In this document: positions 1-64,000 of the stretch, piece by piece
Numbering within the stretch: the stretch's first letter is position 1
Layout of the letters: each line of letters begins with the position of its first letter
Origin: a virus
Taxonomy: Duplodnaviria > Heunggongvirae > Uroviricota > Caudoviricetes
DNA length: 64,000 nucleotides
IMG/VR virus record: IMGVR_UViG_3300031999_007842
Span: 53,708 to 117,707 of that record
Strand: one strand, 5' to 3'
Notes under the pieces: model-generated
What the model was told of the DNA's origin: nothing
The model's database searches: none
What the model saw: the letters and a program-made list of their open reading frames with translations, nothing else
Made by a program: the position numbers and the translations under genes

Positions 1-230
1 ACCTCTCAATGAAGACTGTCCATTCCATGTAAGTACTAACCAGCAAGACAAATGTGGATTCTGCCTAGCTCCCAACAGGGACAAGTTATGGCATGAAGCA
101 AAGAAGGAAGCCAAGCATTTCATCTCTCCTAGGTATGAGAAACAAAGTATGGTTGTGGGATGCTACATCTCTATCTTCTGTGAACGAGGATATGTTGTCT
201 ACAACCGTATCCTAAAATGGAGGAGACGCT

Positions 231-479
231 GTGGACTCTAAAGACAGGGACATGGTTGGGAGACTGATGTCAAGAATCGATCCAATTCCTTGCACCTACT
301 TGACAGTGAAACATGGAGTAGGTTGTCCCGCCTATCAGAAAGGGGATAAAATATGTTGCTGGTTCTGTGATTACTTTGAAACCTGTGTCAAGGGATGGCC
401 TAAGAAACAGCATTGTCAAAAGTACGGTGATGAAAGATGGTGCAGTGCTGTCCTTACTGCTTACGAGAAGATGAAGTGA
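231..479 (+). CDS. small Cys-rich protein (zinc-ribbon-like)
   Basis: 82-aa ORF with multiple CxxC/CxxxC pairs; co-directional array. Confidence 0.4.
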   Translation: MDSKDRDMVGRLMSRIDPIPCTYLTVKHGVGCPAYQKGDKICCWFCDYFETCVKGWPKKQHCQKYGDERWCSAVLTAYEKMK

Positions 480-483
480 GACA

Positions 484-708
484 ATGAAGCGTTTGACAAA
501 GGAAGAAGAGATTGAGTTCTGGGAGAGACTTCTGAAGCCTTTCTGTTTTGGTCGGTGGGATTGTCTCGTGGGTTCAAACAGAGAAAAGGGCGGAATCAAA
601 GCTTGGGGAGCTTGTAAGTATAGAAAGGAATGTATGGAATACGTTCACTCTCTTTCTGGAGAAGAACGTAGTAAGCCCCACCTTCCTTGGCAAGGAGTGA
701 AACCTTAG
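484..708 (+). CDS. W-x-[KR]-[IL]-L family small protein (FWERLLKP...), Cys-rich
   Basis: N-terminal FWERLL motif followed by Cys cluster; family repeated more than 25 times in window. Confidence 0.45.
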   Translation: MKRLTKEEEIEFWERLLKPFCFGRWDCLVGSNREKGGIKAWGACKYRKECMEYVHSLSGEERSKPHLPWQGVKP

Positions 709-1167
709 ATGAAGGAATTTGGTATCTTCAAGTGGAAAATCAAAGGCACAAATAGAGTTGACACTATTCCTGATGCCAAGCTGAAGAGGATGCAACCTAA
801 GGCAGACCATGAATATTTCTCAGCCTGTGTCAAGCTCAGGGAACTTCAGGGACATGTGAGGAATCTCAATGCGAATGTCATGCGATTCAAGCTCATCAGG
901 GAACGAATACGAAGTGAAGTTGGATTCAGGAAGGCGAGAGATTGCCCATGCCATGTACTCACAGGAAAAAGAAACGGTAACATTCTGTGTCTAGCCCACA
1001 AGCATAGTTGGGAGAACCTGTATTGTGGAAGGGAATACTACTTCTGGGTATGCTCCCATTGTCGCATGGGTATAGACTATAGAGCAACGAAAGCTATGAT
1101 GGCTAAGCTCACAGGTGAATATACAAAGCATGTAGTGAGGAAAGATGACCAAGGAATCATTCTGTAG
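709..1167 (+). CDS. hypothetical Cys/His-rich protein
   Basis: 152-aa ORF starting 1 nt after upstream stop. Confidence 0.4.
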   Translation: MKEFGIFKWKIKGTNRVDTIPDAKLKRMQPKADHEYFSACVKLRELQGHVRNLNANVMRFKLIRERIRSEVGFRKARDCPCHVLTGKRNGNILCLAHKHSWENLYCGREYYFWVCSHCRMGIDYRATKAMMAKLTGEYTKHVVRKDDQGIIL

Positions 1168-1567
1168 ACTCCCCAAACCAGAAGTACGTCTCCTCATAGA
1201 GATAATGGAGGGAGTGTGCTGTCTCTCCTGCACGCTTGCTGGAAAGGATGAATGCTGGTCTTGGACGCAAATGTCCAAGTTCATCAGGGGCTTCAGGAGA
1301 GATAGGAGACTCAATGTCTACCATGTTGGAAGTGCTTGTAAAAGCTGGAGAGGGACTGGAGGAAGGGAGATGGAAGGCAGATCCAAACCTGTGAGGCTCA
1401 AAGATGTCTGAAGCAGTTAGGAAGCTAGCCATGAAACTCAAGCCTTGTCAGTACTATAGACACAACTTGTGTTGCAAGCCTTTCTTCACAGGCAATATGA
1501 GATGGTATGGTTGCCCAGATACTAGGAAATGTTGTGTTCTTTGTGCCGCCGAGTTTTGTCCTATTAA

Positions 1568-1981
1568 GTGTGTGGAGGTAAGAGAATGACTCAGGGTAAA
1601 GTCAAACAGATGATGAACTTCCTGAACTTCCCTAATGATGTTGCTAAGGCTCTCAATAACATAGCCAAGGTCAACTCCTTCCAATACAAGAAGTTCTTCA
1701 TAGTACCCAAGGTCAAAGTAATATGGAGAATGGCTGGTGGGAATAGAAACTATGGTGGACTATACTTCACCATTAACAAGAGACTTGTGCGAGGTTGGGT
1801 ACAGTTCGACTCTGCCTTCTTCTTTGAGACACAGAAGGAGACTCAACGCTGGTTGAATAGCTGGCTAAGTCAAAGACTCACACCTGTCATTAACTCGATG
1901 GAAGTTGGAGCTTCTATTAACAAGACTAAGGCTCGGAAGCTAGTGGAGCAGATGTACAATGTCAAAGTCAAAGTTATCTAA
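1568..1981 (+). CDS. hypothetical protein
   Basis: 137-aa co-directional ORF; no domain recognised. Confidence 0.4.
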   Translation: MCGGKRMTQGKVKQMMNFLNFPNDVAKALNNIAKVNSFQYKKFFIVPKVKVIWRMAGGNRNYGGLYFTINKRLVRGWVQFDSAFFFETQKETQRWLNSWLSQRLTPVINSMEVGASINKTKARKLVEQMYNVKVKVI

Positions 1982-2278
1982 GAGAGATGAAGCACGCCTG
2001 AAGCTAATCCTCAGACTGGAAAAGAAACCATGTGAAGAGAAGTTCATATTCTGTTCGTGTTGCTTCAACTGTGTTTGGGTGTATGAATGCTATCGGGCTT
2101 GGAGAAGGGGTCTCCTGAAACTGTGCAGAAACCGAGGTGTCACGAAAAAAGCTCAACCAACATGGTGTTCAGCAGTGGCTAACTATATAGCAGACCTTCT
2201 AGGTCACAAGAAGATATGGAATCTATCCACTGATGTCCCAGTTCCCAATGGGAAGATTAAGAAATGGGAGGATGAAGA

Positions 2279-2596
2279 GTGAAGCTCAAAAGAATTCCAC
2301 CCAAGAAGAGAAGACTAGGGCCATCTGAGAAGGGTCGGAAGCTTGCTCTCTGGAGGACAGTTATCCATGGTAGAGTATACTATGAGAATGGGAAGAAATG
2401 TCAAGTCTGCTTAGAGAGTGAACGTTGGGGTCATCGCTGTTGCTGGGAATGTGACCGCTTCCATCTTTGCTACCCCTTGTGGGCACACGATTACACATCT
2501 GGCCAACAGACAAGATGCTGTCCTTATGCAGTAGAGAAGTTCAAACATTGTAGTAGAGCCTATGATAAGTACAAGGAAATGCTGAAGCGTGGTTGA
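2279..2596 (+). CDS. Cys/His-rich small protein
   Basis: 105 aa, CxxC and HxxC pairs; start overlaps upstream stop. Confidence 0.4.
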   Translation: MKLKRIPPKKRRLGPSEKGRKLALWRTVIHGRVYYENGKKCQVCLESERWGHRCCWECDRFHLCYPLWAHDYTSGQQTRCCPYAVEKFKHCSRAYDKYKEMLKRG

Positions 2597-2852
2597 AATG
2601 AAAGCAGAAAAGCTTCATGATTATACAGTTAAAGTCTTTGATGAGCTTCTTAATATCTTCAAAGAGCTTGGCTATAATGTATGCTTTGACTGTGGGAAAC
2701 CTATCAGGAATAAGAACTCAGGTGGAGTAATGATATTGGATGGACATGGTTCCTTGCTCCTCTGCAACAATTGCACTTGGGCTCGTGTAGAGAAGCTGGA
2801 GACATGGAGGAAGATACTTGGCACAAAGGTCCCAAGATACAAAGACTCCTAG
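2589..2852 (+). CDS. Cys-rich small protein
   Basis: 87 aa, CFDCG...CNNC zinc-ribbon-like. Confidence 0.4.
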   Translation: MVEMKAEKLHDYTVKVFDELLNIFKELGYNVCFDCGKPIRNKNSGGVMILDGHGSLLLCNNCTWARVEKLETWRKILGTKVPRYKDS

Positions 2853-3030
2853 AGAGATGTGGAACAAGATACTCAGACCAAGTTGCTTTGGCAAAGATAA
2901 AATTCTTGACTGTATTTTCAAATGCTTGAGGAAATCAGCTCACCCAATCTGTGAACACTATAATGCTTGTCTTGCTGCTAATCTTGAACGTATCAGAAAG
3001 GAGAAGCAAGGAGTATGGACAAAGAGATAG
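2818..3030 (+). CDS. W-x-K-I-L family small protein (MWNKILRPSCFG)
   Basis: N-terminal motif plus Cys cluster. Confidence 0.4.
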   Translation: MAQRSQDTKTPREMWNKILRPSCFGKDKILDCIFKCLRKSAHPICEHYNACLAANLERIRKEKQGVWTKR

Positions 3031-3457
3031 TCAAGAAACTAATGGATAAACTGACTGCGTGTCCTCTTGCAAGTGGAAATCCTTGTGTAACCTTCAATGA
3101 TTCTCATTGTCCTCTTTGTTGTCATACTTGTCTAGTTGAAGACTGTCAGTATGAATGTCTTCGTTCTCTAGCTAATAGATGGGGCAAGCAACGAAGGTGA
3201 TAACTGATGAAGTGGCAAAGGAGAAGTAAGGGATTGTCTTTCGGAAGGAAATGCCATGTCTGTCATCAAATCTTCTATTGCTCCCACGGCAAGGGTGCAG
3301 AATTCAACTGTGCAGTGATGACTAAACCATTCTCCTGTACATGCCCTGCCTGCTGTGGAACATCTTCTGAGGATTGTCTACACCATTGTTTTCACATTCG
3401 AAAAGGCTCTAAGGAATATAGTATGTTGAAGCTTCTATCCAAAATTGAGGGTCCAAG

Positions 3458-3724
3458 ATGACGAAGGTTAGAGCAGTCTTTGATGCACGGCTAACTCCTA
3501 GAAACATATGGAAAATAATCCTCGAAGGGAAGCATCCAAAGTGTGACCTAGAATATAATGGTCATTCTGACCCACGTCTCTTTCTCTTCAGGTGCTTCTC
3601 ATGCACTCAATCTTTCTGTGCCTATTGGGATGGATTCCTGAAGAGGGAGGAGCTGGAGAAAGTATTCAGCACTAAGGACTTAGTCTATCTAGGGAAAAGA
3701 AGATGTGAGGATAATGGAAGATAG
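3458..3724 (+). CDS. W-x-[KR]-I-L family small protein (IWKIILEGKHPKC)
   Basis: motif plus Cys cluster; ATGA overlap with upstream ORF. Confidence 0.4.
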   Translation: MTKVRAVFDARLTPRNIWKIILEGKHPKCDLEYNGHSDPRLFLFRCFSCTQSFCAYWDGFLKREELEKVFSTKDLVYLGKRRCEDNGR

Positions 3725-3994
3725 AATCTACTGTTGTCAGACAGATGAGATTAGATACTGTGAAGAGATAATCTGTTGCAGGTTCTGTCAGAAGTATAAC
3801 AAGATCATTACTGAAGGCACTCGTCAGGATGGTTCAAAATATAAAGTCTCTGCCTGCTACTTTGGATGCCCACAAGCTTGGAAGAAACGATGCAAGCACA
3901 AGGGAAGAAAGGGGAAGGCTGAGACAGCTAAGCTGATGAGGAAGATGACTTTGAAACCACCTAGAGCAATTCTCTCAACAACACTCTATTGATA

Positions 3995-4003
3995 AAGGAG
4001 GGG
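3995..4003 (+). promoter_or_regulatory. Shine-Dalgarno-like RBS (AAGGAGGGG)
   Basis: purine-rich GGAGG motif 5 nt upstream of ATG at 4008. Confidence 0.45.
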
Positions 4004-4007
4004 TAGA

Positions 4008-4226
4008 ATGTCGGAAGTGGTTACACCTAAGAGAGCTGAAGGATTCAACATATCTTGGAACTTAAACCTTTTCTCTGGACCGAAGTGGACGATAGTCTGT
4101 GGTAAATGTGAAGCTACTTTTAAGGCAAGGATTCCAACCATAGACTATCCAACGGTTGTATGCCCACACTGTGGTGCAGTGAACGAGTTAGACCTAGTCT
4201 TTACTTCAATGGGTGATGACTCTTGA
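4008..4226 (+). CDS. zinc-ribbon protein
   Basis: CGKC...CPHCG two CxxC pairs; strong AAGGAGGGG RBS 5 nt upstream. Confidence 0.5.
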   Translation: MSEVVTPKRAEGFNISWNLNLFSGPKWTIVCGKCEATFKARIPTIDYPTVVCPHCGAVNELDLVFTSMGDDS

Positions 4227-4450
4227 ACTACAAATCCTTCTGGGAGAGAGTCCTCCTGCAACATTCAGACTGTATGTGGGATGCTTATTCGGAAGATGGT
4301 AAAGTATCCCGTAGAGTCTCCTATCCTCCATCTCCGTGGCTTGGTGTTGGAGAACGGGATACAGTGAAAGCCAAGTTCCTGTGTAGAACTTGCAACAACA
4401 TAGTTTGTAACAGGGACAGGTCATGCGACCATTGGGCAACTTATAGGTAG
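4223..4450 (+). CDS. W-x-[KR]-[IV]-L family small protein (FWERVLLQHSDC)
   Basis: motif plus Cys cluster; ATGA overlap. Confidence 0.4.
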   Translation: MNYKSFWERVLLQHSDCMWDAYSEDGKVSRRVSYPPSPWLGVGERDTVKAKFLCRTCNNIVCNRDRSCDHWATYR

Positions 4451-4462
4451 GCGAAATGAAAC

Positions 4463-5179
4463 ATGAAAGAGAAGGGATTCGATAGGCCTGTCAAGTATAT
4501 CTTCATAGGACAGCCCAATACTACCAAGACTAGTCTGGCTAGGAGAGCTGGACTGAAAGTCTTTGAGACGGATGGTCTTACTGAGGAAGAGATACTTGAC
4601 ATCAAGTTCTATCCAAGAGACACTGATGTAATCATAGTAGGTGGGAAGTGGATAAAGCACCAGCTCGAGATAATCACAATGCTCTCCAAGGAACTGAAGG
4701 AGAACTACCAGCTAATACAAGTACGGTTCACAGCTCCAGCCTATGACACATTGAAGTTCATCGTCGAGAGGAAGAGCAAGGATGAAGCTCGCTACGATGA
4801 AGGAGGCTACACAGTATCCATTGCTACACCTGATAGAGTCTTGGAAGTATTTCTCAACAATGATGATGGCTATAGAAGCCATGCAGATGTTATTCCAGAT
4901 GAGGAGGTAGATGGCTTCAAGTTCTGGTTGAAGATGGAAGGTGGGAAGCAGAAGGTGTTCGAAGTAGAATATGACCAGATACTCTTTGGATTCTCAGAGA
5001 GTACCCAAGAAGATTACTCTCAGGAAAGAGGGATAATTGTTAGAGCCAAGCTACTTGGGAAAGTGGTCTTTGAAGTGGGGACTGACAATACAGATGACTA
5101 CTATCCAAGCTACTACTTGAAGTGGGGAGAGAAAGGACTCGAAGGTGCTCTCAAGGAATCCAACATAGATGAAAACTAG
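4463..5179 (+). CDS. hypothetical protein, 238 aa (possible degenerate P-loop GQPNTTKTS)
   Basis: long ORF; Walker-A-like stretch is non-canonical, so function not assigned. Confidence 0.5.
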   Translation: MKEKGFDRPVKYIFIGQPNTTKTSLARRAGLKVFETDGLTEEEILDIKFYPRDTDVIIVGGKWIKHQLEIITMLSKELKENYQLIQVRFTAPAYDTLKFIVERKSKDEARYDEGGYTVSIATPDRVLEVFLNNDDGYRSHADVIPDEEVDGFKFWLKMEGGKQKVFEVEYDQILFGFSESTQEDYSQERGIIVRAKLLGKVVFEVGTDNTDDYYPSYYLKWGEKGLEGALKESNIDEN

Positions 5180-5494
5180 GTGAGACCTGTGCCAAAATAC
5201 AAGCATGTCTGGGACAAGATAATGCCTCTTTCTTCTGGAACTAGGGTCAGATATGTCAAGAACAAATGTAAGCTGGCATTCAAGAAAGAGGAATGGTTCA
5301 AAGCAAGAGAGAAGAATATTGGAAAGGTAGGGACAGTGGAAACTTTATTTCTTCCGAATGACTTGGTATACATGGACTATTTCCACTACTTCCGTTACCT
5401 GAAAAGCGGGAACCTATATGCTATCAAAATGGACAAGCCTGCAGGAAATTATACGAATTACTATTGTACTAGAGATGAATTGGAAGTAATATGA
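5180..5494 (+). CDS. hypothetical protein
   Basis: starts immediately after upstream stop. Confidence 0.45.
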   Translation: MRPVPKYKHVWDKIMPLSSGTRVRYVKNKCKLAFKKEEWFKAREKNIGKVGTVETLFLPNDLVYMDYFHYFRYLKSGNLYAIKMDKPAGNYTNYYCTRDELEVI

Positions 5495-5586
5495 ACAGGA
5501 GGGGATAGGGATGATGGAACTACCCAATATGTTGATGGTTTACTTCACTGCCAAGATAATCATTCTTGCAGTCCTAGTCGCCAGAG

Positions 5587-5889
5587 TTGAAATCAAATTC
5601 AGGAGAATCAGGAGGAAGTATCGTGTCAAAGAATAAGGCCTTCATCGTGACCCTCACAGGTTATGGTGATGATGAGGGATTCGAAGTGGTGTATGCCACT
5701 CTCGACAAAGCAAAGACAGATGATATTCTCAGACTATGGGATATCGTACAGGCTAACCAGCACAAGTTCTATGGGAGAAAGCCAGAGAGGAATCCTATGT
5801 GCATAGCATTGAAGGAACTGCAGGACAAGTACCATATCATAACTTGGTCAGGTAGAGACCTCAAGGTAGAGGAACTTGACTTACAGTAG
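5587..5889 (+). CDS. hypothetical protein
   Basis: 100-aa ORF. Confidence 0.45.
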   Translation: MKSNSGESGGSIVSKNKAFIVTLTGYGDDEGFEVVYATLDKAKTDDILRLWDIVQANQHKFYGRKPERNPMCIALKELQDKYHIITWSGRDLKVEELDLQ

Positions 5890-5902
5890 GAAGGTGGAAT
5901 AG

Positions 5903-6319
5903 ATGGAAGCATTCAAGGAAGAGGAGAAACACAACCTAAAGAAAGCTTGGTTCGGATACATCCGTTGCTTCAGTAAGAGCTGTGACTTTATCTTCAAGCA
6001 TGTGGGTAAGGGACAGCGTCAGGTGTGCTGTAAGGCGTGCAGGACTAAGATTCCCAAGGAAGTGCCAAGGATAAAAATCTCAGGAAGCTGGTACTACTAC
6101 ACGGGTCACTACTGCTTGAAGTGTGCCATTGAGAAGATAAGTGGAGACATTCAAGAGAAATCAGACCTTGCCAAGAACCTACAGGACAATCTTGCTGAGC
6201 TAATAGCACTGCTTGAGGTAATATCTCATGCCGCTTCAAAGGAGAAGTACAAAGACCTCATGGCAATCCATATCCTCAGCCAGAAGCTAGAGCCAAAGAA
6301 GGACTGGGAATTCACTTGA
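5903..6319 (+). CDS. hypothetical Cys-containing protein
   Basis: 138-aa ORF, CxxC pairs. Confidence 0.45.
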   Translation: MEAFKEEEKHNLKKAWFGYIRCFSKSCDFIFKHVGKGQRQVCCKACRTKIPKEVPRIKISGSWYYYTGHYCLKCAIEKISGDIQEKSDLAKNLQDNLAELIALLEVISHAASKEKYKDLMAIHILSQKLEPKKDWEFT

Positions 6320-6699
6320 CACTCCTAATCGTATCATATGTAGATGTCTCCTACAATAGGACAAGCAACTGTATGCTCAAGTGGTTCCTCTCTACATCAG
6401 AGGAAAAGGACTATGCTTGGATAGGATTCTGCACGCTCCCTTCAGAGGGTCTGTTCAAGCTCTTTGTTGAAGGGAGGCGTGTACATGGGAAACCTTCCAA
6501 ACTTAAAATCAAGCTAACTCCACGGGAAGCAAGAATCTTCACCCTGATAACGAAAGCAGGGTTCGAGAAGAAGAGGAACATCTGGGCTGACTTTACAAGT
6601 GGTAAGGTAGACAAGCCAGATATGCTTACTAGACTAGAAGAGGAATGTCCAATATGGATACTAAGGAAAAAGCTATCCAACGAAAGGACATCGAACTGA
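6316..6699 (+). CDS. hypothetical protein
   Basis: ATGA overlap with upstream gene. Confidence 0.4.
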   Translation: MTLLIVSYVDVSYNRTSNCMLKWFLSTSEEKDYAWIGFCTLPSEGLFKLFVEGRRVHGKPSKLKIKLTPREARIFTLITKAGFEKKRNIWADFTSGKVDKPDMLTRLEEECPIWILRKKLSNERTSN

Positions 6700-6855
6700 T
6701 AGTGGTACCCTGCCCTAGATGCCACTCATGGATGACATCTCCTGTAGATAGAAAGAGGGACTGGTGGCTCTGTGGTCATATGGACTGCATGGCAATCTTT
6801 GCTCTGAAGAATCATCATGCTCTCGTGATCCTAAAAGACAAGAAGGTAATCAGAA

Positions 6856-7263
6856 TTGATGAAACCCATAAGTGCAAAATCCAATGAAGAACTCAGGATT
6901 CTAACAAAGAAAGCCATCAAGGCACGCAAGGTACTCAGAACCAAGATAAATGCTCTCATCGAAGAGGCTTGGAAACTGAAGAATGGAAAGATGAATCTAG
7001 ACTGGTCAATCAACAAATCACGGGAAGAGTTGGGACGTAGGAAGGTCAAGACCTGCAAGGCTTTCAAAGAGAAGGCTCCTCCAGAATGGGGAGGAATCTT
7101 GAAAACATATTCCTGTGGGGCACGGGAATTGTCATACAATACCTTCAGACGCATGGAAGACCTCTTCCGTCTGTACTGTTGCACTTGTAGGTGGAAGCCT
7201 ACACAGGCACAGACACGGATGGTAATTCTTAGGATCAAAAATGGAAAGGCAGTGAGTGAGTAG
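6856..7263 (+). CDS. paralog A1 of duplicated two-gene cassette (C-terminal EDLFRLYCCTCR)
   Basis: C-terminal segment aligns with 7555..7956. Confidence 0.45.
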   Translation: MMKPISAKSNEELRILTKKAIKARKVLRTKINALIEEAWKLKNGKMNLDWSINKSREELGRRKVKTCKAFKEKAPPEWGGILKTYSCGARELSYNTFRRMEDLFRLYCCTCRWKPTQAQTRMVILRIKNGKAVSE

Positions 7264-7267
7264 ATAG

Positions 7268-7555
7268 ATGTCTCATTTGAGAAGATATACTTACCACCAG
7301 AGAGGTGGGAGAAAAGAACTTGTTGCATGGATACAAAATAGATGTGGGAAATGTGGTAGATTCCTTACTAAAAGACAAACCAAATACTGTAAACAATGTA
7401 AGTACCCTGCTCTTTTAGAGTATGAGAGAGAACTTTACAGGCAAGGAAGGAAAATGCCTAAGAGAAATAAATATGATTTTCACAAGCTTAGGACTCAAGA
7501 TGAGAACCTCTATAGAAGGGAAATATATAGAATCAAGCATGGGAGGAAGCAGTAA
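7268..7555 (+). CDS. paralog B1 (CGKCGRFLTKRQTKYCKQCKYP zinc ribbon, basic)
   Basis: aligns with 8440..8673. Confidence 0.45.
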   Translation: MSHLRRYTYHQRGGRKELVAWIQNRCGKCGRFLTKRQTKYCKQCKYPALLEYERELYRQGRKMPKRNKYDFHKLRTQDENLYRREIYRIKHGRKQ

Positions 7556-7956
7556 TGACAGCCAAGAGGATGTCGCAACTAAGTAGGGAAGAACTGAGGC
7601 AGATGATTGTTGAGAGAAGGGCTGAAATGAAGCGACGTGAGCTGGAGATAAAAACAGTTGCCGAGAACCTCAACCAACTCAAGAGGCAGCACTACCAATT
7701 CTGGGATGCACTCAAAGAAACCAAGGAGATACTTGGTTCTATGAATGGGAGAGACTGTCCCGCCATGAAGGAAGGGATGAGTAAATATGGCGGGAAGAAT
7801 ACTATCTGTGCAGCCAAGCGGTACAAGTATATTACATGGTCTAGAGAAGACCTGTATAGGTTGCATTGCTTTACTTGCAGACTTACTCCTGAGCAGGCCA
7901 AGACTGCAATGCTGTATGACCGTATACTCATAGGGAGGAGAAAAGATGGACAGTGA
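7555..7956 (+). CDS. paralog A2 (EDLYRLHCFTCR)
   Basis: aligns with 6856..7263. Confidence 0.45.
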   Translation: MTAKRMSQLSREELRQMIVERRAEMKRRELEIKTVAENLNQLKRQHYQFWDALKETKEILGSMNGRDCPAMKEGMSKYGGKNTICAAKRYKYITWSREDLYRLHCFTCRLTPEQAKTAMLYDRILIGRRKDGQ

Positions 7957-8437
7957 AGAGTTTATCCAGAGATTCCTATTGCTAGAATGTGACCCAGATG
8001 ACAGGAACCAAAGTGCTACCAGCAGCATCATCATCCTCTCTTCCTGCAAGACACTTGGGATACCACAGATATATGATGAGGCTAGTTTCATGTCCTTCGG
8101 AAGATTCAGGCTGAAGGATAGACACCAGAAGAAGAAAGTGGTCAAGTTTGCAGCAAGCTTGTTCTTTGATTCACGCCTGCTTTACAGAGCAATGCATGTT
8201 CTACACAGGAGAAGGAAGTTTGAACTTGGACTCTATTCCATGCCTAATGGAGGGGAAGTGTTTGCTATACGGGAAGGGGAGAATGTAGTCCTGATAGCAC
8301 CTGCAATCTATGATACTTCTGATGACTTCTCTTTGAGGTTCAAGGACTTTGTAGTGAGAACAAACAAGTCCCTACTCGAGAAATGGGAGACATGGGCAAG
8401 AATTCTCCATGGACGACGAGCTGAAAGGAAAGGATAA
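7946..8437 (+). CDS. hypothetical protein
   Basis: 163-aa ORF. Confidence 0.45.
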   Translation: MDSEEFIQRFLLLECDPDDRNQSATSSIIILSSCKTLGIPQIYDEASFMSFGRFRLKDRHQKKKVVKFAASLFFDSRLLYRAMHVLHRRRKFELGLYSMPNGGEVFAIREGENVVLIAPAIYDTSDDFSLRFKDFVVRTNKSLLEKWETWARILHGRRAERKG

Positions 8438-8439
8438 AC

Positions 8440-8673
8440 TTGCAAAGTAGATGGAGAAGGCACTCAGCAAGGAAAAAGAAACTACTATCTTGGATACAAA
8501 GAAGATGTGTACGTTGTGGCCGATTCCTTTCCAAGTTTCAGAAGAAGTATTGTAAACAATGTACTTACCCTCGGAAACTAGAACTCAACAGGATTTATTA
8601 TTGGAAAGATATTCAACTCAGCAGAAAAAGAGGGCGGGAGAAATATTGGAAGAAGAACTCCGACATGAGATAG
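8440..8673 (+). CDS. paralog B2 (CVRCGRFLSKFQKKYCKQCTYP)
   Basis: aligns with 7268..7555. Confidence 0.45.
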   Translation: MQSRWRRHSARKKKLLSWIQRRCVRCGRFLSKFQKKYCKQCTYPRKLELNRIYYWKDIQLSRKRGREKYWKKNSDMR

Positions 8674-8865
8674 AAGTATTGAGTAAGAGAGAGGCTTGGA
8701 GGTCTCGGTGGGGAATATACATCTCCAAGAGAAGAGCTGATTACTGTGGCCAATGTAGGAGAATCAAGTATTGCAGAAGGACTTATGCCAATGAGTATAT
8801 CAGGAGAGCACTATTCATGGGTGAGGACTGTCCTGACCTTAGTTCAATATGGGAGAGGATGCTAG

Positions 8866-9162
8866 ATGGGAAACTCTGAGGAACTGTGTGGACTTCTCCT
8901 GTTCAGGATAATCTGCAGGATGAAGGAAAGGTTTGTGTGGCTGAAGATCAATGAGGAGCAAGAATCTATGGAGTGTCTCTCAGTTGAATACTGGCTTGCC
9001 AAACAGGATGACAATGCTGATAGAATCAAGGAGATACTTCGTCTTGTCTGCTTACTCAACGATGAGGCTAGGAATCTGTTCTACACTTATGCAGACAACC
9101 TAGCTTGGGAATGTATGAAGGAGGAACTTGAAAGATATGAAGGAGAAACTCGACAGGGTTAA
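8866..9162 (+). CDS. hypothetical protein
   Basis: co-directional ORF. Confidence 0.4.
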   Translation: MGNSEELCGLLLFRIICRMKERFVWLKINEEQESMECLSVEYWLAKQDDNADRIKEILRLVCLLNDEARNLFYTYADNLAWECMKEELERYEGETRQG

Positions 9163-9427
9163 ATGGGAAACTATCCTTCTTGGGAAGAAGGAAGCACTCC
9201 GAAGAGAACAGATCAGAAAGCGGAAGAGCTATGCTTACTGGGAATCCCTCTGGCAGAGGATCAATAGGGTACACAAGCCAGAGTTGATGATGTGGGTAAT
9301 CTTTGAAGCAATTGACAAGCATCATGGCTGGAAGTATCTGACTCAGGCAGGTTATGCTGAACAGGCACTCAACCGTTTCCTTCAAGATATAGGAGTTCAG
9401 AAGGAATTCCTTAACAGAATAGTTTGA
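9128..9427 (+). CDS. hypothetical protein
   Basis: co-directional ORF. Confidence 0.4.
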   Translation: MKDMKEKLDRVKWETILLGKKEALRREQIRKRKSYAYWESLWQRINRVHKPELMMWVIFEAIDKHHGWKYLTQAGYAEQALNRFLQDIGVQKEFLNRIV

Positions 9428-9442
9428 AAAAGGTGAGAGAAT

Positions 9443-10903
9443 ATGAGAGATGGAGAAATAGTATTACAAGAACTGAAGAATGACGAGCAACTTGAAGCTC
9501 TGAGATTGAACCTGAAGCTCTATGGCTTCGACCTGACGGTGGATAAACTGAAGGAGATGCTAACTGTATCTGAGCCTGAACTATTATACACGAATGGTCT
9601 ATCAGGATACTCGAAGCAGTCTGCAGTCTTGCTGCAGGTCAAGAAAGTAATCACGAACACAAGAGGAACGCTGAAGCTAGTCCTGATGAGTAATGGCAAG
9701 TTCCTTTGCTTCAACAAGGAATGCAGGCCAATAGACATAGACCTATTCAACACATCGTATGATGTTAGGACTGGAGTGATCTGGGAACAGATCAAAGTGG
9801 GAATCTATGTTGTGTTCAATGAAGACCACTATGAACAAAAGTATAGAGTAGCCACACTAACTGATTGCATGGATCGAGTGCAAGCCGAACATTGGCTGTC
9901 CCTCTACACTGGATGCCTCAAGAAACGACAGGGCTTCCAAAGTACTGAAGAGATGAGGAACTTACAACATATCAAGAATGAGGGTATGGTTGCTACTAGT
10001 ATCCTGCAGACCGAGTTCGATGACACCAACACTGTCATAGCCTTGATAAACAAACTAGAGAATGAAGAGACAATCAAAAAGGCTGATGCCCTCAAGAATG
10101 ACATTACTATTACAGTGGGCAAGACATCCAAGATAGTCATCACAGGTCTGGACAATCACACCTACTCTGTGGAAGCTCCACCGACTAAAGTCTGGGACAC
10201 TGAGACATTCACTGCATTCATCTACAGGCATAGATACCAGTGGAAGAAATATGATCAAGACAACGTGAAGTCAAGCACATTGTATCCAGCACTAATGCAG
10301 ATCCTAGCATCCACCAGAGAGGACTGGTTCAACCTGTCAGTGGACAACAAGCCTCCAGTGAAGATAGCAATCAAGCACATCCAGAACAAGAGAGGACAAG
10401 AGACCACAATTGCCTACCTCAATAACAAGAGAGTGGCTTATGAAGACATGTATCAGGCTGTGTTCAAATACTTCCTACAGGGAGCTAAGCTGGAAGACCT
10501 CACAGAGGAACCTGAAGACTTGGATGAAGCCGAGAAGCAGAGACACCTGCAGGTAAAGAAGATGCGGGACGAAGGGATCATCACTTCAGGGATACATGGA
10601 TACATCACTGACTTGGAAGGAGAGACACCGATCACAATAGGCTTTGAGAAGGAAGGAGCCAGTTGGAACCTAGTCATAGGGGAGAAGAGAATCCTTCTGA
10701 AGGGTGGTGTTGTAACCATCAAGTCCCTAGAGAGAGTATTGAAGGGGACTGCTCAAGGATACAATTCAAGACACAGCACACACGAGCTATACCAGAGACT
10801 ATGTAAAGTCCTGACCTCAGACGAGGCCATAGAGATAATCCTAGAAGCGAAAGAGATGGGCAAGTTGCTCAAGGCTCTAGAAGTCAAAGGTCAACATCAA
10901 TAG
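9443..10903 (+). CDS. hypothetical protein, 486 aa (largest ORF in first half)
   Basis: long uninterrupted ORF with RBS-like GGTGAGAG upstream; no motif recognised. Confidence 0.6.
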   Translation: MRDGEIVLQELKNDEQLEALRLNLKLYGFDLTVDKLKEMLTVSEPELLYTNGLSGYSKQSAVLLQVKKVITNTRGTLKLVLMSNGKFLCFNKECRPIDIDLFNTSYDVRTGVIWEQIKVGIYVVFNEDHYEQKYRVATLTDCMDRVQAEHWLSLYTGCLKKRQGFQSTEEMRNLQHIKNEGMVATSILQTEFDDTNTVIALINKLENEETIKKADALKNDITITVGKTSKIVITGLDNHTYSVEAPPTKVWDTETFTAFIYRHRYQWKKYDQDNVKSSTLYPALMQILASTREDWFNLSVDNKPPVKIAIKHIQNKRGQETTIAYLNNKRVAYEDMYQAVFKYFLQGAKLEDLTEEPEDLDEAEKQRHLQVKKMRDEGIITSGIHGYITDLEGETPITIGFEKEGASWNLVIGEKRILLKGGVVTIKSLERVLKGTAQGYNSRHSTHELYQRLCKVLTSDEAIEIILEAKEMGKLLKALEVKGQHQ

Positions 10904-11067
10904 GAGGTGGAGCACTTGGATATAAAGATAGACAGGAAACGAAAGCTGATTGCCTTCCACATGAATGGCAAGAGAATCTTCTGGATGCACCAAGAACGCT
11001 GGGAGAGACTGAAGAAAGAAGTGGATCAGAAGATTGCATCAAGCCATAGATTCTAGGAGGGAGAGAG

Positions 11068-11412
11068 TTGAATAGTTTAGAGGATATCACTATAGCTGTC
11101 AGAGAGATGATCTACCTGATTGGAACAGCCTACCAAGCTGGAATGTGTGAAAGCCTCAGGGACATTCCAAAGGGAAGCAAACTCTTCGAGAGAGTCCGTC
11201 TAGAGAGAGATGACAGAGGTGCATTGTCTATAGTCACTGATGCGAAACGTGTCTTTCTCTCTCTTTCAGACTTTGGTAATCTAGCTAAGGAACTGGACTT
11301 GATCTATTTCGTGGCTTGCAGGGCTGTAGAACATTTGTCAAAGAAGCTGGAAGGATTCGAGAGAGTCAAGGAGACACTTGCTCCCTTCATCCTCCAAGAG
11401 AAACTAAGTTAG
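11068..11412 (+). CDS. hypothetical protein
   Basis: co-directional ORF. Confidence 0.45.
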   Translation: MNSLEDITIAVREMIYLIGTAYQAGMCESLRDIPKGSKLFERVRLERDDRGALSIVTDAKRVFLSLSDFGNLAKELDLIYFVACRAVEHLSKKLEGFERVKETLAPFILQEKLS

Positions 11413-11424
11413 GGAGGGATAGAG

Positions 11425-11778
11425 TTGGAGAAAGTGTTGAATCATCTTTCAGAAACAGAGAAGAAGCTAGTTGCACTGTGCATTGAATTCGAAGGCTCAA
11501 TCAGCCTTAGCAAGACTAAGAAACATCGTTACATTCAATTTAGGGTCTACAATACTAGACGAGTACTTCTCGAGCAATTTCAAAGAATTATCAGGTGCGG
11601 ACAGATAGGCAAGGCTTGTAAGAATGAGAGCTTCGGACGAAAACAAATGTATGCTTGGAGACTGAATGGTTCGGCAAACAGAATCTATAGTTTGGAAAGA
11701 AATCCACATATTGCATTGAGACTTTATCAGGAATTAGAACCTTTTCTTCTGACTAAGAAATTAAAGGAGGTTGAATAG
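11425..11778 (+). CDS. possible LAGLIDADG-like small protein (LVALCIEFEGSIS)
   Basis: single degenerate LAGLIDADG-like motif, resembles 49530..50069. Confidence 0.35.
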   Translation: MEKVLNHLSETEKKLVALCIEFEGSISLSKTKKHRYIQFRVYNTRRVLLEQFQRIIRCGQIGKACKNESFGRKQMYAWRLNGSANRIYSLERNPHIALRLYQELEPFLLTKKLKEVE

Positions 11779-11888
11779 ATGGAACGCGTCTATTGGTGTA
11801 ATACATGTGGACACCCGGCTAAATACAAGAGATGTGAGAAGTGTGGTGCTGACTGCCTTGAGATAGAGATTCCTGATTCCATGCAAGA

Positions 11889-12227
11889 ATGACAATCCTG
11901 ACATGGCTCAAAGGTGGAAGAAGCTTGAAGAAAGAAGACAGGGAAGCTATAGGTAAACTAATGGGGAAACTCTCCCAGACAGAAACCATAGTTATCAGCC
12001 AAGGTACAAATGGAAGAGATTGGGTAATAACAACTTCGAAAGGAACTGCAGTTACCGAGGAAGATTTCAAGGAAGATGCTGAGAAGCTGCTACTTTTCCT
12101 GTGGTGTCAGATTCCATCTGGAACAACCAACCACCTCACTGAACTGATAAAAATGCCTAGAGAGGAACTTGATAAACTGGTAGGGGAACTTATTCAGAAA
12201 CATAACTACAGAGAGAAGACGGAGTGA
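11889..12227 (+). CDS. hypothetical protein
   Basis: co-directional ORF. Confidence 0.4.
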   Translation: MTILTWLKGGRSLKKEDREAIGKLMGKLSQTETIVISQGTNGRDWVITTSKGTAVTEEDFKEDAEKLLLFLWCQIPSGTTNHLTELIKMPREELDKLVGELIQKHNYREKTE

Positions 12228-12316
12228 CAGTCCTGACAGTTGAACTGTGGGTGATTCCCAGAATAAACCCTATAGTTTTCCGAAACGTCTTTAAGAACAA
12301 GCAACGTATTAGATAG

Positions 12317-12574
12317 GTGAGGAACAGAATGCCTAGAGACATTGAACATTACAAAGCATATCAAAAGAAGTATCGCAAAGAACATCTCAAATTCTCTCGG
12401 AAGAAAAAGAAGAGACTCTATCGTAAAATGAGAAAGAGATTTGAACTCAAGCATGGTCAAGAGAAATGCAAATTCTGTGGAAAATTCCTCACGAGAAAAG
12501 CTCCAAACTCTCACAAGCTACAAGTTTGTCCTACATGCAGACAAAGCAAGGACTTTCATATATTGCACAAGTGA
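12317..12574 (+). CDS. basic zinc-ribbon protein
   Basis: K/R-rich N-terminus, CKFCG...CPTC. Confidence 0.4.
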   Translation: MRNRMPRDIEHYKAYQKKYRKEHLKFSRKKKKRLYRKMRKRFELKHGQEKCKFCGKFLTRKAPNSHKLQVCPTCRQSKDFHILHK

Positions 12575-13058
12575 TTCTAAATGAGTATGAACGAAGGCGA
12601 GAAACGATTCTGTAAGGGTATGACAGGTGAGGCGTGTCATTCAAAGCTATGCTGTCTTTTCTGTGAACCCAAATGCATATATCCTTGCTACAGACTCAGA
12701 GTGACTGGAAGTGAGACTTGTCAGAGGAGATGTACTATATGGGAGAAATTGCTGGAAACTTAGAGATGAAATATTATTGCAGGAACAGACCTCCCATATC
12801 ATGTGACACCCATCTATGCTGTTTCTCTTGTGAGAAGGGAAATGAATGCGGTCATAGCTGTGTAAGTATAGGTGCAAGGATAAATTGTTCTGCAAGACGT
12901 ACTGTATGGGAAATCATTCTTGGTACTAGAGGAGACACTTAGATTTGGACAACCTACAGTGTAAGACACAATCACATTATAGGAAGAATACTGCCATGAA
13001 ACCCTCTGTAGACATTCTCTATTGGACACTAGAACAAGGAAGGAAGTGTCTATCCTAG

Positions 13059-13337
13059 ATGGTAGCTGTGATTATCTGGACAGTTCTTGCTCTAGGTGCA
13101 GTAATCATTCTCTTCACAGTGAACGGTATACTTCCATTCATCTGGCTCTACTTGGTGAAACCTTTCTTGAGAACAAAGGAGGACAACCAACCGTCACCTG
13201 CACAACCGTCACCCCGTAGTGTAACCAGCAATGAAACTAAGGGAGAGGAAGAAGAGACAATAGACAATGAGAACTCTGAGGAGAAGGGAGAAGAGAACTC
13301 TAGTGTCATGGATTCTGAGGATTCAGGTGAGGAATAA
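13059..13337 (+). CDS. small membrane protein with acidic tail
   Basis: two hydrophobic helices then E/S-rich tail. Confidence 0.45.
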   Translation: MVAVIIWTVLALGAVIILFTVNGILPFIWLYLVKPFLRTKEDNQPSPAQPSPRSVTSNETKGEEEETIDNENSEEKGEENSSVMDSEDSGEE

Positions 13338-13687
13338 TGGTATCAGGGAAGTCAGGTAGAGGTAAAGTCAGAGGGTTCATCAAGAAGGACATTAACACTG
13401 GAAGGCTCTTTACTTTCTGGGTGTATGACTTCAGGAAGAATGCTAAAGAGAATATCTGGAGATTCCTCTTAGAACGCCACAACCGTTGCACTTACGATAG
13501 TCAAACTATTAGACAAGATACATCTCTCCCAGTAGTGCGTCTTGAGGTGTTCCAATGTTTCAACTGCTCTAACAAGAATTGCTATTGGGATTTGAACCAT
13601 ATGTCCAATGTGATATTTGAGAGATGTAATCGAGAAGATAGAATACATGAACGTTCAGTTAGGTGGATGGAAGATGAAGTATTGTAG
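13337..13687 (+). CDS. hypothetical protein
   Basis: starts at upstream stop. Confidence 0.4.
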   Translation: MVSGKSGRGKVRGFIKKDINTGRLFTFWVYDFRKNAKENIWRFLLERHNRCTYDSQTIRQDTSLPVVRLEVFQCFNCSNKNCYWDLNHMSNVIFERCNREDRIHERSVRWMEDEVL

Positions 13688-13888
13688 ATGGAAACTCTAC
13701 TATAACCTTAGCAATAAGAACACCTATTTCTTCTGTGTTAAATGTTGTAATTCCTGCAAGAAAATTTGTGAGTTAAGATGTGAGGCTTCTCATAGTTGCA
13801 GTCTAGGAATAAATGAATTGGAATACCTAATGATTAAACTAACTAACCAACCTTTTGAGAAACTAGAGGAAGAAGGTCTGGTGGGAAC

Positions 13889-14131
13889 ATGAGGGAAACT
13901 GAGGCTAGTCTCTGGCATAGACTACTTGGAGGATTTCCTAAAGGGACACTTGTCAAGGTAAAGGATAGGAGGTTTTCCAGAGGTTACTACTATGGTATTG
14001 TACAAGAGTTTGCTCAGATTACTTATAAGAAGACCAGATACTTCTACATCATAAACCAATATCCAGTTCGACATGGGTGTAGCATGTGGGTTAAACCTGA
14101 TAGCATACTTGAAGTTGTGGAGAAAAGTTAA
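13889..14131 (+). CDS. W-x-R-L-L-G family, beta-strand-like subtype (SLWHRLLGGFPKGTLVKVKD)
   Basis: N-terminal motif plus G-x-x-G-[DT]-x-V-K-F-like segment; ATGA overlap. Confidence 0.45.
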   Translation: MRETEASLWHRLLGGFPKGTLVKVKDRRFSRGYYYGIVQEFAQITYKKTRYFYIINQYPVRHGCSMWVKPDSILEVVEKS

Positions 14132-14398
14132 ATGTCAAAGACACAAACTTGTCCTCATGAATGTGGAGAGAGTTTTACCTGTGATGAAAGTTGTGGCAGA
14201 GAAGGAAGAAATTGTTGGTGTAGAACCTGTTTCTTCAAGGGTGTAAAAAGGGCATTGAGAGATGGAAGTGAGTCTTTCAATGTTCAGAATATTCAAGATA
14301 GGTTTAAATGTTCACTGCTCACTGACAAAGAGAAGAGGAAACTCGTACTTCTCTTCATCACTAACAAGATAAGGAATAAACAAGAGGGAGATTGTTGA
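14132..14398 (+). CDS. Cys-rich small protein
   Basis: CPHECG...CDESCG...CWCRTC. Confidence 0.4.
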   Translation: MSKTQTCPHECGESFTCDESCGREGRNCWCRTCFFKGVKRALRDGSESFNVQNIQDRFKCSLLTDKEKRKLVLLFITNKIRNKQEGDC

Positions 14399-14694
14399 GA
14401 ACAAAAGAGATGTGGGAAGAAATACTCTTTCCCATGAGATTAAAGTCTGGCAAGATGCTTTTCCGCTATATGAAGCATGAAGGAGACTTAACCCATCAGT
14501 ATCTTGCAGAGTATAACTTCGAGACGAAGAAGTGGCTAGTTGCAGTCTTCGAATATAAGATGGGGAAAATGCGTTGGGATAAAAGGAGAGGAGACAAGAG
14601 AATGCGACACATGATAATCCAGAAAGCTATCAGATTTCTTGAGAGGGAAATGAAACAGATAAGGAGAGAAGAAATTGTCGAGAGAACTACTTAA
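14392..14694 (+). CDS. W-x-E-I-L family protein (MWEEILFPMRLKSGKMLF)
   Basis: motif near N-terminus. Confidence 0.4.
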   Translation: MLRTKEMWEEILFPMRLKSGKMLFRYMKHEGDLTHQYLAEYNFETKKWLVAVFEYKMGKMRWDKRRGDKRMRHMIIQKAIRFLEREMKQIRREEIVERTT

Positions 14695-15271
14695 AAGAGG
14701 GAATCATAAACTATCAAGCAAGCAAGGCGTGTGGACACTTCCACGTTCAACTTGTATAGGTGCTGGAATCTGTGCGAAGTTCTGCTATGCTAAGAAGATG
14801 GAGAACATGCCTAATGTCAGAATCTCAAGAGCATGGAAACTTGAGCAAACAAAAGGTTCAGACTTCAAGAGTAGGATAATAGCAGAGATACGAAAGAGGA
14901 AGTTCAAGGTTATCCGTATACATGAAAGTGGGGACTATTATTGTCAAGCCTATGTGGACACATGGAAAGACATAGCACGTTCAATTCCAGAGATAACTTT
15001 CTATTCTTTCACCAAAGCCTTTCAGTTAGACCTGTGGAGTAACCTTCCTTCCAACTTCATAATCATACAGAGCTATGGTTCGAAGTTCGATGAGAAGATA
15101 GACTCTACTAAAAGCACAGGCAGGGTAATTGAGAAATTAACTGACCTTAGAATTACTGATTACCTCTGTCCGTACTATCACCATGTGGAAGGATTTAAGT
15201 GCGGCAAGGATTGTTCTTACTGCTTTTCACAAGAGCCAAAAGTGAAACAAGTAGCATTTATCATGCACTAA
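14675..15271 (+). CDS. possible phage Gp37/Gp68-family protein
   Basis: VWTLPRSTCIGAGICAKFCYA resembles the W..C..GC..CYA signature of that family (from memory). Confidence 0.4.
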   Translation: MSRELLKRGNHKLSSKQGVWTLPRSTCIGAGICAKFCYAKKMENMPNVRISRAWKLEQTKGSDFKSRIIAEIRKRKFKVIRIHESGDYYCQAYVDTWKDIARSIPEITFYSFTKAFQLDLWSNLPSNFIIIQSYGSKFDEKIDSTKSTGRVIEKLTDLRITDYLCPYYHHVEGFKCGKDCSYCFSQEPKVKQVAFIMH

Positions 15272-15286
15272 ACGTGTGGTGAAAGA

Positions 15287-16120
15287 ATGGGATTCCTAAC
15301 GGAGATAACCAACAGATACTCTTATTATTGGAGATGTAAATACTGTAACCTAGTAAATGATTGGAAGGATAAAACTTGCTCTCACTGTGGTTCTCTTAGA
15401 GGTAAAACGACTCTGAAACATCTTGACGAAGAATGTCATTTAGTATATCGCCCAGAAGAAGTTCACAGAAAAATTCATAGGGAACCTGAAGATTCATGGG
15501 TCTCGAAGCCAGTTCGACAGATGTATATATTTTTATTGCTATTCTTGATGATTGCTCTGCCTTTCTTCTGCCTTTTCTATGGAAGTGGAATAAACAATTA
15601 TTCCTCAAGAATGCCATCAACTGTAAGTCAATCAAACAAATTGCTTAGTCAACCAACACCAAAATATTGGGAAAGAACAATATTAGAAAATATCCCAGAA
15701 GAACTAGCACCAACACCTCTTCCCAGTAGTCGAGGGAATACACTTTCTCTTTCCTACCAACTCTACTATGGAGTATATCTTTATTATCCAGAGAAAACTG
15801 GAATCTATTATCAGGATTCTTCCATACATGTTACAGTCTTGAACAATCAATCAACTGAAATCGAATTTCTCGAAGTTGTGATGTTCTATGAATATCCTTC
15901 AAGTACTTATTTCTGCTCTAATGGTGAAGTCCTGAAGGTTGGCGAGTTTATTCAGAGAAATTATACTCTAGCATCTTGCTTACGTTGCTATAATCTAGGA
16001 AGCGGAGAAATCTGTAACTTGTGTTTTCCTCTATCACTCATCTGGGATGAGATAGGAGTGGAGGCAGGAAGCAGGTTTAGAATCTTGGGAATCATTGTAG
16101 AAGGATATAAGACTGAATGA
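15287..16120 (+). CDS. membrane protein with N-terminal zinc ribbon
   Basis: CKYCN...CSHCG ribbon, then hydrophobic helix MYIFLLLFLMIALPFFCLF, then 180-aa extracytoplasmic-like domain. Confidence 0.55.
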   Translation: MGFLTEITNRYSYYWRCKYCNLVNDWKDKTCSHCGSLRGKTTLKHLDEECHLVYRPEEVHRKIHREPEDSWVSKPVRQMYIFLLLFLMIALPFFCLFYGSGINNYSSRMPSTVSQSNKLLSQPTPKYWERTILENIPEELAPTPLPSSRGNTLSLSYQLYYGVYLYYPEKTGIYYQDSSIHVTVLNNQSTEIEFLEVVMFYEYPSSTYFCSNGEVLKVGEFIQRNYTLASCLRCYNLGSGEICNLCFPLSLIWDEIGVEAGSRFRILGIIVEGYKTE

Positions 16121-16279
16121 TAGAGGAAAGAGTAGTTTGCTCGAAGCACTAGAGGGATAGACTTGAAAGGATATGAAATCTTTAGGAAAATCTGGGATGA
16201 GACAAAAGGTAGAACAAGATTCAAAGACCATCCTCTAGCCAACATTGAATTTGAAGAGAAGCATAAGAGGTGAAAAAAG

Positions 16280-16528
16280 ATGAAGATAATTTTCAATGCT
16301 AGAAAAGTGCTAGGTTTGATTAAGGAGCAATTGAGAGAATACTACATAAATTCTAGTGAACTCATAGATGAAGCAAGTTTGAAAACTGCAATTGCCACGG
16401 TTTCAAGAGCAAATCCTGCATTCTATATTAGGTTGCTGACGGAAGAAAGGTGGATAACACTCAATATTGCCGAGACTTCTATGGAAGGAAGTAGAGTATT
16501 CATTATCAAGCCAGTCTGGAAACTTTAG
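16280..16528 (+). CDS. hypothetical protein
   Basis: RBS-like GGTGAAAAAAG upstream. Confidence 0.4.
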   Translation: MKIIFNARKVLGLIKEQLREYYINSSELIDEASLKTAIATVSRANPAFYIRLLTEERWITLNIAETSMEGSRVFIIKPVWKL

Positions 16529-16542
16529 AGGGAGAGGAAAAC

Positions 16543-16821
16543 ATGGATAAGTATAACCGTGAATGTGGCAAATGCTCTTCAACTTTTACCTGCAATCATT
16601 CCTGTGAAGAAACTTTACAGATTAATTCCTGCTACTGTCCTAAGTGTTTCGAAGAAATCCTGCTCCCTATATTTATTAATGGCTCAGAGTACAATGGTCT
16701 ACTCAGAAAGCGTTTGAAATGTGATGTAATCTCGAAAGAACTGAGTGGCAAAGTTCTAATTCTCTACACTATGGAGAAGCTAAAAGGTAAAGGTAGGATG
16801 AAACATTTTGAACTCCTCTAA
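16543..16821 (+). CDS. Cys-rich small protein
   Basis: CGKC...CNHSC...CYCPKC. Confidence 0.4.
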   Translation: MDKYNRECGKCSSTFTCNHSCEETLQINSCYCPKCFEEILLPIFINGSEYNGLLRKRLKCDVISKELSGKVLILYTMEKLKGKGRMKHFELL

Positions 16822-17032
16822 CATTGAAGAGACATGGAATAAGATTCTTGGCTATCAGAATGGAAGCAAAGTGAAACTATTGAAAAACTTCTACAGCTTT
16901 GATGACAAATATATTTCTAAAGGTGAGGTCGGGGTTGTCAAGGTTAGTGTTGACAATAAATGGTTTAGAGTTGAGTTCCCCAATAAGAGATGTCTGATTC
17001 TAGAAGCAGAGGAAATAGAAGGGATAGAGTAG
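16808..17032 (+). CDS. W-x-K-I-L-G family (ETWNKILGYQNGSKVKLL)
   Basis: motif plus beta-strand-like subtype. Confidence 0.45.
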   Translation: MNSSNIEETWNKILGYQNGSKVKLLKNFYSFDDKYISKGEVGVVKVSVDNKWFRVEFPNKRCLILEAEEIEGIE

Positions 17033-17284
17033 AGATGGCAAGAAAGAAAATTGAAGGGTTCACAAGAGAAGCCTTACATGAACCTGAAGTTTGGATTATG
17101 TTGAGAATCGCTAAACCAAAATGCTGTTTCAACTGTAAAGACTATAGAGATACTTCTTGCCTCAATCTCAGTCTAATTGAGAAATATACTTTAGAGCATT
17201 TCAACAGAAGAAGAAAAGGCTGGAGTATCTTTCACATAGGGTGTCAATGTAGAGACTGGTGTTAGTAAGGAATGAGGGAAACGT

Positions 17285-17509
17285 ATGGCTGATATTCGAG
17301 AGAAAGAATCGGAAGATGAAATTGAACTTCTCAAATGCCCAAAATGCGGTGGACTTCTTATCAGAGTTAATGAAGTGAAGGAAAATCAAATAGTCAATTG
17401 TAAATGGATGTGCATAAGCCCATCGTGTCGGAAAGGATTATACTTCGATACTTACTATGGCTATACTCAAGAGGATATTGACAATAATCTGAAGGATGGA
17501 AAGAAATGA
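17285..17509 (+). CDS. zinc-ribbon protein
   Basis: CPKCGG...CKWMCISPSC. Confidence 0.4.
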   Translation: MADIREKESEDEIELLKCPKCGGLLIRVNEVKENQIVNCKWMCISPSCRKGLYFDTYYGYTQEDIDNNLKDGKK

Positions 17510-18723
17510 CAAAGTATTCGAAATGTGTATGGTGCGGAATAACCATCGAGATTACTGGAAAAGATAGAGAACTCTGCAAGGATTGTGAGCAGTACCCAAG
17601 TTTTTCTGATATGCTCAAAGCAAAGTTTCCTAGTTTGTATGAGATACCAAAGAGTGTACCTTACAAAGAGTGAAGGAAGTGAGAAAGTGAAGATAGTTAA
17701 AGTCCAAATCACGAGGTTGAAGCTGGGTGGGAAAGATGTCTGGGCAATCAAAATCATTGGAGAAATTGAAGGTGCAATGATGCCTAGAGAATCTTTGGAA
17801 GCCTCATTCTATTCAGAAATAGAACCTAAAGTGGAGATAACAAAATAAGGAAGGAAAGGTGAAAGAGAATGTGCAAGAAATGCCGACTACATTCACGCTA
17901 CTGGGTTCACATGGTTGATAATCTTACAGAGAAGGAGAAGAAGGAACTAATAAGATACCTTCAAACTGGAGAAGTAGAGGCTTAACAAGATGAATGTCCA
18001 AGAGTTCATCGAACACTGCAAGAAATGTCAGAGGCGAAGTAAGTGCCATTTCAAGGGTTGCATACTAGACCATCCTGAAGAAGACCAAATGAGTAAGCTG
18101 AAGAATGTTCCAGTTATTGCTTTTGGAAGCCAATGCTTCTATGTAATCACGGACAGTGCAGTTCGCAAGTATAGAATACTAAAGTATAGCAAATGAAACA
18201 TGAATGAAGGATTGTGCTAGAATGAAGGAGTTCTTGAAGCAACAACTAAAAGACTATTGGCAATATAAGAAAGAAATTCTCTTCATTGTTGGTTGCTACT
18301 TGATTGGTTGGATCTTGGACAGTTCTTTCGCACCTTGGCGGAGGTGAATAGATGAAGGAATGGTGGGAGTACTTGGATTGGTCTACAATGGAGAACTCTT
18401 TCTCTAGACTATCAAAGTCCTTACAAGACCAGATATTAGCGAAAGGTTATTGGAGTAAAGGCAGGGGGAACTTTGTATAGAAGACAAAGAAATGACAACA
18501 TTAGAAATCCTCAAAGAAACTCGAAAGAATAAAGAATTTGTCAGGGGTTTGAAGAGGTCTGGAACATACTGTCTAAGTTCATCCATTAATTCAAAATGTC
18601 GTAGATGTTGCCTATTCTGTAAGAGGATATGCAAATCTCCTAACTGCTGGCATCAAGATTTTATACGTGATTGTGAAGGAAGGATAACAGAAGTAGAAGC
18701 ATTCTATCGGAGGATACTTAACA

Positions 18724-19026
18724 TTGAATAAAGTTTCTACTGTTTGGAGAAAACTCTTTGGTTGGCAAGTTGGAGACTACTTGAAATACTACTTTCTTCC
18801 ATCAGGGAATGAAGAGGGGAAATGGCTAACTCTCAGGATTATAAGAATCTCATCCAGTGATTTCGTTGAAGTCAAAGTCTTGAGCAAGAACTTTGGGATT
18901 GACAAATTCAATCTAAGAATAGCTTATGTGGAGGAGAAGGTTCCTTGGCATTTAAAAGATTATGCACCTAGAGACAGGACAAAGAGAAGATTGAATTGGA
19001 GGAATAGAGTTGCCCTGCATCTGTAA
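18724..19026 (+). CDS. W-x-K-L-F-G family (VWRKLFGWQVGDYLKYYF)
   Basis: motif plus GDY segment. Confidence 0.4.
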   Translation: MNKVSTVWRKLFGWQVGDYLKYYFLPSGNEEGKWLTLRIIRISSSDFVEVKVLSKNFGIDKFNLRIAYVEEKVPWHLKDYAPRDRTKRRLNWRNRVALHL

Positions 19027-19300
19027 TATCTTTCATGGTAAAGAGAGGAATCTCTCTCAAGAAGAAGTCTGGAATAAGATACTAGGAATCCGGCAGAAGT
19101 GTACCCTCACGTATTGTGGTACATTTGAAAATGGTAAGTGCATAAACAAGGAATACTACGAACAGTTCACAATTGGAGGGGTAGTAATTTCTTGCTGTTC
19201 ACGAGCGGACAATCACCTTCTTAATGTTACGAAAAGAATAGGGCATCAACAAGTGGTAGAGAAAAGAAGAGTTCCATTACCAACAGGAATAAGGGATTGA
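19010..19300 (+). CDS. W-x-K-I-L-G family, Cys subtype (EVWNKILGIRQKCTLTYCG)
   Basis: motif plus Cys cluster. Confidence 0.4.
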   Translation: MPCICNIFHGKERNLSQEEVWNKILGIRQKCTLTYCGTFENGKCINKEYYEQFTIGGVVISCCSRADNHLLNVTKRIGHQQVVEKRRVPLPTGIRD

Positions 19301-19304
19301 GAGT

Positions 19305-19541
19305 ATGGGGAGAAAGCATAGACAGAAGAGGAGAAAGCACAAGTTTAAGAACAAACGAGAGAGGCAAGAAAGAAGTTATGCTTCCAAAGAGTTCCCTCTT
19401 GATTCCACACCAGAGCGTAGGCAGAAACTCTATGAGATGTGGAAGCGAAATGAACTAAACCAACAGCCAAGAAAACCTAGGAAAGACAAACTACAAGAAA
19501 GCCCTCTATCAGATCTCTACGATGTGGAGCAGGGAGCATGA
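19305..19541 (+). CDS. highly basic small protein (K/R-rich)
   Basis: MGRKHRQKRRKHKFKNKRERQ...; possible nucleic-acid binding. Confidence 0.4.
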   Translation: MGRKHRQKRRKHKFKNKRERQERSYASKEFPLDSTPERRQKLYEMWKRNELNQQPRKPRKDKLQESPLSDLYDVEQGA

Positions 19542-19849
19542 GAATTTATACACCACAAGAGATTCAAGAACTCTGGGTTAAGATACTTGGGATTCAGAAG
19601 GGAACTCTTGTCCTTCCTACTCAAGATTTCATAAAGAGAAATCCTTACATGTATTTCCCTAAGTTGGGAAATGGCCCTTTTCCGAATAAGATAAAGGTTC
19701 CTACTTCTAAATTCGTGGGAATAATTGAGGGGGAAGACTCAAGGGGAAACTTATTTCGAGTTCGTTGGATAGCTGAAAAGGAAGATTCTCAAGAACTTCC
19801 TTACTTCTGGGAACGTGAAGATTTCACAATCATTGGCTTTAGAAAGTAG
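19538..19849 (+). CDS. W-x-K-I-L-G family (ELWVKILGIQKGTLV)
   Basis: ATGA overlap; motif. Confidence 0.45.
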   Translation: MRIYTPQEIQELWVKILGIQKGTLVLPTQDFIKRNPYMYFPKLGNGPFPNKIKVPTSKFVGIIEGEDSRGNLFRVRWIAEKEDSQELPYFWEREDFTIIGFRK

Positions 19850-20128
19850 ATGAGAAGTATGAAAGACATTGACATGTGGATCAAAATTCTAGGATGGATG
19901 GGTCAGAGAGTCAAGCTCAAAGTAACATACTCACGCCCAAAGATCAGGAAAGGTGAAATTGGGACTGTGTTGAATGCTGATTATCTGGGAGGAAAGATTG
20001 TTTTTCTGAAGGTTAGGTTTTCTAGGAGAAGAACTATTTTCTGTTTTGCTGATGAAGTATCTCCACTAGCAAGAGGGAGGAATTTTGAAGTTGGAAAGAT
20101 GGCAAAGACTAAAGGAAATTCCAAGTAA
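19850..20128 (+). CDS. W-x-K-I-L-G family (MWIKILGWMGQRVKLKV)
   Basis: motif; starts right after upstream stop. Confidence 0.45.
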   Translation: MRSMKDIDMWIKILGWMGQRVKLKVTYSRPKIRKGEIGTVLNADYLGGKIVFLKVRFSRRRTIFCFADEVSPLARGRNFEVGKMAKTKGNSK

Positions 20129-20705
20129 CTTATTCTGGAAGATAGTGCTTCCTTTCTTCAGATTAAAGTGGTGGTTCAATGGTAGAGAGGCTCGAAAGAA
20201 ATTTAGAGAAAGAGAGACTTGGGAGTTTATGCTTCATGGCTACAAGACCTGTATCCACCTTCAAAATGGTTCTTGGTTAGATGATGATCCTTGCTTCTAT
20301 TGCGCTCGTCCTCTTAGCCATGTTCGCTTAAGAAGAATATTCTGGATAGATACATCTAGATTGTGCAAGAAGTCTAAGAAATGTAAGCATTACATGTATG
20401 ACCCAATCAAAGGATAGGATAATATGCCTTCACAGTTCTTGCTATTAAAGCCTGAGGACTTGGTCTTCTTTCATCTAGAGGGGAAACTTAGCAAGTGTCC
20501 TGTCTTCACTTGTGAGTTGAGAAAGAATGGTTTATGCTGGAACTCAACTTGCTATGAAATGCAAATCTGCTCCAAGACAAAATCCTACATTATCTGGAAA
20601 TCATGTAGAAGAGCTATCCAATGGATAATAAACCGTACACTCAATGGAGATACACTCAAAGAAACAAAAGTTATCTAATAGGAAGGATACTAGAAGGGAA
20701 GCAAT

Positions 20706-20996
20706 ATGGGACTAAGATTTGAAATGAAACCAGACGAGATAATAAGAATCGAATTTGCCTTGAAGATTCAAGGAGAATTTCCAGACTTAAAGGTAGGCAT
20801 GAAAGTGAAAGCATCCTATCTTCTTCCGCCTGTCTGGCTCTATGGAGTTGTAACAACTGTCTCTTCGAATAGACGATTTGTCTCTGTTGATGTGAAACGA
20901 AGTAATTTAGCATTCCTCAAGAAGAGGAGAAAGGGAAATGATTGCAATCTCTGCTTCGACCATTTAACAGGTTGGGTGGAAGCCTATGACTACTGA
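20706..20996 (+). CDS. hypothetical protein
   Basis: co-directional ORF. Confidence 0.4.
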   Translation: MGLRFEMKPDEIIRIEFALKIQGEFPDLKVGMKVKASYLLPPVWLYGVVTTVSSNRRFVSVDVKRSNLAFLKKRRKGNDCNLCFDHLTGWVEAYDY

Positions 20997-21246
20997 AGCA
21001 AATTTCAAAAGATGGAGCAAGATTCTAGGCCGTGAAACCCTGCAAATAGGTGATCCTATTAAGTTCAAATGGACTGACCTAAGAAGCCCCAAGTCCTGTG
21101 AAAATAGAAAGACATGGACTTATGGATATGTCACAGACTTGCATGAAGGATTAGGGTATCATGTTAGAGTAGTCAAGGGTGGAACAATTAGAGATGGTGT
21201 TCTAGTAACTTTCAAGGATGTAAAATTATGGTTTCCAAGAAAGTAA
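20986..21246 (+). CDS. W-x-K-I-L-G family, tandem copy 1 (RWSKILGRETLQIGDPIKFKWTDLR)
   Basis: near-identical architecture to next two genes. Confidence 0.5.
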   Translation: MTTEANFKRWSKILGRETLQIGDPIKFKWTDLRSPKSCENRKTWTYGYVTDLHEGLGYHVRVVKGGTIRDGVLVTFKDVKLWFPRK

Positions 21247-21482
21247 CATGGAGAAAGATTCTTGGGATCAAGACATTCCAAGTAGGGGACTATGTGAAAT
21301 TCAAATGGGGCGATCTACGTTACAATTCTAAATGGAAAGAGAGAAAGACTTGGTGTTATGGTCAAGTCATTGTCATCCTCTCTGAGGGTGATGAATATAT
21401 AGTGAGACTCATGAGAGGGAGTCCCCAGAAAGAACTTCATGCTATGGAAGAGGTGAGACTTTGGTCTCCAAGGAAGAAGTAG
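21228..21482 (+). CDS. W-x-K-I-L-G family, tandem copy 2 (MVSKKVTWRKILGIKTFQVGDYVKFKWGDLR)
   Basis: tandem paralog. Confidence 0.5.
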   Translation: MVSKKVTWRKILGIKTFQVGDYVKFKWGDLRYNSKWKERKTWCYGQVIVILSEGDEYIVRLMRGSPQKELHAMEEVRLWSPRKK

Positions 21483-21736
21483 TGTGGAGAAGAATCTTGG
21501 ATACTGAGAGATTCAAGGTAGGAGAGTCTATCAAATTCAAATGGGTGGACTTACGACAAGGTCGGGAGACTTACCGATCTGAAAGGAAGACTTGGACTTA
21601 CGGATATATTACTTACATAGGAAATTCAGGAGGTCATTTCTGGTATCTTGTTGACGTGGTTAAAGGTGGAAAGCCACGAAGCGGTGTGAATGTAATTCCT
21701 GAGGAGGCACAAATATGGTGTCCAAGAAAGAAATAG
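21461..21736 (+). CDS. W-x-R-I-L family, tandem copy 3 (MVSKEEVVWRRILDTERFKVGESIKFKWVDLR)
   Basis: tandem paralog. Confidence 0.5.
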   Translation: MVSKEEVVWRRILDTERFKVGESIKFKWVDLRQGRETYRSERKTWTYGYITYIGNSGGHFWYLVDVVKGGKPRSGVNVIPEEAQIWCPRKK

Positions 21737-21927
21737 CTTGGAGAAAGATACTTGGTCAGCTTCAAAGATGCAAGTGCAAGTGCCCTTTCAGAAAGAAAGG
21801 CTATTGTCATAATGAGGCACTTTATACACAGTTCCTTCACTTTGAGCCGAGTGGAACAGTTACCTTCTGCAAGATGGAGATAACGGAAGATGGTATAATG
21901 TCTGTGGAGGTCAAGACTTGCCAGTAG
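21715..21927 (+). CDS. W-x-K-I-L-G family, Cys subtype (MVSKKEIAWRKILGQLQRCKCKC)
   Basis: same MVSKK N-terminus as tandem copies but Cys-rich tail. Confidence 0.45.
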   Translation: MVSKKEIAWRKILGQLQRCKCKCPFRKKGYCHNEALYTQFLHFEPSGTVTFCKMEITEDGIMSVEVKTCQ

Positions 21928-22247
21928 AAAGCTTTAACAGGCACACAGAGGAAATGAAACGATGGATTCGAAAGAATAAAGCAGGGCTACAGGAAACATT
22001 GAAAACACTCTCAGAGTATCGTAGAGGACGGAAGGATAAGTACTGCATTACTTCAGTCCATGAGGATGTCTGCCATCGTTGCTGTCTATTCTGTAAGAAA
22101 GTGTGTCTAGAACTCAAATGTTGGGAACCTTCTACTCTCAAGAATTGCCCTTGGAGAACCACAGTTGAGGAAATGTTAGCTAAGAGATTAGATGATAGTT
22201 TCAAGACCAAGAAAGAGAAGAGTTGGAAAAAGAGGAATGGACTTTGA
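21918..22247 (+). CDS. Cys-rich hypothetical protein
   Basis: CHRCCLFCKKVC motif, also seen in 18492..18731. Confidence 0.4.
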   Translation: MPVESFNRHTEEMKRWIRKNKAGLQETLKTLSEYRRGRKDKYCITSVHEDVCHRCCLFCKKVCLELKCWEPSTLKNCPWRTTVEEMLAKRLDDSFKTKKEKSWKKRNGL

Positions 22248-22591
22248 CAACCTGTAAACAGTTGAGAAAGAAAGTGGAACTTCTCCAGAAAGACCTCAGG
22301 AAAATATCTGACACTCTTGTTAGCATCAAGAACGAGGGAGATCGTCTTTATTCCCAACAGCAGAAGTTATTAGATGAACTGCATTCTGCTTGTGACATAC
22401 TTGGCCAGTCTTGGTCTGAGTGTTGTCCTTCCTTCAAGGAAAAAGAGAAGAGTTCATACTGCATAATCTATCAATGGGAAGACCAGACTAAATCAGCAAG
22501 ATTCTGCATCAACTGTCCGATAACTTATGAAGAGGCGAATATTAGAGTCATGATGTGTAAATTAAGACCACAGGTGAAGACTGATGAGTGA
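22223..22591 (+). CDS. hypothetical coiled-coil/Cys protein
   Basis: co-directional ORF. Confidence 0.4.
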   Translation: MEKEEWTLTTCKQLRKKVELLQKDLRKISDTLVSIKNEGDRLYSQQQKLLDELHSACDILGQSWSECCPSFKEKEKSSYCIIYQWEDQTKSARFCINCPITYEEANIRVMMCKLRPQVKTDE

Positions 22592-22868
22592 GGGAGCAAA
22601 GGACTTCATGGATTTCATAACCAAGATGGCTCAATCAGAGCCACATCAAAAAATACCCAAGGGATGCCCACGAATAAAGAGATGCAAGTATGACTTGCTT
22701 GAAACTGAATATGCCTCAGTATGTTGCACTGAGTCGTGGGTCTTCTGTAAATATGCAGCAAGAGCGAGCAAGAAGTACAGGAAACCTCCTTACTTCTGGA
22801 AGTTCACTCATAAGATAGAAGGAATAAAGGGGGTAGAAGAATATGAGTCTCAAACTAAAGTGCACTGA
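22584..22868 (+). CDS. small Cys protein of the W[VI][FW]C...KKY.[RK]KPY.WK family
   Basis: shares ESWVFCKYAARASKKYRKPPYFWKF with 42479..42727 and 43561..43794. Confidence 0.4.
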   Translation: MSEGAKDFMDFITKMAQSEPHQKIPKGCPRIKRCKYDLLETEYASVCCTESWVFCKYAARASKKYRKPPYFWKFTHKIEGIKGVEEYESQTKVH

Positions 22869-23208
22869 TAGATTCAGAAGGTGCTTCAACAAGGGAGGCA
22901 AGACCTTCAATGCTTACTATGAAAGATGGACGATCGTGGACAGTGATGGAGCTTTTGTCCAACACTGGGATATTACAGAAAGAAGCAATCTTTCGATCTT
23001 CCTAAGTAACCTATTGGGGCACAGAGAATCCTATCCTATAGATGAGTCACGATGTAAGATCTTTGAGACCATCTTTCAACATACCAACCGCTGGAAGATC
23101 TTTCAAGATGCACGGAGTATCTTGAACAAGAAAGGCTCGAGACAGGCATTGAAGTTCTTGGAAGATAAGTTTGCTGTCATACGACTTGGTGACAAGTTGG
23201 AGGGTTAA
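22843..23208 (+). CDS. hypothetical protein
   Basis: co-directional ORF. Confidence 0.4.
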   Translation: MSLKLKCTDRFRRCFNKGGKTFNAYYERWTIVDSDGAFVQHWDITERSNLSIFLSNLLGHRESYPIDESRCKIFETIFQHTNRWKIFQDARSILNKKGSRQALKFLEDKFAVIRLGDKLEG

Positions 23209-23210
23209 AT

Positions 23211-23645
23211 ATGCCTTTCGCTCCTTGGTGGAAAACACTTAAACAGAACATAGACCTTCACACCTATGACCATAACTTCGGTCTAGTAGTTCCTTGCCCT
23301 TCTGGGTTTTCTTGGGAACAACAGACTGAAGGAGTAATGTGTTATCATGTCTCGATTGAAGGTATCTACGTTCCTCTCCCAATACCAGACGCTATTCTGA
23401 AACAGATACAAGATGCTAACTATAACTACAAGCCTAAACTTGTCACGAAATACTGGAATAAGCTGAAAGAATGGCTCAAGGAAGATGAAAGATTCGAGTT
23501 CGAAGAAGTTAATGCACCTGCTGGAATGCCTAATAACCAAGAAGGTCTCCAATGGATCAAGATTCTCAAATGGTCAAGTCCTATAGACTCCAGACATCTT
23601 CTTGAGGGTGAGATAGTGGCTCTGTACTATCCCAATTGTGACTGA
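23211..23645 (+). CDS. hypothetical protein
   Basis: co-directional ORF, 144 aa. Confidence 0.45.
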   Translation: MPFAPWWKTLKQNIDLHTYDHNFGLVVPCPSGFSWEQQTEGVMCYHVSIEGIYVPLPIPDAILKQIQDANYNYKPKLVTKYWNKLKEWLKEDERFEFEEVNAPAGMPNNQEGLQWIKILKWSSPIDSRHLLEGEIVALYYPNCD

Positions 23646-23659
23646 AAGAAGGAATAGAT

Positions 23660-23929
23660 TTGAAAGAATATAGGCAGTGCTTTGCAAAAGAAATCTTGAA
23701 TGAGAAACGCCTTAACAAAATATGGCTTGTCAACTGTGGCAAGAGAAGAGATGAGAACTTCTGCTGTAAGAGATGTGAATTGAATCTTACTTGTCCTCAT
23801 AAATGCAATAGAGTTGCTGGTGACTGTTGCTACTACTTCAAGAAGACTGAGGTTGAGAAAACGAAACTAGCCTATGTTCTTGATCCTCACAATGACTATT
23901 GGAAAAGAGGACAACCTGGAACGATATGA
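23660..23929 (+). CDS. Cys-rich small protein
   Basis: CGKRRDENFCCKRCELNLTCPHKCNRVAGDCCYY. Confidence 0.4.
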   Translation: MKEYRQCFAKEILNEKRLNKIWLVNCGKRRDENFCCKRCELNLTCPHKCNRVAGDCCYYFKKTEVEKTKLAYVLDPHNDYWKRGQPGTI

Positions 23930-23990
23930 ACACTCCATTGAGGGATAAGGTTTATATCTCCCGGACGACACTTAAAGAGGTAGAACGAAG

Positions 23991-24419
23991 ATGCGGAAAC
24001 GTATGCCAAGGGAAGAGGATATGTTCAGAGAGAATATCAAACGAGAAGTGGTTCTCTCTCCCTTTATCATGTTCGACAGGAATGGTGAAGCAATCTTCCA
24101 TACTTGCCCTCCATGTCCAAGATGTGATGGGATGATGGGTGGAAAGATAGCAGGAAGTTTCGCATGTGAGTTCTGTGGATATGATGAAGTGGAAAAGTAT
24201 TCCTCAACTCATGCCATGTCCCTTAGCCTAGAATGTACTTGGAAGTTCCTCAGACCTTTCATTCACAACAAAAGACTGAGATGGATAGTCTCCGAGAAAC
24301 TCTATGACCTACATGCCTCATTGACTGGTTGGTATAGAAGCGGAAGGCATCAAGTATCAATCACAAATGGAGACTATATGTGGTCTTGGAAAGACAGGAA
24401 ATGGTTCAAGTTCATGTAG
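23991..24419 (+). CDS. hypothetical zinc-ribbon protein
   Basis: CPPCPRC...CEFCG. Confidence 0.4.
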   Translation: MRKRMPREEDMFRENIKREVVLSPFIMFDRNGEAIFHTCPPCPRCDGMMGGKIAGSFACEFCGYDEVEKYSSTHAMSLSLECTWKFLRPFIHNKRLRWIVSEKLYDLHASLTGWYRSGRHQVSITNGDYMWSWKDRKWFKFM

Positions 24420-24834
24420 GTGGTTACTCTTGAAAAGGAATTTCAGGAAATTAAAAGAACTGAAGCTAGTCTTGAAGAACCTAAAGAAGTCCAAATCGGA
24501 AGTTTGGAAGTTTATAGCACAAAGTGAGAAGAAGATCCAACGCTTGAATAGGAAGATAGGAAAGGAAAGAGATGTCATTAGAGAATTGATAAATAGCGAA
24601 GTAGCTTTAAGAGTGGCGATAGGTAAAGTCAAGGGACTTCATTGTCCAGCAAAACAAAGATGTGCTGATTACACTCCATACTATAATTGTGCTCTCAGTA
24701 CTGAAGAGGAGCAGCTTGAACTTGAAGATTTTTATGAAGAATCTTGCTTCTCTTGTAAATTGTCTGCGAGTGCTATCTATACTGGAATACTAATGAGGAA
24801 ATTGAAAGGGAAAGAAAAAAGATAAATCTATGTA

Positions 24835-24843
24835 GAGGAGGGG
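24835..24843 (+). promoter_or_regulatory. Shine-Dalgarno-like RBS (GAGGAGGGG)
   Basis: 10 nt upstream of ATG at 24854. Confidence 0.45.
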
Positions 24844-24853
24844 ATAATTAAAA

Positions 24854-25099
24854 ATGGGAAACAGATCTAATGTACCAGAACAAAGAAGACGGAAAGTATC
24901 TGGGCACGGTTCAACAACGAAAGCTGGCAAGATGCGAAGTCAACAGCCTAAAAACTGGGGAACATCAACTCGACAGTCACAATCTCATTATCCACTGAGA
25001 CACATCAGGAAGCACAAGATTCCCAGAGTAGCCAAACGTAGAAACTATGAGAAGCGAGTACTCCTGAAGAGAAAGAGTGGACAGAACTGGGTGGAGTAA
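24854..25099 (+). CDS. highly basic small protein
   Basis: R/K-rich throughout; GAGGAGGGG RBS at 24835..24843. Confidence 0.45.
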   Translation: MGNRSNVPEQRRRKVSGHGSTTKAGKMRSQQPKNWGTSTRQSQSHYPLRHIRKHKIPRVAKRRNYEKRVLLKRKSGQNWVE

Positions 25100-25101
25100 C
25101 T

Positions 25102-25854
25102 ATGGACTATCTAAATGAGGAAATAACCAAGGAATTCATCAAACGTCTACCAGATCTCACAATGAATCCACCTACTGTTCACCTCATAATGTTAGCTTGC
25201 CGTTCAAGGAAAGCTAGGGAGATACTTGGTCAAAAGGTTCATGACTTGGTAGTTGAAAGGGAGATCATCCGAGCCATCCCTGATTGGAGACTTCGATACT
25301 TCAATTCAGTCTACAACCTCTCAGTCCTTCAACATAATGGAAGATATGAATACAAGACTCTACTCATTCCTGCACAAGCTATGGGAATCTTTGCTACACT
25401 AAGTCCTCGCAATGTCATAAGCTCAACTGCTGATGTGATGAAGGACAACATTACTTTCCTGCCTATGAAAGATGATGCTTCAAAGATGGAACTTGCCAAG
25501 TTACCAAGCAGATACTTCGGAGCCTTACACAGACACAAGGACAGGAATACCAACTTCGTGACCTTAGACTTAGACAATGATGACAAGACTCTATTCAAGG
25601 AAATCTTGGACAAAGTTTCAGTATTGCCTATCTTCATGGTTACAGAAACGAGTCGCGGCTTTCACATTGTTCTCAATGTCACTAAGCCAGAAGATGCTAA
25701 GGTCTTCTATGGGCAGAATGCTCTCATTCAACAGTTGGGTCTAGCCTATGCAAAGAGAGGACTTGAGATTCAGAAGGATAGCCAAGAACCAATTCCAGGT
25801 AGCCTCTATTACAAGAAGGGAGGAGTTACACATTATGTCCAACTACTTCGGTGA
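25102..25854 (+). CDS. archaeo-eukaryotic primase (AEP) / prim-pol-like protein
   Basis: DxD motif (FVTLDLDNDD) followed by TSRGFHIVLNV, resembling AEP motifs I and II (sGxGyHv). Confidence 0.5.
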   Translation: MDYLNEEITKEFIKRLPDLTMNPPTVHLIMLACRSRKAREILGQKVHDLVVEREIIRAIPDWRLRYFNSVYNLSVLQHNGRYEYKTLLIPAQAMGIFATLSPRNVISSTADVMKDNITFLPMKDDASKMELAKLPSRYFGALHRHKDRNTNFVTLDLDNDDKTLFKEILDKVSVLPIFMVTETSRGFHIVLNVTKPEDAKVFYGQNALIQQLGLAYAKRGLEIQKDSQEPIPGSLYYKKGGVTHYVQLLR

Positions 25855-26083
25855 TGAAGAAGTTAGCAAGAGAAGAGTCATGGGATGGAAAAAGAAAGCT
25901 ATCTGGTCTATTATTCTAGGCCGAGGTCAAAGATGCCGAGTGAAATGTGCTTTGCGTCTTGGAGTTTACTGTGGTGGTTGGCGGACTTATGAAAGTGGGG
26001 ATCATACAGGAACCATTTGTGGATGTGCGAAGATGGTTAAGAAAGTCAACGGAAAGTATTACCATCTAGCATATTTCCCTTGA
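25835..26083 (+). CDS. W-x-I-I-L-G family, Cys subtype (AIWSIILGRGQRCRVKC)
   Basis: start trimmed to internal ATG overlapping upstream stop. Confidence 0.35.
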   Translation: MSNYFGDEEVSKRRVMGWKKKAIWSIILGRGQRCRVKCALRLGVYCGGWRTYESGDHTGTICGCAKMVKKVNGKYYHLAYFP

Positions 26084-26254
26084 ACGAGGTGAGAGAATGA
26101 CAGAGATTGGAAAAGCATTCAAGTATATAGCTAAGGGATTAGCAACTCTGGCTATAGTTTACTTCATGCCTCAGATAGCTGAAGCCACTCACCATGGATT
26201 CTTGACTCTAGTATTTGGAGTCCTAGCTATACTATTCGTCTGGGCTGGATAAGA

Positions 26255-26812
26255 ATGAAACACATTAAAGTACCAAGATGTGTCAAAATGAATAAGTACA
26301 AAGGAACTCAAGTATTTACTCCTTACCCTGCTATGTGCCCTAGTGTCTGGACTTTACCAGTAGATAGGGATGAAAGGAAGAGAGGCCAGACGAAGATAGA
26401 CATAAAGCAGATAACAATACTCAAGAAATATCCCATGAAGATAATAGTTCGCTTTGCTACTAGAATAACTAATAAGGTAGTTGAAGTCACAGAGGCTAAC
26501 TTCATGATAGCTATGGATGAGAACGTCTTTGCTGACTTCTTCCCTCATACATTTGTTCACCTGGTGTACAAGAAACTTTTGGATGATGGGAAGGCACGTC
26601 AATGGATTAGCTATGAAGACTTTATTTCTCAACTTCCGAAACTAGTGAAGTCTTACACCAACGTAGTGCCTTCCCTGAGCTATCAGAAACCATACGTATC
26701 ATTCATGGATAGATCAGGAATCTTCGAGACAAGGCGAAGGTTAGCTCAGTATCTTCGGGTAGTGGAAGCGTATGAAGAGAAACTTAGTGACGAAGAAGCG
26801 AAGGTACAGTAA
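26255..26812 (+). CDS. hypothetical protein
   Basis: 185-aa ORF. Confidence 0.45.
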   Translation: MKHIKVPRCVKMNKYKGTQVFTPYPAMCPSVWTLPVDRDERKRGQTKIDIKQITILKKYPMKIIVRFATRITNKVVEVTEANFMIAMDENVFADFFPHTFVHLVYKKLLDDGKARQWISYEDFISQLPKLVKSYTNVVPSLSYQKPYVSFMDRSGIFETRRRLAQYLRVVEAYEEKLSDEEAKVQ

Positions 26813-27006
26813 GCAGTACGCTCTCTGGAAGAAGATAACAGGACAAGTATCAGAGGGAGATATAATCAAATCCCTAAGAGATGAAGGGTTCCTCTATAGG
26901 AGAGGAGCTAGATTTGTAGTAACTGCATTCGATGGTAAGCGGGCTATTGCTGTCCGATATTGCTATCCCTACAGTATTTCCAAGAGAGATTTGAAGGTAG
27001 TAGGAT

Positions 27007-27315
27007 ATGTCGAAGGATATGAAAAGAAGAAAGCATAACTTGTTACATAGAGTTAATTGTGCTTGTTGTGGAAAGGCCGAGAGAATAGAGATCAAACCAG
27101 AGGGAGCAATCCCTTCTGGTTGGAAGTATTTTGGTCGTGTCAATGTCAATACTTGCCAAACTGATAAGTTCTTCTGGAAAGTCCCAGAAGGAGTAGATTG
27201 GAAAGACACTGATAAATGGAAGAAAGTTCCTAATGCGTGTTATGATCCTAAGGCTAAGAAGAAACTTGTCGAATATTGGGAATGTCCTGAATGTTACGGA
27301 GATAAGAGTAAATGA
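27007..27315 (+). CDS. zinc-ribbon protein
   Basis: CACCG...CPECYG. Confidence 0.4.
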   Translation: MSKDMKRRKHNLLHRVNCACCGKAERIEIKPEGAIPSGWKYFGRVNVNTCQTDKFFWKVPEGVDWKDTDKWKKVPNACYDPKAKKKLVEYWECPECYGDKSK

Positions 27316-27662
27316 AAGTGAAATTTACCATGCATTTCAAGTATGGAGATGTCAATTGGTACAATAAAGACCACTGGGAGAAGTTCACTGTTGATGATAT
27401 CCTTCGATGCCTCATTGACTTCACAGATGTTAAAGAATTCCAATGTGAGTTCGATTCCGAGAATCGCTCGTGGGATTCTAAACTTACTATTCCACCAATG
27501 ACAACCACAGATTTCGTTGCCAAGTTTGAAGCTGCCTTGAAGAAACTCTACAAGACACAGCATGAAGTGGATGTATTAGTCTCTGAAGTGAAATTGGAGA
27601 AGGGAGAAGTGGGCAAATTTACCACTGCTCTATTGATGAAGAAAATTGAGGGAACTAAATGA
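27312..27662 (+). CDS. paralog family member with C-terminal LLMKKIEGTK
   Basis: C-terminus matches 28110..28508 and 28515..28910. Confidence 0.45.
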   Translation: MKVKFTMHFKYGDVNWYNKDHWEKFTVDDILRCLIDFTDVKEFQCEFDSENRSWDSKLTIPPMTTTDFVAKFEAALKKLYKTQHEVDVLVSEVKLEKGEVGKFTTALLMKKIEGTK

Positions 27663-28105
27663 CAGACAAGAAGACAGAAAAGATGTGTAAGGAAGTAGAC
27701 GAGGAAGGATACTATAGATGGATCAAGGAAAGAGATGCGAAACGCTTTAGCTGGCTTAAAGTCTTCAAGAAAGAAGGGGTCAAGAAGGCACTTTACTATC
27801 TTCTACATATGACTGGAGTCCATTCCTTGCCTCACAGTTCCAAACAAATAACGATAGATGATCATGATGAAGAAGTGTGGGCTTGCAAGACCTGTGGTTA
27901 TGAATGCACAGGAAAGGGAATTATTTGGGAAGTCCTTAAATACTGTCTAACTTGGGTCGCTATGGTCACCCTTGCTCTTTCTCCGGCCAGAGATTTCATG
28001 TTTCCTCTTCTAGTTAGCAGTTTGGGACTATTGCTGATCTTTTTCATCATAGTTCATGCATTGGCAGGATTGAAATCCTTCTTCCAAATATTCTGGAGAG
28101 ATTGA
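27659..28105 (+). CDS. membrane protein (C-terminal two TM helices)
   Basis: hydrophobic stretches VAMVTLALSP and LLLIFFIIVHALAGL. Confidence 0.45.
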   Translation: MTDKKTEKMCKEVDEEGYYRWIKERDAKRFSWLKVFKKEGVKKALYYLLHMTGVHSLPHSSKQITIDDHDEEVWACKTCGYECTGKGIIWEVLKYCLTWVAMVTLALSPARDFMFPLLVSSLGLLLIFFIIVHALAGLKSFFQIFWRD

Positions 28106-28109
28106 GAAG

Positions 28110-28508
28110 ATGGAAGAAGAAAAGTATGCTGTAGAGATAATCGACTATGGTGGAGCTATACTCCTCTACGAGAAAGTGGATGGAGTACTAACCTCACGAT
28201 GCAGTGTCCCATTAGACTATGCTATTGACAAGGAAATAGGTGGAGTAATACGGATTACTATCAAGCAAGAAAAGCCCTTCATGATTTCAGAGGGAAGGTC
28301 AATGTATAAGATTTCAACAGAGTTCGGGGAAGTACTCAAGATGCATAGCAAGGTCTTCCGATTGCTTCCCAATTTACACGAGAAGCTCATCTATTTGGAG
28401 CAGACTCAAATTCTTACTCTTGTAGAGACTCAGCAATTCAAAGAACTTAGAGACAGACTTAGTGTTTACTACATGGCTAAAAAGATAGAAGGAACCCAAG
28501 GACAGTAG
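28110..28508 (+). CDS. paralog family member (C-terminal YYMAKKIEGTQ)
   Basis: paralogous to the two flanking genes. Confidence 0.45.
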   Translation: MEEEKYAVEIIDYGGAILLYEKVDGVLTSRCSVPLDYAIDKEIGGVIRITIKQEKPFMISEGRSMYKISTEFGEVLKMHSKVFRLLPNLHEKLIYLEQTQILTLVETQQFKELRDRLSVYYMAKKIEGTQGQ

Positions 28509-28514
28509 ATATAA

Positions 28515-28910
28515 ATGGAAGACATCGAGACTTCACCAATGTATGTCAAGTTTGAAGACGATGACATGAAGGTAATAATTCGCAGAGGGAAAGGAATACT
28601 TTGTACCTATCACCTTACCTTACATGTTGAGAATCTAGGATTCATTCCAGTAATCATATTCAGAAGAGCATTTGCTGAACTGGGAAAGACAGGAGTCTGT
28701 AGTACAGATGCAATGTTTGAAGTTCCATGGCAAGCCGCAGAAGCTCTCAGACTTACTGTTGAAATCTTTGCTAAATCTAGGGAAGCAACCTTAGAGATGG
28801 TGAAGGAGACTAAACTGCTAGAGTATATCGCTGAGAAGAACTGGGAGAAAGCACTTGATCTCTTGTCAGTCTATGCCCTTGCCAAGAAAATTGAACATAA
28901 GGAGGGATGA
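28515..28910 (+). CDS. paralog family member (C-terminal YALAKKIEHKEG)
   Basis: paralogous to 28110..28508. Confidence 0.45.
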   Translation: MEDIETSPMYVKFEDDDMKVIIRRGKGILCTYHLTLHVENLGFIPVIIFRRAFAELGKTGVCSTDAMFEVPWQAAEALRLTVEIFAKSREATLEMVKETKLLEYIAEKNWEKALDLLSVYALAKKIEHKEG

Positions 28911-29170
28911 GTATGGGAGGAGGACTCGCTTTGTCGACTAGAAAATGGTACTGTGAGCAGATACTAAAAGCCATGAAGTTGCATGGAGGGAAGGCTTCAC
29001 TTCCTACTATTATGTGGGAAATGAGAAAGGCTTCACAAAATCGATTTCCCATACAGGAAGAGAGAATATGCAGCTTTTTAAAATATCTTCGTGCTTGTGG
29101 GGTTGTGGCTTATCACAGATCAGAAACAAGAAGGATTTCCTCTAAATGGGATGTAGTAGATACCCCATAA
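28907..29170 (+). CDS. hypothetical protein
   Basis: ATGA overlap. Confidence 0.4.
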   Translation: MSMGGGLALSTRKWYCEQILKAMKLHGGKASLPTIMWEMRKASQNRFPIQEERICSFLKYLRACGVVAYHRSETRRISSKWDVVDTP

Positions 29171-29221
29171 CAAGAAGAACTCTTAAATATCAAGAAGGAT
29201 ATCTGTCTCTCGGTGAAGTAA

Positions 29222-29746
29222 ATGGTAACACCACAGAAGAAATGGAAATTGAAGAACCCAGAAAAGGTAAAAGAAGAAGCTAGAAAGTATTATGAGAAAC
29301 ACAAAGATAAGATTCTCAAGTATAGACATTCCTATTATAAACGCAAGAAAGAGCAGGAATTGACCTCTTCTGGTCAATACTACAGAAAGCACAGAGAAGA
29401 AAAATGCAAAGAATTAAAGGAAAGATATGCCCAAGATCCAGAATATAGAAAAAGAAAACTTGAAGATGGCAGAAGAAATAAGAGGAAACTCAGGCTCGAA
29501 ATCATTTCTTTGTTGGGTAGTAAATGCTCTAAATGTGGATTCTCAGACGAGAGAGCTTTGCAGATTGACCACTTGAAAGGTGGAGGCAACTTGGATAGGC
29601 ATGCTAACCCTAGTTCATGGACATACTATAAGCATATCCTTGAAGAGATTAAAACAGGAAGCAAGGATTATCAACTCTTATGTGCTAATCATAACTGCAT
29701 CAAGAGAATAACAAATCAAGAATTGGGAAATAAATTCGTAGGTTAA
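29222..29746 (+). CDS. HNH endonuclease (paralog 1 of 3)
   Basis: K/R-rich N-terminus; LLGSKCSKCG...LQIDHLKGGGN...YQLLCANHNC = CxxC, DH, N, CxxH HNH signature. Confidence 0.6.
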   Translation: MVTPQKKWKLKNPEKVKEEARKYYEKHKDKILKYRHSYYKRKKEQELTSSGQYYRKHREEKCKELKERYAQDPEYRKRKLEDGRRNKRKLRLEIISLLGSKCSKCGFSDERALQIDHLKGGGNLDRHANPSSWTYYKHILEEIKTGSKDYQLLCANHNCIKRITNQELGNKFVG

Positions 29747-29992
29747 GGTGGGAAACAGAATGAAAAAGATATTCAAGAGAAGAAAGCAAGAAGAATTCAA
29801 GTACTTGACGATTGCCAGAGATGCCATAGGCTTAGCTAACTACCCACTTCAGATGGATATTATTCATGCAGTTAGAGCCTTGAAGGTAGAGATGTTCCTG
29901 GGCTCTCAACTTACTGTGGGTGAAGATGGGATAGCTATGAGTAACCCTGAAGTGAAGAAGAAAGAAGAGAGACCTAGTTACGTTGTTTAGGT

Positions 29993-30307
29993 ATGATTAC
30001 GATGTTTGGCATTAGAAAGAAGGATCAGACTAAAGTATGGCAGAAAATCCTAGGTCTCAGTGTGGGAGATAAGGTCAAGGTAACTAGTGAGTTCTACTAC
30101 TTTAGTCCTAAGTTGAGACGTTATGCATCTAGGACAATACGAACCAAACTCATATCAGGGGAGATAAAGAAGGGAACCATTGGAACAGTTATACAGGTAA
30201 GCAATCCAGCCAATCCGACCGACAGGAGAATATATCGTATAGCATTTCCACTTGTTCCAATATGGTGTACTGATGCTCATCTAGAGTTGATAGTTAATGA
30301 GAAGTGA
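29993..30307 (+). CDS. W-x-K-I-L-G family (KVWQKILGLSVGDKVKV)
   Basis: motif plus GD.V.V segment. Confidence 0.45.
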   Translation: MITMFGIRKKDQTKVWQKILGLSVGDKVKVTSEFYYFSPKLRRYASRTIRTKLISGEIKKGTIGTVIQVSNPANPTDRRIYRIAFPLVPIWCTDAHLELIVNEK

Positions 30308-30593
30308 AAAGTGGATCTGGGGCAAGATACTTGGTTTCAAGGCAGGCGACAAAGTTAGACTCACACGAGATTATCCTATATCTGATAAAGAAAACTCAAA
30401 CCCTCTAAAAATTCCTTGGGGATTCTCATTGAAACTCGAGGTTATTAAGAAAGGTACTCTGGGAACCATAGTTCAGGTTCTAAGTTTGGGAGACTTTCAG
30501 TTATACATAGTTAACTTTAGAAAGCCATCTCTTCAAAATTATTGGGTGACAGACTTTGAAATCGAACCAGCAGACGAAAGAGATTTGGAATAA
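30297..30593 (+). CDS. W-x-K-I-L-G family (WIWGKILGFKAGDKVRL)
   Basis: motif. Confidence 0.45.
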   Translation: MRSEKWIWGKILGFKAGDKVRLTRDYPISDKENSNPLKIPWGFSLKLEVIKKGTLGTIVQVLSLGDFQLYIVNFRKPSLQNYWVTDFEIEPADERDLE

Positions 30594-30792
30594 AATCTTG
30601 GGATATCAAGTGGGTCAGAAAATTAGAATAACCTATCCTTGTTGGTTTCAAGGAAGGAAGTTGGAAGGAAGAAGAGGAGTCATTGTAAATATAGGCTACG
30701 ATACAAGCCATTCATTTGTTATTTATTACACTAAAGTAAACTGGATAAAAGGGGAGTTTCAATTGATAGAGAAAGAGTTTGAAGGAATATGA
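30556..30792 (+). CDS. W-x-K-I-L-G family (EIWNKILGYQVGQKIRI)
   Basis: motif. Confidence 0.45.
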   Translation: MKSNQQTKEIWNKILGYQVGQKIRITYPCWFQGRKLEGRRGVIVNIGYDTSHSFVIYYTKVNWIKGEFQLIEKEFEGI

Positions 30793-31247
30793 AAGACAAT
30801 CGAGTTTGGGCTAGAGTGTTTGGAAACAATTACACTTACAAGAAGTATGAAAGAATAAGGCTAATCAAGTCATTCAAGAGACCTTGGGAAAAGGGAACTA
30901 TTCATAATGGATCAGTCTTCAATGTTAAAGAAGACATCGGAGACAAAGTCACGGTTGTAATACGTTACCGAGATGAGGAGAATATTCCAAAGAGCATAGT
31001 TGAACCTTTCCCTTTCAGGCACTTTAGACAAAGGCAAAGAGTTCGCGTCAAAAAGACTATTCACTGTGAAGGAACTTGTACCCAAAATAAAAGCAGAAGT
31101 GCCTATTGTTCTATAAGGAGAGGTAGAATAGGCAAGATAGAAAAGATTGAAAACTTTGGTACTTTCCACAGACTCCTATATGTAGTATTCAAAGGAGAAG
31201 ATAGAGCTGTCTACGAAGATTGGGAGGTTGAAAAAGTTGGGCAATAA
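30789..31247 (+). CDS. W-x-R-V-F-G family, divergent (VWARVFGNNYTYKKYERIRL)
   Basis: ATGA overlap; degenerate motif. Confidence 0.4.
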   Translation: MKDNRVWARVFGNNYTYKKYERIRLIKSFKRPWEKGTIHNGSVFNVKEDIGDKVTVVIRYRDEENIPKSIVEPFPFRHFRQRQRVRVKKTIHCEGTCTQNKSRSAYCSIRRGRIGKIEKIENFGTFHRLLYVVFKGEDRAVYEDWEVEKVGQ

Positions 31248-31509
31248 ATTGACGATGTGGCAAGCAATTCTTGGCCCTTTCCCAGAAGGAACAATTGCCA
31301 GATTCAGAGATGGAAGATTCAGGAGAGGTTATGTGGAAGGAGAGATCATAGGCTATTTCTTGTATTATGTGTATGATAATATGAGGAAGATGAAACCTAA
31401 TACATTTTCATACAAAGTCAAACTAGGCAAGCAAGCCTGGAATCTGTGCTATAAGAGACCAAGCACAGTAATCAAAGTCCTTAATGGACAAAAGAGGAAA
31501 AAAGAATGA
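31228..31509 (+). CDS. W-x-A-I-L-G family (MWQAILGPFPEGTIARFRDGRF)
   Basis: closely resembles 13889..14131. Confidence 0.45.
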   Translation: MKKLGNKLTMWQAILGPFPEGTIARFRDGRFRRGYVEGEIIGYFLYYVYDNMRKMKPNTFSYKVKLGKQAWNLCYKRPSTVIKVLNGQKRKKE

Positions 31510-32519
31510 GCTACGGAAATAGAGAATCAAAAGAGAAGCCAACACGAAGTAGGCTCAAACGACTGTTCTCCTTCAAGGACGATCACGGTGACTGGAGGAT
31601 AGGTAAACTCATTACTGCTGGAGTGTTAATTGCTATCGTGCTTTGCACGTTCTTTATCACAATGCTATACTCCGCACCAGTGGGTTACCAATCAATTCTT
31701 ATCGATCCTTCAGGAACCAAGTCCTACGGAGCCAGCAATGGAGCTTGGGGCCTCAAGATGCCTTGGCAAGGTCTAGTGATAATACACTATTCAATGCAGA
31801 CAGTAGGATTCTGGGGAGATGGAACAGATGCAACAGCAGACATGCCAGCAATACATACACACAGTTCAGACCTGCTTGAGTTCGATGTTCATGCACTATT
31901 CAGATGGTCTTACAATCCAAAAGCATTGATACAACTCTACGAGAACTACCAAGACATGAGCATCGTCAAGAACCAAGTAGTAGCTTCAATAGTCAGAACA
32001 ACGATAGAGAATCATTTGCCAGACTGGAATGCCTTGGACATTGTAACTAGTAGACCACAGATAGCCTTGGAATTAGGAGAAATCATCAAGACCAAGATAA
32101 TGAATACACCCTCAATAAGCTATGCTATCGTTCCAGAGTCAATAGAATTCAACCTCAGAGATGTCTCAGCACCAACTTCATGGTACGATGCAATCGAAAG
32201 GAAATTGAACTCGGAACAAGATATCGTCACAGCAATGAACAACAAGCAGATATCCATCATCAACTCAGAAGCATTAGCTGAACAGGAAATCATTGAAGCA
32301 ATGGGAGAAGCAAATGCAACAATCATCAGATTCCAAGGAGTTGCAGATGCAATCGATACCCTAGCCACAAGAACAGGAGCTAATGCATCAGAACTAGCAG
32401 TGCTACAAACATACCTACAAGGACTACAAGCAATAGCTAACTCGGACGGAAATAGCTACTTCTTCATTGGCTTCGACAAAGATGTGCCCTTCATAATCCC
32501 CATAGAATCTCAGCCATAG
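31506..32519 (+). CDS. SPFH/band-7 (prohibitin/HflC-like) membrane protein
   Basis: N-terminal TM helix; VGYQSILID, MPWQGLVI (cf. PWFQ motif), and C-terminal AEQEIIEAMGEANATII Ala/Glu-rich helix typical of the SPFH C-terminus. Confidence 0.55.
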   Translation: MSYGNRESKEKPTRSRLKRLFSFKDDHGDWRIGKLITAGVLIAIVLCTFFITMLYSAPVGYQSILIDPSGTKSYGASNGAWGLKMPWQGLVIIHYSMQTVGFWGDGTDATADMPAIHTHSSDLLEFDVHALFRWSYNPKALIQLYENYQDMSIVKNQVVASIVRTTIENHLPDWNALDIVTSRPQIALELGEIIKTKIMNTPSISYAIVPESIEFNLRDVSAPTSWYDAIERKLNSEQDIVTAMNNKQISIINSEALAEQEIIEAMGEANATIIRFQGVADAIDTLATRTGANASELAVLQTYLQGLQAIANSDGNSYFFIGFDKDVPFIIPIESQP

Positions 32520-32555
32520 GTGGAGTGAAGGACACTACCCTCTTTTTTCTATATC

Positions 32556-32879
32556 ATGGTGACAGGTATGATCTGGTTTAATGTGGAGAAAGCAGCAAAG
32601 TTTCTCTTGGCTAATAGATTAATCTTTACTCTAAGACCTAATCTCAAAAGAGATGGGTTGCACAAACTTAGAGTAAGGAAAGAGAATGATAGACTTCATG
32701 TGAGTATCATGCTCATGAGAGAATTCGACATGACTGAAGTAGAGACTAAGGAACAGTTGGAAGCTTATGTGAAGTTCTCTGGGTTTGGTTCAGTTGATGA
32801 GTGGATAAGTCATATTCCGAAACCAACCAAGATAATGTATCTTTACTTCGTGAGGATGGTGGATCTTAATGACACTTAA
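32556..32879 (+). CDS. hypothetical protein
   Basis: co-directional ORF. Confidence 0.4.
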   Translation: MVTGMIWFNVEKAAKFLLANRLIFTLRPNLKRDGLHKLRVRKENDRLHVSIMLMREFDMTEVETKEQLEAYVKFSGFGSVDEWISHIPKPTKIMYLYFVRMVDLNDT

Positions 32880-33369
32880 AGATGATTTGATTCAAACTAG
32901 AGAAGGCTTTTGGAAGTCTACCTACTGTTTCCACTTCTCGATGAAACAGTCTATACAAGATGTACAAGAATTTGGAAGGCTTCTCAAGAAATATCTCAAG
33001 GTTAAGGGTTTGCCTTTCGAGTGTAAAAGTTCCTATCTAATCTACACTGACCAACGGGCAGACAAGAATTGTAATCCATATTTCTTTAGGGGAGATCTTG
33101 TCATGGAAGTGAGGAGAAAATCTCTAATGTCTCGTCTCAATCCTAGGCATAGTAAGATAGATGGAGATGAGACAATAATTATTCAATGGGACAAAGGAGA
33201 TGATTTCTTCATCACGTTTCAAGAATACAAATATGAGGCTTGTGGCAAACAGATAATATGGAAGATTCCATTGGAACAAATCAAAGCATTCAAAGAAAAA
33301 CTGGAGAGATTCGCAGGTGCAGATGACATTTACAAACTCTTATTGGACTGTGCTACTCAAGATGAGTGA
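32869..33369 (+). CDS. hypothetical protein
   Basis: 166-aa ORF. Confidence 0.45.
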   Translation: MTLKDDLIQTREGFWKSTYCFHFSMKQSIQDVQEFGRLLKKYLKVKGLPFECKSSYLIYTDQRADKNCNPYFFRGDLVMEVRRKSLMSRLNPRHSKIDGDETIIIQWDKGDDFFITFQEYKYEACGKQIIWKIPLEQIKAFKEKLERFAGADDIYKLLLDCATQDE

Positions 33370-33568
33370 GAAGAAGATATGGGATAAAATACTTGGAGAC
33401 CCAAGGAGATGTAGATGGTTCTATCGGAGTCGCTGCACTACTTTAAACTATACCGGACCGATTAGGCATTTCGATGGTTTCCCATTATGTAAAATGAAGG
33501 TCTGTGAAGATTATGAGGAAAGAGATCAAGGAAAAGAGAATGTGGGAAAAGTTACTCCAAGTCAATAG
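33362..33568 (+). CDS. W-x-K-I-L-G family, Cys subtype (MSEKKIWDKILGDPRRCRWFYRSRC)
   Basis: start placed at internal ATG overlapping upstream stop. Confidence 0.4.
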   Translation: MSEKKIWDKILGDPRRCRWFYRSRCTTLNYTGPIRHFDGFPLCKMKVCEDYEERDQGKENVGKVTPSQ

Positions 33569-33719
33569 ATATTGTGCTTGGAGATGCCATAACGGTACTT
33601 GCCTAATTAAAACTGGTACAGATAAGAATGGCCTGTATAAAGTGGTTCGGTGCAAGTTGCCATGTTCTCATTTAGATTTAGGATTATGGATCAAAACCCA
33701 GGAAGATAAATTTGACTAG
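33504..33719 (+). CDS. W-x-K-L-L family, Cys subtype (RMWEKLLQVNRYCAWRCHNGTC)
   Basis: motif plus Cys cluster. Confidence 0.4.
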   Translation: MKIMRKEIKEKRMWEKLLQVNRYCAWRCHNGTCLIKTGTDKNGLYKVVRCKLPCSHLDLGLWIKTQEDKFD

Positions 33720-34103
33720 ATTGTGAAATCGTTGAAGAAAGTGTGGAATCGAATACTATTCAGAAAGCATGAATGCCAGCATTACGGAGAGAATGGAGAA
33801 TGCCTAATCAAATTCAGAAAGCTAGGACCAATATGCACAGAGTATGAATGTTGCAATAGGATTTGTGAGAAGTTTGAAGCAAGCCAAGAAGAAAGAATAT
33901 GAAGTATGGAAGCATGTTCTCGATACGTTTGATACTGGTGATCGTGTAGAGACACCTTATGGTCAAGGAACTGTCTATATGGATTTGGGTGAATTTCTGG
34001 AAGTAGCTGTCGCACTAATAACTCACAATCAAGATTTGGAACCATTCTTGGATGGTTCAATAATAATGGCTATACCTAGAAGCAAGATAAGGCGACTTGA
34101 ACA

Positions 34104-34388
34104 ATGACAGATAAACAAGAAGAGAATGGATGTAGGGCTCGCCTCATTATGGGTTACCATCTAGCCAAGACATGGTCTCAATGTGAATTTAGACTCAAAG
34201 GTACTTGTTGCAAAGATTGCAAGCGTCTAAAGAACTGTCAGAGTCCTTGTTCTTTCATGTATCCATACTATCAACATGAGACCAAGAGTTATGGCCTAGA
34301 AAAGTTCAAATGCATGTACTTCATGACTGAGATAGAGGCAGTAATCAGAAGATTGGATACCAACAAGGAGAGAGGAATTGTCGAATGA
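34104..34388 (+). CDS. Cys-rich small protein
   Basis: CEFRLKGTCCKDCKRLKNCQSPC. Confidence 0.4.
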   Translation: MTDKQEENGCRARLIMGYHLAKTWSQCEFRLKGTCCKDCKRLKNCQSPCSFMYPYYQHETKSYGLEKFKCMYFMTEIEAVIRRLDTNKERGIVE

Positions 34389-34702
34389 GCAACACTTCTA
34401 CCAACGAAGGTACTAATGAGCAGGAGAAACCTTTGGAGAGTCTGAAAGAACGGCAATTGACAAGAGGATTGAACACAGACGAGATTAATTGGTTCATAAC
34501 TCATAGAGGTCAAGTTCCATTGTGTGATTCCCAAGTAGTAGTAGAGAATGGAATAGTAACCTATCGATGTGCCCTCTATGGCCCCTTACGTGTAGACAAG
34601 TTCATTGAGACCTGTGTGAGATGCCAGAAAGAGATACATGATACGATATTGGAAGAGGAACGGTTATATCGTAGAGTGTGCAGTAAAACTTGGGGATGTT
34701 AA
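34385..34702 (+). CDS. Cys-containing hypothetical protein
   Basis: ATGA overlap. Confidence 0.4.
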   Translation: MSNTSTNEGTNEQEKPLESLKERQLTRGLNTDEINWFITHRGQVPLCDSQVVVENGIVTYRCALYGPLRVDKFIETCVRCQKEIHDTILEEERLYRRVCSKTWGC

Positions 34703-35079
34703 TGCCCTTTAAAGATAGAAGGAAGCAAAAAGAATACCAACAGAAGCATAAGGAGAAGTATCAATTGGCTAATAAGAAATGGAGATCTGAAAATAAAGAT
34801 CATTGCAATAAATATTCTAAAGAAAAACGAAGAAAGAGAAGACTGCTGTTTCTCTCCCTCTTGGGTGGAAAATGTGTGAAGTGTGGAGAAAGAGATTGGC
34901 GTTGTCTTCAACTTGATCATGTGAAAGGAAAGGGAACCCAGGAACGTAAAAACCTTCGATTAAATATAGATCAGTATGAGGAGTACATCATTAAGAAAGT
35001 TAAATCTGGCAATAAAAATTATCAACTTCTCTGTGCCAACTGTAATTGGAAGAAAAGATATGATAATGGAGAAAAGTAG
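34690..35079 (+). CDS. HNH endonuclease (paralog 2 of 3)
   Basis: LSLLGGKCVKCG...LQLDHVKGKG...NYQLLCANCN aligns with 29222..29746. Confidence 0.6.
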   Translation: MGMLMPFKDRRKQKEYQQKHKEKYQLANKKWRSENKDHCNKYSKEKRRKRRLLFLSLLGGKCVKCGERDWRCLQLDHVKGKGTQERKNLRLNIDQYEEYIIKKVKSGNKNYQLLCANCNWKKRYDNGEK

Positions 35080-35090
35080 AAGGGATAAGG

Positions 35091-35321
35091 ATGGGAAAGA
35101 AGAAAGACAAGGAAAAGGAGAAATGGCTTAAACGAGTTGCTATACTCTTTCTTGTGACAAGGATAGGCTTCATAGGTTCAAGTATTGGAATGATGTGTGC
35201 TATCCTATTTCGATCACTTATCGGAGCTATGCTATTCTTTGCCTTTGTGCCATTAATAATAGTTCCTGCGATCATTATCTACCTATCAAGAAACAAATGG
35301 AAAGAGAAGGAAAATAAATGA
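35091..35321 (+). CDS. small membrane protein
   Basis: two hydrophobic helices. Confidence 0.45.
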   Translation: MGKKKDKEKEKWLKRVAILFLVTRIGFIGSSIGMMCAILFRSLIGAMLFFAFVPLIIVPAIIIYLSRNKWKEKENK

Positions 35322-35551
35322 GACTTGAGATATTGCGAAAGGATAGTGACCCACTCATCATAGAACTCTGGAAAGCTTTACATCCACTACAAGACGACAG
35401 AATTATGGTCTACATGAGTTGTGATCTTGGTGAGCACGGGAATCAGCGAGGGTTAGTGATTAATCTGAAGGGATTGAAAGCAGAAGAAATACGAGGAATA
35501 CAGATTCTCAAACCCCTGAATCCTAGCTTTCGGATACAAGAGGAGAGATAA
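35318..35551 (+). CDS. hypothetical protein
   Basis: ATGA overlap. Confidence 0.4.
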   Translation: MRLEILRKDSDPLIIELWKALHPLQDDRIMVYMSCDLGEHGNQRGLVINLKGLKAEEIRGIQILKPLNPSFRIQEER

Positions 35552-35552
35552 T

Positions 35553-35819
35553 ATGCCATATATCAAGCAAGAAGAGAGAAAGAAGTTTGATTGGGTAATA
35601 GAGAACTTGGTTGCACTCCTGAATGAGAAACCAGAAGATGTAGCAGGAAATCTGAACTATGTCTTTACTGTAGTCTTGAAGAGACTCTCCAAAGATCTTC
35701 GTTATAAGAAGGCAAATGAACTCATGGGTGTTCTTGAATGTGTGAAGCAAGAATACTATAGAAGAGTTGTTGCTTCATATGAAGATCAAAAGATCAAGGA
35801 CAATGGAGATGTCCAATGA
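35553..35819 (+). CDS. hypothetical protein
   Basis: co-directional ORF. Confidence 0.4.
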   Translation: MPYIKQEERKKFDWVIENLVALLNEKPEDVAGNLNYVFTVVLKRLSKDLRYKKANELMGVLECVKQEYYRRVVASYEDQKIKDNGDVQ

Positions 35820-36029
35820 ATGTTAAACAGTAAAAGAAGCATAGAAATCTATTGGATGCTAATCATGACTACCATAGCTCTAATTATTTCTGCTACCTTT
35901 CTAGAAGGCTGGATTTCAATTTATGTCTTAGTGGTTGCTGGCATCATTCATATTCTGTCTCAAATATTCTTCTGGTGGTGCAGATGGAAATATCATCAGA
36001 AAATACAGGAGAAAGGAGACATTGCCTAA
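35820..36029 (+). CDS. small membrane protein
   Basis: two hydrophobic helices. Confidence 0.4.
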   Translation: MLNSKRSIEIYWMLIMTTIALIISATFLEGWISIYVLVVAGIIHILSQIFFWWCRWKYHQKIQEKGDIA

Positions 36030-36229
36030 TTCAATTATTCTGAGAGAAGGAATGAAAGTAGAGTTCATCTGGGATGATACTACTTATATTGGAACCATTT
36101 CTCGATGGGATCTAGAAAAATCTTTCTCAGATAAGAATTGTTGCATCAGGGCAAAAGATGGAGCTATGTTCCATCTCAATAATTGTCTCATCACCAGAGT
36201 TTTCCCTGAAGTGAAGTTCAGACCAATAG

Positions 36230-36571
36230 ATGTTTTGGTTGGTAGGCTGGAGATGTTGGATGATGAGTAATTCAGCTTGGATGAATATTTATTACAGACT
36301 CTTGGTGGAAGGCAAGGAACTAATCTGGTGCAAGACTTGCGGTGAACTTTTCACCATGAGAGATAGAACATGGAAGAGAGTCTCGAAGACTTATCCTTCC
36401 TTAGAATGGATTGATCCAATGGCTAATTGTTGCGAGAAGCCAGTATGGCTCTTCGTGACAGATCTCTTCCCTCCTGACAAAGGAGAACCACGGATGCCTG
36501 TGAAAAGTTGGCTTCAAGGATTGAAGAGAAGATATCAAGAACGATTTGTGTTCGAGGAGATATTGGAATGA
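36230..36571 (+). CDS. hypothetical Cys-containing protein
   Basis: co-directional ORF. Confidence 0.4.
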   Translation: MFWLVGWRCWMMSNSAWMNIYYRLLVEGKELIWCKTCGELFTMRDRTWKRVSKTYPSLEWIDPMANCCEKPVWLFVTDLFPPDKGEPRMPVKSWLQGLKRRYQERFVFEEILE

Positions 36572-36792
36572 AGGTGTGTGACCAGTGCCAGAAGAAGATA
36601 GAAGGATTGGATTTCATACAGGTAACTTTCGTAGGCAAAGTGCAACAGATTCCTCTAATGTTCAAGAGAGCTTTCCAGTTTGAATTCTGCTCTCTCAACT
36701 GCTTCCAGGAGTTCTTCAACATCTTTGCTAAAGAAAAGTTTGAAGAAGAGGAACGAAGTAGAAAGAAAGATGAATCTCGAGGAGATCCTTAA
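36568..36792 (+). CDS. zinc-ribbon protein
   Basis: CDQCQKK...CSLNC; start trimmed to ATGA overlap. Confidence 0.4.
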   Translation: MKVCDQCQKKIEGLDFIQVTFVGKVQQIPLMFKRAFQFEFCSLNCFQEFFNIFAKEKFEEEERSRKKDESRGDP

Positions 36793-36816
36793 ATGAAAAT
36801 TGACTGAGGGATTAAG

Positions 36817-37134
36817 ATGGAACAAATAACTAAACCTTGGGGAGAAGAGATAGTTCACATAGATGAGAAAGAGTATGTGATGAAGGAACTTCGAATCAAG
36901 AAAGGAATGCATACTTCAATGCATTACCACAATCAGAAGAAAGAGACATTGTATATCTTGAAAGGAGTAGCTAAAGTGGAAGCATCAGTAGGATCAGGAT
37001 TTCTCAATCAAGGTGATACTATCACAATTCCTGCGGGGAAAGTGCATAGGATAACAGCTTACAAGGAAGACTTAGTAATTATCGAAGTTTCCACTCAACC
37101 CAAGAATGATTCTGTAAGGGTTGGTAATCAATGA
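36817..37134 (+). CDS. cupin-domain protein
   Basis: KPWGEE...H.H...E.LYILKG...G...IPAG..H cupin_2-like pattern. Confidence 0.55.
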   Translation: MEQITKPWGEEIVHIDEKEYVMKELRIKKGMHTSMHYHNQKKETLYILKGVAKVEASVGSGFLNQGDTITIPAGKVHRITAYKEDLVIIEVSTQPKNDSVRVGNQ

Positions 37135-37499
37135 AACTTACCTTGATTATCTGCATGACAAAAAGCCTTAGAGTTCCTGCGACTAAAGATTTTCTTCCCG
37201 AAGCTGATCTTGATTTTCTCCTCTCTTTCCTTGCTCATGAAGCTAGAGTTGTAAATTCGCTAGAATTTAAAGACAGGGAAAATAATGTCTCTGAATTCAA
37301 GACGGTCTTCACACCTAGGAGAAGGGTCAATGATATTCAAAAATACTGCTATGAGTTCAGACGTAGATTAGCCAAGTTCAAGGAAGATATTTACTGGATC
37401 TTTAACCTAGATATTAGGGTAAATGCTGTGGAGTTCACTTCCAATGACTGGAAGAAATACAGTGCTATGAAAGTCCTGGTCGATAAGCTTGGAGGCTAG
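37131..37499 (+). CDS. hypothetical protein
   Basis: ATGA overlap. Confidence 0.4.
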   Translation: MKLTLIICMTKSLRVPATKDFLPEADLDFLLSFLAHEARVVNSLEFKDRENNVSEFKTVFTPRRRVNDIQKYCYEFRRRLAKFKEDIYWIFNLDIRVNAVEFTSNDWKKYSAMKVLVDKLGG

Positions 37500-37575
37500 T
37501 AAGATTTATAAGGTCTCGTGTGTATATACTTTCTTGCCCAAGCAATTGGGTTGAACTGAACTGAGGTGAAATGAA

Positions 37576-37860
37576 TTGGGAATTTTTCAGAGGCAAGAAA
37601 GAATAAAAGTCCGCATCACTTTGATAGCAGAAGAAGAGAAGCAAGGAGAGGGTCTCATAAACTTTATCACTCTGGACGGAACAAAGCGATATGCTAGCTT
37701 CAGAACAGAAGAGTATGATGGCGAAAATGACATGTGGGCTGGCGAGAAGTCAGAAATGTTCAATGCACTTCAAAAGGCATTTGATGAAGACAAATGGATA
37801 ACTTTGATTCTTGTCCGTGTCAATAGTGAAAAGGACTCTGTGAAGAAGATTGAACCGTAG
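37576..37860 (+). CDS. hypothetical protein
   Basis: co-directional ORF. Confidence 0.4.
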   Translation: MGIFQRQERIKVRITLIAEEEKQGEGLINFITLDGTKRYASFRTEEYDGENDMWAGEKSEMFNALQKAFDEDKWITLILVRVNSEKDSVKKIEP

Positions 37861-37939
37861 AAGCAAGAGAAAATAACTTTACCTTCCCCTTTTCTTTGGG
37901 ATAGATAGGAATTAACGTGGATGGAGATACGATAATAAA

Positions 37940-38305
37940 ATGAAAATTCTAATCTGTGGAGATCGTAATTGGACAGATAGGAAAGCTATCGAAGACTACA
38001 TCAAGGCTCTGCCCAAGGGTACTCAGATCATAGAAGGTGAATGTAGAGGTGCAGATATTATTGCAAGGGAGATAGCCGAAAAGTATGGGCTCGAAGTCTA
38101 TGAATTTCCTGCAGAGTGGAGCAGATTAGGGAAAGCAGCAGGGCCAATTAGAAACCAAGCAATGATAAAATATGGGAAACCAGACTTGGTGGTAGCCTTT
38201 CACAATGACCTCTCCAAGAGTAAAGGAACAAGAAATATGCTTATGAGAGCCCATGAACATGGGATTCCAGTTCAGGTGATTAGAAGTGAACAAGACGCAC
38301 AGTAG
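37940..38305 (+). CDS. SLOG/DUF2493-like Rossmann-fold protein
   Basis: ICGDRNWTD...GECRGADIIARE...GPIRNQAM...VVAFHN matches the G.RGAD...RN..M pattern of that family. Confidence 0.5.
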   Translation: MKILICGDRNWTDRKAIEDYIKALPKGTQIIEGECRGADIIAREIAEKYGLEVYEFPAEWSRLGKAAGPIRNQAMIKYGKPDLVVAFHNDLSKSKGTRNMLMRAHEHGIPVQVIRSEQDAQ

Positions 38306-38708
38306 GAAACTAATGAAAGATTTCCCTCGAATCTTTAGAAGTGCAAGTCAAAAAGGAAGTCTCATGTGCTTTGGTTTCATGTGTGATAGTGGATGGTTCA
38401 AGATAATCTATCAACTGTGCAAAGATATCCAAAGAGTCCTCGATAATACACCGGACCAATCCTTAGACCACTTTGAGGTGCTGGAAGTGAAGGAGAAGTT
38501 TGGTGAACTAAGATTCTATGTTGCAGGCTATAATAAAGAGATCAGAGATTTGGTAGATAGAACGGAACGCAAGAGTTATCAACTATGTGAGATATGTGGC
38601 AAACGAGGAAGTATTTCTGTTAAAGGCGGGTGGTACAAGACAGTCTGCCCTTACCATAGAAAAACAAAAGGATATAGGAAGATCAAGTCATGGCTAAAGG
38701 CAAAGTAA
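38286..38708 (+). CDS. Cys-rich hypothetical protein
   Basis: overlaps upstream stop. Confidence 0.4.
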   Translation: MNKTHSRKLMKDFPRIFRSASQKGSLMCFGFMCDSGWFKIIYQLCKDIQRVLDNTPDQSLDHFEVLEVKEKFGELRFYVAGYNKEIRDLVDRTERKSYQLCEICGKRGSISVKGGWYKTVCPYHRKTKGYRKIKSWLKAK

Positions 38709-39019
38709 ACCAACGAAAGATTAAATGCCCTGTATGTGGAGTGGAGATGGTACATTCCCGTCTCTTCAATGAAGATGTGCTAGGAACGCAACATAATCCC
38801 TACATTGGTTGGATATGTCAGGGTTCTAACTGCAAGGGTTGGTGGTGTGACTGCTGCGAAGAATGGCATTCATACGGAACTAGCTGTGCAGTAGCATTAG
38901 TTAGGAATGTGAGGGGAGACCATTACCCGGGCCATGATCCCAATTGGAGACATCAAGAAGCTAGAGTGATGGGAAGAAAGAGAAAGAAGTGGATGGATGT
39001 TGGAAATCAGAATACTTAG
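38690..39019 (+). CDS. zinc-ribbon protein
   Basis: CPVCG...CQGSNCKGWWCDCC. Confidence 0.4.
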   Translation: MAKGKVNQRKIKCPVCGVEMVHSRLFNEDVLGTQHNPYIGWICQGSNCKGWWCDCCEEWHSYGTSCAVALVRNVRGDHYPGHDPNWRHQEARVMGRKRKKWMDVGNQNT

Positions 39020-39320
39020 AGTTAGAGCTGAAAAGAATGAACTGGGAGGCACTAACATTATTATCGACTATCGAGCTACTCATGGTGACTTTAAGTACAA
39101 GGATAGTTATTCTAGCCCAGTCTATCGTTTCTATAAACCCTCAGACCAGAAGCAAGAGGCACTAAGAAGTATAGTTTTAGATGTCAGCTATCGGTACAGG
39201 GAATGGCTCAGGGAAGAACAGATGAGCAGAGACTTATTGGCAAAATATCCCTATTTCAAGAAATTGAAGGGCAAGAAGATCCCAGAATCATATTGGCTAG
39301 CTCAGGAGTTGGAAAAATAA
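38997..39320 (+). CDS. hypothetical protein
   Basis: co-directional ORF. Confidence 0.4.
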   Translation: MLEIRILRVRAEKNELGGTNIIIDYRATHGDFKYKDSYSSPVYRFYKPSDQKQEALRSIVLDVSYRYREWLREEQMSRDLLAKYPYFKKLKGKKIPESYWLAQELEK

Positions 39321-39649
39321 TGGACTGTGAAATAGAGATCACTGAAGTTACTATCGGAGAAAGAAGGGGATTCAGTAACGGTGAATGGGTACACATTAAA
39401 TTCAAGGGAAAGAAGAACGACTTCGAATGCGAATCAGCGTATTACATATCAATGGACTGTCTTCTGCGCAATGACGTGGAGAAAGAGATACTCACTGGAA
39501 TATACAAGTCATTCAAGAATGCTTATGATAACCATATAGAAATAGAAAAGAAGAAACAAAGAGAGGAAGAAGTGAAAGCGCAAGCAAAAGCCTTAGCAGG
39601 AAGGAAGATAGAAGATATATTCAAGTTAGTAGGAGAGTTGGAAGAATGA
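39320..39649 (+). CDS. hypothetical protein
   Basis: start at ATG overlapping upstream TAA. Confidence 0.4.
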   Translation: MDCEIEITEVTIGERRGFSNGEWVHIKFKGKKNDFECESAYYISMDCLLRNDVEKEILTGIYKSFKNAYDNHIEIEKKKQREEEVKAQAKALAGRKIEDIFKLVGELEE

Positions 39650-40074
39650 CAACCTGGTTAACATCATCTCTAGGATTCCAAGCGATGCATGATGAATTCC
39701 CAGAAGATGTTTCAGTAGTGGAAGTTCTTGATCTGAAAGATGGCTGGAATGATCCAGAACTTGTGTACAAGAAAGCTAAGAAGATTCTGGCTAGGATAGG
39801 CAGAGGAAAGAAGGTGGTACTCTTCTGTCATGCAGGGCTTAGTAGAAGCCCAGGGATGGCCATTCTCGCACTTGCTTGGTTATCTAGGGTTGAATATGAA
39901 GATATGCACTTTCAAGTAGTCAAAGAAGCTCCTCAGGTTCAGATGGCTCCGGGCTTCGAAGGATGTTGCAAGGAAGCTTTGAAACTTCTGAATAAGAGAC
40001 TAGTCAAAACATGTGGATGCGGTGCTCCAATTGAAGAAGAAGAAAGCAAATGCGAATACTGCTCATCCATTTGA
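39646..40074 (+). CDS. dual-specificity/protein-tyrosine phosphatase-like protein
   Basis: VVLFCHAGLSRSPG = CX5R P-loop (HCxxGxxRS) signature. Confidence 0.6.
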   Translation: MTTWLTSSLGFQAMHDEFPEDVSVVEVLDLKDGWNDPELVYKKAKKILARIGRGKKVVLFCHAGLSRSPGMAILALAWLSRVEYEDMHFQVVKEAPQVQMAPGFEGCCKEALKLLNKRLVKTCGCGAPIEEEESKCEYCSSI

Positions 40075-40267
40075 TTGTGCCAGATCTAACCTTGAATGGT
40101 TCTGGGATAAAATCCTTCATCGTCCGGAAGAGTGTGCTTTCAGTGGTGGTAAAGGAAGGTGCATCTTGCTTCAAGAAATGAGCAGATACACCAATTACTC
40201 TCCAGAATGTAAAGGAGTGTGCAAGTTGTTTGCAGTTAAAGAAGAAAGAAAGAATCGCTCTCTTTAA
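40013..40267 (+). CDS. W-x-K-I-L family, Cys subtype; tandem paralog 1 of 3
   Basis: WFWDKILHRPEECAF...CKGVCKLF aligns with the next two ORFs. Confidence 0.35.
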   Translation: MDAVLQLKKKKANANTAHPFDCARSNLEWFWDKILHRPEECAFSGGKGRCILLQEMSRYTNYSPECKGVCKLFAVKEERKNRSL

Positions 40268-40451
40268 GGTACTTCACCAACCAAGAGATTGTAGATTCTA
40301 TGTACTTGACAAACTAAGTCGAAATGTTTGTCTGAGACCTGTACCATATATACTGGAAAAAGGGCATAGAAAGATCCTAATCTTTTCGAAATGTCTCGGA
40401 GTGTGCCAATACTTTGAGCCTAAGCAAAAGAGAAAAGAGAATACTCAATAA
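40230..40451 (+). CDS. tandem paralog 2 of 3 (LFKVLHQPRDCRFY...CLGVCQYF)
   Basis: paralogy. Confidence 0.35.
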   Translation: MQLKKKERIALFKVLHQPRDCRFYVLDKLSRNVCLRPVPYILEKGHRKILIFSKCLGVCQYFEPKQKRKENTQ

Positions 40452-40608
40452 GATGCTCCAGAACCGAAGAAACTGTCGATGGTATGTGCCACAAGGGGAA
40501 AGAGAGTTTTGTGTCCATCAAAAGCATCATAGAAACTTCTCAGGCTATCTAACTTGGGGATTATGTAAAGGAATATGTAATGACTTTGAATCGAAAGAGG
40601 AACCCTAG
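40414..40608 (+). CDS. tandem paralog 3 of 3 (ILNKMLQNRRNCRWY...CKGICNDF)
   Basis: paralogy. Confidence 0.35.
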   Translation: MSLSKREKRILNKMLQNRRNCRWYVPQGEREFCVHQKHHRNFSGYLTWGLCKGICNDFESKEEP

Positions 40609-40670
40609 ATCAACTATATATTACCGTGGAACGTATAATCTAGTTAGATCATAAATGAGGTGATAAGTTC

Positions 40671-41006
40671 ATGGATCAAATAAAAACTCTGGCTAGTATG
40701 GAAATTGGAGAAGAAGGTCACGTTATCCAAATTCTAGGTGACCAACAGGTCTATCACAAACTAATTTACCTGGGATTTCAAGCAGGTATTCTTGTGGCTG
40801 TCGAAAGAAGACAAACTGTTGGGATCACTCAAGTTCCGAGTATCTTTGTAAGGATAGGAAATAAGACTGTAGTTCTTCCTGAAAAAGATGCTGCTAAAGT
40901 CATAGTAAAAGTGAAAGGCTCCAGATCGATCCCATATTGGGAAAGACCTGAGGCATGGAGACCAATATGGCCTTTCTATCCTCGTTGGGGAGGAGTCTAT
41001 CAATGA
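40671..41006 (+). CDS. FeoA-like/SH3-like small protein
   Basis: L..M..GEEG.V.QI.G......L..LGF.AG..V............V.IGN..V.L....A..I FeoA-like pattern. Confidence 0.45.
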   Translation: MDQIKTLASMEIGEEGHVIQILGDQQVYHKLIYLGFQAGILVAVERRQTVGITQVPSIFVRIGNKTVVLPEKDAAKVIVKVKGSRSIPYWERPEAWRPIWPFYPRWGGVYQ

Positions 41007-41299
41007 AAAAGAAACATGTTGTATATGATGATTTCTGCGACATCTGTAACAAGATCATAGGCAGAACTCCATATGCCTCACCATATAAGTGTCAACTGTG
41101 TGGTAAAGAAATCTGCCAAGACTGTGCAAGATTCGTATGTTCCAAACCGGAACCTCCGCCAGTTTCAGGCGGATCTAGTGTCTGGTCTGGATTCGGAGTG
41201 TCATGTAATCATAAGGAAGAATTCATAATCTGCAAGAACTGCACAGATGCGTTGAAACTTTCCTTACTTGTAGTTGCAAGAAAAGCTCCTGGTGAATAA
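41003..41299 (+). CDS. double CxxC zinc-finger protein (paralog of 41808..42269)
   Basis: CDICN...CQLCGKEICQDC...ICKNCTDALKLSL. Confidence 0.45.
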   Translation: MKKKHVVYDDFCDICNKIIGRTPYASPYKCQLCGKEICQDCARFVCSKPEPPPVSGGSSVWSGFGVSCNHKEEFIICKNCTDALKLSLLVVARKAPGE

Positions 41300-41806
41300 A
41301 TGACAGATCTTAAACGTCACTCGAAAGGATACTGGAGAAGCATCTACATCTTTGGCCTGTATGAAGGTAAAGATCAGATAGAGATAAAGAACAAGTTAGT
41401 TCCCGAACTAGAACAGAGAAAACTTGTTTACTCCTATTGCTTCTATGGCAAGACTGGTGATGAAGCAGAACACATTACTTTCAGAATAAACTTCAAGACA
41501 AAGCAACAGATGGAAGATATCCTCAAGTTTGCCAAGAAACAGAAATGGAAGTTTGAGGATCACAATTATGATGAAGAGATGACTACGAAGATGGCTTATG
41601 TACTTGGAACTAAGATGGCACATGAGATACAAGCTACCCTGAAGGGAGAGGGTGATGTTGCTCTAAGTTCTAACTTTATAAGACTAATGCTTCATGGCAT
41701 GTTCAACGATCTACGTTATGGATACAAGGGTGAGTTTGAACTCTACTTTTTCCTTGTTAAAGCGATGCTATCCTCAGTATATGGCTTCAAAATTTCTGGT
41801 GATTGA
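41300..41806 (+). CDS. hypothetical protein
   Basis: 168-aa ORF. Confidence 0.45.
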   Translation: MTDLKRHSKGYWRSIYIFGLYEGKDQIEIKNKLVPELEQRKLVYSYCFYGKTGDEAEHITFRINFKTKQQMEDILKFAKKQKWKFEDHNYDEEMTTKMAYVLGTKMAHEIQATLKGEGDVALSSNFIRLMLHGMFNDLRYGYKGEFELYFFLVKAMLSSVYGFKISGD

Positions 41807-41807
41807 C

Positions 41808-42269
41808 ATGAGGTTCTGGCAAAGCAAAAAGAAGAAGATAAGACTACAAGACGTGTTATTACCTCCCAAAAAGGGTGGCAATAATCCTAGTCTCCTCCCT
41901 CTTGGCAATGCATGGAAATCTGTCTCATTACCTTCTACTTCTCCAAAGCTTCCAGAGCCAAAAGGACAATGTGAATGCTGTGGAAATGCAATCTACTCTG
42001 AGATCCAAGAATGCGAACTTTGCGGAAAAAAGATGTGTCAAGATTGTGATATGATTATCACCAAGACTATGCATAACTTGGGCTGGGGATCAAGCACACT
42101 CATGTATGTGCCTGGAAGCACACTTTCTTTCACAGGATCGAATCATAGTAATCAAAAGACTATTCCTAGGGACATTGCAATCTGTATAAGTTGTGCAGAA
42201 ATTCTCAAGTTAAGTCTACGTATAGCCGCATCGCAAGGAGTAATCGATAAAGATGAAACTCAAGAGTAA
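41808..42269 (+). CDS. double CxxC zinc-finger protein (paralog)
   Basis: CECCGN...CELCGKKMCQDC...ICISCAEILKLSL. Confidence 0.45.
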   Translation: MRFWQSKKKKIRLQDVLLPPKKGGNNPSLLPLGNAWKSVSLPSTSPKLPEPKGQCECCGNAIYSEIQECELCGKKMCQDCDMIITKTMHNLGWGSSTLMYVPGSTLSFTGSNHSNQKTIPRDIAICISCAEILKLSLRIAASQGVIDKDETQE

Positions 42270-42478
42270 AGAAGTAATCTGTGCAAGATGTGGGAAAGTT
42301 ATTTCCCAACGAAGGCGTTTTGCTCTCGTTCTTGAGAGTAGACGCAAATATTCAGCCTATGTGGAACAAACTGCTCTTCAGCTTTACTTCCATGAGAAGT
42401 GCATAACTAATATCTCTGTAAACATAAGAAATCTCTGGGATCTGATAAGAGTAATGAACAAGCTAGGAGCACAATAAA

Positions 42479-42727
42479 ATGACTAAGAAAAAGATACAGA
42501 AAGTAGACATCTGGGTTCCGCCCAAACGTTGCCCTCTCATGAATGAATGCGAAGACGTGATTGCTTGGGATTCATTCACTGAGATGTGTGATTCAGATAA
42601 CTGGATCTTCTGTGAGAAGACTACCGAGCTAGCAAAGAAGTATAAGCGAAAGCCTTATGAATGGAAACTCGTAAGGGAACTTGGTGGATTCCCTTGCGAT
42701 CAGATAAACCCAAGAAAAAGAAAGTAA
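42479..42727 (+). CDS. small Cys protein of the W[VI][FW]C...KKY.[RK]KPY.WK family
   Basis: NWIFCEKTTELAKKYKRKPYEWKLVRELGG. Confidence 0.4.
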   Translation: MTKKKIQKVDIWVPPKRCPLMNECEDVIAWDSFTEMCDSDNWIFCEKTTELAKKYKRKPYEWKLVRELGGFPCDQINPRKRK

Positions 42728-42739
42728 TACGAGGAAACT

Positions 42740-43021
42740 GTGAAGATTGTGGTAACTATGGAATCCTCAAACAAAAGGATGGGTCGTGGCTCTGCGAGGA
42801 CTGTAGATCGTACAGATGACGAATGCAAGCATGAATGGAAAGAAATAGGGACTTTGGTCTTCTATGAGGCAGGAGCTCCAACGATGCCTTCCAGTGAATG
42901 TTATTCAGGGCATTTGAAAACGGACAAGCTAATAGCAGTTCTCAAATGTGAGAAATGTAGAGAAGTCAAGTTCCAGTTCAGTCCTTGGAATATAATATTG
43001 GGAGGAAAGAAAGATGTGTAA
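42740..43021 (+). CDS. hypothetical protein
   Basis: co-directional ORF. Confidence 0.4.
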   Translation: MKIVVTMESSNKRMGRGSARTVDRTDDECKHEWKEIGTLVFYEAGAPTMPSSECYSGHLKTDKLIAVLKCEKCREVKFQFSPWNIILGGKKDV

Positions 43022-43265
43022 GTGGGGCACTTACAAGAAAGTATTAGTTACTATCCCCAAGGAACTAAGTTACACAAGGAAGGAACGAAGAGCTTATGTC
43101 GAGATTGATTTATGCATTGCCGATTTGGTGAAAGCTCTCAACAGGAATGGAATAAAGACTATTGCTTCCTGTTGTGGGCATGGAAAGGGCCAGGGAAGAA
43201 TTGATCTAGCTGATGGAAGAATACTTTTTATTCAGTCAAGGGAAGGCGAGGATGGATATGAATAA
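43014..43265 (+). CDS. hypothetical protein
   Basis: co-directional ORF. Confidence 0.4.
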   Translation: MCKWGTYKKVLVTIPKELSYTRKERRAYVEIDLCIADLVKALNRNGIKTIASCCGHGKGQGRIDLADGRILFIQSREGEDGYE

Positions 43266-43557
43266 ACAACAAGAATGGAGAAAGATCCTAGGGCAACATT
43301 TCTGTGAAGCTTGCAATTCAAGTATTCATAATCTGGTAAAGATCGGACTTAGTATTCCAATTCCTTTAGAGTATCTAAAAACACCAGAAGGTACAGAGTA
43401 TTTCCTTTGCCCAAACTGTATGCTAAGATTGATAACCTGTAGTCTTAGCAAGAATCAAGTAAAAAATCTACTTGAGAATGGCCACACCAGGAAGGAATTT
43501 TACTTGCATCATGATTTCTATGATGACATAGGCATTAGTTTGCAACCTTTGATTTGA
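43252..43557 (+). CDS. W-x-K-I-L-G family, Cys subtype (QEWRKILGQHFCEACNSS)
   Basis: start trimmed to internal ATG. Confidence 0.4.
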   Translation: MDMNKQQEWRKILGQHFCEACNSSIHNLVKIGLSIPIPLEYLKTPEGTEYFLCPNCMLRLITCSLSKNQVKNLLENGHTRKEFYLHHDFYDDIGISLQPLI

Positions 43558-43560
43558 AGG

Positions 43561-43794
43561 ATGGCCATTAATATGAGTGAATTAACACAGAAGAGACCAA
43601 GTTCTTGCCCACGGATACGTTCCTGTACGAACGAAGTAGATGAAATAGATTATAGTTCTACTTGTGCAAGCAAGAATTGGATTTGGTGTCCTCTCATGAA
43701 AGAAGAAGCCAAAAAATATCTACCTAAAGCTCTTCCCTGTGAGTGGAAAATGATAAAGAAATTAGAAGGTGAAAAAAAAGATGGAGAAAAGTGA
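43561..43794 (+). CDS. small Cys protein of the W[VI][FW]C...KKY family
   Basis: NWIWCPLMKEEAKKYLPKALPCEWKMIKKLEG. Confidence 0.4.
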   Translation: MAINMSELTQKRPSSCPRIRSCTNEVDEIDYSSTCASKNWIWCPLMKEEAKKYLPKALPCEWKMIKKLEGEKKDGEK

Positions 43795-45016
43795 AGAAAG
43801 AAAGTATGATAGTCCAGGAGAAAGAATGGACAAGTTAATGCTGGAACTGAAGAAGAAACGAAGCCTTAAGGGATTGAGAACAGCAGTCTCTGAAGTCCTG
43901 GGAGCAGCCCCTGGAGATATGAAAGACTTCAGTTTCAATATTGGTGCTCATAAATGGAGAGGGACCATTTACCAGAAACGTAACTCTCTGATGGGTACAG
44001 TTGTTTCCTTCTTCGATACTAAACTCTATGTAGTTCGTGGATATCCCAAGATCAAGTACTCTGATGATTCACGAGTCTATCTGAGAGATTGTGTAGCTCA
44101 AGAGAAGATAGATGGAAGCAACTTTGGAATATTCCTACTTCCAGATGGAACAATGATGGCCAAGACAAGAATGGTTGTCAACTGGAACAATGCTGCCTAC
44201 AAGCGAAAAGATAAGACATGGCGACAACTCTTTGAAATGATAGACAATGGAGATCTCTTGAGGCGCATCAATGAATTGATTGTCAATCATGACTGTGTTA
44301 TCTATGGAGAACTTTATGGGAAGCTCAACCCAGGAGACTTTGTCAAATATTCTGTAGACATAGCATTCAAAGTCTTTGACATCCTGACCCGTAAAACAAA
44401 TAGATTCTTGCCGGCAAGTGAAGTGTATCGACTCTGTGAAGTCTATGAGATTCCTCATGTACAAGAAACCTGGAATGGCATTCTAACTGACAAAGAAATA
44501 GAGAGAATTGAATTCGAACTACAAGATCAAGTGAAGGACGATGGAATGGAAGGTTGGGTAGCTAAGACCTTCTTCAAAGACGAGAAAGATGTTTACATGT
44601 GCAAACTGAAATGCCAGAAAGTCAAAGAGGAATGCTGGGACAAAGATAGAAAGCCAATGATTCCTACATCAATAGTTCGTAAGGCAGTTCGCAAGACGCT
44701 TGATAACTTCCCTGAAGCTAAGACGATTGAAGAAATGGAACCACATGTGCTGGATGAACTTCGAGAGGAAGTCGAGGAAGTGTTGATTCAACAGTCATTG
44801 GATAGAATCAGAGCAGAGATAAGATGGGCATTGACTCCAGAAGATGAGGACTTGCTAAAGATAGTCATTGATAAGATGAAGGAGATGCAGGATAGAGGAA
44901 TAGACTTGAGCAATAAAGGCCACGTTCTCTCTAACCTTTCCAGCGCTTTGGGAACGATAAGTGGTGGGAAACTCTATCAACTCTATCATGCAGCTTTACG
45001 AGACATAAACACCTAA
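43769..45016 (+). CDS. ATP-dependent RNA ligase, Rnl2-like (nucleotidyltransferase superfamily)
   Basis: motif I QEKIDGSNFGIF (Lys-x-Asp-Gly, Asn not Arg as in Rnl2 KIHGTN), motif IV EGWVAK, motif V KLKCQK. Confidence 0.55.
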   Translation: MKKKMEKSEERKYDSPGERMDKLMLELKKKRSLKGLRTAVSEVLGAAPGDMKDFSFNIGAHKWRGTIYQKRNSLMGTVVSFFDTKLYVVRGYPKIKYSDDSRVYLRDCVAQEKIDGSNFGIFLLPDGTMMAKTRMVVNWNNAAYKRKDKTWRQLFEMIDNGDLLRRINELIVNHDCVIYGELYGKLNPGDFVKYSVDIAFKVFDILTRKTNRFLPASEVYRLCEVYEIPHVQETWNGILTDKEIERIEFELQDQVKDDGMEGWVAKTFFKDEKDVYMCKLKCQKVKEECWDKDRKPMIPTSIVRKAVRKTLDNFPEAKTIEEMEPHVLDELREEVEEVLIQQSLDRIRAEIRWALTPEDEDLLKIVIDKMKEMQDRGIDLSNKGHVLSNLSSALGTISGGKLYQLYHAALRDINT

Positions 45017-45025
45017 GGAGGTGAA

Positions 45026-45493
45026 GTGATGCAGAAGAAATACTGGATACTAGCAAGTCTGCTTTTGATTCTCCTAACCTTGGTTGGAGCAGTAACTTAT
45101 CTAAGTTCTCTGAAACGAATGAGCAATACTGCAACGTTGAGGAAATCTGTGGGTATTAGTACTTGGGGAGATAGCATATTCACGATACCAAAGAACGAAC
45201 ATAATTGGGGTGAGCTTGATGGAGGCATATGGTATAATTTCACATGCTGGATCAAGAGCGAAGCAAACGTACCAATCAACATCTCTTTCACAACTAAGAA
45301 CTGGATACCAGAAAACATGACTTATGAATGGAAAGTCTACGTGGATAGATTCGGTTGGAACCCAACAGCATTCATTCTATACAAGAACGAATGGACCTAT
45401 TTCGATTTCTTCCTGAAAATAGATTCAATGCCAGACTACATCTTTAACTTCAGTTTTGACATAGACATGAATTCTACAGAATGCATTCCATAG
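45026..45493 (+). CDS. secreted/membrane-anchored protein
   Basis: N-terminal signal/TM helix KYWILASLLLILLTLVGAV. Confidence 0.5.
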   Translation: MMQKKYWILASLLLILLTLVGAVTYLSSLKRMSNTATLRKSVGISTWGDSIFTIPKNEHNWGELDGGIWYNFTCWIKSEANVPINISFTTKNWIPENMTYEWKVYVDRFGWNPTAFILYKNEWTYFDFFLKIDSMPDYIFNFSFDIDMNSTECIP

Positions 45494-45848
45494 GACCATA
45501 GAGACTTGGTACGTTAATGGGATAAAAGAAGAGGTAACCGAAAACCCTCCGGTATTAGGCGAGGAAAGGAAGACAAGTATGGAACGCTCCTTTCCTGAAA
45601 GTCCTGCCTCGATCCCAGCGGAATACTCAAGTCTCTAAACCAATACCCTTATATTTTGGTTACACTGTTATGTGTATAAGACTCGGTGATTTGAATGGCA
45701 GAATGGTTCCTATCAAAGCCGCATTGTTTGCACAATCGTTTAAGTAGCAAACAGTCCGGTACAAAGTCACAAGAGTCGGAATAAACAAGATCACCAGTCT
45801 TTTGTTGTAGTTCCATTCTGTCATTAATCTGTTCTCTTGTGCGGTGAA

Positions 45849-45992
45849 GCGGAGGTGGCTGAGTCAGGTTTAAAGCGCCAGACTGCTAACAGGGGCGAAA
45901 CTTGAAACAGGGTGATACTGGAATCGAATCATTAACCTGACAGATATCTGGTGGGCTTGCCCGCGAAGGTTCAAATCCTTCCCTCCGCGCCA
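45849..45992 (+). tRNA. tRNA-Ser(GCT), 57-nt intron at 37/38 (45889..45945), CCA encoded
   Basis: acceptor GCGGAGG/CCTCCGC, D-arm, anticodon stem CCAGA/TCTGG, loop CUGCUA|A, long variable arm, T-arm GAAGG-TTCAAAT-CCTTC, GCCA end. Confidence 0.7.
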
Positions 45993-46004
45993 GTTACAAG
46001 GAAT

Positions 46005-46160
46005 GCAGGGGTAGCTAAGTCAGGCCGAAAGCGCCGGGCTTAAGCGTCTTTCAAAGACCTTGAGGGCGTAGCTAAGAGGCGTTAAGCTCAAAGGCTTGAC
46101 ACTGAGACACCCGGTCACATAGGTGAAACATCGCCGGTTCGAATCCGGCCCCCTGCACCA
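46005..46160 (+). tRNA. tRNA-Leu(TAA), 64-nt intron at 37/38 (46045..46108), CCA encoded
   Basis: acceptor GCAGGGG/CCCCTGC, anticodon stem CCGGG/CCCGG, loop CUUAAG, variable hairpin TCAC-ATAG-GTGA, T-arm GCCGG-TTCGAAT-CCGGC; intron repeats exon segment GTAGCTAAG. Confidence 0.7.
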
Positions 46161-46167
46161 GTAACAT

Positions 46168-46241
46168 GCCGATGTAGCCTAACTAGGAAAGGCAGTGGCT
46201 TTGTAAGCCACCTCATAGGAGTTCAACTCTCCTCATCGGCT
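46168..46241 (+). tRNA. tRNA-Thr(TGT), intronless, no CCA
   Basis: full cloverleaf: GCCGATG/CATCGGC, GTGGC-TTTGTAA-GCCAC, AGGAG-TTCAACT-CTCCT. Confidence 0.7.
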
Positions 46242-46244
46242 TTT

Positions 46245-46317
46245 GGATCTATAGCATAACAAGGCAGTGCAGTGGACCTTTAATCCACATATCCGAGTTC
46301 AAATCTCGGTAGATCCA
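46245..46317 (+). tRNA. tRNA-Lys(TTT), intronless, no CCA; unusual C at position 33
   Basis: GGATCTA/TAGATCC, GTGGA-CCTTTAA-TCCAC, CCGAG-TTCAAAT-CTCGG. Confidence 0.55.
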
Positions 46318-46320
46318 TTC

Positions 46321-46394
46321 GGACCATTAGCTTAACCAGGTAGAGCGGTAGACCCTTAATCTACTAATTGCGGGTTCAAATCCCGCATGGTCCT
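46321..46394 (+). tRNA. tRNA-Lys(CTT), intronless, no CCA; C at position 33
   Basis: GGACCAT/ATGGTCC, GTAGA-CCCTTAA-TCTAC, GCGGG-TTCAAAT-CCCGC. Confidence 0.55.
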
Positions 46395-46399
46395 TCAGT

Positions 46400-46471
46400 G
46401 GCTTGAGTAGTGTAGTAGCAGCACAGTGGTCTGTGGAGCCACGAGCAAGAGTGCAATCCTCTTCTCAAGCC
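46400..46471 (+). tRNA. tRNA-His(GTG) with G-1, intronless, no CCA
   Basis: extra 5' G pairing with discriminator C; GTGGT-CTGTGGA-GCCAC; T-loop TGCAATC (non-canonical position 55). Confidence 0.6.
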
Positions 46472-46478
46472 CTCATAT

Positions 46479-46552
46479 GCCTGAGTGGACAAGCCTGGAA
46501 AGTCAGTTGCCTGCAGAGCAACTAAGCGGGGGTTCAAATCCCCTCTCAGGCT
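46479..46552 (+). tRNA. tRNA-Cys(GCA), intronless, no CCA
   Basis: GCCTGAG/CTCAGGC, GTTGC-CTGCAGA-GCAAC, GGGGG-TTCAAAT-CCCCT. Confidence 0.6.
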
Positions 46553-46557
46553 TTCAA

Positions 46558-46977
46558 GCAGGTGTGATGTAATGGCAACATCCCAGCCTTCCAAAGTCAA
46601 ACAGAAGGGCTAATAGATCACCATCACTTGTATAAGTGGTGATAAAATGAAAACACCAGCACAAATCAATAAAGAATATAGACAAAGAGTAAGAGAAAAG
46701 GCAAATCAAGTCTTCGGGAAGAAATGTTTCTTCTGCGGACATGAAGTAGGAAGAATGCCTCTTCATAATAAGAAAGGAGAAAAGCATCCTACTGATTTGA
46801 CTGCAAGAGAAGCTTTGAAGAATCCTGAAGATTGGGTTCGTCTATGCAAACATTGCCATCGAGGAGTTCATTTCTCTATGAATATCCTTGAAATGGATTG
46901 GGAACAAATAGTTAAACTAGCAAAGAAAGTTTGACTGAGGAAAGCTGATTATCTGGGTTCAATTCCCAGCACCTGCA
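46558..46977 (+). tRNA. tRNA-Gly(TCC) interrupted by a 349-nt intron (46594..46942) that contains an HNH endonuclease ORF
   Basis: 5' exon GCAGGTG-TG-ATGT-AATGGCA-ACAT-C-CCAGC-CUUCCA; 3' exon A-GCTGA-TTAT-CTGGG-TTCAATT-CCCAG-CACCTGC-A. Confidence 0.55.
46647..46934 (+). CDS. HNH endonuclease encoded inside the tRNA-Gly intron
   Basis: CFFCGHE...LHNKKGEKH...CKHCHRGVH = CxxC...HN...CxxH HNH-like; ORF ends 8 nt before the 3' exon. Confidence 0.5.
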   Translation: MKTPAQINKEYRQRVREKANQVFGKKCFFCGHEVGRMPLHNKKGEKHPTDLTAREALKNPEDWVRLCKHCHRGVHFSMNILEMDWEQIVKLAKKV

Positions 46978-46983
46978 CTCATA

Positions 46984-47058
46984 GGGGTAGTGGTGTAGTT
47001 TGGTCAACATCCCTGGCTTGGAACCAGGTGAACGTCAGTTCGAGTCTGGCCTACCCCA
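46984..47058 (+). tRNA. tRNA-Pro(TGG), intronless, no CCA
   Basis: GGGGTAG/CTACCCC, CCTGG-CTTGGAA-CCAGG, GTCAG-TTCGAGT-CTGGC. Confidence 0.65.
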
Positions 47059-47073
47059 CTCATAGTCACGGTT

Positions 47074-47166
47074 TGGATAGGAGTTGTTGAGATGGGAACC
47101 GTGCACATCATAGCTTTACCTACTGAGGAAAAAGACTTTGCGACGGAACAACTAAGCTCCTATCCG
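47074..47166. other. long imperfect hairpin / tRNA-like remnant (14-bp stem GGATAGGAGTTGTT..AACAACTAAGCTCCTATCC)
   Basis: stem visible in sequence; no cloverleaf could be fitted. Confidence 0.3.
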
Positions 47167-47191
47167 TTAATTAAACTATCGAGGTTATAAC

Positions 47192-47328
47192 ATGACAGCA
47201 CTCAAAGATTGCAACAAGTGTGGTAAACAAGTAGACATGAAAGAGATAACCATCGTCTGGGATCCAGAAGGGCACTCTTTTACTTGGGTGTGTGGAAAAT
47301 GCCTCAAGATATATCGGCAACGTATATA
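47192..47328 (+). CDS. small zinc-ribbon protein (45 aa, below ORF-track cutoff)
   Basis: MTALKDCNKCGKQ...WVCGKCLKIY; ATG with upstream GAGG. Confidence 0.3.
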
Positions 47329-47607
47329 AGTAAGAGCGAATACCTATATATAGTCCAGTAAGTGAGAAGATGGCATACACAACTATGGCTTCACATCCGG
47401 ATGCGGGTTATTAGCCCGCAACCCAGAATCGGCTGGCAGTCGACTGGGAGGGTGAGGAGTCAGATGAGTGGGAAAGAAGAAGCATATCAAAGGAATAAAG
47501 GAACACACTACCTGCAGAAGGTGTCGTGTCCCGATAGTCTCTTGGAGTGCACTAGACCCAGTATGCATAAACTGTGCAATCTGGGGAGGACCCAAGAAAG
47601 ACTAAAT

Positions 47608-47620
47608 CCTTTCTTTTTTA
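47608..47620 (+). terminator. oligo-T tract (CCTTTCTTTTTTA), candidate archaeal-type terminator
   Basis: T-run directly upstream of tRNA-Tyr, at the end of an apparently noncoding GC-richer segment. Confidence 0.25.
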
Positions 47621-47626
47621 GTAACA

Positions 47627-47778
47627 CTTCTCGTGGTGTAATAGCAGCATAATTGACTGTAAATAGTAGAGCGAAGGGAATTGACTAACCGATGAAAATA
47701 GCTGAGGGCTATGGACTACCTGTTCGTTCGAATAGCAGTTACCAATCGGACTTGGTGCAAATCCAAGCGGGAAGACCA
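47627..47778 (+). tRNA. tRNA-Tyr(GTA), 78-nt intron at 37/38 (47663..47740), CCA encoded
   Basis: CTTCTCG/CGGGAAG acceptor (one G-U), GTGT-AATAGCA-GCAT D-arm, ATTGA-CUGUAA|, T-arm CTTGG-TGCAAAT-CCAAG, ACCA end. Confidence 0.55.
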
Positions 47779-47784
47779 ATAATA

Positions 47785-47789
47785 GGTGA
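47785..47789 (+). promoter_or_regulatory. GGTGA RBS-like motif
   Basis: 6 nt upstream of ATG 47796. Confidence 0.35.
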
Positions 47790-47795
47790 ATCGTA

Positions 47796-48764
47796 ATGGA
47801 TAAGAAATTGCTCTATCTCAAGTCAGTAAACCATGATGTCATCACTGTCTATATTGCTAAGGGAAGTTCTGTCCAGAAGACATTGAACTTACTGAAAAGA
47901 GAAGAGCCAATCGTACAGAATATTAAATCAAGAGTGACTAGGCAAGCAATCGAGACAGCATTCCAGAAGATCAAAAGCTTCCTAGCTAGTCCTCCTCCTT
48001 CAGAGAATGGATACATCGTTGTAGCTTCAGCCACTGACTTTGCTTGGACAGTAGAGTTCCTAATAGAGGAAGACTTCTATCGTTGTGGTAATGAATTCTA
48101 TTCTACACTTCTTGAAGAGATCCTATTACTCAAACTTTATCCAATAGGGATAATAACAATAGATACTAAGGAAGCCACGTTAGGTCACATAGGTTCCACG
48201 ATCCAGATTCTCAAGTACATGACTTCAGGAATACCAGGGAAGAGTCACAAAGGAGGACAATCTCAACGAAGGTATGAACGTGAAAGAGACATGGCAGTTG
48301 CAGCTTTCTTCAAACGAGTAGGAGATGCTGCTAAACTCTTTGTGGAGAACTATCCCATAGAAGAACTATTGATCTCTGGATGTGGGCAGACAAAGGATGA
48401 CTTCCTAAAGGCAAAGTACTTAGACTACCGCCTCAAAGCGAAGGTCACTGAAGTCATTGATACCCAATACACTGGTGAGCACGGAATCAGGGAAACCCTG
48501 CACAAAGCACTACCCCTTCTACAGAAGAATGCTTATGCAAGGGAGGTCCAGGTCGTTGAAAGGGTGTTTGAAATGCTGGGTAAGAACTTTGAGGCAGTAG
48601 TCTATGGACAAGATGAGATCAAGAGGCAGATTCATTCAATCAAGAAGATTATCAAGATAGAAGAGATCAAGGAAGAATATCAGAAGGAAACAGTTATCTT
48701 GCACTTTCACGGGGAACATTATGAGAAGATTAAGTCCTTGGGAGGAATAGTCGGAACCAAATAA
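47796..48764 (+). CDS. class-I peptide chain release factor, aRF1/eRF1-like, C-terminally truncated (322 aa)
   Basis: domain-1 NIKS motif (IVQNIKSRV) and YxCxxxF (YRCGNEF), domain-2 GGQ motif (HKGGQSQRRYER); by eye about 75 aa of domain-3-like sequence follows before the ORF ends. Confidence 0.7.
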   Translation: MDKKLLYLKSVNHDVITVYIAKGSSVQKTLNLLKREEPIVQNIKSRVTRQAIETAFQKIKSFLASPPPSENGYIVVASATDFAWTVEFLIEEDFYRCGNEFYSTLLEEILLLKLYPIGIITIDTKEATLGHIGSTIQILKYMTSGIPGKSHKGGQSQRRYERERDMAVAAFFKRVGDAAKLFVENYPIEELLISGCGQTKDDFLKAKYLDYRLKAKVTEVIDTQYTGEHGIRETLHKALPLLQKNAYAREVQVVERVFEMLGKNFEAVVYGQDEIKRQIHSIKKIIKIEEIKEEYQKETVILHFHGEHYEKIKSLGGIVGTK

Positions 48765-48925
48765 GGTCTGTCGGTCAGTTGGAACTGATCCCTGCCTGTC
48801 AATCTAAGAGCTCTCAAAAATGAGAGTGGGGTGGTGGACGAGGCGGCCCAGACTGGAAAATCTCCAAACTATACTCTTAGAACAGAACGTAGGGGAAGCG
48901 GGTCCGATTCCCGCACAGACCGCCA
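48765..48925 (+). tRNA. tRNA-Asp(GTC), about 86-nt intron at 37/38 (48802..48887), CCA encoded
   Basis: GGTCTGT/ACAGACC, GTCA-GTTGGAAC-TGAT, CCTGC-CUGUCA|...GTAGG, T-arm GCGGG-TCCGATT-CCCGC, GCCA end; starts 1 nt after aRF1 stop. Confidence 0.55.
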
Positions 48926-49168
48926 TTAAAGTGATTGCATGAATATAAATGCAGAGAATAATTCGTTTGTGCATTTCTGCACTCTTTCTCGGTTACCATA
49001 TATTGATTTCCATGTCCCTGGAAAAGATCGGGAACGCCTCTATCTGAAGATTGAATTAGGACAATTCTGGGGAATAACAATTGGAATTTGGGATATGGAG
49101 CATCATATCAGGAAATGGAAAAGACTAAGATTTTATACTAGATTAAAAGATCTCAAGAAGGAAAGGAA

Positions 49169-49492
49169 ATGGTAAGAATATATCACATGAGAACTAGATG
49201 GGAACCTGCAATATCAGATGGATTAACTTTGCCATGCTATATTTGTAGGGAAATTCCCAAGTTTGATTACAGTGTAGATCATGCTTTCTGGAAGGAGGTA
49301 GTAGAGAAAAAATATCGACTTGGAGTGATTTGTCTTCCTTGCTTAGATAAGTTGGCTACTGCAAAAGGATTGAATCTCTCGAAGCATCTGATTGAAGTTC
49401 AGTTCACAGGTATCAAGAAGACTATTGTCTTAGTTCCTACCAAAGTCTTCGACTACAGCAATTTCAAGAGAAAGAAGCCGGAAGAAAAGTGA
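49169..49492 (+). CDS. hypothetical protein
   Basis: co-directional ORF. Confidence 0.4.
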   Translation: MVRIYHMRTRWEPAISDGLTLPCYICREIPKFDYSVDHAFWKEVVEKKYRLGVICLPCLDKLATAKGLNLSKHLIEVQFTGIKKTIVLVPTKVFDYSNFKRKKPEEK

Positions 49493-49529
49493 AATGAAGA
49501 ATGAATAAACTCTCAAAAGAAGCAGATAT

Positions 49530-50069
49530 TTGGAAACAAAGAAGGAAGAAAAAGGAAAGATCATAATGGTTGATAGAAAAGAAATTGTCCAAAAATATAT
49601 TGATGAATGCCGATCACTTTCTGCTCTTGGAAGAGAATATCATATTTCCCGTTTCAAAGTGAGAGATATTCTCGAGGAAGCTAATATTCCAATAAGGATT
49701 CGGGGATATAGACCAAGAACTTTGAGAATTCCTACTGATGCGCGGAAATTAGCTTACATCGCTGGGATTGTCGATGGAGAAGGAACAATAAGTTATACAC
49801 ATATAAAGAATGGATTCAGAGAGAAGGCTCCCTTCATTGCCATAAAGAATACAGATAAGAATCTAATTGATTGGTTAGTCAAAACTCTAGGAGGAAATGT
49901 GAGCGAAGGAAAGGTCAGGAAAGGTTGGAAGACTCCTTATAGATGGTACAAGTACTCGACGTTGGATGTCTATGATCTTGTGAGTGTCCTGAGACCTTAC
50001 CTAATAATTAAGAAAGAAAATGCAGATCTGGTTCTTAAGATCTGCAAAGAAAGGATGGGAAAGATTTGA
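49530..50069 (+). CDS. LAGLIDADG-family homing endonuclease-like protein with N-terminal HTH
   Basis: LAYIAGIVDGEGTIS = LAG(L/I)(I/V)DG(D/E)G motif. Confidence 0.55.
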   Translation: METKKEEKGKIIMVDRKEIVQKYIDECRSLSALGREYHISRFKVRDILEEANIPIRIRGYRPRTLRIPTDARKLAYIAGIVDGEGTISYTHIKNGFREKAPFIAIKNTDKNLIDWLVKTLGGNVSEGKVRKGWKTPYRWYKYSTLDVYDLVSVLRPYLIIKKENADLVLKICKERMGKI

Positions 50070-51163
50070 ACGCTCTCTCCAAGCATTTAGAAACTTGGTG
50101 GCTATTAAGAATTTCAGATTTCAAAGCAGGAAAAGCTCTTTCACCTATTACCTTGAGAGGTCTTTTCTATCTTATGCGATTGAAGGTAGGACAGAAGAAA
50201 ATGCCTAAGAAAGGAGGATTCTATGCAATCATAAAAAGAATAGAAGCAGAAAAGAAAGTAAATCGAGAAAAGCTTGGACTTGTCTCAGAACCAAAAGTCA
50301 ATATCATTTCTCGATGGGGTGAAGAGCCTCTTCTCAAGGCTGATTTGAACAAACTGAAAGGAGCCTTGGCATTTCTTTACATTGAGAAAAGTACTATAGT
50401 AGAAGCGATAGAACAAGATAAAAGCCTCACAGATAGAGGAATTGTCATAATTAAAGGAATGGGATTTGCTCCTAGGGAAATAAACAGAGTCTTGAAGAAG
50501 GCTCAAGAATTGGGAATTCCTATTTTCACACTCACAGACTTTGATGCATCAGGGATCTTAATAGATTTGAAGATCCAGCAATCTGGAGTCTCTACGACTA
50601 GATTGGGTATAGATCCAGATCTAGTAAAAACACTTGGTCTTAAAGTCTCAGATGTTCGAGAAGCTCTTCCCAGAGGCAAGGGTAAACTTGGCCATTTCAA
50701 ATACCTTCAAACCAATTATCCAAAACTAGCTAAAGGATTTCTAGATATTGGAGTAGGAGGACAGCCATATCGCATAGAGATAGATGGTGTCTTTGCATTG
50801 GCTGGAAAGGACAGGTTCATTGAGGAGATACTCAAACGTGCAGACTTAGCAGTTCCAGTCAAACCTGTCAAGAAGGCTTTGAACTATAAGAAAATACCCA
50901 AGAAGGTGGAAGGGATGAGAAGCACGGTTCATGATCTTGTAGACAATATGTTTACCAAGACTGCCATAGGTGCAGAGCAAGGACTCATAAAGAACAATGA
51001 GTCATTTAACAAGATACGCCTGAGTGAAATAGAGAAGAATATTGAAGACAAGATAGAGAAAAAGGGTGAAGAAGTTCCTACCACTCAAGTCTTGGAAGAG
51101 ACAATCAAAGCATTGCAAAAACTTCTGGCAGAACAAAAAGCCAAGGAGAAGAAGAAACCATGA
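50066..51163 (+). CDS. Spo11/topoisomerase VI subunit A-like protein, stand-alone (mini-A-like)
   Basis: ITLRGLFYLMRL (R-x-hFY catalytic-Tyr motif of the winged helix); Toprim-like IEKSTIVEAIE ... GIVIIKGMGFAPRE ... PIFTLTDFDASGILI (E...DxD...G). Confidence 0.5.
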   Translation: MNALSKHLETWWLLRISDFKAGKALSPITLRGLFYLMRLKVGQKKMPKKGGFYAIIKRIEAEKKVNREKLGLVSEPKVNIISRWGEEPLLKADLNKLKGALAFLYIEKSTIVEAIEQDKSLTDRGIVIIKGMGFAPREINRVLKKAQELGIPIFTLTDFDASGILIDLKIQQSGVSTTRLGIDPDLVKTLGLKVSDVREALPRGKGKLGHFKYLQTNYPKLAKGFLDIGVGGQPYRIEIDGVFALAGKDRFIEEILKRADLAVPVKPVKKALNYKKIPKKVEGMRSTVHDLVDNMFTKTAIGAEQGLIKNNESFNKIRLSEIEKNIEDKIEKKGEEVPTTQVLEETIKALQKLLAEQKAKEKKKP

Positions 51164-51295
51164 AACCGATAAAGATAGATTGCCCTATATGTACCAAGAC
51201 TATACACATCGATCCTGAGATAGATTTAGTTATCTGTCAGAACTGTGGGCAGATGTTTAAGGTCAAGATTGAAATAACATTGGAGCAAACCAAAT

Positions 51296-51535
51296 ATGAG
51301 AAGATACTCTGAGAAAGAAGTGTGGTCAAAGATACTGGGATTTCAAGTAGGAGATTATGTCAGGTTTAGATTCCATGGATCTTTACAGCACTGGTTTTAT
51401 TATGGCAAGATAGTATCAAAAGTCTCAGATAAGCATGTCAAGTTTCTTATTAACTTGGAACATCCTTATTGGTGTGGAGTGCCAGTCTTCAATAATGATG
51501 AGATTCATCTAGCACAGAAGAGGTCCAGGAAATGA
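51296..51535 (+). CDS. W-x-K-I-L-G family (EVWSKILGFQVGDYVRFRFHG)
   Basis: motif. Confidence 0.45.
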   Translation: MRRYSEKEVWSKILGFQVGDYVRFRFHGSLQHWFYYGKIVSKVSDKHVKFLINLEHPYWCGVPVFNNDEIHLAQKRSRK

Positions 51536-51933
51536 AGTTCAACACAAAGAGAAGTTTTGAGATTCATACGTGTATGAAAGAAAGAGTATGCATCTGGTGT
51601 GGTAAAACTATTTTCAAAGGCAGTAGGTATTACTCGAAGCCAGAGTCAAACAAGATGATTGCCAGACTTCTGGAAGAAAAGACTGGCTATGATATCCACA
51701 CTATCAAAGCCCGTACTCATTTCTGGTACTGTGACAGAGTTTCTTGGCCTTTCTGCTCTACCGAATGTATGAGTAGTTTCTCAAGTTATACCTGGGAAAC
51801 TTTGCCATTTAATGTGAGAGGAAGAATGGGAAGCAGGATAGTTGGTATAGTGAATAAGATCCAAGATGTCATAGGAATGATAACTGCACTTGGTGGATCA
51901 AAGGGGAAAGATCATGAAACAAATGAGGCATAG
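51532..51933 (+). CDS. Cys-rich hypothetical protein
   Basis: ATGA overlap. Confidence 0.4.
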   Translation: MKFNTKRSFEIHTCMKERVCIWCGKTIFKGSRYYSKPESNKMIARLLEEKTGYDIHTIKARTHFWYCDRVSWPFCSTECMSSFSSYTWETLPFNVRGRMGSRIVGIVNKIQDVIGMITALGGSKGKDHETNEA

Positions 51934-51983
51934 TTCCATGGAAAGTGAATGTATATATTCCCAGGACACTGTAAAGTAGTTGA

Positions 51984-52289
51984 GTGACTATGAAAGAAGA
52001 AACAACGAAGATGAAAGACGTAGTCTTAGTCTCTAGAAAGACCACATGTATCCCAATTGCAATTCCAGAAAGGACTGTACCATCCTCGAGAGTCTTTGAC
52101 ATTAGGCAATATAGAGAAAAAGACTGGGTACTTATCTTCATGGACAAAGAAACCTATGAATCACTCAAGGCCTTATGTGAAGCACGAGGGCTTGATGTGA
52201 AGAAAGTTGTATATGGCAGTATTATGAAAACAAGAGATCTATTAAGGGAGGAAGAGAAAAAGAATGGTAAAGAGAAATCCGAGCTTTAA
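51984..52289 (+). CDS. hypothetical protein
   Basis: co-directional ORF. Confidence 0.4.
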   Translation: MTMKEETTKMKDVVLVSRKTTCIPIAIPERTVPSSRVFDIRQYREKDWVLIFMDKETYESLKALCEARGLDVKKVVYGSIMKTRDLLREEEKKNGKEKSEL

Positions 52290-53124
52290 AGTTGGATCAG
52301 TTGAAGGAAGAAAATCTTTGAGGGTTAGCGAACTATTTAGATGCCCTAGAGCATTACAATTTGAGTTCCTCTGCTCTCCAAAGGATCCTGAAAAATACGA
52401 GACAGTGCGAGGAAGATGGCTTCATCTGTTATTTGAAGAATACTTAGGAATCGATCCTTCAGTGTACCAGTCTTATTTCCGTAAGAAGATGCTCAAGTAT
52501 GTGGATGTCTCATATTCTGATCCTTACGTAAAGAGGAGACTGGTTGAAGATCTGCTTGAGTATGAAGCCAAGATCAAGACTTTTCTTCTGAATACAAAGC
52601 GTGGCAAAGATATTTCGAAGAATGCTCACAAGTATCAGATAGAAGAGACAATGAGGATTCCGGTAGAAGAACTGGGTTTGAACCTTCCTATACCTATGGA
52701 GATTCAGCAGAAATATTGTCTTTCAGGGAAACCAGACTTTAAGTACAAAAACCAGATAGTAGAGATCAAAGGTCGAAAAGAATTAGCTCCTAATCAGAAA
52801 ATGCAGGCTTTTGCATACTCCTTTATGGCTGATGTCGTAGAACCAGGAATCAAACATGGTAACCTCTATCTGCTATTGGGTGGTAGCAAGGTGAATGTAA
52901 AAAGGAATCCTTTCTATACATGGAGACCATGGAAGAGAAATCCTAACCAAGAACTAGCTGATAGAATCACTGAGCTGATCTGGAACTTTGAGAAGATAGG
53001 AGATAACAAGGAAATGCTAGAAATTAGAAGAAGTGGTGATTGCCAATTCTGTGACTATTGGACTTCATGCATGACTATCAAGAAACCACGAACAGATTGG
53101 AGAGTTATCTACAAGAAGAAATAG
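52264..53124 (+). CDS. Cas4-like / RecB-family PD-(D/E)XK nuclease with 4-Cys cluster
   Basis: N-terminal Cys (CPRALQFEF), GKPDFKYKNQIVEIKGRKE (D...E-x-K), C-terminal CQFCDYWTSC (C-x2-C-x5-C). Confidence 0.6.
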   Translation: MVKRNPSFKVGSVEGRKSLRVSELFRCPRALQFEFLCSPKDPEKYETVRGRWLHLLFEEYLGIDPSVYQSYFRKKMLKYVDVSYSDPYVKRRLVEDLLEYEAKIKTFLLNTKRGKDISKNAHKYQIEETMRIPVEELGLNLPIPMEIQQKYCLSGKPDFKYKNQIVEIKGRKELAPNQKMQAFAYSFMADVVEPGIKHGNLYLLLGGSKVNVKRNPFYTWRPWKRNPNQELADRITELIWNFEKIGDNKEMLEIRRSGDCQFCDYWTSCMTIKKPRTDWRVIYKKK

Positions 53125-53137
53125 GAGGTGCATGTAG

Positions 53138-54106
53138 ATGGAAATGAAGAATAAGACTGTAATAGGTAAGAAGATATTCGCCTATGTTAAAGTCAAGGAC
53201 CTGAAGATTTCCGAATATAATGTTAGGCCAGGAGCCACACCTGAAGAGAAGGAGGAAATCAAGACTGAATTAGCCAAGTCGATAAAAGAGCTAGGACTTC
53301 AACAACTTCCAGTTATCACTCCAGAAGGAGAAGTCTTCATTGGAGGGCGGAGAACTATAGCATTCAAAGAACTTGGAGAGGAATGGATGCTTGCCGAGAT
53401 CAGAAATGCTGCACCCTTTGAACAGATGATTGCTTCTTACACAGAGAACTTCCATAGAAAGAGTCCAGATTATATGAATGAAGGTAGACTTTTCAAAGAG
53501 ATGATCAAGGAAGGAGTTGCAAAAGGAGATATCAAGTTGCAAGGCCATGGTGACAAGGGGCATGGTATACTTGGCAAGAAACTAGGAATTTCCAATGATT
53601 ATGTAGATGCCAGGGTTAGAATCTTTGAAACTCTCAGTTCCGCCGCCGGCGGATCTGGAATAGCCTTTGAACAAGCAAGGATGCTAAGTACCTCAGATAT
53701 ACCAGATGATAAAAGGGCAGAACTTGTAAAGATGGCAAGTGAAGGAATCAAGACCCAAGATCTCAAGAAGATTATAGCAACTACAAATGCTACCAAGGCA
53801 CTACTTGAGGGAGAAACCGAGGAAGTACAGAAACAAGCAGAAAAGGAATTCAAAGACCAACTATATACTAAGGACTTGGACATTACAGCGATTAAATGGA
53901 GACTCGAAGAGATCGCTGGAGATTCCCATTCAACTGGCAAAGGAAGAATCTGGTGGGATGAGCATGGAATCACTTCAACAGAGGAAGCAATAGCGTGGTT
54001 CAAGAAATATGGTGGTCGACATCTTAGAGATCTAAAAGGTTCAGATGGCGAATGGGACAAGACAAAGGAGAAAATGACAAACGGAGGAAAGAATGAGGAT
54101 GACTGA
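53138..54106 (+). CDS. ParB/sulfiredoxin-like nuclease-domain protein
   Basis: LAKSIKELGLQQLPVITPEGEVFIGGRRTIAFKELG matches the ParB N-terminal box (G.RR..A). Confidence 0.55.
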   Translation: MEMKNKTVIGKKIFAYVKVKDLKISEYNVRPGATPEEKEEIKTELAKSIKELGLQQLPVITPEGEVFIGGRRTIAFKELGEEWMLAEIRNAAPFEQMIASYTENFHRKSPDYMNEGRLFKEMIKEGVAKGDIKLQGHGDKGHGILGKKLGISNDYVDARVRIFETLSSAAGGSGIAFEQARMLSTSDIPDDKRAELVKMASEGIKTQDLKKIIATTNATKALLEGETEEVQKQAEKEFKDQLYTKDLDITAIKWRLEEIAGDSHSTGKGRIWWDEHGITSTEEAIAWFKKYGGRHLRDLKGSDGEWDKTKEKMTNGGKNEDD

Positions 54107-54860
54107 CATAAAAATAGGTTGGGAACGGTGGCATCCTAAGAGCCCAGTCAAGTCCATAGAAGAAGAAATAGACGCATTCTACGATCTATATCCTGCGCCC
54201 TACAAGAAATTCAATGATCCAACTACAGTCAAAGGAGATATCATAGAAGACTATCAAAGAAACATACGAGTAAAACTCAACAGATACCGTTGTCCGGTTT
54301 GCAATGTGAACTTCAATCTTTTTGAGGAAGCAAATGATCATGCCAACAGATTCTTGAATGGAACTGACGACCATCCGGCCATGAAACCTGAAGACATAGA
54401 GGAAATAGAATTCCAAGAACATCTAGCAGCGGCTCTAGTCTATTATGAGATAGTACGCCCAGAAGAAATAATTCCATATGTTCCTTCAGTAGAGAAAAGT
54501 TTCCGGAATCCTGGCCTGCTTCCCACAGTTGCACAAAGAGAAATACATGACAAACAAGTTAGGACTTGGAGGAAACAAATGCAAGTAACCGCTGGACAAA
54601 GAAACTTCCACATCGAAATGATGCCTGGTGGAGATATTCAAGAGAAAGGTGCTGGTGGCAAATGGTGGTACTGGTGTCCACAGGAATTTCATAATGATTC
54701 ATGGATTTCTCTATCACCAGAGGAACTGGGAACTATTGGCCAGACAAAACAACAGGTAAGAGTACTATGTATTCTTGCTATCATACCTGCCGACCTGCAA
54801 GTATCGAGATCCTCAATTGAAACTGAGCAAGGAACAGAACCTTCTGAAGATGTATCTTAA
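54093..54860 (+). CDS. hypothetical protein
   Basis: 255-aa ORF. Confidence 0.45.
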   Translation: MRMTDIKIGWERWHPKSPVKSIEEEIDAFYDLYPAPYKKFNDPTTVKGDIIEDYQRNIRVKLNRYRCPVCNVNFNLFEEANDHANRFLNGTDDHPAMKPEDIEEIEFQEHLAAALVYYEIVRPEEIIPYVPSVEKSFRNPGLLPTVAQREIHDKQVRTWRKQMQVTAGQRNFHIEMMPGGDIQEKGAGGKWWYWCPQEFHNDSWISLSPEELGTIGQTKQQVRVLCILAIIPADLQVSRSSIETEQGTEPSEDVS

Positions 54861-54904
54861 TTTCATGAATACGAAGAGAGAAACATCAGGGAGGAAAGAA
54901 CGAA

Positions 54905-55231
54905 ATGAAAAGACGAACTATCAAGTATCATACCTACTATACCATCTGGGAGTATCCTAGAGTTCTAAAACTTGATATGGAATGCGATGATGAAAGAGAA
55001 CTTAGAGAAATGCTGAGGAAAATAGACAGGGCAGAAAAAGCTATATCTACTATGGTCGGCATGGAATGGCTTCATGATGGAGAAGCTGGAATATCCAAAG
55101 AAGCAGGTAAGGAATATCAAAGACTTTCTGATACTTGGCAAGAACTTTATGATCACTACCTTAATCTACGGATTAAAAACAATACTGCTACAGCAATGGA
55201 AATGCACTATTGGTGGGCGAGGAAGTTCTAA
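54905..55231 (+). CDS. hypothetical protein
   Basis: co-directional ORF. Confidence 0.4.
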   Translation: MKRRTIKYHTYYTIWEYPRVLKLDMECDDERELREMLRKIDRAEKAISTMVGMEWLHDGEAGISKEAGKEYQRLSDTWQELYDHYLNLRIKNNTATAMEMHYWWARKF

Positions 55232-55707
55232 TGATAGAGAACATAGATGAAATGTGGAATGATTTGAAGGATGATCCAGATACTCAAGAATTTCTGGAAT
55301 ACTTTAGGAATTCTAAGAGCCATATCAACTACAAGCAGATTGATCAGAACATCAGAGATCTAATCAAAGTTTTCAATAGAATTCCATGGTTAGAAACAGA
55401 AGGATGCTGTGAAGGCCATTATAATGGGCAAAGTCAAAATAGAGGAAAAGGATACATCCAATTTGACGCACTGGATGATGAACTAGTAGAAAGTGTGCTC
55501 GTTCCTTTGCTAGAGAATGCTAAACTGCCTTGGGATACGATGGAAGTAGAATTGAAGAAACGCTGGAGCTTTGATTTTGGGAAACGAAAACGCGAGACTA
55601 TTTTTGGATGGTTTCTATGCTGGAATTGTCAAACCGAGAAAGACAGAGAAAGACTCTTCAAACTACTCTCAGATGCAGTAACCAGATATGTGGAGACGAG
55701 AATATGA
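55210..55707 (+). CDS. hypothetical protein
   Basis: 165-aa ORF. Confidence 0.45.
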   Translation: MVGEEVLMIENIDEMWNDLKDDPDTQEFLEYFRNSKSHINYKQIDQNIRDLIKVFNRIPWLETEGCCEGHYNGQSQNRGKGYIQFDALDDELVESVLVPLLENAKLPWDTMEVELKKRWSFDFGKRKRETIFGWFLCWNCQTEKDRERLFKLLSDAVTRYVETRI

Positions 55708-55952
55708 ACAAGAGCATGTCTTCACTTATCATCTATACTTTGGAACATTGCCCCAAATGCAAAGTTCTCACGAGTTATCTTAAATCAATGAACATAGAGT
55801 TTGAAGAGAAGAATGCTCAAGACTTTATATCTTACTTGACTAATCAAGGATATTACTCTGCCCCTGTCTTGGAATTAGATGGAGAACTCTTTGACTTCAG
55901 AAGTACCAAGCAAGTAACTCTTATATTACACAGGCATGGATATCCTATTTGA
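55704..55952 (+). CDS. glutaredoxin/NrdH-like thioredoxin-fold protein
   Basis: IIYTLEHCPKCKVL (CPxC) ... SAPVLELDGELF. Confidence 0.5.
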   Translation: MNKSMSSLIIYTLEHCPKCKVLTSYLKSMNIEFEEKNAQDFISYLTNQGYYSAPVLELDGELFDFRSTKQVTLILHRHGYPI

Positions 55953-56380
55953 GGCAACGTTCGATCGAGACTCAGATTGTAGAAGGAAGAAACTTGGAAT
56001 TTGAAATTCTTTTTGCAAAAGATTTGCAAAGAAGATATAGAAAGCGTGGCAGACGGGTAATGAAGGATATTAAATATTCAAGAGGGTTCGCGTTCTATCA
56101 TCCAAAGAAAGCATTTCTAATTATTGATAATCTTTGTGAAGATCTAGGTCGAGATTATGATACAGAGAAAAAACTTCTCATTGGGGTTGAGGAGCAGATA
56201 ACATGGACTACTATACATGAACTCATCCATCTATACTGGCCGCCATGTCAAGGTTTCTCATTGAGTGGAGAAGAACGTAAAGCTGATCTGATAACAAATA
56301 TCTTGACAGATTCAGATCAAATCAATGTAATAGAGCGATCTTTATATCTCACAGAAAGAAAGACTCTATATCGGAAGTGA
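55949..56380 (+). CDS. putative HExxH zinc metallopeptidase-like protein
   Basis: TTIHELIHLYWPPCQG contains HELIH. Confidence 0.4.
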   Translation: MRQRSIETQIVEGRNLEFEILFAKDLQRRYRKRGRRVMKDIKYSRGFAFYHPKKAFLIIDNLCEDLGRDYDTEKKLLIGVEEQITWTTIHELIHLYWPPCQGFSLSGEERKADLITNILTDSDQINVIERSLYLTERKTLYRK

Positions 56381-56563
56381 GAAAACGGTAACTATTTGGG
56401 ATTGCCGCCGTAAGGAAAAACTTACTAGTAGACGGGTAGGAGGAGATTTTGCCCTCACAATAACAAACGGGAACAATGAAGCAGAATTTGAAATATGGTT
56501 CCAAATGAAGGGGCCCAACAAGCAAGTCTATGAGAAGATAGAGAAGCTGATGGAGGAAGTTAA

Positions 56564-56923
56564 ATGTCAGATGAAAAGACAGGAAAAATGAAAGTTGAGC
56601 CTAGAAAGATGAATCCAATAAGTGCTTTCCTAGCTAAGAGAAGAAGACAGAAGAGAAAGAAACGATTCTTTGAGGCCAAGATAGGGACGGACAAATACGA
56701 GTCTTTCCTGAAAGAAGTTGATAATGCTCTGGCTGATATGGTCAGAAAGATTCCTGATAACGGCTTATTCCTTGATAAGATGGGAGAAGAAACTGCACAT
56801 TGGTTGAAAGATTTGCCTTACATTAATCTAGCAGCATTCAAAGCCGGAACCTGTTATGGGGTTTTCGCTTACTGCAGAATGAAGAAAGAACAGGAATCTA
56901 AGAGGAAGCAATATCTAGTCTAG
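56564..56923 (+). CDS. hypothetical protein
   Basis: co-directional ORF. Confidence 0.4.
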   Translation: MSDEKTGKMKVEPRKMNPISAFLAKRRRQKRKKRFFEAKIGTDKYESFLKEVDNALADMVRKIPDNGLFLDKMGEETAHWLKDLPYINLAAFKAGTCYGVFAYCRMKKEQESKRKQYLV

Positions 56924-56933
56924 AAGGGATAAG

Positions 56934-57374
56934 ATGGGTCTGACAATAAAACGAGAGAATAAGACAATCAGAATAGGTTCAACATTGGCACTAATTCTAG
57001 GATTCATTGCTTTCATAATAGCAATATTTGAAGGAGGCATTGGATGTCTATTGATCATTCCGTTCTTCTTCATAGGACTTTTTGGTTCTATTCTAGGTGC
57101 ACTACCTTTTGTAGGGCCGATTCTTTACTATCTGGGTATAGGTTGGATATTTAAAGCTATTCTGGGATTAACTCCTTTCCAGATGCCAATCTCAACAGGT
57201 ATCATATTCTATAGCAATCTAGTATTCTCAATGGTCTACTGCTTTGTGACCTCAGCCTTGACTGTCATCTTCTTAATACTGAGACGGAAAATCAAAGTAA
57301 CATTTGAAAAGAAAGGAAAAATAATGGAGATGTTAAAGAACATTGGAAAACAAAAGAAAGATAGGACTACTTAG
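56934..57374 (+). CDS. polytopic membrane protein
   Basis: three to four hydrophobic helices. Confidence 0.45.
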   Translation: MGLTIKRENKTIRIGSTLALILGFIAFIIAIFEGGIGCLLIIPFFFIGLFGSILGALPFVGPILYYLGIGWIFKAILGLTPFQMPISTGIIFYSNLVFSMVYCFVTSALTVIFLILRRKIKVTFEKKGKIMEMLKNIGKQKKDRTT

Positions 57375-57523
57375 GTTCTTTGCTTTCATAGTAGGTCTCA
57401 TGGGAGGAATGGAATCCGCCTACTTTCTACTATTCAGCAGAACAGGAGCAGGTTTCTTCGTCTTCCTTATATCATGGGTGTTTTATTACACCTCACTGTG
57501 GACACTAATAGGAAAGCAATGGA

Positions 57524-57838
57524 GTGATAAAGTTGGGCAAGCGTAATCAAATCTATGCTCGATATGTAAGGATCATGGCTTCGGCCGATAATCCTAATGA
57601 GATATACCTAGTCCTGGAGAAAGATGCTCCAATGGATAAGAAGTATATTCGCCAGTTTGACAATATGTTTGCTGGCAAAGATATCATATTGACAATAGGT
57701 GTACTCATTCGCAACAAGAATCCGAAAGAAGAAGAACAGGCGGAAGTGGAGTCAGGACGAAGGAGACCGAAGAAAGAAGAAGATGCTGATGAAGATAAGC
57801 CTCCACAAGACTCACCATTTTGGGATGTGCAATCTTGA
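57524..57838 (+). CDS. hypothetical protein with acidic/basic tail
   Basis: co-directional ORF. Confidence 0.4.
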   Translation: MIKLGKRNQIYARYVRIMASADNPNEIYLVLEKDAPMDKKYIRQFDNMFAGKDIILTIGVLIRNKNPKEEEQAEVESGRRRPKKEEDADEDKPPQDSPFWDVQS

Positions 57839-58152
57839 CAAGATATGAAGAACGAGGATATTGCTCTCTATGCCAGGCATGGGTCACCAAAGAGAACTTG
57901 CTTAAGATCTATATCAAGGGCGTAGATAGATATGTGTACTACTGCAGGATACACCGAAAACAAGTGCGACTCAAGGCGAGAGGAACACCTATGTCAACTG
58001 TCAGGAAGTAAAATCGTGAGCATTTGTGATGGATGCCCAGAAATAAGAAACTGCAAAAAAGAAAGGCTGAAGACTTATCGATTTAATGATGGCACTGTCT
58101 ATGAGGCCTGTGGAGATCGCAACAAAAGTGTCAATGTGAAGGAGGGAAAGAA

Positions 58153-58443
58153 ATGAAAGGTTTAGGTTGTGGTGGATGTCCCACCAAGGGAGATGAGAAA
58201 GCACAACAGAAGCAACTCGAAGAAATGATGAAGAAACGAGTCAAGTCTGTTGACTGCCCATACAAAGGAGCATGCACTCAGAAGGTCCTAAAAGAGGAAG
58301 CTGAACTGATGTGCATGGACCGTGAAAAGTCCCAAGAAACTGTGATGGTGCATGTAAACGGCCATCATATCTGGGAAATGTGCAAAGTCTTCCACGAGAC
58401 AAAACAAGGGAGAGAGGGCAAACTACCGAAGGACTGGTTTTAA
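58153..58443 (+). CDS. Cys-containing hypothetical protein
   Basis: ATGA overlap. Confidence 0.4.
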   Translation: MKGLGCGGCPTKGDEKAQQKQLEEMMKKRVKSVDCPYKGACTQKVLKEEAELMCMDREKSQETVMVHVNGHHIWEMCKVFHETKQGREGKLPKDWF

Positions 58444-58512
58444 TTCTAGTTCTTCAAACCAGTTATCTCTTTCACCAACTCTCTTTCCTCTTGTAAATAA
58501 GAAGGTAAACGT

Positions 58513-58842
58513 ATGAAGATAAGAATAACATTTGCTAGGGATGCAGCATCCCATGAAGAAAAGCTAACTTTATTACTCATGAGATTCTTTGAACCAACCA
58601 AACTATTCTGGCTAGGTTCTCATGATAGTTGGGGTAGTCAACCTGAAGCTATAATGGAAGGAGCTATCCCAATCAATCCGTTCGAAGCAATGGAGCAAAT
58701 CAATGCCACGATGGTCAAAGAAGTCAAGGATTGGTCACATTCCTTTGTGGTAACTTGCATAGAAATGGAGAGTGCTCAAGAGAAGGAAAAGATTGCAACT
58801 TGGATACTAGTTGACAAACTTAAACCAGGAAAGCTTATATGA
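58513..58842 (+). CDS. hypothetical protein
   Basis: co-directional ORF. Confidence 0.4.
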   Translation: MKIRITFARDAASHEEKLTLLLMRFFEPTKLFWLGSHDSWGSQPEAIMEGAIPINPFEAMEQINATMVKEVKDWSHSFVVTCIEMESAQEKEKIATWILVDKLKPGKLI

Positions 58843-58875
58843 AGAAAAGACTTACATGATATAGAGGATGAGTTT

Positions 58876-60441
58876 ATGAGCGTAAGAGAGAAAGTAAAAG
58901 TCCAAATCGATGAGATCGAGAAGACTCTTTACGGAATGAAAGATGTCGTTAAGATCTATTGCCTCTCCAAAGCAACTGATCTCACTGTAATGCTGCTAGG
59001 AGCTCATGCAACAGCCAAGTCTTCTCTAGCAAGAATGTGGTCTATTACCACTGGACTCAACTACAGAGTTGTCACTTCCTCAGAAGTGGATGAATCGTTG
59101 ATCGCATATATTGACCCAGCTATCTTCAGAGAGAAGAACATAGTCCAGATGCGTAGAGGAGAACTGATGGAGAAGGAGCACATAATTATCGATGAATTCT
59201 TCTTATGGCTGAATAAGTATCGTGCAAAGTTGCACCAGTTACTAGAAGAGCATACCTATGCAGGATTAGATGTGCTAACTAAGACTTACACTTTCCTGTC
59301 TAACCCGCTGTCCGAATATTATGCAGGGCAGATTGAGGAGAAGAACTTAGCTACGATTGACAGAATAGATCTATTTGTCCCGGTTAATCAGCCTAAGATC
59401 GTACCAAGCGAAACCATGATGCGAAAGTTTGCTAGATATGGTAGAAATGAGAAGACTCTAGACAAGGTAATATCTTGGGAAGATTATCAGAAAGCAAAGG
59501 AAGAAATCGCTCAAGTCACTGTGCCTTCAAGAATAGTGATATGGCTCACATTGTTTGCTCATTCGATGGCCTCCTGTAAACATACTCCTGACAAATGGTC
59601 TGTTTCTCTAGCCAAGATGAAGAAACTTTGTGCAGCTTGTAATGAAAACAACCACCTATGTGGCAAGGTCTTGTTATCCAAACCAAGATTTCTACGAGCT
59701 ACTATTATCCTAGCCAAAGGTCTTGCTTGGCTGAATGGGCGAAGTGCTGTTAGCTTCGATAATATTAATGAAGCCATCCATTATACACTTCCACATAGAA
59801 TCGCCTGGATACAAGAAGAATTATCCTATGCGGAATCACTAGAACTAGTTCCCGAGTTAACTCAGCAATTCAATGACGAGATGCTTGCGTGGAAAAACCG
59901 TGGTATATTCTCTGAATTAGCAAAGATCATAGAAGGGAGCAAGAAGACTCCACCTGTATATGAAGAGAAGATCGGTCAGAGCTTAAGCATTGATGTCTCG
60001 GAAATTCATCTTCTGAAAGAGTTTGTAGCAGAGACTCTCCAATCAGTCAAAGAAGATATCTCTAAGTTCTATATAACTGAAGGGGCAATAGAAGACTTTG
60101 ATACATTGGCAGATCTTCAACAATTCCTAGAGCAATCTGGAATAGAAGCATTTGATAGAGATGAGATGATCTATGCAATAGTGAGCAAAAGCAGCAAACT
60201 TTTCTTCTCAGTTCCATCTACACCAGAAAACATAGAGAAATTTGTTGGTGCCCTTGTAGCCTTCCATAAGAAGGAACAAGTACAGATCGATGACAAGACA
60301 TTGCTTGAAAGGAAGTTTGGAGAAAGTCTAGCATTCGACTCAGAGCTAATAAAGATGAGAGAATACCAGGGTGAAATCCAGATGCTTTTCGAGGACAAGG
60401 TCAGACGAATTGCATTTGTTAAACTATGGAGTGGACCCTGA
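58876..60441 (+). CDS. MoxR-like AAA+ ATPase (divergent Walker A)
   Basis: VMLLGAHATAKSSLAR (degenerate P-loop), HIIIDEFF (Walker B), FLSNP and ATIDRIDLF resembling MoxR ATQNP / AQLDRF. Confidence 0.5.
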   Translation: MSVREKVKVQIDEIEKTLYGMKDVVKIYCLSKATDLTVMLLGAHATAKSSLARMWSITTGLNYRVVTSSEVDESLIAYIDPAIFREKNIVQMRRGELMEKEHIIIDEFFLWLNKYRAKLHQLLEEHTYAGLDVLTKTYTFLSNPLSEYYAGQIEEKNLATIDRIDLFVPVNQPKIVPSETMMRKFARYGRNEKTLDKVISWEDYQKAKEEIAQVTVPSRIVIWLTLFAHSMASCKHTPDKWSVSLAKMKKLCAACNENNHLCGKVLLSKPRFLRATIILAKGLAWLNGRSAVSFDNINEAIHYTLPHRIAWIQEELSYAESLELVPELTQQFNDEMLAWKNRGIFSELAKIIEGSKKTPPVYEEKIGQSLSIDVSEIHLLKEFVAETLQSVKEDISKFYITEGAIEDFDTLADLQQFLEQSGIEAFDRDEMIYAIVSKSSKLFFSVPSTPENIEKFVGALVAFHKKEQVQIDDKTLLERKFGESLAFDSELIKMREYQGEIQMLFEDKVRRIAFVKLWSGP

Positions 60442-60926
60442 TGTCAACAGTAGCACCTTTGCCTGCAGATGTAGTGAAAGCTTTCCCTGAAGTCTATGGG
60501 CACACAATCAAGAAAGAGAAGAAAGAGAAAGTGACCATAAAAGGCATCGAGATAGAAATCAAGAGATACAGTACCACTCTCAAGACAAGTGGAATTAGAG
60601 TGTCACTCATAGATAATTCAGGTGCCTTCTTTATCAAGTTCAACGAGTACATTGCAAATGTTGAAAATCAAAGACCGGCAGATGAGAAGGCAATGGGAAT
60701 GTGGTCATTCACTACTCTATCTGCCCTAGACCCAGGCCTTGAAGAAGTCGAAGGGGCAGGTTATTATGTTTATCAGAATAACATCATCTTTAATGAAGAA
60801 GAGAAATCAGGCGCACCCCTAGCGAGACTGATGCTTTTCATTGAATATTACAAGAAGAAGTTCAACATAAGAACATTCATCAAGGAGGATGAATTCTCGG
60901 AACTGGACAAGCTGGAACGTGAATGA
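60426..60926 (+). CDS. hypothetical protein
   Basis: co-directional ORF between ATPase and HExxH protein. Confidence 0.45.
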   Translation: MEWTLMSTVAPLPADVVKAFPEVYGHTIKKEKKEKVTIKGIEIEIKRYSTTLKTSGIRVSLIDNSGAFFIKFNEYIANVENQRPADEKAMGMWSFTTLSALDPGLEEVEGAGYYVYQNNIIFNEEEKSGAPLARLMLFIEYYKKKFNIRTFIKEDEFSELDKLERE

Positions 60927-61780
60927 CAAAGGAGTTAATTACACCAAAGAACTTTGCTAAGATTCGCCATCGGTTAGGGGAACTACACATCCATTGTTGG
61001 AAAATGTCCAGGCCTCTATTTCCTAGGATGAGACTAGACTTTAGAGTATTCCCTCATGAGTCCTATTTCTCGACCACAGGGCAAATCTGGTGGGTTACTC
61101 CATTTTGGCGTGGAGATGCCTTTGCTCTTTCAATCCTGTTTCACGAAGGGCATCATTGGAATATATATCCTGTTGATATTTTCAGAAGTCTTAAGGAAGT
61201 CTTTGATGCAAGAAGACTCCTGGCCGAAGAGGTAGGCTTCAAACCAGAGATCAAGAAAAGATCACTTTGGGCCACAGAAGAAGACTGGTCTAAGTTTGGA
61301 CATCCTATTGAAGAGTTCCAGTTTGTTGAGAATATTCTTGGTGACTACCTCATTAATTGGCACATTCATGATATCTATCCTACTGTCTGGAATGATCTGT
61401 GGAACTTCCTGTTCATCGATGGAACATTCTATACTAAAGAGAAAGCCTTGAAACGAGATACAACTTTCCTTCTATACATGGCTGTGTATCCAGAACTTAT
61501 AACAGGACTCCCGGCTATAAAAGTGCAAGAACAAGCATCAATAGACAAGATCCCTAAGATAGCTAAGATTATTAGAGACTGTAGAGGAGCACGAATCTCG
61601 ACAACATATGCCTTGAAAGAATTAACCAAACTTTTTCACGACAACATTATGAAAGACTTCAAGGAAGGGCAAGAGAATGCAGAAGGGAAAGCTGGTAAGA
61701 TGGAATGCCCCCAGTGCCATAATGATGAATGGCAAATCACTGCTTACCAAGATGAGAATGGAAACTGGGTGAATGTATGA
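60923..61780 (+). CDS. HExxH (FHEGHHW) putative metallopeptidase-like protein with C-terminal zinc ribbon; possible DUF2201-type MoxR/vWA partner
   Basis: HEGHH motif; CPQCHN ribbon; genomic context with MoxR and vWA. Confidence 0.4.
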   Translation: MTKELITPKNFAKIRHRLGELHIHCWKMSRPLFPRMRLDFRVFPHESYFSTTGQIWWVTPFWRGDAFALSILFHEGHHWNIYPVDIFRSLKEVFDARRLLAEEVGFKPEIKKRSLWATEEDWSKFGHPIEEFQFVENILGDYLINWHIHDIYPTVWNDLWNFLFIDGTFYTKEKALKRDTTFLLYMAVYPELITGLPAIKVQEQASIDKIPKIAKIIRDCRGARISTTYALKELTKLFHDNIMKDFKEGQENAEGKAGKMECPQCHNDEWQITAYQDENGNWVNV

Positions 61781-62022
61781 GAAAGAGAGTTACCTTCGAA
61801 GGCTTAAAAGCAAACGTGGAATTCTATGTCGAGTGCCCAGCATGTGACAAAGAGCTTATAGTTACTGTTATCTTTGCTAATATCAAATGTCCAGCATGTG
61901 GTTGGATATTCAAACCAAGCAAAATACTTTCAAGAAGAAAGACACAGAAGAATCCCTCATTCAGGGAATTTAGTACAGGTGTGGAGGTTAATGCGAAAAA
62001 AGACAGGACTCAAGTGCCCTAA
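61777..62022 (+). CDS. zinc-ribbon protein
   Basis: CPACD...CPACG. Confidence 0.4.
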   Translation: MRKRVTFEGLKANVEFYVECPACDKELIVTVIFANIKCPACGWIFKPSKILSRRKTQKNPSFREFSTGVEVNAKKDRTQVP

Positions 62023-62223
62023 GTGTGGAACAGTAATGATCAAGAGTCCCAATGCAAACTATCTTGATCCATTTGAAATGGGCTACCATTGTCCACAGTG
62101 TGACGCTCATTACTCATTTGACAATTGGCAAAACTACTATGAGATATGTGCATATGAGGACAAAGAAAAGGAGAAGAATAAACCCAAACCTTTCAATCCA
62201 TCAGTAAGAGGAAGTGCGGCAAA

Positions 62224-63225
62224 GTGAAAGTCAGACTTAAATGCAAGAAATGTGGTTATGAGTTTGAGACTAACTTACAGGTCAATCCACTGGGATCCAT
62301 GAAGCCTGGCACTAAGAATCCTGCTTCTGGAATAAAGATAGATAAGGATTCACTTGACAAGATCCTTGAAGCTACGAAAGGCGCTTCCAGAGAAGAACTT
62401 GAGAAGCTAGGTCTTCTCATTGAACCAGGAGATTGGGATAACGCTCAAGAGCGTCTTGCATTAAGGAAATTTCTGCTTGAGAACTTGAAGATTAGCAGAG
62501 ACAAGAAACAGCAACGTGGAGAGAAATACGTAGTAGCTACAGAACCCTGGGCTATGGGTGATTCTTTCAGAGATGTTGACCTAACTTCTTCAGAAGTGAA
62601 GAGCATGGGTGTAGATGATCTAAGGATGGTTCCTGGAGTTACAATGCAGAAGAAAGTCTATGGTATAACGAAAGGGCGTGACACTGAGGAGCTTAAAGGG
62701 ATCAAATTCCTAGTAATCATAGATGGTTCAGGAAGCATGATATCTGGTAGTGGAGGAAGAGGTTACATAGACGGAGGCAAGATCGGCAAGGCTCTTTTGA
62801 TAGGGAAAGAGGTCTATGAGATAACTAAGAGACTAGCATTTGAATATCTACTGGTTCTCTTCTCTGACAAAGGAGTAAAGGTTGACAAGAAAAGATTAAG
62901 AGAATTCTGGGCAGATGCTAATGAGCGACTCAATTATGCTATATGGAACGGAGGGACACGCTTAGCTTCTGGACTAGAACAATTTACAGAGGAAGAATAC
63001 AAGGATTCCAATGTGATAGTTATCTCTGACATGGATATCTCAGACTTTGTTGAGACACGAGAGACCATCATTAAACTATCCAAGTTGACAAATACCTTCA
63101 AGATTATTGTCATCGAAGATACGAGCATAGATATAGAGGAACGACAGAAGAAGGTTAGACAGATGTTCCCGGCCGACATCAATCTGAAGATTATGTACCT
63201 GGGTGTGAAAAGGGAAGGAAGTTAG
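62224..63225 (+). CDS. von Willebrand factor A (vWA) domain protein
   Basis: MIDAS DxSxS (VIIDGSGSM) and downstream VIVISDMD; N-terminal CKKCG zinc ribbon. Confidence 0.55.
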   Translation: MKVRLKCKKCGYEFETNLQVNPLGSMKPGTKNPASGIKIDKDSLDKILEATKGASREELEKLGLLIEPGDWDNAQERLALRKFLLENLKISRDKKQQRGEKYVVATEPWAMGDSFRDVDLTSSEVKSMGVDDLRMVPGVTMQKKVYGITKGRDTEELKGIKFLVIIDGSGSMISGSGGRGYIDGGKIGKALLIGKEVYEITKRLAFEYLLVLFSDKGVKVDKKRLREFWADANERLNYAIWNGGTRLASGLEQFTEEEYKDSNVIVISDMDISDFVETRETIIKLSKLTNTFKIIVIEDTSIDIEERQKKVRQMFPADINLKIMYLGVKREGS

Positions 63226-63272
63226 AAAGTGTTAAATATGATGTATGAATATAACTTATTAGGTAGAAACAA

Positions 63273-63686
63273 ATGGATAGAAAAGAGTACATGCGGAAGT
63301 ACAATTGTGAACATAAAGAAAGAAAACGAGAACTTACTAATAAATGGAGAGAAGAACACAGAGGAGAATATCTTAAAAGTAACCTCAAGTCAGTCGAGAA
63401 ACGCCAGAAAAGAATCCGACAGGAGATTTTTATTTTGCTAGGGAATAAATGCACGAATCCAAATTGTCCCATTCCTTCAGAAAAGTTAGATCCTCGAGGA
63501 CTTCAGATTGATCATGTTAATGGTGGAGGAACTAAGATGAGAAAGAAATTAGGAATCTCTAATTGCTATTTCCGTATCCTCAAAGAAATAAAGGCAGGCT
63601 CTCTAGATTATCAATTACTTTGTGCATACTGCAACTTTATTAAACGCCTTGATACTAAGAGGGAAAGAGGTGGAGTAAATGGCTAA
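63273..63686 (+). CDS. HNH endonuclease (paralog 3 of 3)
   Basis: FILLGNKCTNPNC...LQIDHVNGGG...DYQLLCAYCN aligns with 29222 and 34690. Confidence 0.6.
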   Translation: MDRKEYMRKYNCEHKERKRELTNKWREEHRGEYLKSNLKSVEKRQKRIRQEIFILLGNKCTNPNCPIPSEKLDPRGLQIDHVNGGGTKMRKKLGISNCYFRILKEIKAGSLDYQLLCAYCNFIKRLDTKRERGGVNG

Positions 63687-64000
63687 ATTCCAAATGAAAA
63701 ATGACTGGTATGAACTAACAATCAAGACAGGTAACTCACAGAAGATTGAACTAGAGATAGCCTTTGCCGAGAAAGAAATCCCAGAGCAAGAACTTAGGAA
63801 CCTGGAATTGTCTGTCCGCTTATTACTCGAAGCCTGTGGACGTTTCGCTACTAATCCATCGAGGAGATAAATGGTGTTCGAGTTCCATTTCGAGAGGTTC
63901 ACACCATTCCATAAGAAGAAGGTAATGGAATTTCTTGGGAAGTTAAGCTTACATACCAGAGAGATGCTATCTATCTCAGGAATAGATGCCAAATCTATCT

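What the first reader, a model, noticed from the sequence alone, without database searches (positions are those of the whole stretch)
484..51535. Massive lineage-specific expansion (at least 28 copies) of small proteins with an N-terminal W-x-[KR]-[IL]-L-G motif
Motif occurrences include FWERLLKP (484), MWNKILRP (2818), IWKIILEG (3458), SLWHRLLGG (13889), ETWNKILGY (16808), VWRKLFGW (18724), EVWNKILGI (19010) and ELWVKILGI (19538). Others are MWIKILGW (19850), RWSKILGR / TWRKILGI / VWRRILDT / AWRKILGQ (20986-21927), KVWQKILGL / WIWGKILGF / EIWNKILGY / VWARVFGN / MWQAILGP (29993-31509) and KIWDKILGD / RMWEKLLQ (33362-33719). Further copies are WFWDKILHR (40013), EWRKILGQ (43252), EVWSKILGF (51296), and more. 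All lie within the first 15 residues of 65-110-aa proteins. The tails fall into two classes. One is G-x-x-x-G-[DQ]-x-[VI]-[KR]-[FVL] followed by several short beta-strand-like segments (SH3/KOW/ASCH-like barrel?), e.g. GFQVGDYVRFRF. The other is Cys-rich zinc-ribbon-like (RCRWFYRSRC, QKCTLTYCG). A shared N-terminal handle on two different small folds, multiplied dozens of times, suggests a common targeting, packaging or interaction signal or a modular effector repertoire. I do not recognise this as a named family.
Basis: seen in the sequence. Interest (0 to 1): 0.85.

Follow-up and report, generated by a model that had tools for sequence, protein, structure and literature searches.

The report
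Shared terminal tag on viral proteins
About one gene in five in this stretch of an uncultured 172-kb virus encodes a small protein with the same short helix (hydrophobic-W-x-K/R-I-L-G) at one end, joined to otherwise unrelated domains; it looks like a common docking or address tag, but its target is unknown.

Summary
W-x-[KR]-[IL]-L-G occurs 15 times in + strand frames and never on the - strand. The relaxed form occurs 28 times in about 165 genes, against 1.9 expected. I count 29 small proteins (59-152 aa) with the motif 7-31 residues from the start.

Selection acts on the protein: third codon positions are free. The motif is 77% identical between orthologues, against 51% for the rest of each protein. 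Profile comparison of the barrel class and the Cys-rich class aligns only the first 15 columns.

The barrel class is a generic SH3/Tudor-like small barrel, not ASCH. The Cys-rich class is heterogeneous and its fold is unresolved. Further domain types also occur. No Pfam or PHROGs family matches. Relatives exist only in a few related metagenomic contigs.

Best reading (inferred, not shown): a portable amphipathic terminal helix that docks many different small domains onto one shared receptor. The closest functional analogues are the T4 capsid-targeting sequence, encapsulin targeting peptides and MinD/MreB membrane-targeting helices. It meets no membership test for any of them. The receptor is unknown.

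The parts
484..708 (+). N-tag protein, Cys-rich tail (W at nt 520: EFWERLLKP)
2818..3030 (+). N-tag protein, Cys-rich tail (W at 2860: EMWNKILRP)
   Evidence: orthologous arrangement in L009
3458..3724 (+). Divergent N-tag protein, Cys-rich tail (W at 3509: NIWKIILEG)
4223..4450 (+). N-tag protein, Cys-rich tail (W at 4241: SFWERVLL)
   Evidence: orthologue in L006
5180..5494 (+). N-tag protein, barrel-like tail (W at 5210: HVWDKIMP)
   Evidence: orthologue in L006 keeps VWDKMLP
13889..14131 (+). N-tag protein, barrel tail (W at 13913: SLWHRLLGG)
   Evidence: P0014
14392..14694 (+). N-tag protein with a different, non-barrel and non-Cys tail (W at 14413: EMWEEILF)
   Evidence: orthologue in L006 has an identical tag
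16808..17032 (+). N-tag protein, barrel tail (W at 16835: ETWNKILGY)
18724..19026 (+). N-tag protein, barrel tail (W at 18745: TVWRKLFGW)
   Evidence: orthologue in L003
19010..19300 (+). N-tag protein, Cys-rich tail, 20-residue N-extension (W at 19070: EVWNKILGI)
   Evidence: orthologues in L003 and L009
19538..19849 (+). N-tag protein, barrel tail (W at 19574: ELWVKILGI)
19850..20128 (+). N-tag protein, barrel tail (W at 19877: DMWIKILGW)
   Evidence: orthologue in L009
20986..21246 (+). N-tag protein, barrel tail, 'FKW' subfamily (W at 21013: RWSKILGR)
21228..21482 (+). N-tag protein, barrel tail, 'FKW' subfamily (W at 21249: TWRKILGI)
21461..21736 (+). N-tag protein, barrel tail, 'FKW' subfamily (W at 21485: VWRRILDT)
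21715..21927 (+). N-tag protein, Cys-rich tail (W at 21739: AWRKILGQ); this is the sequence modelled for the Cys class
   Evidence: orthologues in L003 and L009
25862..26083 (+). Divergent N-tag protein, Cys-rich tail (W at 25904: AIWSIILGR)
   Evidence: orthologue in L003; domain similar to that of 21715
29993..30307 (+). N-tag protein, barrel tail (W at 30038: KVWQKILGL)
30297..30593 (+). N-tag protein, barrel tail (W at 30318: WIWGKILGF)
30556..30792 (+). N-tag protein, barrel tail (W at 30586: EIWNKILGY)
30789..31247 (+). N-tag protein with two barrel-like units, 152 aa (W at 30807: RVWARVFGN)
   Evidence: P0021-P0024; weak NifZ hit
31228..31509 (+). Divergent N-tag protein, barrel tail (W at 31258: TMWQAILGP); lies immediately upstream of the SPFH gene
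   Evidence: domain similar to that of 13889
33362..33568 (+). N-tag protein, Cys-rich tail (W at 33380: KIWDKILGD)
33513..33719 (+). N-tag protein, Cys-rich tail (W at 33543: RMWEKLLQ)
33723..33902 (+). N-tag protein, Cys-rich tail (W at 33744: KVWNRILF)
33844..34107 (+). Divergent N-tag protein, barrel tail (W at 33907: EVWKHVLDT)
40013..40267 (+). N-tag protein, Cys-rich tail, long N-extension (W at 40103: WFWDKILHR)
43252..43557 (+). N-tag protein, Cys-containing tail (W at 43276: QEWRKILGQ)
   Evidence: P0019
51296..51535 (+). N-tag protein, barrel tail (W at 51323: EVWSKILGF); this is the sequence modelled for the barrel class
2598..2852 (+). C-tag protein: Zn-ribbon-like body ending ETWRKILGTKVPRYKDS* (W at 2805)
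   Evidence: L009 orthologue ends EMWRKILGKPRQYK*
7555..7956 (+). C-tag protein (133 aa) ending MLYDRILIGRRKDGQ*; Y replaces W (Y at 7915)
   Evidence: the tail is conserved in L009 and L006
7946..8437 (+). C-tag protein (163 aa) ending ETWARILHGRRAERKG* (W at 8393)
   Evidence: L006 and L009 orthologues end IWTRILNGTKV and IWSRILQGKR
8559..8879 (+). C-tag protein (106 aa) ending SIWERMLDGKL* (W at 8850)
   Evidence: L003 orthologue ends NVWERVLNGNTNSV*
12581..12763 (+). Cys-rich 60-aa protein ending TIWEKLLET* (W at 12740). Looser variant of the tag, lacking a conserved K and G
   Evidence: the tail is conserved in L003, L006 and L009
12718..12942 (+). Tandem paralogue of 12581-12763, ending TVWEIILGTRGDT* (W at 12907)
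42740..43021 (+). Cys-containing 93-aa protein ending SPWNIILGGKKDV* (W at 42986). Possible C-tag; no orthologue was available to check it

Best explanation
The motif is a portable terminal docking helix of two turns. Its pattern is hydrophobic, W (rarely Y), x, K/R, I/L/V/M, L/F, then usually G as the helix stop. It presents a small hydrophobic face made of the preceding hydrophobic residue, W, I and L.

The helix is fused to the N-terminus of at least 29 different small domains in this window, and to the C-terminus of about 7 more. These include SH3/Tudor-like barrels, several kinds of Cys-rich modules and others.

Proposed mechanism: the helix inserts into one shared receptor site, a groove on a single viral or host protein. 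This brings a diversified, mostly basic repertoire of small binding domains to the same place. The variable domain then supplies each protein's specific activity.

Shown:
- The tag exists and is under protein-level selection.
- It is better conserved than the attached domains.
- It is the only part shared between the domain classes.
- It works at either terminus.
- AF2 predicts it as a helix in both classes modelled.

Inferred: that it binds anything at all, that there is one common receptor, and what that receptor is.
For: 1. Enrichment and position. There are 28 relaxed hits against 1.9 expected, and 24 lie in the first 35 residues against 0.6 expected. Strand asymmetry is 15:0.
2. Protein-level selection. 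Codon positions 1 and 2 of W, I, L and G are fixed. Third positions carry 0.25, 0.12 and 0.01 bits and follow genome codon usage.
3. Modularity. hhalign of 41 barrel-class against 11 Cys-class sequences aligns only 15 N-terminal columns ending at KILG (probability 83%, E = 1e-5). With the tag removed, only 8 member pairs are detectably similar.
4. Stronger constraint than on the domains. Tag positions are 77% identical in 24 best-hit alignments (mostly orthologue pairs), against 51% elsewhere. W is kept in 53 of 60 small database relatives.
5. Independence of terminus. The same motif ends the proteins 2598-2852, 7555-7956, 7946-8437 and 8559-8879. It is conserved there in orthologues that are 36-65% identical overall.
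6. AF2 predicts a helix over the tag in both classes: residues 6-14 of 51296-51535 and 4-12 of 21715-21927.
7. The tag sits on further fold types just upstream in the same contig, including a SWIM-like C-x-C module and a helical domain.
8. Tagged genes behave as an accessory repertoire. They are absent from the syntenic core of the more distant relatives L004 and L005.
Against: - No receptor was identified and no binding was tested. Structure prediction of complexes was not available.
- In the barrel class the helix is separated from strand 1 by only 3-6 residues. It could simply cap the barrel. The tool returns no coordinates or PAE, so I could not see whether it packs on the domain.
- The Cys-class model is unreliable (pLDDT 52).
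- Some C-terminal copies are loose variants lacking K or G (12581, 12718, 42740).
- A two-turn helix is at the lower limit for an autonomous docking motif.
Confidence: 0.45

Rival explanations
1. Capsid-loading tag. This is a special case of docking. The helix would bind the scaffold or the inner capsid surface, so that the small proteins are packaged and delivered with the genome. The T4 capsid-targeting sequence on internal proteins and encapsulin targeting peptides work this way.
For: [quoted passage not shown]
- Encapsulin cargo is loaded through short terminal targeting peptides (PMC7925596).
- Here a short terminal tag sits on diverse, mostly basic small proteins (median pI 9.45).
- The tagged genes form an accessory, variable repertoire.
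Against: - No conserved protease site follows the tag. T4 has L/I-x-E (my own knowledge).
- C-terminal copies are unlike T4.
- 36 or more cargo species is far more than T4's handful.
- The genes lie among dense small ORFs, away from any recognisable structural module.
- Non-tagged small proteins are equally basic (median pI 9.1).
- The structural genes of the contig could not be fetched.
Confidence: 0.2
2. Membrane-targeting amphipathic helix. The tag would be a weak lipid-binding helix of the MinD / MreB / SepF type that recruits the small domains to the cell membrane.
For: - The pattern h-W-x-[KR]-h-h-G resembles the E. coli MinD C-terminal helix (..FLKRLFGG, recalled from memory).
- Such helices work at either terminus and are transplantable (PMC8155659).
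- Mean hydrophobic moment is 0.54 and the mean discriminant D is 0.84, above the 0.68 cut-off.
- Whole N-tags carry a mean net charge of +2, and 18 of 29 are at least +2.
- Trp favours membrane interfaces.
- An SPFH/Band-7 gene sits inside the cluster.
Against: - The hydrophobic face has only about four residues.
- 9 of 23 tags fall below the lipid-binding cut-off, and 7 of 29 have net charge of zero or less.
- A single MinD helix is already too weak to bind without dimerisation (PMC8155659).
- Acidic residues often precede W.
- The whole proteome is basic, so positive charge does not discriminate.
Confidence: 0.13
3. Intrinsic structural element. The helix would be an N-terminal cap or a self-association (oligomerisation) helix, inherited from a common ancestor and retained while the rest of the protein diverged beyond recognition. 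There would be no shared external receptor.
For: - The helix abuts strand 1 in the barrel class.
- The best PDB sequence match, NdhS (2n5u), aligns from the W position with FEKIEG.
- Hybrid members have Cys inside barrels (30556; L010 8571).
- Tandem duplication is evident.
Against: - The same motif sits on Cys-rich, SWIM-like, helical and 106-163-aa bodies, and at C-termini.
- It is more conserved than any core.
- A cap should co-vary with its domain rather than stay constant across unrelated ones.
Confidence: 0.15
4. Degradation tag. The terminal motif would be recognised by an unfoldase-protease, for example one working with the ClpP encoded downstream in the same contig. That would time the removal of early proteins.
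For: - Degrons act at either terminus.
- The contig encodes a ClpP-family protein (PF00574).
- The window encodes an AAA+ MoxR-like protein.
- From memory, the lambda O N-terminal ClpX signal contains ..AKIL...
Against: - N-terminal ClpX signals need to be close to the free end, whereas W here lies 7-31 residues in.
- Known degrons do not centre on an invariant Trp.
- No unfoldase partner was identified.
- This idea rests purely on analogy.
Confidence: 0.04
5. Nucleic-acid signal. The conservation would reflect a DNA or RNA element, such as a regulatory protein binding site or a recombination site, rather than the peptide.
For: 11 of 17 bases of TGG NNN AAR ATH CTN GG recur, always on one strand.
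Against: - Exactly the synonymous positions are free.
- Substitutions are conservative at the protein level (I/L/V, L/F, K/R).
- Leu uses both CTN and TTR codons.
- The motif is always in frame.
Confidence: 0.02

Closest known systems
T4 capsid targeting sequence (CTS) on T-even internal proteins (IPI-III, Alt)
   Same: A short conserved N-terminal peptide is the only feature shared by a diverse, fast-evolving set of small phage proteins (PMC3012670). In both cases the repertoire is accessory and the genome is large (about 170 kb).
   Different: There is no sequence similarity. The CTS is strictly N-terminal and is removed at a protease site; here no cleavage site is conserved and 7 copies are C-terminal. 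There are 36 or more carriers here, against a handful in T4. Presence in virions is unknown.
Encapsulin cargo targeting peptides
   Same: Short terminal peptides with hydrophobic residues and Gly. They are sufficient to address unrelated cargo to one receptor, an HK97-fold shell (PMC7925596).
   Different: The consensus differs. No encapsulin or shell gene was seen in the window. Shell binding was not tested.
MinD / MreB / SepF membrane-targeting amphipathic helices
   Same: Two- to three-turn terminal amphipathic helix with a basic residue in the middle and Gly at the end. These helices work at either terminus and are transplantable (PMC8155659).
   Different: The tags here are not consistently cationic. 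They are attached to dozens of unrelated small domains rather than to one ATPase or actin family.
Phi-x-x-Phi-Phi docking helices of eukaryotic activation domains (e.g. CREB KID ..YRKILNDL.., from my own knowledge)
   Same: The same aromatic-x-basic-I-L arrangement forms a short amphipathic helix that inserts into a groove of a partner.
   Different: This is an analogy of physical principle only. The organisms are unrelated and no homology is claimed.
SH3-like / Tudor-like small beta-barrels (NdhS, PsaE, eL21, bL19, Mind bomb SH3 repeat, Agenet/Tudor)
   Different: No member reaches any Pfam gathering score. The W-tag is absent from those families, apart from a faint FEKIEG in NdhS.

Membership tests
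Any curated family (Pfam-A, PHROGs) | Significant match to a curated profile | tested here: not met
   10 members against Pfam and PHROGs, 41 barrel-class sequences against Pfam, and 10 further tagged proteins against Pfam. Nothing reached a gathering score. The best hits were isolated weak matches to SH3-like families (DUF1918, DUF4926, NifZ, NdhS, Tudor_5).
SH3-like / Tudor-like small beta-barrel fold (barrel class only) | A 4-5 stranded small barrel of about 60 residues, with sequence or fold similarity to known members | tested here: met
Zinc ribbon (Cys-rich class) | Two CxxC-type knuckles on a beta-hairpin scaffold | tested here: inconclusive
   Three Cys columns are invariant or nearly so, but spacings vary (C-x3-9-C ... 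C-x0-5-C). The AF2 model has pLDDT 51.6 and is unusable. There are no Pfam hits.
T4-type capsid targeting sequence | Strictly N-terminal position | tested here: not met
   Seven carriers have the motif 7-15 residues from the stop. It is conserved there in orthologues.
T4-type capsid targeting sequence | Conserved prohead-protease cleavage site directly after the tag | tested here: not met
   Positions after G are variable and no conserved Glu or other site is present. The protease specificity of this virus is unknown.
T4-type capsid targeting sequence / encapsulin targeting peptide | Tagged proteins are found inside the particle, and the tag binds the scaffold or shell | not testable with these tools
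   This needs virion proteomics or structure prediction of complexes. The structural genes of the contig lie outside the reachable region.
MinD-type membrane targeting sequence | Terminal amphipathic helix | tested here: met
   A helix is predicted over the tag in both models. Hydrophobic residues fall at i, i+1, i+4 and i+5, and the mean hydrophobic moment is 0.54.
MinD-type membrane targeting sequence | Consistently cationic, predicted lipid-binding character | tested here: inconclusive
   Net charge of 11-residue windows ranges from -2 to +4, and 9 of 23 fall below D = 0.68. Whole tags average +2, but 7 of 29 are zero or negative.
Double-glycine (class II bacteriocin / RiPP) leader | GG, GA or GS at positions -2/-1, followed by a short core peptide | tested here: not met
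   Only 13889 (LLGG) among N-tags has GG. The residue after G is usually F, Y, W, I, L, Q, D or R. The 'cores' are 50-140-aa folded domains.

The most novel reading that the evidence does not exclude
The W-x-K-I-L-G helix is an address tag of a kind not yet described. With it, a large and possibly archaeal virus would load more than 35 unrelated small effector domains onto a single receptor. The most attractive receptor is the procapsid, so that a whole arsenal would be co-delivered with the genome. That would be a CTS- or encapsulin-like cargo system with by far the largest natural cargo repertoire, and it would work from either protein terminus.
Probability: 0.2. Interest if true: 0.8.

Novelty: new variant of a known kind. 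Interest (0 to 1): 0.6.

Why it matters
If the tag is a true address signal, it gives three things.
- It is a sequence rule that at once marks about one fifth of the hypothetical genes of an uncharacterised virus clade as one functional set.
- It could serve as a minimal, transplantable 8-10-residue tag, usable at either terminus, for directing proteins to whatever the receptor is.
- It is a natural example of how viruses diversify effector repertoires by keeping an address constant while swapping the payload.

It also provides a single, simple experimental handle for a virus with no cultured host: a pull-down with the tag.

If the helix is only a structural cap, the finding reduces to an unusually large orphan family of small proteins.

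Tried and rejected
1. DNA- or RNA-level signal. Rejected: synonymous positions are free.
3. Sm/Hfq-like fold (helix plus barrel). Considered from memory, but no LSm or Hfq hit appeared in any search, so dropped.
4. Double-glycine leader, Tat signal, PIP box or clamp-binding motif. The patterns do not fit (inspection).
5. Widespread occurrence.
   - Three word-indexed searches of 5.8 billion proteins gave only 14, 5 and 11 hits, all from the same clade.
   - Two degenerate DNA pattern scans of IMG/VR gave no hits and then 56 chance hits with no true member.
   - GTDB genome scans gave nothing.
6. Read-through or frameshift joining the C-terminal tags to downstream ORFs. Rejected for 7946-8437: the L006 orthologue ends just after the tag and is followed directly by the 475-aa gene.
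7. Basic pI as a mark of packaged proteins. Not discriminating: members have median pI 9.45 and non-members 9.1.
8. The conserved 486-aa neighbour (9443-10903) as a receptor candidate. It has no Pfam, PHROGs or PDB match, so nothing could be concluded.
9. Host or environment. Sample accessions were not found in the literature library.
10. Sigma-70 promoters and terminators are not enriched.
11. The afdb50 fold library was unavailable.

Full report
CONTEXT. The window is densely packed with small genes, all on the + strand. GC content is about 40% and GC skew is positive throughout. It is part of an ENA metagenome contig of 171,794 bp (ERZ27247977 k141_5059899). By offset, the window covers roughly positions 25.8-89.8 kb.

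Recognisable genes include an RNA ligase, an aRF1/eRF1-like GGQ protein, a Topo VI-A/Spo11-type Toprim protein, a PD-(D/E)XK nuclease, ParB-like, MoxR-like AAA+ and SPFH proteins, and a tRNA array. Nothing similar is present among deposited phage genomes. It is therefore a large uncultured virus. Some features hint at an archaeal host (see 'noticed in passing').

- W.[KR][IL]LG occurs 15 times in + strand frames and never in - strand frames. The relaxed form W.[KR][ILV][LF] occurs 29 times on + and twice on -.
- In a crude set of 165 + strand genes, the relaxed motif occurs 28 times against 1.9 expected from 1000 shuffles (maximum 7). Twenty-four of these lie within the first 35 residues, against 0.6 expected.
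- A position-specific scoring matrix scan and a reduced-alphabet scan added divergent copies at 5180, 14392, 25862, 31228 and 33844.

PROTEIN OR NUCLEIC ACID? Protein.
- Within the motif, codon positions 1 and 2 are fixed.
- The third positions of Ile, Leu and Gly carry 0.25, 0.12 and 0.01 bits and mirror genome-wide codon usage.
- Substitutions are conservative: I/L/V, L/F, K/R.

WHAT IS ATTACHED TO IT? There are three groups.
- Sixteen carriers have a tail starting G-x-x-G-[DQ]-x-[VI]-[KR]. AF2 models one (51296-51535) as a helix at residues 6-14 followed by four strands (pLDDT 68).
  - A profile of 41 sequences hits NdhS (2n5u, E = 4e-4), PsaE and eL21.
  - An exhaustive HMM search retrieves multi-repeat proteins whose repeats are Pfam SH3_15 or Agenet/Tudor.
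  - This class is therefore an SH3/Tudor-like small barrel, not ASCH.
- Twelve carriers have Cys-rich tails with variable spacing. The AF2 model is unreliable (pLDDT 52) but again predicts a helix over the tag. 'Zinc ribbon' remains a guess.
- One carrier (14392) is neither type. Immediately upstream in the same contig, six more carriers include a SWIM-like C-x-C module and a helical domain.

No member matches Pfam or PHROGs.

THE TAG IS A MODULE.
- Profile-profile comparison of the barrel and Cys classes aligns exactly 15 columns and stops after KILG (hhalign probability 83%, E = 1e-5).
- After deleting the tag, only 8 of the 378 possible pairs of the 28 members compared show any BLAST similarity: the 20986/21228/21461 trio and five other pairs.
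- In 24 best-hit alignments (mostly orthologue pairs) with related contigs, the seven tag positions are 77% identical against 51% for the rest.
- 53 of 60 small database relatives keep the W-motif. The others have F or L in place of W, or are truncated gene calls.

NEW: THE TAG ALSO OCCURS AT C-TERMINI. Seven proteins end with it.
- 2598-2852: ..ETWRKILGTKVPRYKDS*
- 7555-7956: ..MLYDRILIGRRKDGQ*
- 7946-8437: ..ETWARILHGRRAERKG*
- 8559-8879: ..SIWERMLDGKL*
- Three looser variants: 12581-12763, 12718-12942 and 42740-43021.

For the first four, the tail is conserved in orthologues that are only 36-65% identical overall. Examples are L009 EMWRKILGKPRQYK*, L006 IWTRILNGTKV*, L009 MLYDRILNGRREDE* and L003 NVWERVLNGNTNSV*. 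The pre-specified relaxed pattern gives 3 hits in the last 18 residues against 0.26 expected.

A motif that is conserved at whichever end it sits, on bodies of 60-163 aa with unrelated sequences, behaves like a terminal short linear motif rather than part of one domain's core.

DISTRIBUTION.
- The family is confined to a small clade of uncultured viruses.
  - Word-indexed searches of 5.8 billion proteins returned 14, 5 and 11 unnamed hits.
  - The exhaustive HMM search of 1.84 billion representatives returned about 45 small relatives.
  - A JGI metagenome scan found 9 loci, all from two sample series.
  - IMG/VR pattern scans and GTDB genomes gave no true member.
- A syntenic relative (L003, a 122-kb contig) and more distant ones (L006, L009, L073, L075) carry orthologous tagged genes.
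- Two IMG/VR relatives (L004, L005) keep the core genes of window 25-64 kb within about 20 kb and lack tagged genes there.
- The repertoire is thus old, clade-wide and accessory. It is not a recent burst in this genome.

HOW MIGHT IT WORK? The tag is a two-turn amphipathic helix. Hydrophobic residues fall at i, i+1, i+4 and i+5, a conserved K/R lies between them, and a Gly acts as the helix stop. Constant sequence on changing payloads, at either terminus and under stronger constraint than the payloads, is the signature of a docking or address peptide. That is my preferred explanation (confidence 0.45), with the receptor unknown. Specific versions and alternatives follow.
- Capsid loading, as for the T4 CTS. 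T-even internal proteins are diverse defence proteins sharing only the CTS (PMC3012670). Encapsulin targeting peptides work similarly (PMC7925596). This is attractive, but there is no conserved cleavage site, the C-terminal copies are unlike T4, and virion content cannot be tested (0.2).
- A membrane-targeting helix resembling MinD or MreB (PMC8155659). The pattern fits, but charge and predicted lipid-binding scores are inconsistent (0.13).
- An intrinsic cap or self-association helix. This is plausible for the barrels, but hard to reconcile with the other folds and the C-terminal copies (0.15).
- A degron. The contig encodes a ClpP-family protein, but the idea rests on analogy only (0.04).
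- A nucleic-acid signal. Essentially excluded (0.02).

COMPARISON WITH KNOWN SYSTEMS. The family works like a targeting or docking peptide system. It fails or cannot be given every membership test for the T4 CTS, encapsulin targeting peptides, MinD-type targeting helices and double-glycine leaders (see the table). The barrel payloads belong to the SH3/Tudor fold class at low confidence. As a sequence family the tagged proteins are undescribed.

VERDICT. The 'massive expansion' and 'two classes' parts need correcting.

I rate it a new variant of a known kind: virus-encoded families sharing a terminal address peptide. Interest is 0.6. This is a clean, testable and unusually large case, but no mechanism has been demonstrated.

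Noticed in passing
window 45849-47059: tRNA array. Default ARAGORN finds 6 tRNAs (Thr, Lys x2, His, Cys, Pro). Rfam adds a 141-nt tRNA hit at 45849-45989. ARAGORN with intron search calls tRNA-Ser(gct) with a 57-nt intron and tRNA-Leu(taa) with a 64-nt intron at the canonical anticodon-loop position, plus a doubtful tRNA-Arg with a 347-nt intron. Short canonical introns suggest an archaeal (or eukaryal) splicing host.
   Followed up: partly
window 47796-48764 (with 43769-45016): aRF1/eRF1-like protein (Pfam eRF1 domain 2, E = 1e-28) with an intact GGQ motif (HKGGQSQRR). It lies next to the tRNA array and an RNA ligase, and is conserved at 61% identity in the IMG/VR relative L004. This may be a tRNA or ribosome rescue/repair module.
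   Followed up: partly
L012 12281-13852 and 18472-19083 (same contig, downstream of the window): A eukaryote-type topoisomerase IB with all three Pfam domains, and a ClpP-family protease. GNAT, RNase H and nucleoside deoxyribosyltransferase genes are also present. This is an unusual set for a prokaryotic virus.
   Followed up: no
window 50066-51163, 58876-60441, 62224-63225, 31506-32519: A Topo VI-A/Spo11-type Toprim protein, a MoxR-like AAA+ protein with a VWA-like partner, and an SPFH/Band-7 protein. The SPFH gene starts at the stop codon of tagged gene 31228-31509.
   Followed up: no
L009 10276-10330: The orthologue of tagged gene 21715-21927 has an in-frame TAA directly after the tag (WRKILH*LQPCKCKC), where the window has CAG. 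It could be a pseudogene, an assembly variant or a recoding event.
   Followed up: partly
window 21225-21250, 21458-21485, 21712-21740: In the tandem 'FKW' genes, the C-terminal ..LW[SC]PRKK* of one gene and the N-terminal MVSK[KE]E.. of the next are encoded by the same bases in different frames. This explains why neighbouring genes of different class share N-termini beyond the tag.
   Followed up: partly
window 9443-10903: A 486-aa protein with no Pfam, PHROGs or PDB match. It is conserved in every relative that carries tagged genes (L003, L006, L009), sits beside the cluster of C-terminally tagged genes, and was not found in IMG/VR. It is a possible receptor candidate, but that is pure speculation.
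   Followed up: partly
L004 and L005 (IMG/VR contigs of 121.5 and 128 kb): More distant relatives keep core genes corresponding to window 25-64 kb within about 20 kb. They lack the small tagged genes there, so much of the extra 40-50 kb of this genome may be accessory small-gene islands.
   Followed up: partly
window 12001-32000: Sigma-70-like promoters (33 found against 43 expected) and intrinsic terminators (9 against 14 expected) are not enriched. Every gene in the 64 kb is on one strand, with positive GC skew throughout.
   Followed up: no

Follow-up and report, generated by a model that had tools for sequence, protein, structure and literature searches.

The window, a stretch of 64,000 nucleotides, contains an island of eleven tRNA genes, six intronless and five split. 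We consider it likely that the island is the tRNA/translation module of a probably viral archaeal element, with introns as insertions that come and go. This reading is built on directly observed gene structures, bulge-helix-bulge (BHB) motifs, orthologue presence or absence and family membership, as well as on the modelled HNH fold of an intron-encoded protein.

Gene calling at 45849–48925 was performed with ARAGORN, the Rfam tRNA covariance model (gathering score of 29 bits) and our own cloverleaf scan, which found all eleven genes (Table 1). The genes are arranged head to tail on the same strand, separated by very short spacers. The intronless ones (Thr, two Lys, His, Cys and Pro) were called by both ARAGORN and the Rfam model. 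In all five split genes (Ser, Leu, Gly, Tyr and Asp) the intron is located exactly between positions 37 and 38. The intron mode of ARAGORN recovered Ser and Leu split at this site; it also found the Gly gene, but wrongly called it Arg-CCG and gave its intron a length of 347 nt. The spliced forms of all five pass ARAGORN at its default threshold. Every tRNA and anticodon listed in an earlier note on this DNA was thus recovered, and the five introns have the position and lengths given there. On unspliced DNA the Rfam model scores Ser, Leu and Tyr at 49.3, 45.9 and 32.0 bits; it did not recover the unspliced Gly and Asp genes directly, and their intronless orthologues in the related locus L011 score 57.3 and 38 bits, respectively. 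Both Lys tRNAs carry C33. The T-loop of tRNA-Asp is unusual (TCCGATT, with C55), and the Asp orthologue of L009 is below the Rfam threshold, with compensatory changes in the acceptor and T stems. It is possible that tRNA-Asp is a weak or decaying tRNA, as judged from this loop and this orthologue.

Table 1. Features of the tRNA island and its surroundings (window coordinates).
Feature	Position (strand)	Structure	Evidence
Rnl2-type RNA ligase gene	43781-45016 (+)	just upstream of island	Pfam PF09414 E=1e-18; PHROG 548 'RNA ligase'
tRNA-Ser(GCT)	45849-45992 (+)	exons 45849-45888, 45946-45992; intron 45889-45945, 57 nt; CCA	ARAGORN, Rfam
tRNA-Leu(TAA)	46005-46160 (+)	exons 46005-46044, 46109-46160; intron 46045-46108, 64 nt; CCA	ARAGORN, Rfam
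Compact tRNA block	46168-46552 (+)	intronless, CCA-less, spacers 2-6 nt	ARAGORN; Rfam 53.6-65.1 bits
tRNA-Thr(TGT)	46168-46241 (+)	intronless, no CCA	ARAGORN, Rfam
tRNA-Lys(TTT)	46244-46318 (+)	intronless, no CCA	ARAGORN, Rfam
tRNA-Lys(CTT)	46321-46394 (+)	intronless, no CCA	ARAGORN, Rfam
tRNA-His(GTG)	46401-46472 (+)	intronless, no CCA; G-1 at 46400	ARAGORN, Rfam
tRNA-Cys(GCA)	46479-46552 (+)	intronless, no CCA	ARAGORN, Rfam
tRNA-Gly(TCC)	46558-46977 (+)	exons 46558-46593, 46943-46977; intron 46594-46942, 349 nt; no CCA	spliced form: ARAGORN
HNH-fold nuclease, candidate homing endonuclease	46647-46934 (+)	95 aa, intron-encoded	PHROG, residues, AlphaFold2, fold search
tRNA-Pro(TGG)	46984-47059 (+)	intronless, no CCA; final gene of compact block	ARAGORN; Rfam 61.9 bits
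Conserved non-coding stretch	47060-47190 (+)	3' of Pro; long hairpin GGATAGGAG...CTCCTATCC	nhmmer, RNAfold
Small zinc-ribbon ORF	47192-47329 (+)	45 aa, CxxC...CxxC	ORF listing; present in L111
Conserved unit	47390-47605 (+)	structured leader with Shine-Dalgarno-like GGGAGGGTGAGGAG, then 45-aa zinc-ribbon ORF	nhmmer
Zinc-ribbon ORF of conserved unit	47468-47605 (+)	45 aa, GTG start	ORF listing
tRNA-Tyr(GTA)	47627-47778 (+)	exons 47627-47662, 47741-47778; intron 47663-47740, 78 nt; CCA	Rfam; spliced form: ARAGORN
Shortened aRF1/eRF1-type class-I release factor	47796-48764 (+)	322 aa	Pfam eRF1_2 E=1e-28
tRNA-Asp(GTC)	48765-48925 (+)	exons 48765-48801, 48888-48925; intron 48802-48887, 86 nt; CCA	spliced form: ARAGORN

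Folding of the exon–intron junctions reveals a BHB motif flanking each of the five introns. Its central helix is formed by positions 32–35 paired with intron positions -3 to -6; all four pairs are present in Leu, Gly, Tyr and Asp, and Ser has three pairs and a C·A mismatch. Bulges of 3 nt occur at both splice sites in all five genes, and the intron-side helix comprises 8 bp in Gly and Asp and 4 bp in Ser. The probability that all five central helices arose together by chance is ~5e-8.

The introns differ in their distribution among relatives of the element. Conserved copies of the Ser intron occur in L011 and L007, of the Leu intron in L011, L009 and L007, and of the Tyr intron in L011, L104, L109, L111 and L123; all three can be recognized at the DNA level in relatives with proteins just 57–69% identical. 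Within the Leu gene, conservation is higher in the intron core than in the variable arm or the T arm. The Tyr intron contains a stem in which both partners of five pairs have changed, as well as an invariant segment, ACCGATGAAA. Compared in this way, all three introns are conserved, structured and of long standing. No homologue of the Asp intron was found in the other family loci compared, and by the same comparison this intron is a lineage-specific gain. The Gly orthologues of L011 and L097 are intronless, the alignment gap falling exactly at the insertion point; on this alignment, Gly gained its intron within a conserved CCA-less gene block. As far as the orthologues tell, introns are gained and lost in this family of elements and do not mark genes of separate origin.

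The ORF of the Gly intron matches PHROG 8048 ‘HNH endonuclease’ (E=5.8e-5), and the residues CxxC..H..CxxCH...H are invariant in 64 homologues of the encoded protein. Its AlphaFold2 model (pLDDT of 95.9) has an HNH fold, and the fold search with this model returned mostly HNH nucleases (Cap5, Cas9 HNH, T5 SciA, GVE2 and McrA). The protein would be expected to possess nuclease activity and to mediate homing. Homologues are found within introns of the Arg-TCG, Arg-TCT and Thr-TGT genes of L128, where the ORF-bearing tRNA introns have perfect BHB motifs; their occurrence in BHB introns of other tRNA genes points to mobile introns. The Gly intron has the appearance of a mobile intron that was inserted recently and carries an HNH-type homing-endonuclease gene. 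No description of an HNH nuclease in a BHB intron of a tRNA gene on a viral or mobile genome was found in the literature searched.

The RNA ligase gene adjoins the tRNA island in L011 as well, followed by Ser/Leu, and lies near the aRF1 gene in L013, L012 and L009. The non-coding stretch downstream of Pro has nhmmer matches in L011, L097 and L109; its RNAfold minimum free energy of -30.3 kcal/mol is a single value without shuffle control. The unit with the structured leader was found by nhmmer in nine further family loci; the leader forms two covarying hairpins with compensatory changes in the alignment, and variation at Cys and Arg codons is synonymous. The aRF1 gene begins 17 nt after tRNA-Tyr and directly abuts tRNA-Asp on its downstream side (0 nt). 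Its NIKS, YxCxxxF and GGQ motifs are invariant across 22 family members; the family numbers ~42 proteins of 46–99% identity, cellular aRF1s showing just 30–38%. This gene is situated on a contig of 171,794 bp (171,825 bp in a second assembly) belonging to a family of elements of 114–172 kb from sediment (relatives, 114–157 kb) that have in common a tRNA island, the shortened aRF1-type release factor and the Rnl2-type RNA ligase. A Topo VI-A-like protein and other genes are also shared with relatives, whose islands conserve the Ser and Leu introns.

The archaeal setting suggested by the earlier note is supported by the strict BHB introns, the aRF1-type release factor, a Topo VI-A/Spo11 Toprim protein, the archaeal/eukaryal-type PTH2, eIF-1A and PF01941 SAM synthetase of relatives, the G-1 encoded in tRNA-His and Shine-Dalgarno-like leaders, the last two arguing against a eukaryote. 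Self-splicing group I introns of bacterial or phage type with HNH or PD-(D/E)XK homing endonucleases are known in bacterial and phage tRNA genes (PMC3984707, PMC13011429); for a eukaryotic host with eukaryal tRNA splicing machinery speak the 37/38 site, where eukaryal tRNA introns also sit, and a topoisomerase IB of eukaryote type on the contig. Both are highly improbable, since four of the five introns fit the strict archaeal motif with a 4-bp central helix (the fifth, Ser, has the C·A mismatch), all five have the 3-nt bulges and four measure just 57–86 nt. The Gly intron is nearly all ORF, and the Rfam search gave no group I intron match at E<=1. Further points against these readings are the G-1 of tRNA-His, CCA encoded in four genes, operon-style gene overlaps, GGTGA/GGAGG leaders and grouping of the release factor with archaeal aRF1. 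More weight, though still little, can be given to the two-source proposal of the earlier note, taken here to mean that the short-intron tRNAs with CCA were captured from a host and that the CCA-less intronless ones together with Gly are native to the element. The pattern on which it was based is real: CCA follows the discriminator in Ser, Leu, Tyr and Asp only (4 of 11 genes) and is lacking in the six intronless genes and Gly, a clean split of 4/4 versus 0/7. Fisher's one-sided p is 0.015 for intron versus no intron among the 11 window genes and 0.003 for the post-hoc split of the earlier note. Moreover, G+C is 60–63% in three of the four CCA genes versus 43–57% in the block genes, and in five pooled family loci CCA occurs in 11/14 intron-bearing versus 20/50 other genes (p=0.011), counts that are not independent because the genes are orthologous. 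The two-source interpretation is, however, not supported by the relatives, where CCA is kept on intronless orthologues of Asp (L011, L099, L101, L112, L009 and L007) and Tyr (L097 and L012) and on 12 of the 13 intronless tRNAs of L007, and where one intron-bearing tRNA without CCA occurs in L011 and L097. The absence of CCA tracks membership of the tightly packed Thr-to-Pro block, conserved in the window, L011 and L097, and the pyrimidine-rich 3' tails of the block genes (CTC, TTC, CTT and CCT) resemble decayed CCA. The Ser and Leu genes with their introns are common to relatives at 57% aRF1 identity and so are long-term residents rather than recent captures. An origin from two sources is therefore unlikely, and by these comparisons both CCA classes are old residents of the element family.

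It is also possible, though we hold it only tentatively, that the excised short introns are functional (stable circular, guide or protein-binding RNAs) and are kept for this reason, which is compatible with the main reading. The DNA similarity of the Ser, Leu and Tyr introns at the above protein divergence, the Leu intron core and the Tyr stem with its invariant segment agree with such a role, and so does the length of 57–86 nt. Most cellular archaeal tRNA introns are shorter, and they are mostly without ORFs. On the other hand, this conservation could reflect recent exchange of tRNA cassettes between elements or constraints of precursor folding, and for the Asp intron no relative was found in the loci compared. 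The short introns match no Rfam family, and inspection by eye gave no convincing C/D-box pair. Rather less credible is that the element is not a virus but a large plasmid-like or extrachromosomal archaeal element or a mis-assembled piece of host chromosome, which would leave the island unaffected. No capsid, portal or terminase genes were found in the ~82 kb of contig examined, so the ‘virus’ label rests on relatives; genes for ParB-like, PD-(D/E)XK, MoxR/VWA and topoisomerase proteins would suit a plasmid too, and a single strand carries all genes. However, one of the relatives, sharing many genes at 55–72% identity, is a viral genome in IMG/VR, and a more distant one has weak capsid and terminase matches. 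No rRNA or ribosomal-protein genes were seen, the ~160 mostly small ORFs are in the majority without family assignment at a coding density of 90%, and the two assemblies end at almost equal size. Taken by its gene content and relatives, this large element (~172 kb) is probably viral and belongs to an uncultured archaeon of anoxic sediment.

The island is probably transcribed as one or few precursors, from which host RNase P and tRNase Z would release the individual tRNAs. Five of these would also require the host splicing endonuclease recognizing the BHB at 37/38, and the seven CCA-less tRNAs the host CCA-adding enzyme. Ligation of the tRNA halves would fall to an RNA ligase, RtcB of the host or possibly the Rnl2-type enzyme of the element. 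Cleavage by the splicing endonuclease, however, yields cyclic-phosphate and 5'-OH ends, whereas Rnl2-type ligases seal 3'-OH to 5'-phosphate, and no kinase or phosphatase for healing such ends was recognized in the window. The mature tRNAs may supplement or replace host tRNAs in infection. They read ~35% of the codons of the element (Lys alone 10%), and its genetic code is standard. The shortened aRF1 and the ligase may sustain translation when host tRNAs or ribosomes are damaged.

The earlier note regarded intron-bearing tRNAs on a viral genome as notable in themselves; for an archaeal virus they are, but they are not unprecedented, since the haloarchaeal tailed virus HGTV-1 (Hagravirus capitaneum) has 34 tRNA genes, one with an intron (PMC13532342). 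Its Rnl2-family RNA ligases were proposed to act on tRNA introns (PMC13532342, PMC8651126), and its genome of 143,855 bp, compared with ~172 kb for the present contig, was called the largest of an archaeal virus (PMC13532342). A sizeable tRNA complement with an intron and an Rnl2-type ligase are thus common to both. In contrast to HGTV-1, five of the eleven tRNA genes are split here, the introns are long (57–349 nt) and one encodes a nuclease, and the element comes from sediment instead of brine and carries an aRF1 gene. The 3.2-kb island (45800–49000) has no DNA match in the phage collection, and kinship with HGTV-1 was rejected on this ground. Archaeal rRNA BHB introns with LAGLIDADG homing endonucleases, e.g. 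I-DmoI and I-PorI (PMC6125680, PMC4496867), resemble the Gly intron in being protein-spliced, in carrying a nuclease ORF and in presence or absence between alleles; the Gly intron differs in interrupting a tRNA gene (at 37/38, the canonical site), in the HNH fold of its nuclease and in its viral or mobile carrier. With cellular archaeal tRNA introns (PMC4090602) the introns of the island share the canonical position, hBHBh' geometry and a normal spliced cloverleaf. They differ in being longer and on a mobile element, three of them conserved and structured across distant relatives. In T4, tRNA genes occur with Rnl1 and polynucleotide kinase, and in bacteria RtcB is paired with PrfH. As in these systems, the tRNA genes here have an RNA ligase and a release-factor-like protein encoded close by, a gene neighbourhood that suggests maintenance of translation under attack; unlike in them, the components are of archaeal type (aRF1, BHB introns, Rnl2-type ligase), with no kinase or phosphatase identified in the window. 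Finally, group I introns with homing endonucleases in cyanobacterial tRNA-fMet (I-Ssp6803I) and in Patescibacteria tRNAs (PMC3984707, PMC13011429) are likewise mobile introns with a nuclease gene in the tRNA anticodon loop. In contrast to these, the Gly intron has BHB geometry and no ribozyme, and its splicing must therefore depend on a protein enzyme of the host.

The tRNA island consists of eleven genes on the plus strand, and all eleven genes and anticodons that the earlier note had read by hand were recovered by ARAGORN, the Rfam tRNA model and a custom cloverleaf scan. Six uninterrupted genes (Thr-TGT, Lys-TTT, Lys-CTT, His-GTG, Cys-GCA and Pro-TGG) are found by both ARAGORN and the Rfam model, and tRNA-His carries an encoded G-1 facing C73. 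The intron mode of ARAGORN gives Ser-GCT and Leu-TAA, interrupted after position 37 by introns of 57 and 64 nt, as well as a third gene with an insert of ~347 nt that is misread as Arg-CCG. The latter is Gly-TCC with a 349-nt intron in the cloverleaf scan, which was written for this analysis, permits an insert at 37/38 and was run over the window; it returned exactly eleven tRNA genes, also adding Tyr-GTA (78 nt) and Asp-GTC (86 nt). In spliced form all five split genes pass the default threshold of ARAGORN with the anticodons proposed in the note. As unspliced DNA, Ser, Leu and Tyr score 49.3, 45.9 and 32.0 bits with the Rfam tRNA model (gathering score 29); no tRNA match of unspliced Asp exceeds a competing tmRNA match, and unspliced Gly likewise cannot be scored directly. 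The intronless orthologues of these two genes in the related contig L011 (L numbers denote fetched contig loci, mostly from related elements) score 57.3 bits for Gly and 38 bits for Asp, and between the Asp copies of L009 and the window the acceptor and T stems show compensatory changes. The joined exons thus form a normal cloverleaf in all five cases.

Several unusual bases were seen in these tRNAs. The T-loop of tRNA-Asp (window and L009) reads TCCGATT, where position 55, universally U, is C; the copy in L009 scores under the Rfam gathering score. Position 33, almost universally U, is C in both tRNA-Lys genes of four contigs. In Gly-TCC the same position is C in the intronless orthologues of L011 and L097 and U in the intron-bearing copy of the window.

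All five introns lie at the canonical site between positions 37 and 38 (by ARAGORN for Ser and Leu, by the custom scan for all five). For an intron at this site the bulge-helix-bulge (BHB) motif predicts that positions 32–35 pair with intron positions -3 to -6 and that the intron then continues as a helix; the two 3-nt bulges are formed by positions 36 and 37 with the first intron base, and by the last two intron bases with position 38. The central helix has all four pairs in Leu, Gly, Tyr and Asp, and three of four with a C.A mismatch in Ser, a relaxed form that is identical in L011 and L007. The intron-side helix spans 2–8 bp and is longest, at 8 bp, in Gly and Asp. Every intron can pair with the anticodon loop of its own tRNA; for the five together the chance is ~5e-8 when intron ends are drawn randomly from the window. 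Self-splicing introns would be the alternative, but covariance models of group I introns and other ribozymes gave no match at E<=1 over 45500–49300; moreover, the conserved core of a group I intron needs at least ~200 nt, while four of the introns measure 57–86 nt and only 61 nt of the fifth lie outside its ORF. All five introns have the hBHBh' geometry of the archaeal BHB type, and their positions, lengths and motifs, as put forward in the note, are borne out at every exon-intron junction.

The Gly-TCC genes of L011 and L097 have no intron; relative to them, the window copy contains a clean insertion of 349 nt, placed exactly at 37/38. The insertion harbors a 95-aa ORF with the pattern CxxC...H.K.G..H...CxxCH...H, invariant among 64 homologues, which matches PHROG families annotated as HNH endonuclease (E=5.8e-5). 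The AlphaFold model reaches a pLDDT of 95.9 with the 64-sequence alignment (the single-sequence model, at 55, was unusable), and its best structural matches are almost all HNH nucleases: Cap5, Cas5-HNH, Cas9 HNH, the T5 nicking enzyme SciA, GVE2 HNH and McrA. Their scores are modest, as is usual for so small a fold. A profile search of PDB sequences gave a weak match to McrA only (E=0.28). At E<=1e-3, 491 relatives of the domain were found, some of them fused to helix-turn-helix arrays. The homologue closest to the intron ORF (58% identity by tblastn, 62% by BLASTP) is encoded in L128, a different virus-like contig, by the 343-nt intron of a tRNA-Arg(TCG) gene; this intron has four of four central pairs and an intron-side helix of 9 bp. 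In the same contig two further homologues lie within introns, one of 504 nt in Thr-TGT and one of 407 nt in Arg-TCT. Since positions 32–35 are CTTC in both Gly-TCC and Arg-TCG, the central helix would be retained on transfer between the two genes. An ORF of a recognised homing-endonuclease fold is thus found together with precise presence and absence among orthologues and related introns in other tRNA genes, and by these sequence comparisons the Gly intron looks like a mobile intron with a candidate HNH homing endonuclease inside. A palindrome centred on a TATA-like sequence stands just 5' of the ORF start (ATCACCATCACTTGTATAAGTGGTGAT in the window, TCGCCACTTATATAAGTGGCGA in L128), and its arms differ between the two in a compensatory manner. 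Possible roles are those of an internal promoter, from which a leaderless mRNA would start, and of a hairpin hiding the GGTGAT ribosome-binding site.

A different insertion of ~500 nt occupies the Ser-GCT orthologue in L123 and L109. Its 134-aa ORF has a D...EIK motif and weak matches to the Hjc, SduA_C and PD-(D/E)XK families. A brute-force splice-site search in the L123 copy was uninformative, because ARAGORN accepted too many combinations to place the predicted junctions. In L012 and L013 the RNA ligase and the MoxR-like ATPase are of roughly double length and give LAGLIDADG or intein-splicing Pfam matches (faint for the L013 ATPase), which suggests that the family may carry inteins besides mobile introns.

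The short introns do not appear junk-like. DNA similarity of the Ser, Leu and Tyr introns is detectable in relatives whose release factor is only 57–69% identical; the core of the Leu intron is more conserved than the T arm of the Leu gene, and five pairs of the Tyr intron stem are altered on both sides. The Asp intron has no relative in the other fetched loci and is best read as a probable recent gain. The Leu intron contains a segment, GAGGGCGTAGCTAAGAGGCGTTAAGC, resembling the acceptor strand and D arm of a tRNA (20.7 bits with the Rfam tRNA model), and this segment is its most conserved portion in four contigs. A reading of the short introns as C/D-box sRNAs was dropped because the candidate boxes differ between relatives.

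The CCA pattern described in the earlier note is as stated there: CCA follows the discriminator directly in Ser, Leu, Tyr and Asp and is absent from the other seven genes. The note took this split as a sign of two tRNA sources, possibly one derived from the host and the other native to the element. In the window alone CCA and introns are indeed associated (p=0.015, or p=0.003 for the post-hoc split of the note), and over five pooled loci CCA is encoded in 11 of 14 intron-bearing genes and in 20 of 50 others, a weak tendency in counts that are not independent, as the genes are orthologous. Comparison of orthologues contradicts the proposal. Related contigs carry comparable islands of 11 to 20 tRNA genes each; in the window, L011 and L007 the island opens with Ser and Leu, whose introns are homologous, and the packed CCA-less block from Thr to Pro is kept in the window, L011 and L097. 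Asp lacks an intron yet has CCA in L011, L099, L101, L112, L009 and L007, as does Tyr in L097 and L012; CCA is present on 12 of the 13 intronless tRNAs of L007, while L011 and L097 have one intron-bearing tRNA without it. CCA therefore goes with the gene lineage and cassette and not with the intron. Introns have, by this comparison, apparently been gained and lost independently of CCA, and both tRNA classes would be long resident in the family. The cellular loci fetched contained only 30 tRNAs, too few for comparison.

Coordinates of the features in the window and in related loci
Feature	Window	Other loci
Rnl2-type RNA ligase, just upstream of the island	43781-45016
tRNA island	45849-48925
Predicted splice junctions (Ser, Leu, Gly, Tyr, Asp)	45888/45946; 46044/46109; 46593/46943; 47662/47741; 48801/48888
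Leu-TAA intron	46045-46108
tRNA-Lys genes (TTT, CTT) with C33	46244-46394	L009 766-916; L011 8155-8305; L128 1640-1791
G-1 of tRNA-His	46400
95-aa HNH ORF of the Gly intron	46647-46934
Palindrome 5' of the intron ORF	46619-46645	L128 ~2160-2183
Conserved stretch after tRNA-Pro	47060-47190
Conserved unit with 45-aa ORF	47390-47605
aRF1/eRF1-type release factor, 322 aa, between Tyr and Asp	47796-48764
tRNA-Asp with C55	48888-48925	L009 1332-1403
Ser-GCT orthologue with ~500-nt insertion		L123 86-672; L109 1-270
TTA-anticodon tRNA		L109 278-435; L123 688-844
Enlarged RNA ligase and MoxR-like ATPase		L012 3483-5780; L013 5807-8056 and 19244 onward
Eukaryote-type topoisomerase IB		L003 13330-14901 (further along the contig, ~91.4-93.0 kb); L007 6534-8069; L009 3071-4618
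ClpP, acetyltransferase		further along the contig
Topo VI-A/Spo11 Toprim protein; Band-7, MoxR/VWA, ParB-like and PD-(D/E)XK proteins		genes of the contig

The release factor encoded within the island is shorter than cellular aRF1 (~410 aa). Residues G153, G154 and S156 of the GGQ region, N42 and S45 of NIKS, and Y95, C97 and F101 of YxCxxxF are invariant in 22 aRF1s of the family, and I43 and K44 of NIKS are nearly so. Pfam eRF1_2 matches the window protein with E=1e-28. The C-terminal domain 3 gives only 18.8 bits with eRF1_3, under the cut-off, and cellular homologues align to residues 14–280 only; about half of this domain appears to be missing. The gene starts 17 nt 3' of Tyr, preceded by AGGTGA, and no base separates its stop codon from the start of Asp. 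The junction with Asp recurs in L099, L101 and L112, and that with Tyr in L011. As the two tRNAs directly flank the gene, it is possible that the ends of the aRF1 mRNA are defined by tRNA processing.

In L109 and L123, where aRF1 is 74–76% identical, a tRNA with a long variable arm and a TTA anticodon is found that would decode UAA, a stop codon. It carries an encoded CCA and, at 37/38, an intron of 73–74 nt, and looks like a relative of Leu-TAA changed at one anticodon base. No in-frame stops occur in the aRF1 genes of these two loci, and the tRNA is absent from the window.

Two further stretches of the island are conserved. The unit with the 45-aa ORF is kept in nine other loci of the family and shows two hairpins with compensatory changes as well as a strong Shine-Dalgarno-like GGGAGGGTGAGGAG; the ORF (CxxC...CxxC) has a GTG or TTG start immediately after TGA. 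The stretch 47390–47625 was also considered as a non-coding RNA, a reading abandoned when the alignment showed its 3' two-thirds to be this ORF, and the unit may encode a small zinc-ribbon protein under regulation. Downstream of tRNA-Pro, the window shares a conserved stretch with L011, L097 and L109; it contains a long hairpin, GGATAGGAG...CTCCTATCC, and a possible crossing helix CACGGTT...AACCGTG; it has no Rfam match.

The window corresponds to ~25.8–89.8 kb of a 171,794-bp metagenome contig (ENA ERZ27247977 k141_5059899). Since a second assembly (the JGI twin) measures 171,825 bp, the contig may be a complete genome, larger than the 143,855-bp HGTV-1. The genes lie on one strand, with a coding density of ~90%; most of the ~160 ORFs are small and have no family assignment. 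The genetic code is standard, as all three stop codons are in use. No capsid, portal or terminase gene was found in the readable 82 kb, so that "virus" is a tentative designation for this contig. A family of ~42 proteins (46–99% identical), on contigs of up to 157 kb, is defined by the short release factor; cellular aRF1s reach only 30–38% identity. The relatives derive from sediment-type metagenomes, presumably estuarine, lake and subsurface sediments to judge from the sample names, and share many genes with the window. They also encode archaeal/eukaryal-type PTH2, eIF-1A, an archaeal SAM synthetase, Ro60/TROVE and RlaP. An alignment-based scan identified one gene-sharing relative as an IMG/VR viral genome of 121.5 kb, and a more distant relative has weak capsid and terminase matches. 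The tRNA island (45800–49000) had no DNA match in the phage collection, and a single-protein scan of IMG/VR with the window aRF1 gave none either. We conclude that the element is most probably a large archaeal virus-like element.

When genomes were scanned with the aRF1 alignment, all matches were cellular aRF1s, from many archaeal phyla and at 30–37% identity, and none was a member of the element family; the best local identity, 41–45%, was with Bathyarchaeia. The topoisomerase IB of the contig, L007 and L009 is full-length and has the N-terminal, the core and the C-terminal domain of Pfam. Within the archaea such an enzyme is, as far as known, a hallmark of Nitrososphaeria and a few lineages related to them, which makes it a possible clue to the host. 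A TTTAWATA-type TATA box is absent from the coding strand of the 64-kb window and occurs once on the other strand (~20 expected from base composition, a rough estimate), and no enriched hexamer was found in the intergenic gaps of the window; transcription units were consequently deduced from gene spacing only. L128 has clear AAAGGTTTATATA-type promoter motifs.

Given these gene structures, motifs and comparative pattern, established archaeal tRNA biology would predict the following route. Because the spacers are only 2–12 nt, the island tRNAs are probably transcribed as precursors, whose ends would be processed by RNase P and tRNase Z. The host splicing endonuclease would cut out the introns, the exons would be joined by RtcB or, after end-healing, by the ligase of the element, and CCA would be added to seven of the tRNAs. 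The co-location of tRNAs, ligase and release factor, joined in relatives by Ro60, RlaP and PTH2, suggests a module that could sustain translation during infection. A joint reading can be offered tentatively, at slightly less than even weight: the tRNA genes of a large archaeal virus family would have been colonised by an undescribed class of mobile BHB introns with HNH (in relatives possibly PD-(D/E)XK) homing endonucleases, moving among tRNA genes at 37/38; the older, ORF-less introns of Ser, Leu and Tyr would be kept since the excised, probably circular RNAs serve the virus; and the module of tRNA-flanked short aRF1, ligase and, in relatives, a UAA-reading suppressor tRNA would be a virus-run takeover or rescue of host translation.

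To our knowledge, archaeal viral tRNA genes have hardly been studied. The literature searched contained no description of a viral tRNA island with nearly half its genes bearing BHB introns, of tRNA-gene BHB introns carrying HNH nucleases (nuclease-bearing ones are known from rRNA genes), or of an aRF1-carrying family of 114–172 kb sediment elements. Here nearly half of a viral tRNA set would rely on the splicing machinery of the host, and the arrival and departure of introns can be seen between close relatives, making the island a natural test bed for the spread of archaeal tRNA introns, a long-standing question. The elements of this family encode a release factor of their own and may be larger than any archaeal virus genome described so far; how archaeal viruses control translation termination and RNA repair thereby becomes open to testing. 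The largest one described is HGTV-1, at 143,855 bp (PMC13532342), which encodes tRNAs, one of them with an intron, and Rnl2 ligases (PMC13532342, PMC8651126); in contrast to this one intron-bearing viral tRNA reported in the literature searched, introns interrupt five of the eleven tRNA genes in the present island. BHB introns with nucleases were described in archaeal rRNA genes, where the enzymes are of the LAGLIDADG type (PMC6125680, PMC4496867), whereas the nuclease ORF found here is of the HNH type and resides in a tRNA gene.

Follow-up and report, generated by a model that had tools for sequence, protein, structure and literature searches.

A tRNA-Gly(UCC) gene split by a BHB-type intron with a putative HNH-type homing endonuclease gene

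Introduction

How can a tRNA gene remain a tRNA gene when its two halves enclose an open reading frame (ORF) for a putative nuclease? This question is raised by a tRNA-Gly(UCC) locus within a window of 64,000 nt, the whole stretch of DNA that was analysed here. Introns of the bulge-helix-bulge (BHB) type often hold homing endonuclease genes (PMC6125680), and a 2014 review of tRNA introns makes no mention of homing or open reading frames. The initial annotation of this locus preferred a protein-coding BHB-type tRNA intron and kept, as an alternative, a tRNA gene recently disrupted by an HNH insertion. Based on the evidence presented below, we consider it likely that the tRNA-Gly(UCC) gene at 46558–46978 is functional and that its intron is a mobile BHB element, spliced by the host, with an HNH-type homing endonuclease gene.

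The tRNA array and its probable archaeal context

The split gene belongs to an array of tRNA genes (Table 1), in which two more BHB introns, of 57 and 64 nt, are present, both ORF-less. The window also encodes an aRF1-like gene and a Topo VI-A-like gene. Together with the occurrence of related introns in DPANN genomes and in one rRNA operon (see below), these features point to an archaeal context, and the replicon, an element of 172 kb, looks like a large archaeal virus or plasmid. Within the array, the tRNA-His gene has an encoded G-1 with C73, tRNA-Gly has A73 and CCA is encoded in some of the tRNAs. Class-I tRNA-Tyr genes are found in two loci harboring related introns (L001 and L040). The genes of the window are short, overlapping and oriented along a single strand, with GGAGG or GGTGA ahead of them. 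Among its 108 ORFs, no gene for a splicing endonuclease or RtcB was found.

Table 1. Features of the split tRNA-Gly(UCC) locus and related introns in other tRNA genes (related introns are listed by locus handle).
Feature	Position or locus	Strand	Remarks
tRNA array with split gene	45849..47059	+	Ser(GCU, 57-nt BHB intron), Leu(UAA, 64-nt BHB intron), Thr, Lys, Lys, His, Cys, Gly(UCC, split), Pro
tRNA-Gly(UCC) gene, split	46558–46978	+	intron 3' of position 37
5' exon, positions 1–37	46558..46593	+	GCAGGUG acceptor, D-arm, CCAGC anticodon stem, CUUCCA loop; matches L163:2691–2727 (intact allele)
Central helix H, 5' strand (C32 U33 U34 C35)	46588..46591	+	pairs with GAGG 46937–46940
5' bulge CA/A	46592..46594	+	predicted cut after A37 (46593)
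BHB-type intron, 349 nt, canonical 37/38	46594..46942	+	BHB scan, gap relative to L163, Rfam group I/II blank
Inner helix h', 5' strand AGUCAAAC	46595..46602	+	pairs with GUUUGACU at 46929–46936
Weak TATA-like element CTAATAGA	46610..46617	+	aligned with (T/C)TTAAATA of related introns
Hairpin AUCACCAU...GUGGUGAU	46617..46643	+	just 5' of start codon; 3' arm holds Shine-Dalgarno-like GGUGA (46638–46642)
95-codon ORF, HNH-like (His-Me finger) zinc-binding protein, putative homing endonuclease	46647..46934	+	TGA stop within h' 3' strand
Inner helix h', 3' strand GUUUGACU	46929..46936	+	overlaps last sense codon and stop codon of the ORF
H 3' strand GAGG (46937–46940) and 3' bulge AA/A (46941–46943)	46937..46943	+	predicted cut before A38 (46943)
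3' exon	46943..46978	+	A38, GCUGA, variable loop, T-arm CUGGG-UUCAAUU-CCCAG, CACCUGC acceptor, discriminator A73
Predicted mature exon junction	46593/46943		...CCAGCCUUCCA joined to AGCUGAUUAU...
Family-ORF BHB introns	L001		tRNA Arg-UCG, Arg-UCU, Tyr-GUA
Family-ORF BHB intron	L010		tRNA Pro-UGG
Family-ORF BHB intron	L020		tRNA Asp-GUC
Family-ORF BHB introns	L034, L035		tRNA Ala-UGC
Family-ORF BHB introns	L038, L040		tRNA Gln-UUG

Anatomy of the split gene

On re-inspection, the 5' exon (46558–46593), the 349-nt intron (46594–46942) and the 95-codon ORF (46647–46934, stop codon 8 nt 5' of the 3' exon) of the initial annotation proved exact. Its 3' exon (46943–46977) was correct in start and parts and ended 1 nt too early, the discriminator A lying at 46978. 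CCA is not encoded at this end. After joining of the exons the anticodon loop reads C32 U33 U34 C35 C36 A37 A38, and ARAGORN recognizes the joined exons as a tRNA-Gly(tcc) of 72 nt.

In the genomic context, ARAGORN does not call the split gene without intron search; with the option -i a split tRNA is called at exactly 46558–46978, but with a junction off by 2 nt and the label Arg-CCG. This label was dropped, since the BHB register and the intact allele in the relative L163 favour Gly-UCC. The assignment as Gly(UCC) with an intron at 37/38 is fixed by the BHB geometry, the ARAGORN result for the joined exons and the uninterrupted L163 allele. The joined anticodon arm CCAGCCTTCCAAGCTGA was present in at least 120 viral contigs in an exact-match scan, and 65 of 80 checked stretches are intact tRNA-Gly(tcc) genes according to ARAGORN, which means that the C27·A43 mismatch of this arm is normal for tRNA-Gly(tcc). 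Since the matches represent unrelated tRNA-Gly genes, the scan was unhelpful for close relatives.

The BHB splice motif

The initial annotation had suggested folding the exon-intron junctions for BHB geometry. Here, the 5' side CCAGC-CUUC-CA/A-AGUCAAAC pairs with GUUUGACU-GAGG-AA/A-GCUGA (slashes mark the predicted cuts), giving the canonical hBHBh' order of anticodon stem (h), 3-nt bulge, 4-bp helix (H), 3-nt bulge and 8-bp inner helix (h'). A BHB scan revealed a single strong solution at p=46593 and q=46943, in which H (CUUC/GAGG) is paired at 4/4 positions including one G·U, h (CCAGC/GCUGA) has 4 bp plus C·A and h' has 8 bp. The tRNA-Gly intron thereby displays what defines a BHB motif, namely two opposed 3-nt bulges, a 4-bp helix between them and flanking helices. 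It also occupies the canonical position 37/38, with boundaries identical to the gap relative to the intact L163 allele. EndA cleaves after the second bulge base, and the cut predicted on this rule, after A37, agrees with the empty-site boundary in L163.

When the exons were kept fixed and the intron was shuffled, a 4/4 H together with an h' of at least 4 bp arose in 64 of 200,000 trials, compared to the 8 bp of the real h'. Furthermore, the motif covaries across 12 introns: 89.1% of the cells are paired versus 53.3% in shuffles, the covariation score of 0.953 (0.239 when shuffled) was reached by 0 of 500 shuffles and all slid registers are paired to at most 50.6%. The central helix H follows the anticodon loop across these 12 introns and is 97.9% paired; since the introns came from a screen demanding BHB-like pairing in h and H, these two helices are partly paired by construction and only h' was left free. 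The RNAfold minimum free energy structure of the whole precursor contains the inner helix h', but instead of the 3-4-3 BHB it pairs UUCC with GGAA in a shifted register that leaves 1x1 and 2x2 internal loops. The 3-4-3 register is preferred here on purely comparative grounds.

An empty site in a collinear relative

An uninterrupted tRNA-Gly allele, which the initial annotation had recommended to look for, was found in L163, a syntenic relative with the same tRNA-Gly(UCC) gene and the only informative close relative. Window positions 46477–46594 align to L163 2611–2727 and positions 46942–47329 to L163 2726–3109. Exactly the 349-nt intron is thus missing from L163. The joined exons are identical to the L163 tRNA-Gly at 64 of 72 positions, and two compensatory stem changes are seen in L163 (G4:C69 to A:U and U13:A22 to C:G). 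In addition, L163 harbors a free-standing gene of the ORF family on about 450 nt of sequence without counterpart in the window, representing a second presence/absence polymorphism. The L163 comparison thus provides what characterizes a mobile intron, presence and absence at the same site in collinear relatives, and the variable second copy adds to the indication of recent mobility. L162 is 95% identical, yet diverges just upstream and lacks the tRNA array; likewise, no tRNA array adjoins the aRF1-like gene in more distant relatives.

The intron ORF and its protein family

Only 61 of the 349 intron nucleotides lie outside the ORF, whose 3' end at the same time provides the 3' strand for the splice motif. 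The encoded protein belongs to an unannotated family of 569 clusters (E≤1e-3) that has no Pfam model. The family-invariant residues are C27, C30, H40, C70, H71 and H75 (pattern CxxC…H…CxxCH…H), and all six are intact in the window ORF, among them His40, which is putatively catalytic, and those of the CxxCH...H helix. On sequence level, the ORF matches the PHROG family phrog_8048, annotated as 'HNH endonuclease' (E=5.8e-5). In Pfam, PF01844 does not match the ORF at E≤1 and matches one long relative at no better than E=0.0075; zinc-ribbon and DUF matches of the ORF are all sub-threshold. In a sequence profile search of the PDB, the top HNH match was McrA (E=0.55). The predicted structure is confident, and its nearest folds are HNH nucleases. 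This is in line with the architecture of the HNH (His-Me finger, beta-beta-alpha-metal) enzymes, in which a beta-hairpin and a helix bear the catalytic His and the metal-binding His/Asn and are often braced by two zinc-binding CxxC pairs.

In related proteins, fusions to tandem helix-turn-helix domains occur, an arrangement also known from other site-specific nucleases. The window ORF represents the shortest form of the family and lacks the basic N-terminal extension of longer members, and because of this it is uncertain whether the protein recognizes its site alone. Neither blastn nor tblastn, the latter with the ORF and the aRF1-like protein, yielded a match in isolated phages and archaeal viruses, and a search for contigs encoding the protein of the window ORF itself returned no record.

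Recurrence in other tRNA genes

At least ten other tRNA genes contain a canonical 37/38 BHB intron with an ORF of this family (examples in Table 1), and a homologue with 62% identity to the window ORF resides in another tRNA intron. Introns with related genes occur in archaeal viruses as well as in DPANN archaeal genomes. One of the interrupted tRNA-Ala genes (L035) belongs to a Woesearchaeota genome, where it is flanked by the 16S and 23S rRNA genes. Other family members are free-standing in the tRNA arrays of phages and archaeal viruses, where they lie between the tRNA genes.

Alternative explanations

The family is often free-standing between tRNA genes and is clearly mobile, and this would fit a free-standing HNH gene that landed in the anticodon loop of tRNA-Gly and left an unspliced, decaying pseudogene in two halves. 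Such a disruption, the second reading of the initial annotation, would nevertheless have to hit exactly 37/38 and supply, from the intron's own ends, an 8-bp inner helix within a perfect 3-4-3 BHB. The stem changes relative to the intact allele are compensatory, as expected under continued selection for tRNA structure, and the design is repeated in ten other tRNA genes with the central helix matched to each anticodon loop, one of them the rRNA-operon tRNA-Ala of a cellular genome. Because the exon changes preserve the tRNA structure and the arrangement recurs, a dead gene is quite improbable. A spliced intron whose ORF is inactive as a homing nuclease carries a small but real share of the probability; here, the zinc-finger product would have been domesticated or have degenerated, and might serve as a regulator or bind RNA or DNA, while the intron would now be inherited vertically. 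Homing endonuclease genes commonly degenerate once they are fixed, the protein has only 95 amino acids without the N-terminal extension of its longer relatives and its similarity to characterised HNH enzymes is weak. On the contrary, the invariant residues including His40 are intact, relatives are fused to tandem helix-turn-helix domains, and the absence of the intron from a close relative and the variable second family copy indicate recent mobility.

A self-splicing intron (group I, group II or a minimal ribozyme) with an HNH passenger has precedents, since HNH genes ride group I introns in bacterial tRNA anticodon loops, for example at 35/36 of tRNA-Asn in Patescibacteria (PMC13011429). However, the Rfam group I/II search, proposed by the initial annotation, gave no match at E≤10 in window positions 45900–47300 and none at E≤1 in six related loci (L001, L010, L017, L020, L034 and L035). 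Furthermore, only 61 of 349 nt are non-coding, in comparison to a total of more than 500 nt for group I tRNA introns with homing endonuclease genes, and the junctions obey BHB rules; this explanation is almost certainly wrong. Hardly any credence can be given to the idea that the virus infects eukaryotes and its tRNA intron is of the eukaryotic type. Position 37/38 is also that of eukaryotic tRNA introns and an eRF1-family gene adjoins the array, but the short overlapping genes on one strand with GGAGG/GGTGA ahead, the encoded G-1 with C73 in tRNA-His, the CCA encoded in some tRNAs and the homologous introns in DPANN genomes, one in an archaeal rRNA operon, speak against it. Thus, BHB geometry, the blank Rfam search and the intronless allele all support the protein-coding BHB-type intron that the initial annotation had preferred.

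Expression signals and proposed mechanism

In related introns, a TATA-like box is located just 3' of the 5' splice helix, and an internal TATA-box promoter is plausible there. The corresponding element of the window (CTAATAGA) is a possible internal promoter for the ORF by position; the motif is degenerate and unenriched in the window, so that such a promoter is unsupported here. The hairpin in front of the ORF (-8.8 kcal/mol) is insignificant taken alone (z -1.35), while stronger equivalents exist in L001 (z -4.6), L040 (z -2.7) and L034 (z -4.5). The GGUGA lies 4 nt 5' of the ATG, and GGAGG/GGTGA are enriched ahead of the window ORFs.

For a functional BHB intron, the following mechanism may be proposed, in which we infer splicing by EndA and a ligase, activity and target of the nuclease, homing and the mode of ORF expression. 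The precursor would be transcribed within the tRNA array and its junctions would fold into the canonical hBHBh' motif. EndA of the host would then cut after A37 and before A38, and a host ligase of the RtcB type would join the exons. The 95-aa HNH-like zinc-finger nuclease might be made from the released intron or, more likely, from a separate transcript starting inside the intron. Its targets would be tRNA genes of co-resident genomes that lack the intron; after a nick or cut near the sequence for the anticodon loop, recombinational repair would copy the intron into the gene. Since splicing would need no ribozyme but a host enzyme that is universal, together with a minimal structural motif, the intron can be almost all coding.

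Comparison with known systems

The protein-spliced archaeal rRNA BHB introns with LAGLIDADG genes (I-DmoI, I-PorI and I-ApeI type) share with the tRNA-Gly intron a BHB intron in a structural RNA gene, an endonuclease ORF filling most of the intron and presence/absence polymorphism. In contrast, the host gene here is a tRNA gene interrupted in its anticodon loop at 37/38, the protein comes from an unannotated family of HNH-like zinc fingers and is not a LAGLIDADG enzyme, the replicon is virus- or plasmid-like and the ORF overlaps the splice-motif helices. Position and 3-4-3 motif are identical to those of ordinary archaeal 37/38 tRNA introns (hBHBh' class of Marck and Grosjean), including the tRNA-Trp intron encoding a C/D-box sRNA. 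These known introns are short and do not code for protein, whereas the present one has 349 nt and is protein-coding.

In tRNA genes of bacteria and phages, group I introns with HNH, LAGLIDADG or PD-(D/E)XK genes are likewise mobile introns in the anticodon loop with a homing endonuclease gene, sometimes of HNH type; they are self-splicing and longer than 500 nt (PMC13011429). Unlike these, the tRNA-Gly intron has no detectable ribozyme core, and its splicing must fall to host protein enzymes. Nuclease genes among tRNA genes, as seen for many members of the present family, are further known as free-standing homing endonucleases of phage tRNA clusters, namely the GIY-YIG enzyme SegB of T4 and the HNH enzymes of the T5 tRNA region. 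They are thought to target the tRNA-gene DNA of competitors. SegB is treated in PMC13096335. These genes are intergenic, whereas here the nuclease gene lies inside a tRNA gene, where it would be tolerated because of the BHB motif.

With respect to expression, in phage T4 a hairpin conceals the start region of I-TevI until late transcription, which begins within this hairpin. In several introns of the present family a hairpin over the ribosome-binding or start region is likewise accompanied by a TATA-like box, a likeness by analogy only, given the weak hairpin and the degenerate box of the window itself.

Significance

A tRNA gene with a BHB intron for a putative homing endonuclease that is HNH-like instead of LAGLIDADG appears to be new, together with at least ten similar tRNA genes. 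In a literature search, BHB introns with an ORF were nowhere described for tRNA genes; most subscription journals were outside its coverage, and an earlier description is possible. We tentatively suggest that protein-coding BHB introns may be recognised in tRNA genes for the first time here and belong to a widespread unannotated mobile class, in which a ribozyme-less HNH-type nuclease specialised on tRNA genes uses the universal archaeal tRNA splicing machinery. This bears on ribozyme-less mobile introns and on the reasons for the origin and movement of some tRNA introns, and it offers a mechanism for the gain of archaeal tRNA introns.

Tocchini-Valentini and colleagues reportedly proposed that homing-endonuclease introns pass their splicing over to the tRNA endonuclease. 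Since one and the same nuclease family has free-standing members in the tRNA arrays of phages and intron-borne members in DPANN archaea and archaeal viruses, it would record this hand-over step, which, if true, becomes testable with this family.

For annotation, such genes are overlooked by tRNA finders run without intron search, and Pfam lacks a model for the protein family. In phages and archaeal viruses, competitors appear to undergo gene conversion driven by nucleases at their tRNA arrays. As possible tools, the locus offers a putative tRNA-gene-specific nuclease of 95 aa and a minimal splice cassette of about 35 nt.

Anatomy and Splice Motif of the Split tRNA-Gly Gene

The two halves of a tRNA-Gly(UCC) gene are separated by 349 nt containing an ORF of 95 codons, and this layout, as described in the initial annotation, matches the sequence exactly. 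The split gene was detected neither by default ARAGORN nor by the Rfam tRNA model; the neighbors Thr, Lys, Lys, His, Cys, and Pro were detected. ARAGORN with intron search reported a split tRNA at 46558-46978, called as Arg-CCG with a junction 2 nt off, and on the joined exons returned a tRNA-Gly(tcc) of 72 nt. The joined anticodon arm, including its C27·A43 mismatch, is the same as in intact tRNA-Gly(UCC) genes. At least 120 viral contigs contain it, and of 80 stretches checked, 65 lie within intact tRNA-Gly(tcc) genes.

A scan for the archaeal splice motif revealed a single strong solution, an hBHBh' motif (bulge-helix-bulge, BHB, with anticodon stem h, central helix H, and inner helix h') at precisely the boundaries proposed initially. 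Shuffling of the intron between constant exons yielded the full H together with at least 4 bp of h' in 64 of 200,000 trials. Compared with shuffles, folding of the whole precursor is much more favorable (z -5.5), and its fold includes the tRNA arms as well as the inner helix. The minimum-energy structure is offset by one position from the 3-4-3 register and contains UUCC/GGAA together with small internal loops; the 3-4-3 register is preferred, since it is conserved across all relatives.

Group I introns of bacterial tRNA genes carry HNH and other homing endonuclease genes (PMC13011429). Here, no Rfam match to a group I/II intron was obtained in the window (E<=10) or in six related loci (E<=1), and the non-coding part of the 349-nt intron comprises only 61 nt. 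Together with the motif and the empty site described below, this supports the main interpretation of the initial annotation, a protein-coding BHB-type tRNA intron. The insert is probably, with good confidence, a spliced BHB intron whose gene belongs to a mobile HNH-like family associated with tRNA arrays.

Features of the window and split tRNA genes of related loci
Locus	Feature	Position	Strand	Details
Window	RNA ligase gene	43769-45016		PF09414, E=1e-18; immediately 5' of tRNA array
Window	tRNA-Ser(GCU)	45849-45992		57-nt BHB intron 45889-45945; encodes CCA
Window	tRNA-Leu(UAA)	46005-46160		64-nt BHB intron 46045-46108; encodes CCA
Window	5' half of tRNA-Gly(UCC)	46558-46593	+	acceptor GCAGGUG, D-arm, anticodon stem CCAGC, loop CUUCCA
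Window	Outer helix h (anticodon stem)			CCAGC (5'), GCUGA (3')
Window	Central helix H, 4 bp	46588-91, 46937-40		CUUC (5'), GAGG (3')
Window	3-nt bulges			CA/A (5'), AA/A (3')
Window	Inner helix h', 8 bp	46595-602, 46929-36		AGUCAAAC (5'), GUUUGACU (3')
Window	Intron ORF	46647-46934		95 codons
Window	3' half of tRNA-Gly(UCC)	46943-46978	+	A38, GCUGA, T-arm CUGGG-UUCAAUU-CCCAG, acceptor CACCUGC, discriminator A
Window	Truncated aRF1/eRF1-like gene	47796-48764		322 aa vs ~410; right after tRNA array
L001	Arg-UCG			intron 343 nt
L001	Arg-UCU			intron 407 nt
L001	Tyr-GUA			intron 502 nt
L010	Pro-UGG			intron 398 nt
L020	Asp-GUC			intron 468 nt
L034 (Aenigmatarchaeota genome)	Ala-UGC			intron 454 nt
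L035 (Woesearchaeota genome)	Ala-UGC			intron 454 nt
L040	Gln-UUG			intron 390 nt
L038	Gln-UUG			intron 436 nt
L017	Val-UAC			relaxed motif

An Empty Site in a Related Element

Relatives were reached through the aRF1-like gene just downstream of the array. One of these, the 122-kb contig L163, has the same order as the window: RNA ligase, tRNA array, aRF1-like, Topo VI-A-like, Cas4-like, and ParB-like. In two further contigs (L164 and L165) ligase, aRF1-like, and Topo VI-A-like genes follow in the same order, with the array missing. An uninterrupted allele in a relative, as envisaged in the initial annotation, is present in L163, where tRNA-Gly(UCC) is placed between Cys and Pro. Here, window 46477-46594 aligns with L163 2611-2727 and window 46942-47329 with L163 2726-3109; therefore, exactly the 349-nt intron is missing from L163.

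The joined window exons and the tRNA-Gly of L163 are identical at 64 of 72 positions. The differences include two compensatory substitutions in stems, G4:C69 to A:U and U13:A22 to C:G, which argues that the split gene is still selected as a tRNA. The loop in L163 is CCUCCAA, with C33, and the GAGG of the intron would match its CCUC perfectly. This fit may reflect the history of the intron or a resistance of the L163 allele.

Furthermore, L163 harbors a free-standing family member (3178-3555, 125 aa, HMM E=6e-28) within a segment of ~450 nt (L163:3110-3561), which is missing from the window at 47329/47347. Since the intron is present only in the window and the free-standing copy only in L163, the two differ by two insertions of one gene family. 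The corresponding point in the window lies directly after a small zinc-ribbon ORF (47192-47329).

The Same Design in Other tRNA Genes

The single close homologue of the window ORF (62% identity) is located in L001. This 21-kb contig encodes a family-B DNA polymerase and contains a large tRNA array. Its tRNA-Tyr is class I, which is the archaeal type, class II being bacterial. Three family ORFs are present in this contig, all within split tRNAs. Further cases were obtained from metagenomic and genomic loci by a pipeline in which a family HMM was joined with the BHB scan and the spliced product was passed to ARAGORN. The split tRNA-Ala of L035 lies between the 16S and 23S rRNA genes, the place of the classic rRNA-operon spacer tRNA, and is unlikely to be a dead gene. 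The 16S rRNA match in this contig spans 2166 nt (L035:1-2166) for model positions 45-1831 and must therefore contain insertions, and ~1.66 kb (L035:2813-4472) separates the split tRNA-Ala from the 23S rRNA start. More introns or inserted genes are likely here.

The splice regions of ten ORF introns and of the two short introns of the window (12 in total) were aligned for covariation. Cells were paired to 89.1% compared to 53.3% in shuffles, with h and H partly paired by construction since the screen demanded their pairing. The covariation score of 0.953 (0.239 in shuffles) was reached by none of 500 shuffles, all slid registers were paired to at most 50.6%, and H matches each tRNA's own loop sequence. 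The inner helix h', which was left free by the screen, is 82% paired and displays both-side changes at 7 of 7 pairs.

In several introns the ORF extends into the splice motif. Its stop codon ends past the first 3'-exon base in four of the ten tabulated ORF introns and exactly on that base in two; in L020 and L035 the 3' bulge is formed by the stop codon TGA, and in L001 Arg-UCG the stop lies 7 nt inside the 3' exon. The host genes of three closely related introns (Gly-UCC, Arg-UCG, and Arg-UCU) have a CUUCNAA loop in common and the introns a matching GAAG/GAGG, which would fit movement between similar sites. Just 3' of the split tRNA-Arg(UCG) of L001, a tRNA-Trp(CCA) with an ORF-less intron of ~105 nt was read by eye (L001:2521-2690); tRNA-Trp introns of other archaea contain a C/D-box RNA.

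The Intron ORF and Its Protein Family

A profile search of 1.8 billion representative proteins yielded 569 clusters at E<=1e-3, of which 196 remain at E<=1e-10, and no family cluster found carries a name or a Pfam domain. The family occurs as 95-160 aa alone or as two copies behind tandem helix-turn-helix domains. Throughout 57 family sequences C27, C30, H40, C70, H71, and H75 are invariant, and G24, G44, H47, C67, M78, and W85 nearly so. The ORF matches PHROG family 8048 'HNH endonuclease' (E=5.8e-5); the Pfam HNH model does not detect it. A GGUGA is located 4 nt 5' of the ATG, and GGAGG/GGTGA is enriched upstream of window ORFs. We conclude from these features that the ORF is a genuine gene and that it encodes a putative nuclease of a divergent HNH type with zinc bracing. 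That this protein is an active homing nuclease appears rather probable, and is ranked below the BHB intron itself.

Elsewhere, members of the family are intergenic within tRNA arrays and share the strand of the tRNAs. In the related loci L003 and L005 a free-standing gene adjoins tRNA-Ala(UGC); the tRNA-Tyr of L005 is class-II, bacterial-type, and L005 is therefore probably a phage. Free-standing copies are likewise found in L013, L014, L016, L018, L029, and L032, and L037-L039 are archaeal virus-like arrays with family members between tRNA genes. Phage-like free-standing ORFs appear to take their C-terminal codons and stop from the tRNA, as some intronic copies do from the 3' exon. At L003:2998-3312, L005:2947-3318, and L014:2330-2755 the ORF enters the 5' end of the next tRNA (Ala-UGC or His-GUG). 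In a rough neighbor-joining tree, indicative only, intronic and free-standing members are interspersed, and two DPANN tRNA-Ala introns cluster with phage-like copies abutting tRNA-Ala(UGC).

Comparison with Known Systems and Proposed Mechanism

It is established that BHB introns of archaeal rRNA genes can carry homing endonuclease genes, the enzymes being of the LAGLIDADG type (PMC6125680), and phage tRNA clusters contain free-standing nucleases (PMC13096335). Neither homing nor ORFs are mentioned in a review of tRNA introns from 2014, and a tRNA gene with an ORF-bearing BHB intron was not found described in the full-text literature searched, which takes in few subscription journals. The combination of BHB intron and homing endonuclease gene is alike in the archaeal rRNA introns, and we rate this mechanism as already known. 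In contrast to these, the host gene is a tRNA and the nuclease belongs to another family, both of which we rate as new, and the location is viral tRNA arrays.

Anatomy, motif, empty site, family, and association with tRNA genes were observed directly; the mechanism draws on established knowledge of archaeal tRNA splicing and homing endonucleases. Here, the array transcript would fold, the tRNA splicing endonuclease EndA would cut both bulges, and a ligase would join the exons. To our knowledge, the canonical hBHBh' at 37/38 is accepted by all EndA types, which would allow such an intron to work in many hosts. The nuclease would target intronless tRNA genes, cutting or nicking them close to the sequence of the anticodon loop, and the intron would be copied in during repair.

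The model is least secure with regard to how the ORF is expressed. In related introns (T/C)TTAAATA is found shortly 3' of the 5' splice helix, and the start region is often covered by a hairpin. L001, L040, and L034 have a strong hairpin, whereas that of the window (z -1.35) and that of L038 are weak; the TATA-like box of the window is degenerate. TATA-like box, hairpin, and a stop beyond or at the 3' splice site suggest a separate transcript starting inside the intron, which without the 5' BHB strand would escape cutting and be translated. Translation from the precursor or the excised intron is also possible. The recurrent hairpin may serve translational control or as an operator overlapping the TATA-like box. 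Hairpins or palindromes upstream of or over the ORF start are located at window 46617-46643, L001:2158-2181, L040:490-513, and L034:2363-2381, and that of the window hides the Shine-Dalgarno-like GGUGA.

The Element and Its Neighboring Genes

The window is part of a 172-kb contig. Its genes are short and mostly without known function (14 Pfam families in 108 ORFs), all credible ORFs lie on the + strand, and the GC skew is positive throughout (1-64000, about +0.16). The window is one replichore of a large element with mostly unknown gene content, which is best taken as a large virus of archaea or an archaeal extrachromosomal element. Its genes include SPFH, MoxR-like AAA+, VWA-like, a ParB-like partition nuclease, a Cas4-like nuclease, and a Topo VI-A/Spo11 Toprim domain.

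Among the 108 window ORFs no splicing endonuclease or RtcB gene was found; the RNA ligase could act in tRNA repair or exon joining. The aRF1/eRF1-like protein retains the GGQ motif, with a strong domain 2 and weak domains 1 and 3. Its clade is made up of ~40 clusters sharing >=54% identity; some of their contigs exceed 100 kb, the longest being 157 kb. A virus-encoded release factor with altered stop-codon reading is possible.

The array opens with tRNA-Ser(GCU) and tRNA-Leu(UAA), both missed by default ARAGORN. Including their introns, these genes are 96% identical to L163:1514-1840, with compensatory stem changes, and the short introns are thus conserved to the same degree as the exons. A Ribosomal_L16-domain gene is present in L038 (969-1505), a virus-like contig with a family-B DNA polymerase, and TROVE/Ro60-like, PTH2-like, and RlaP genes in relatives of the window's element (L169/L170:1462-2262, 5859-6167, 9509-9969). 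This suggests a gene set related to RNA repair and translation.
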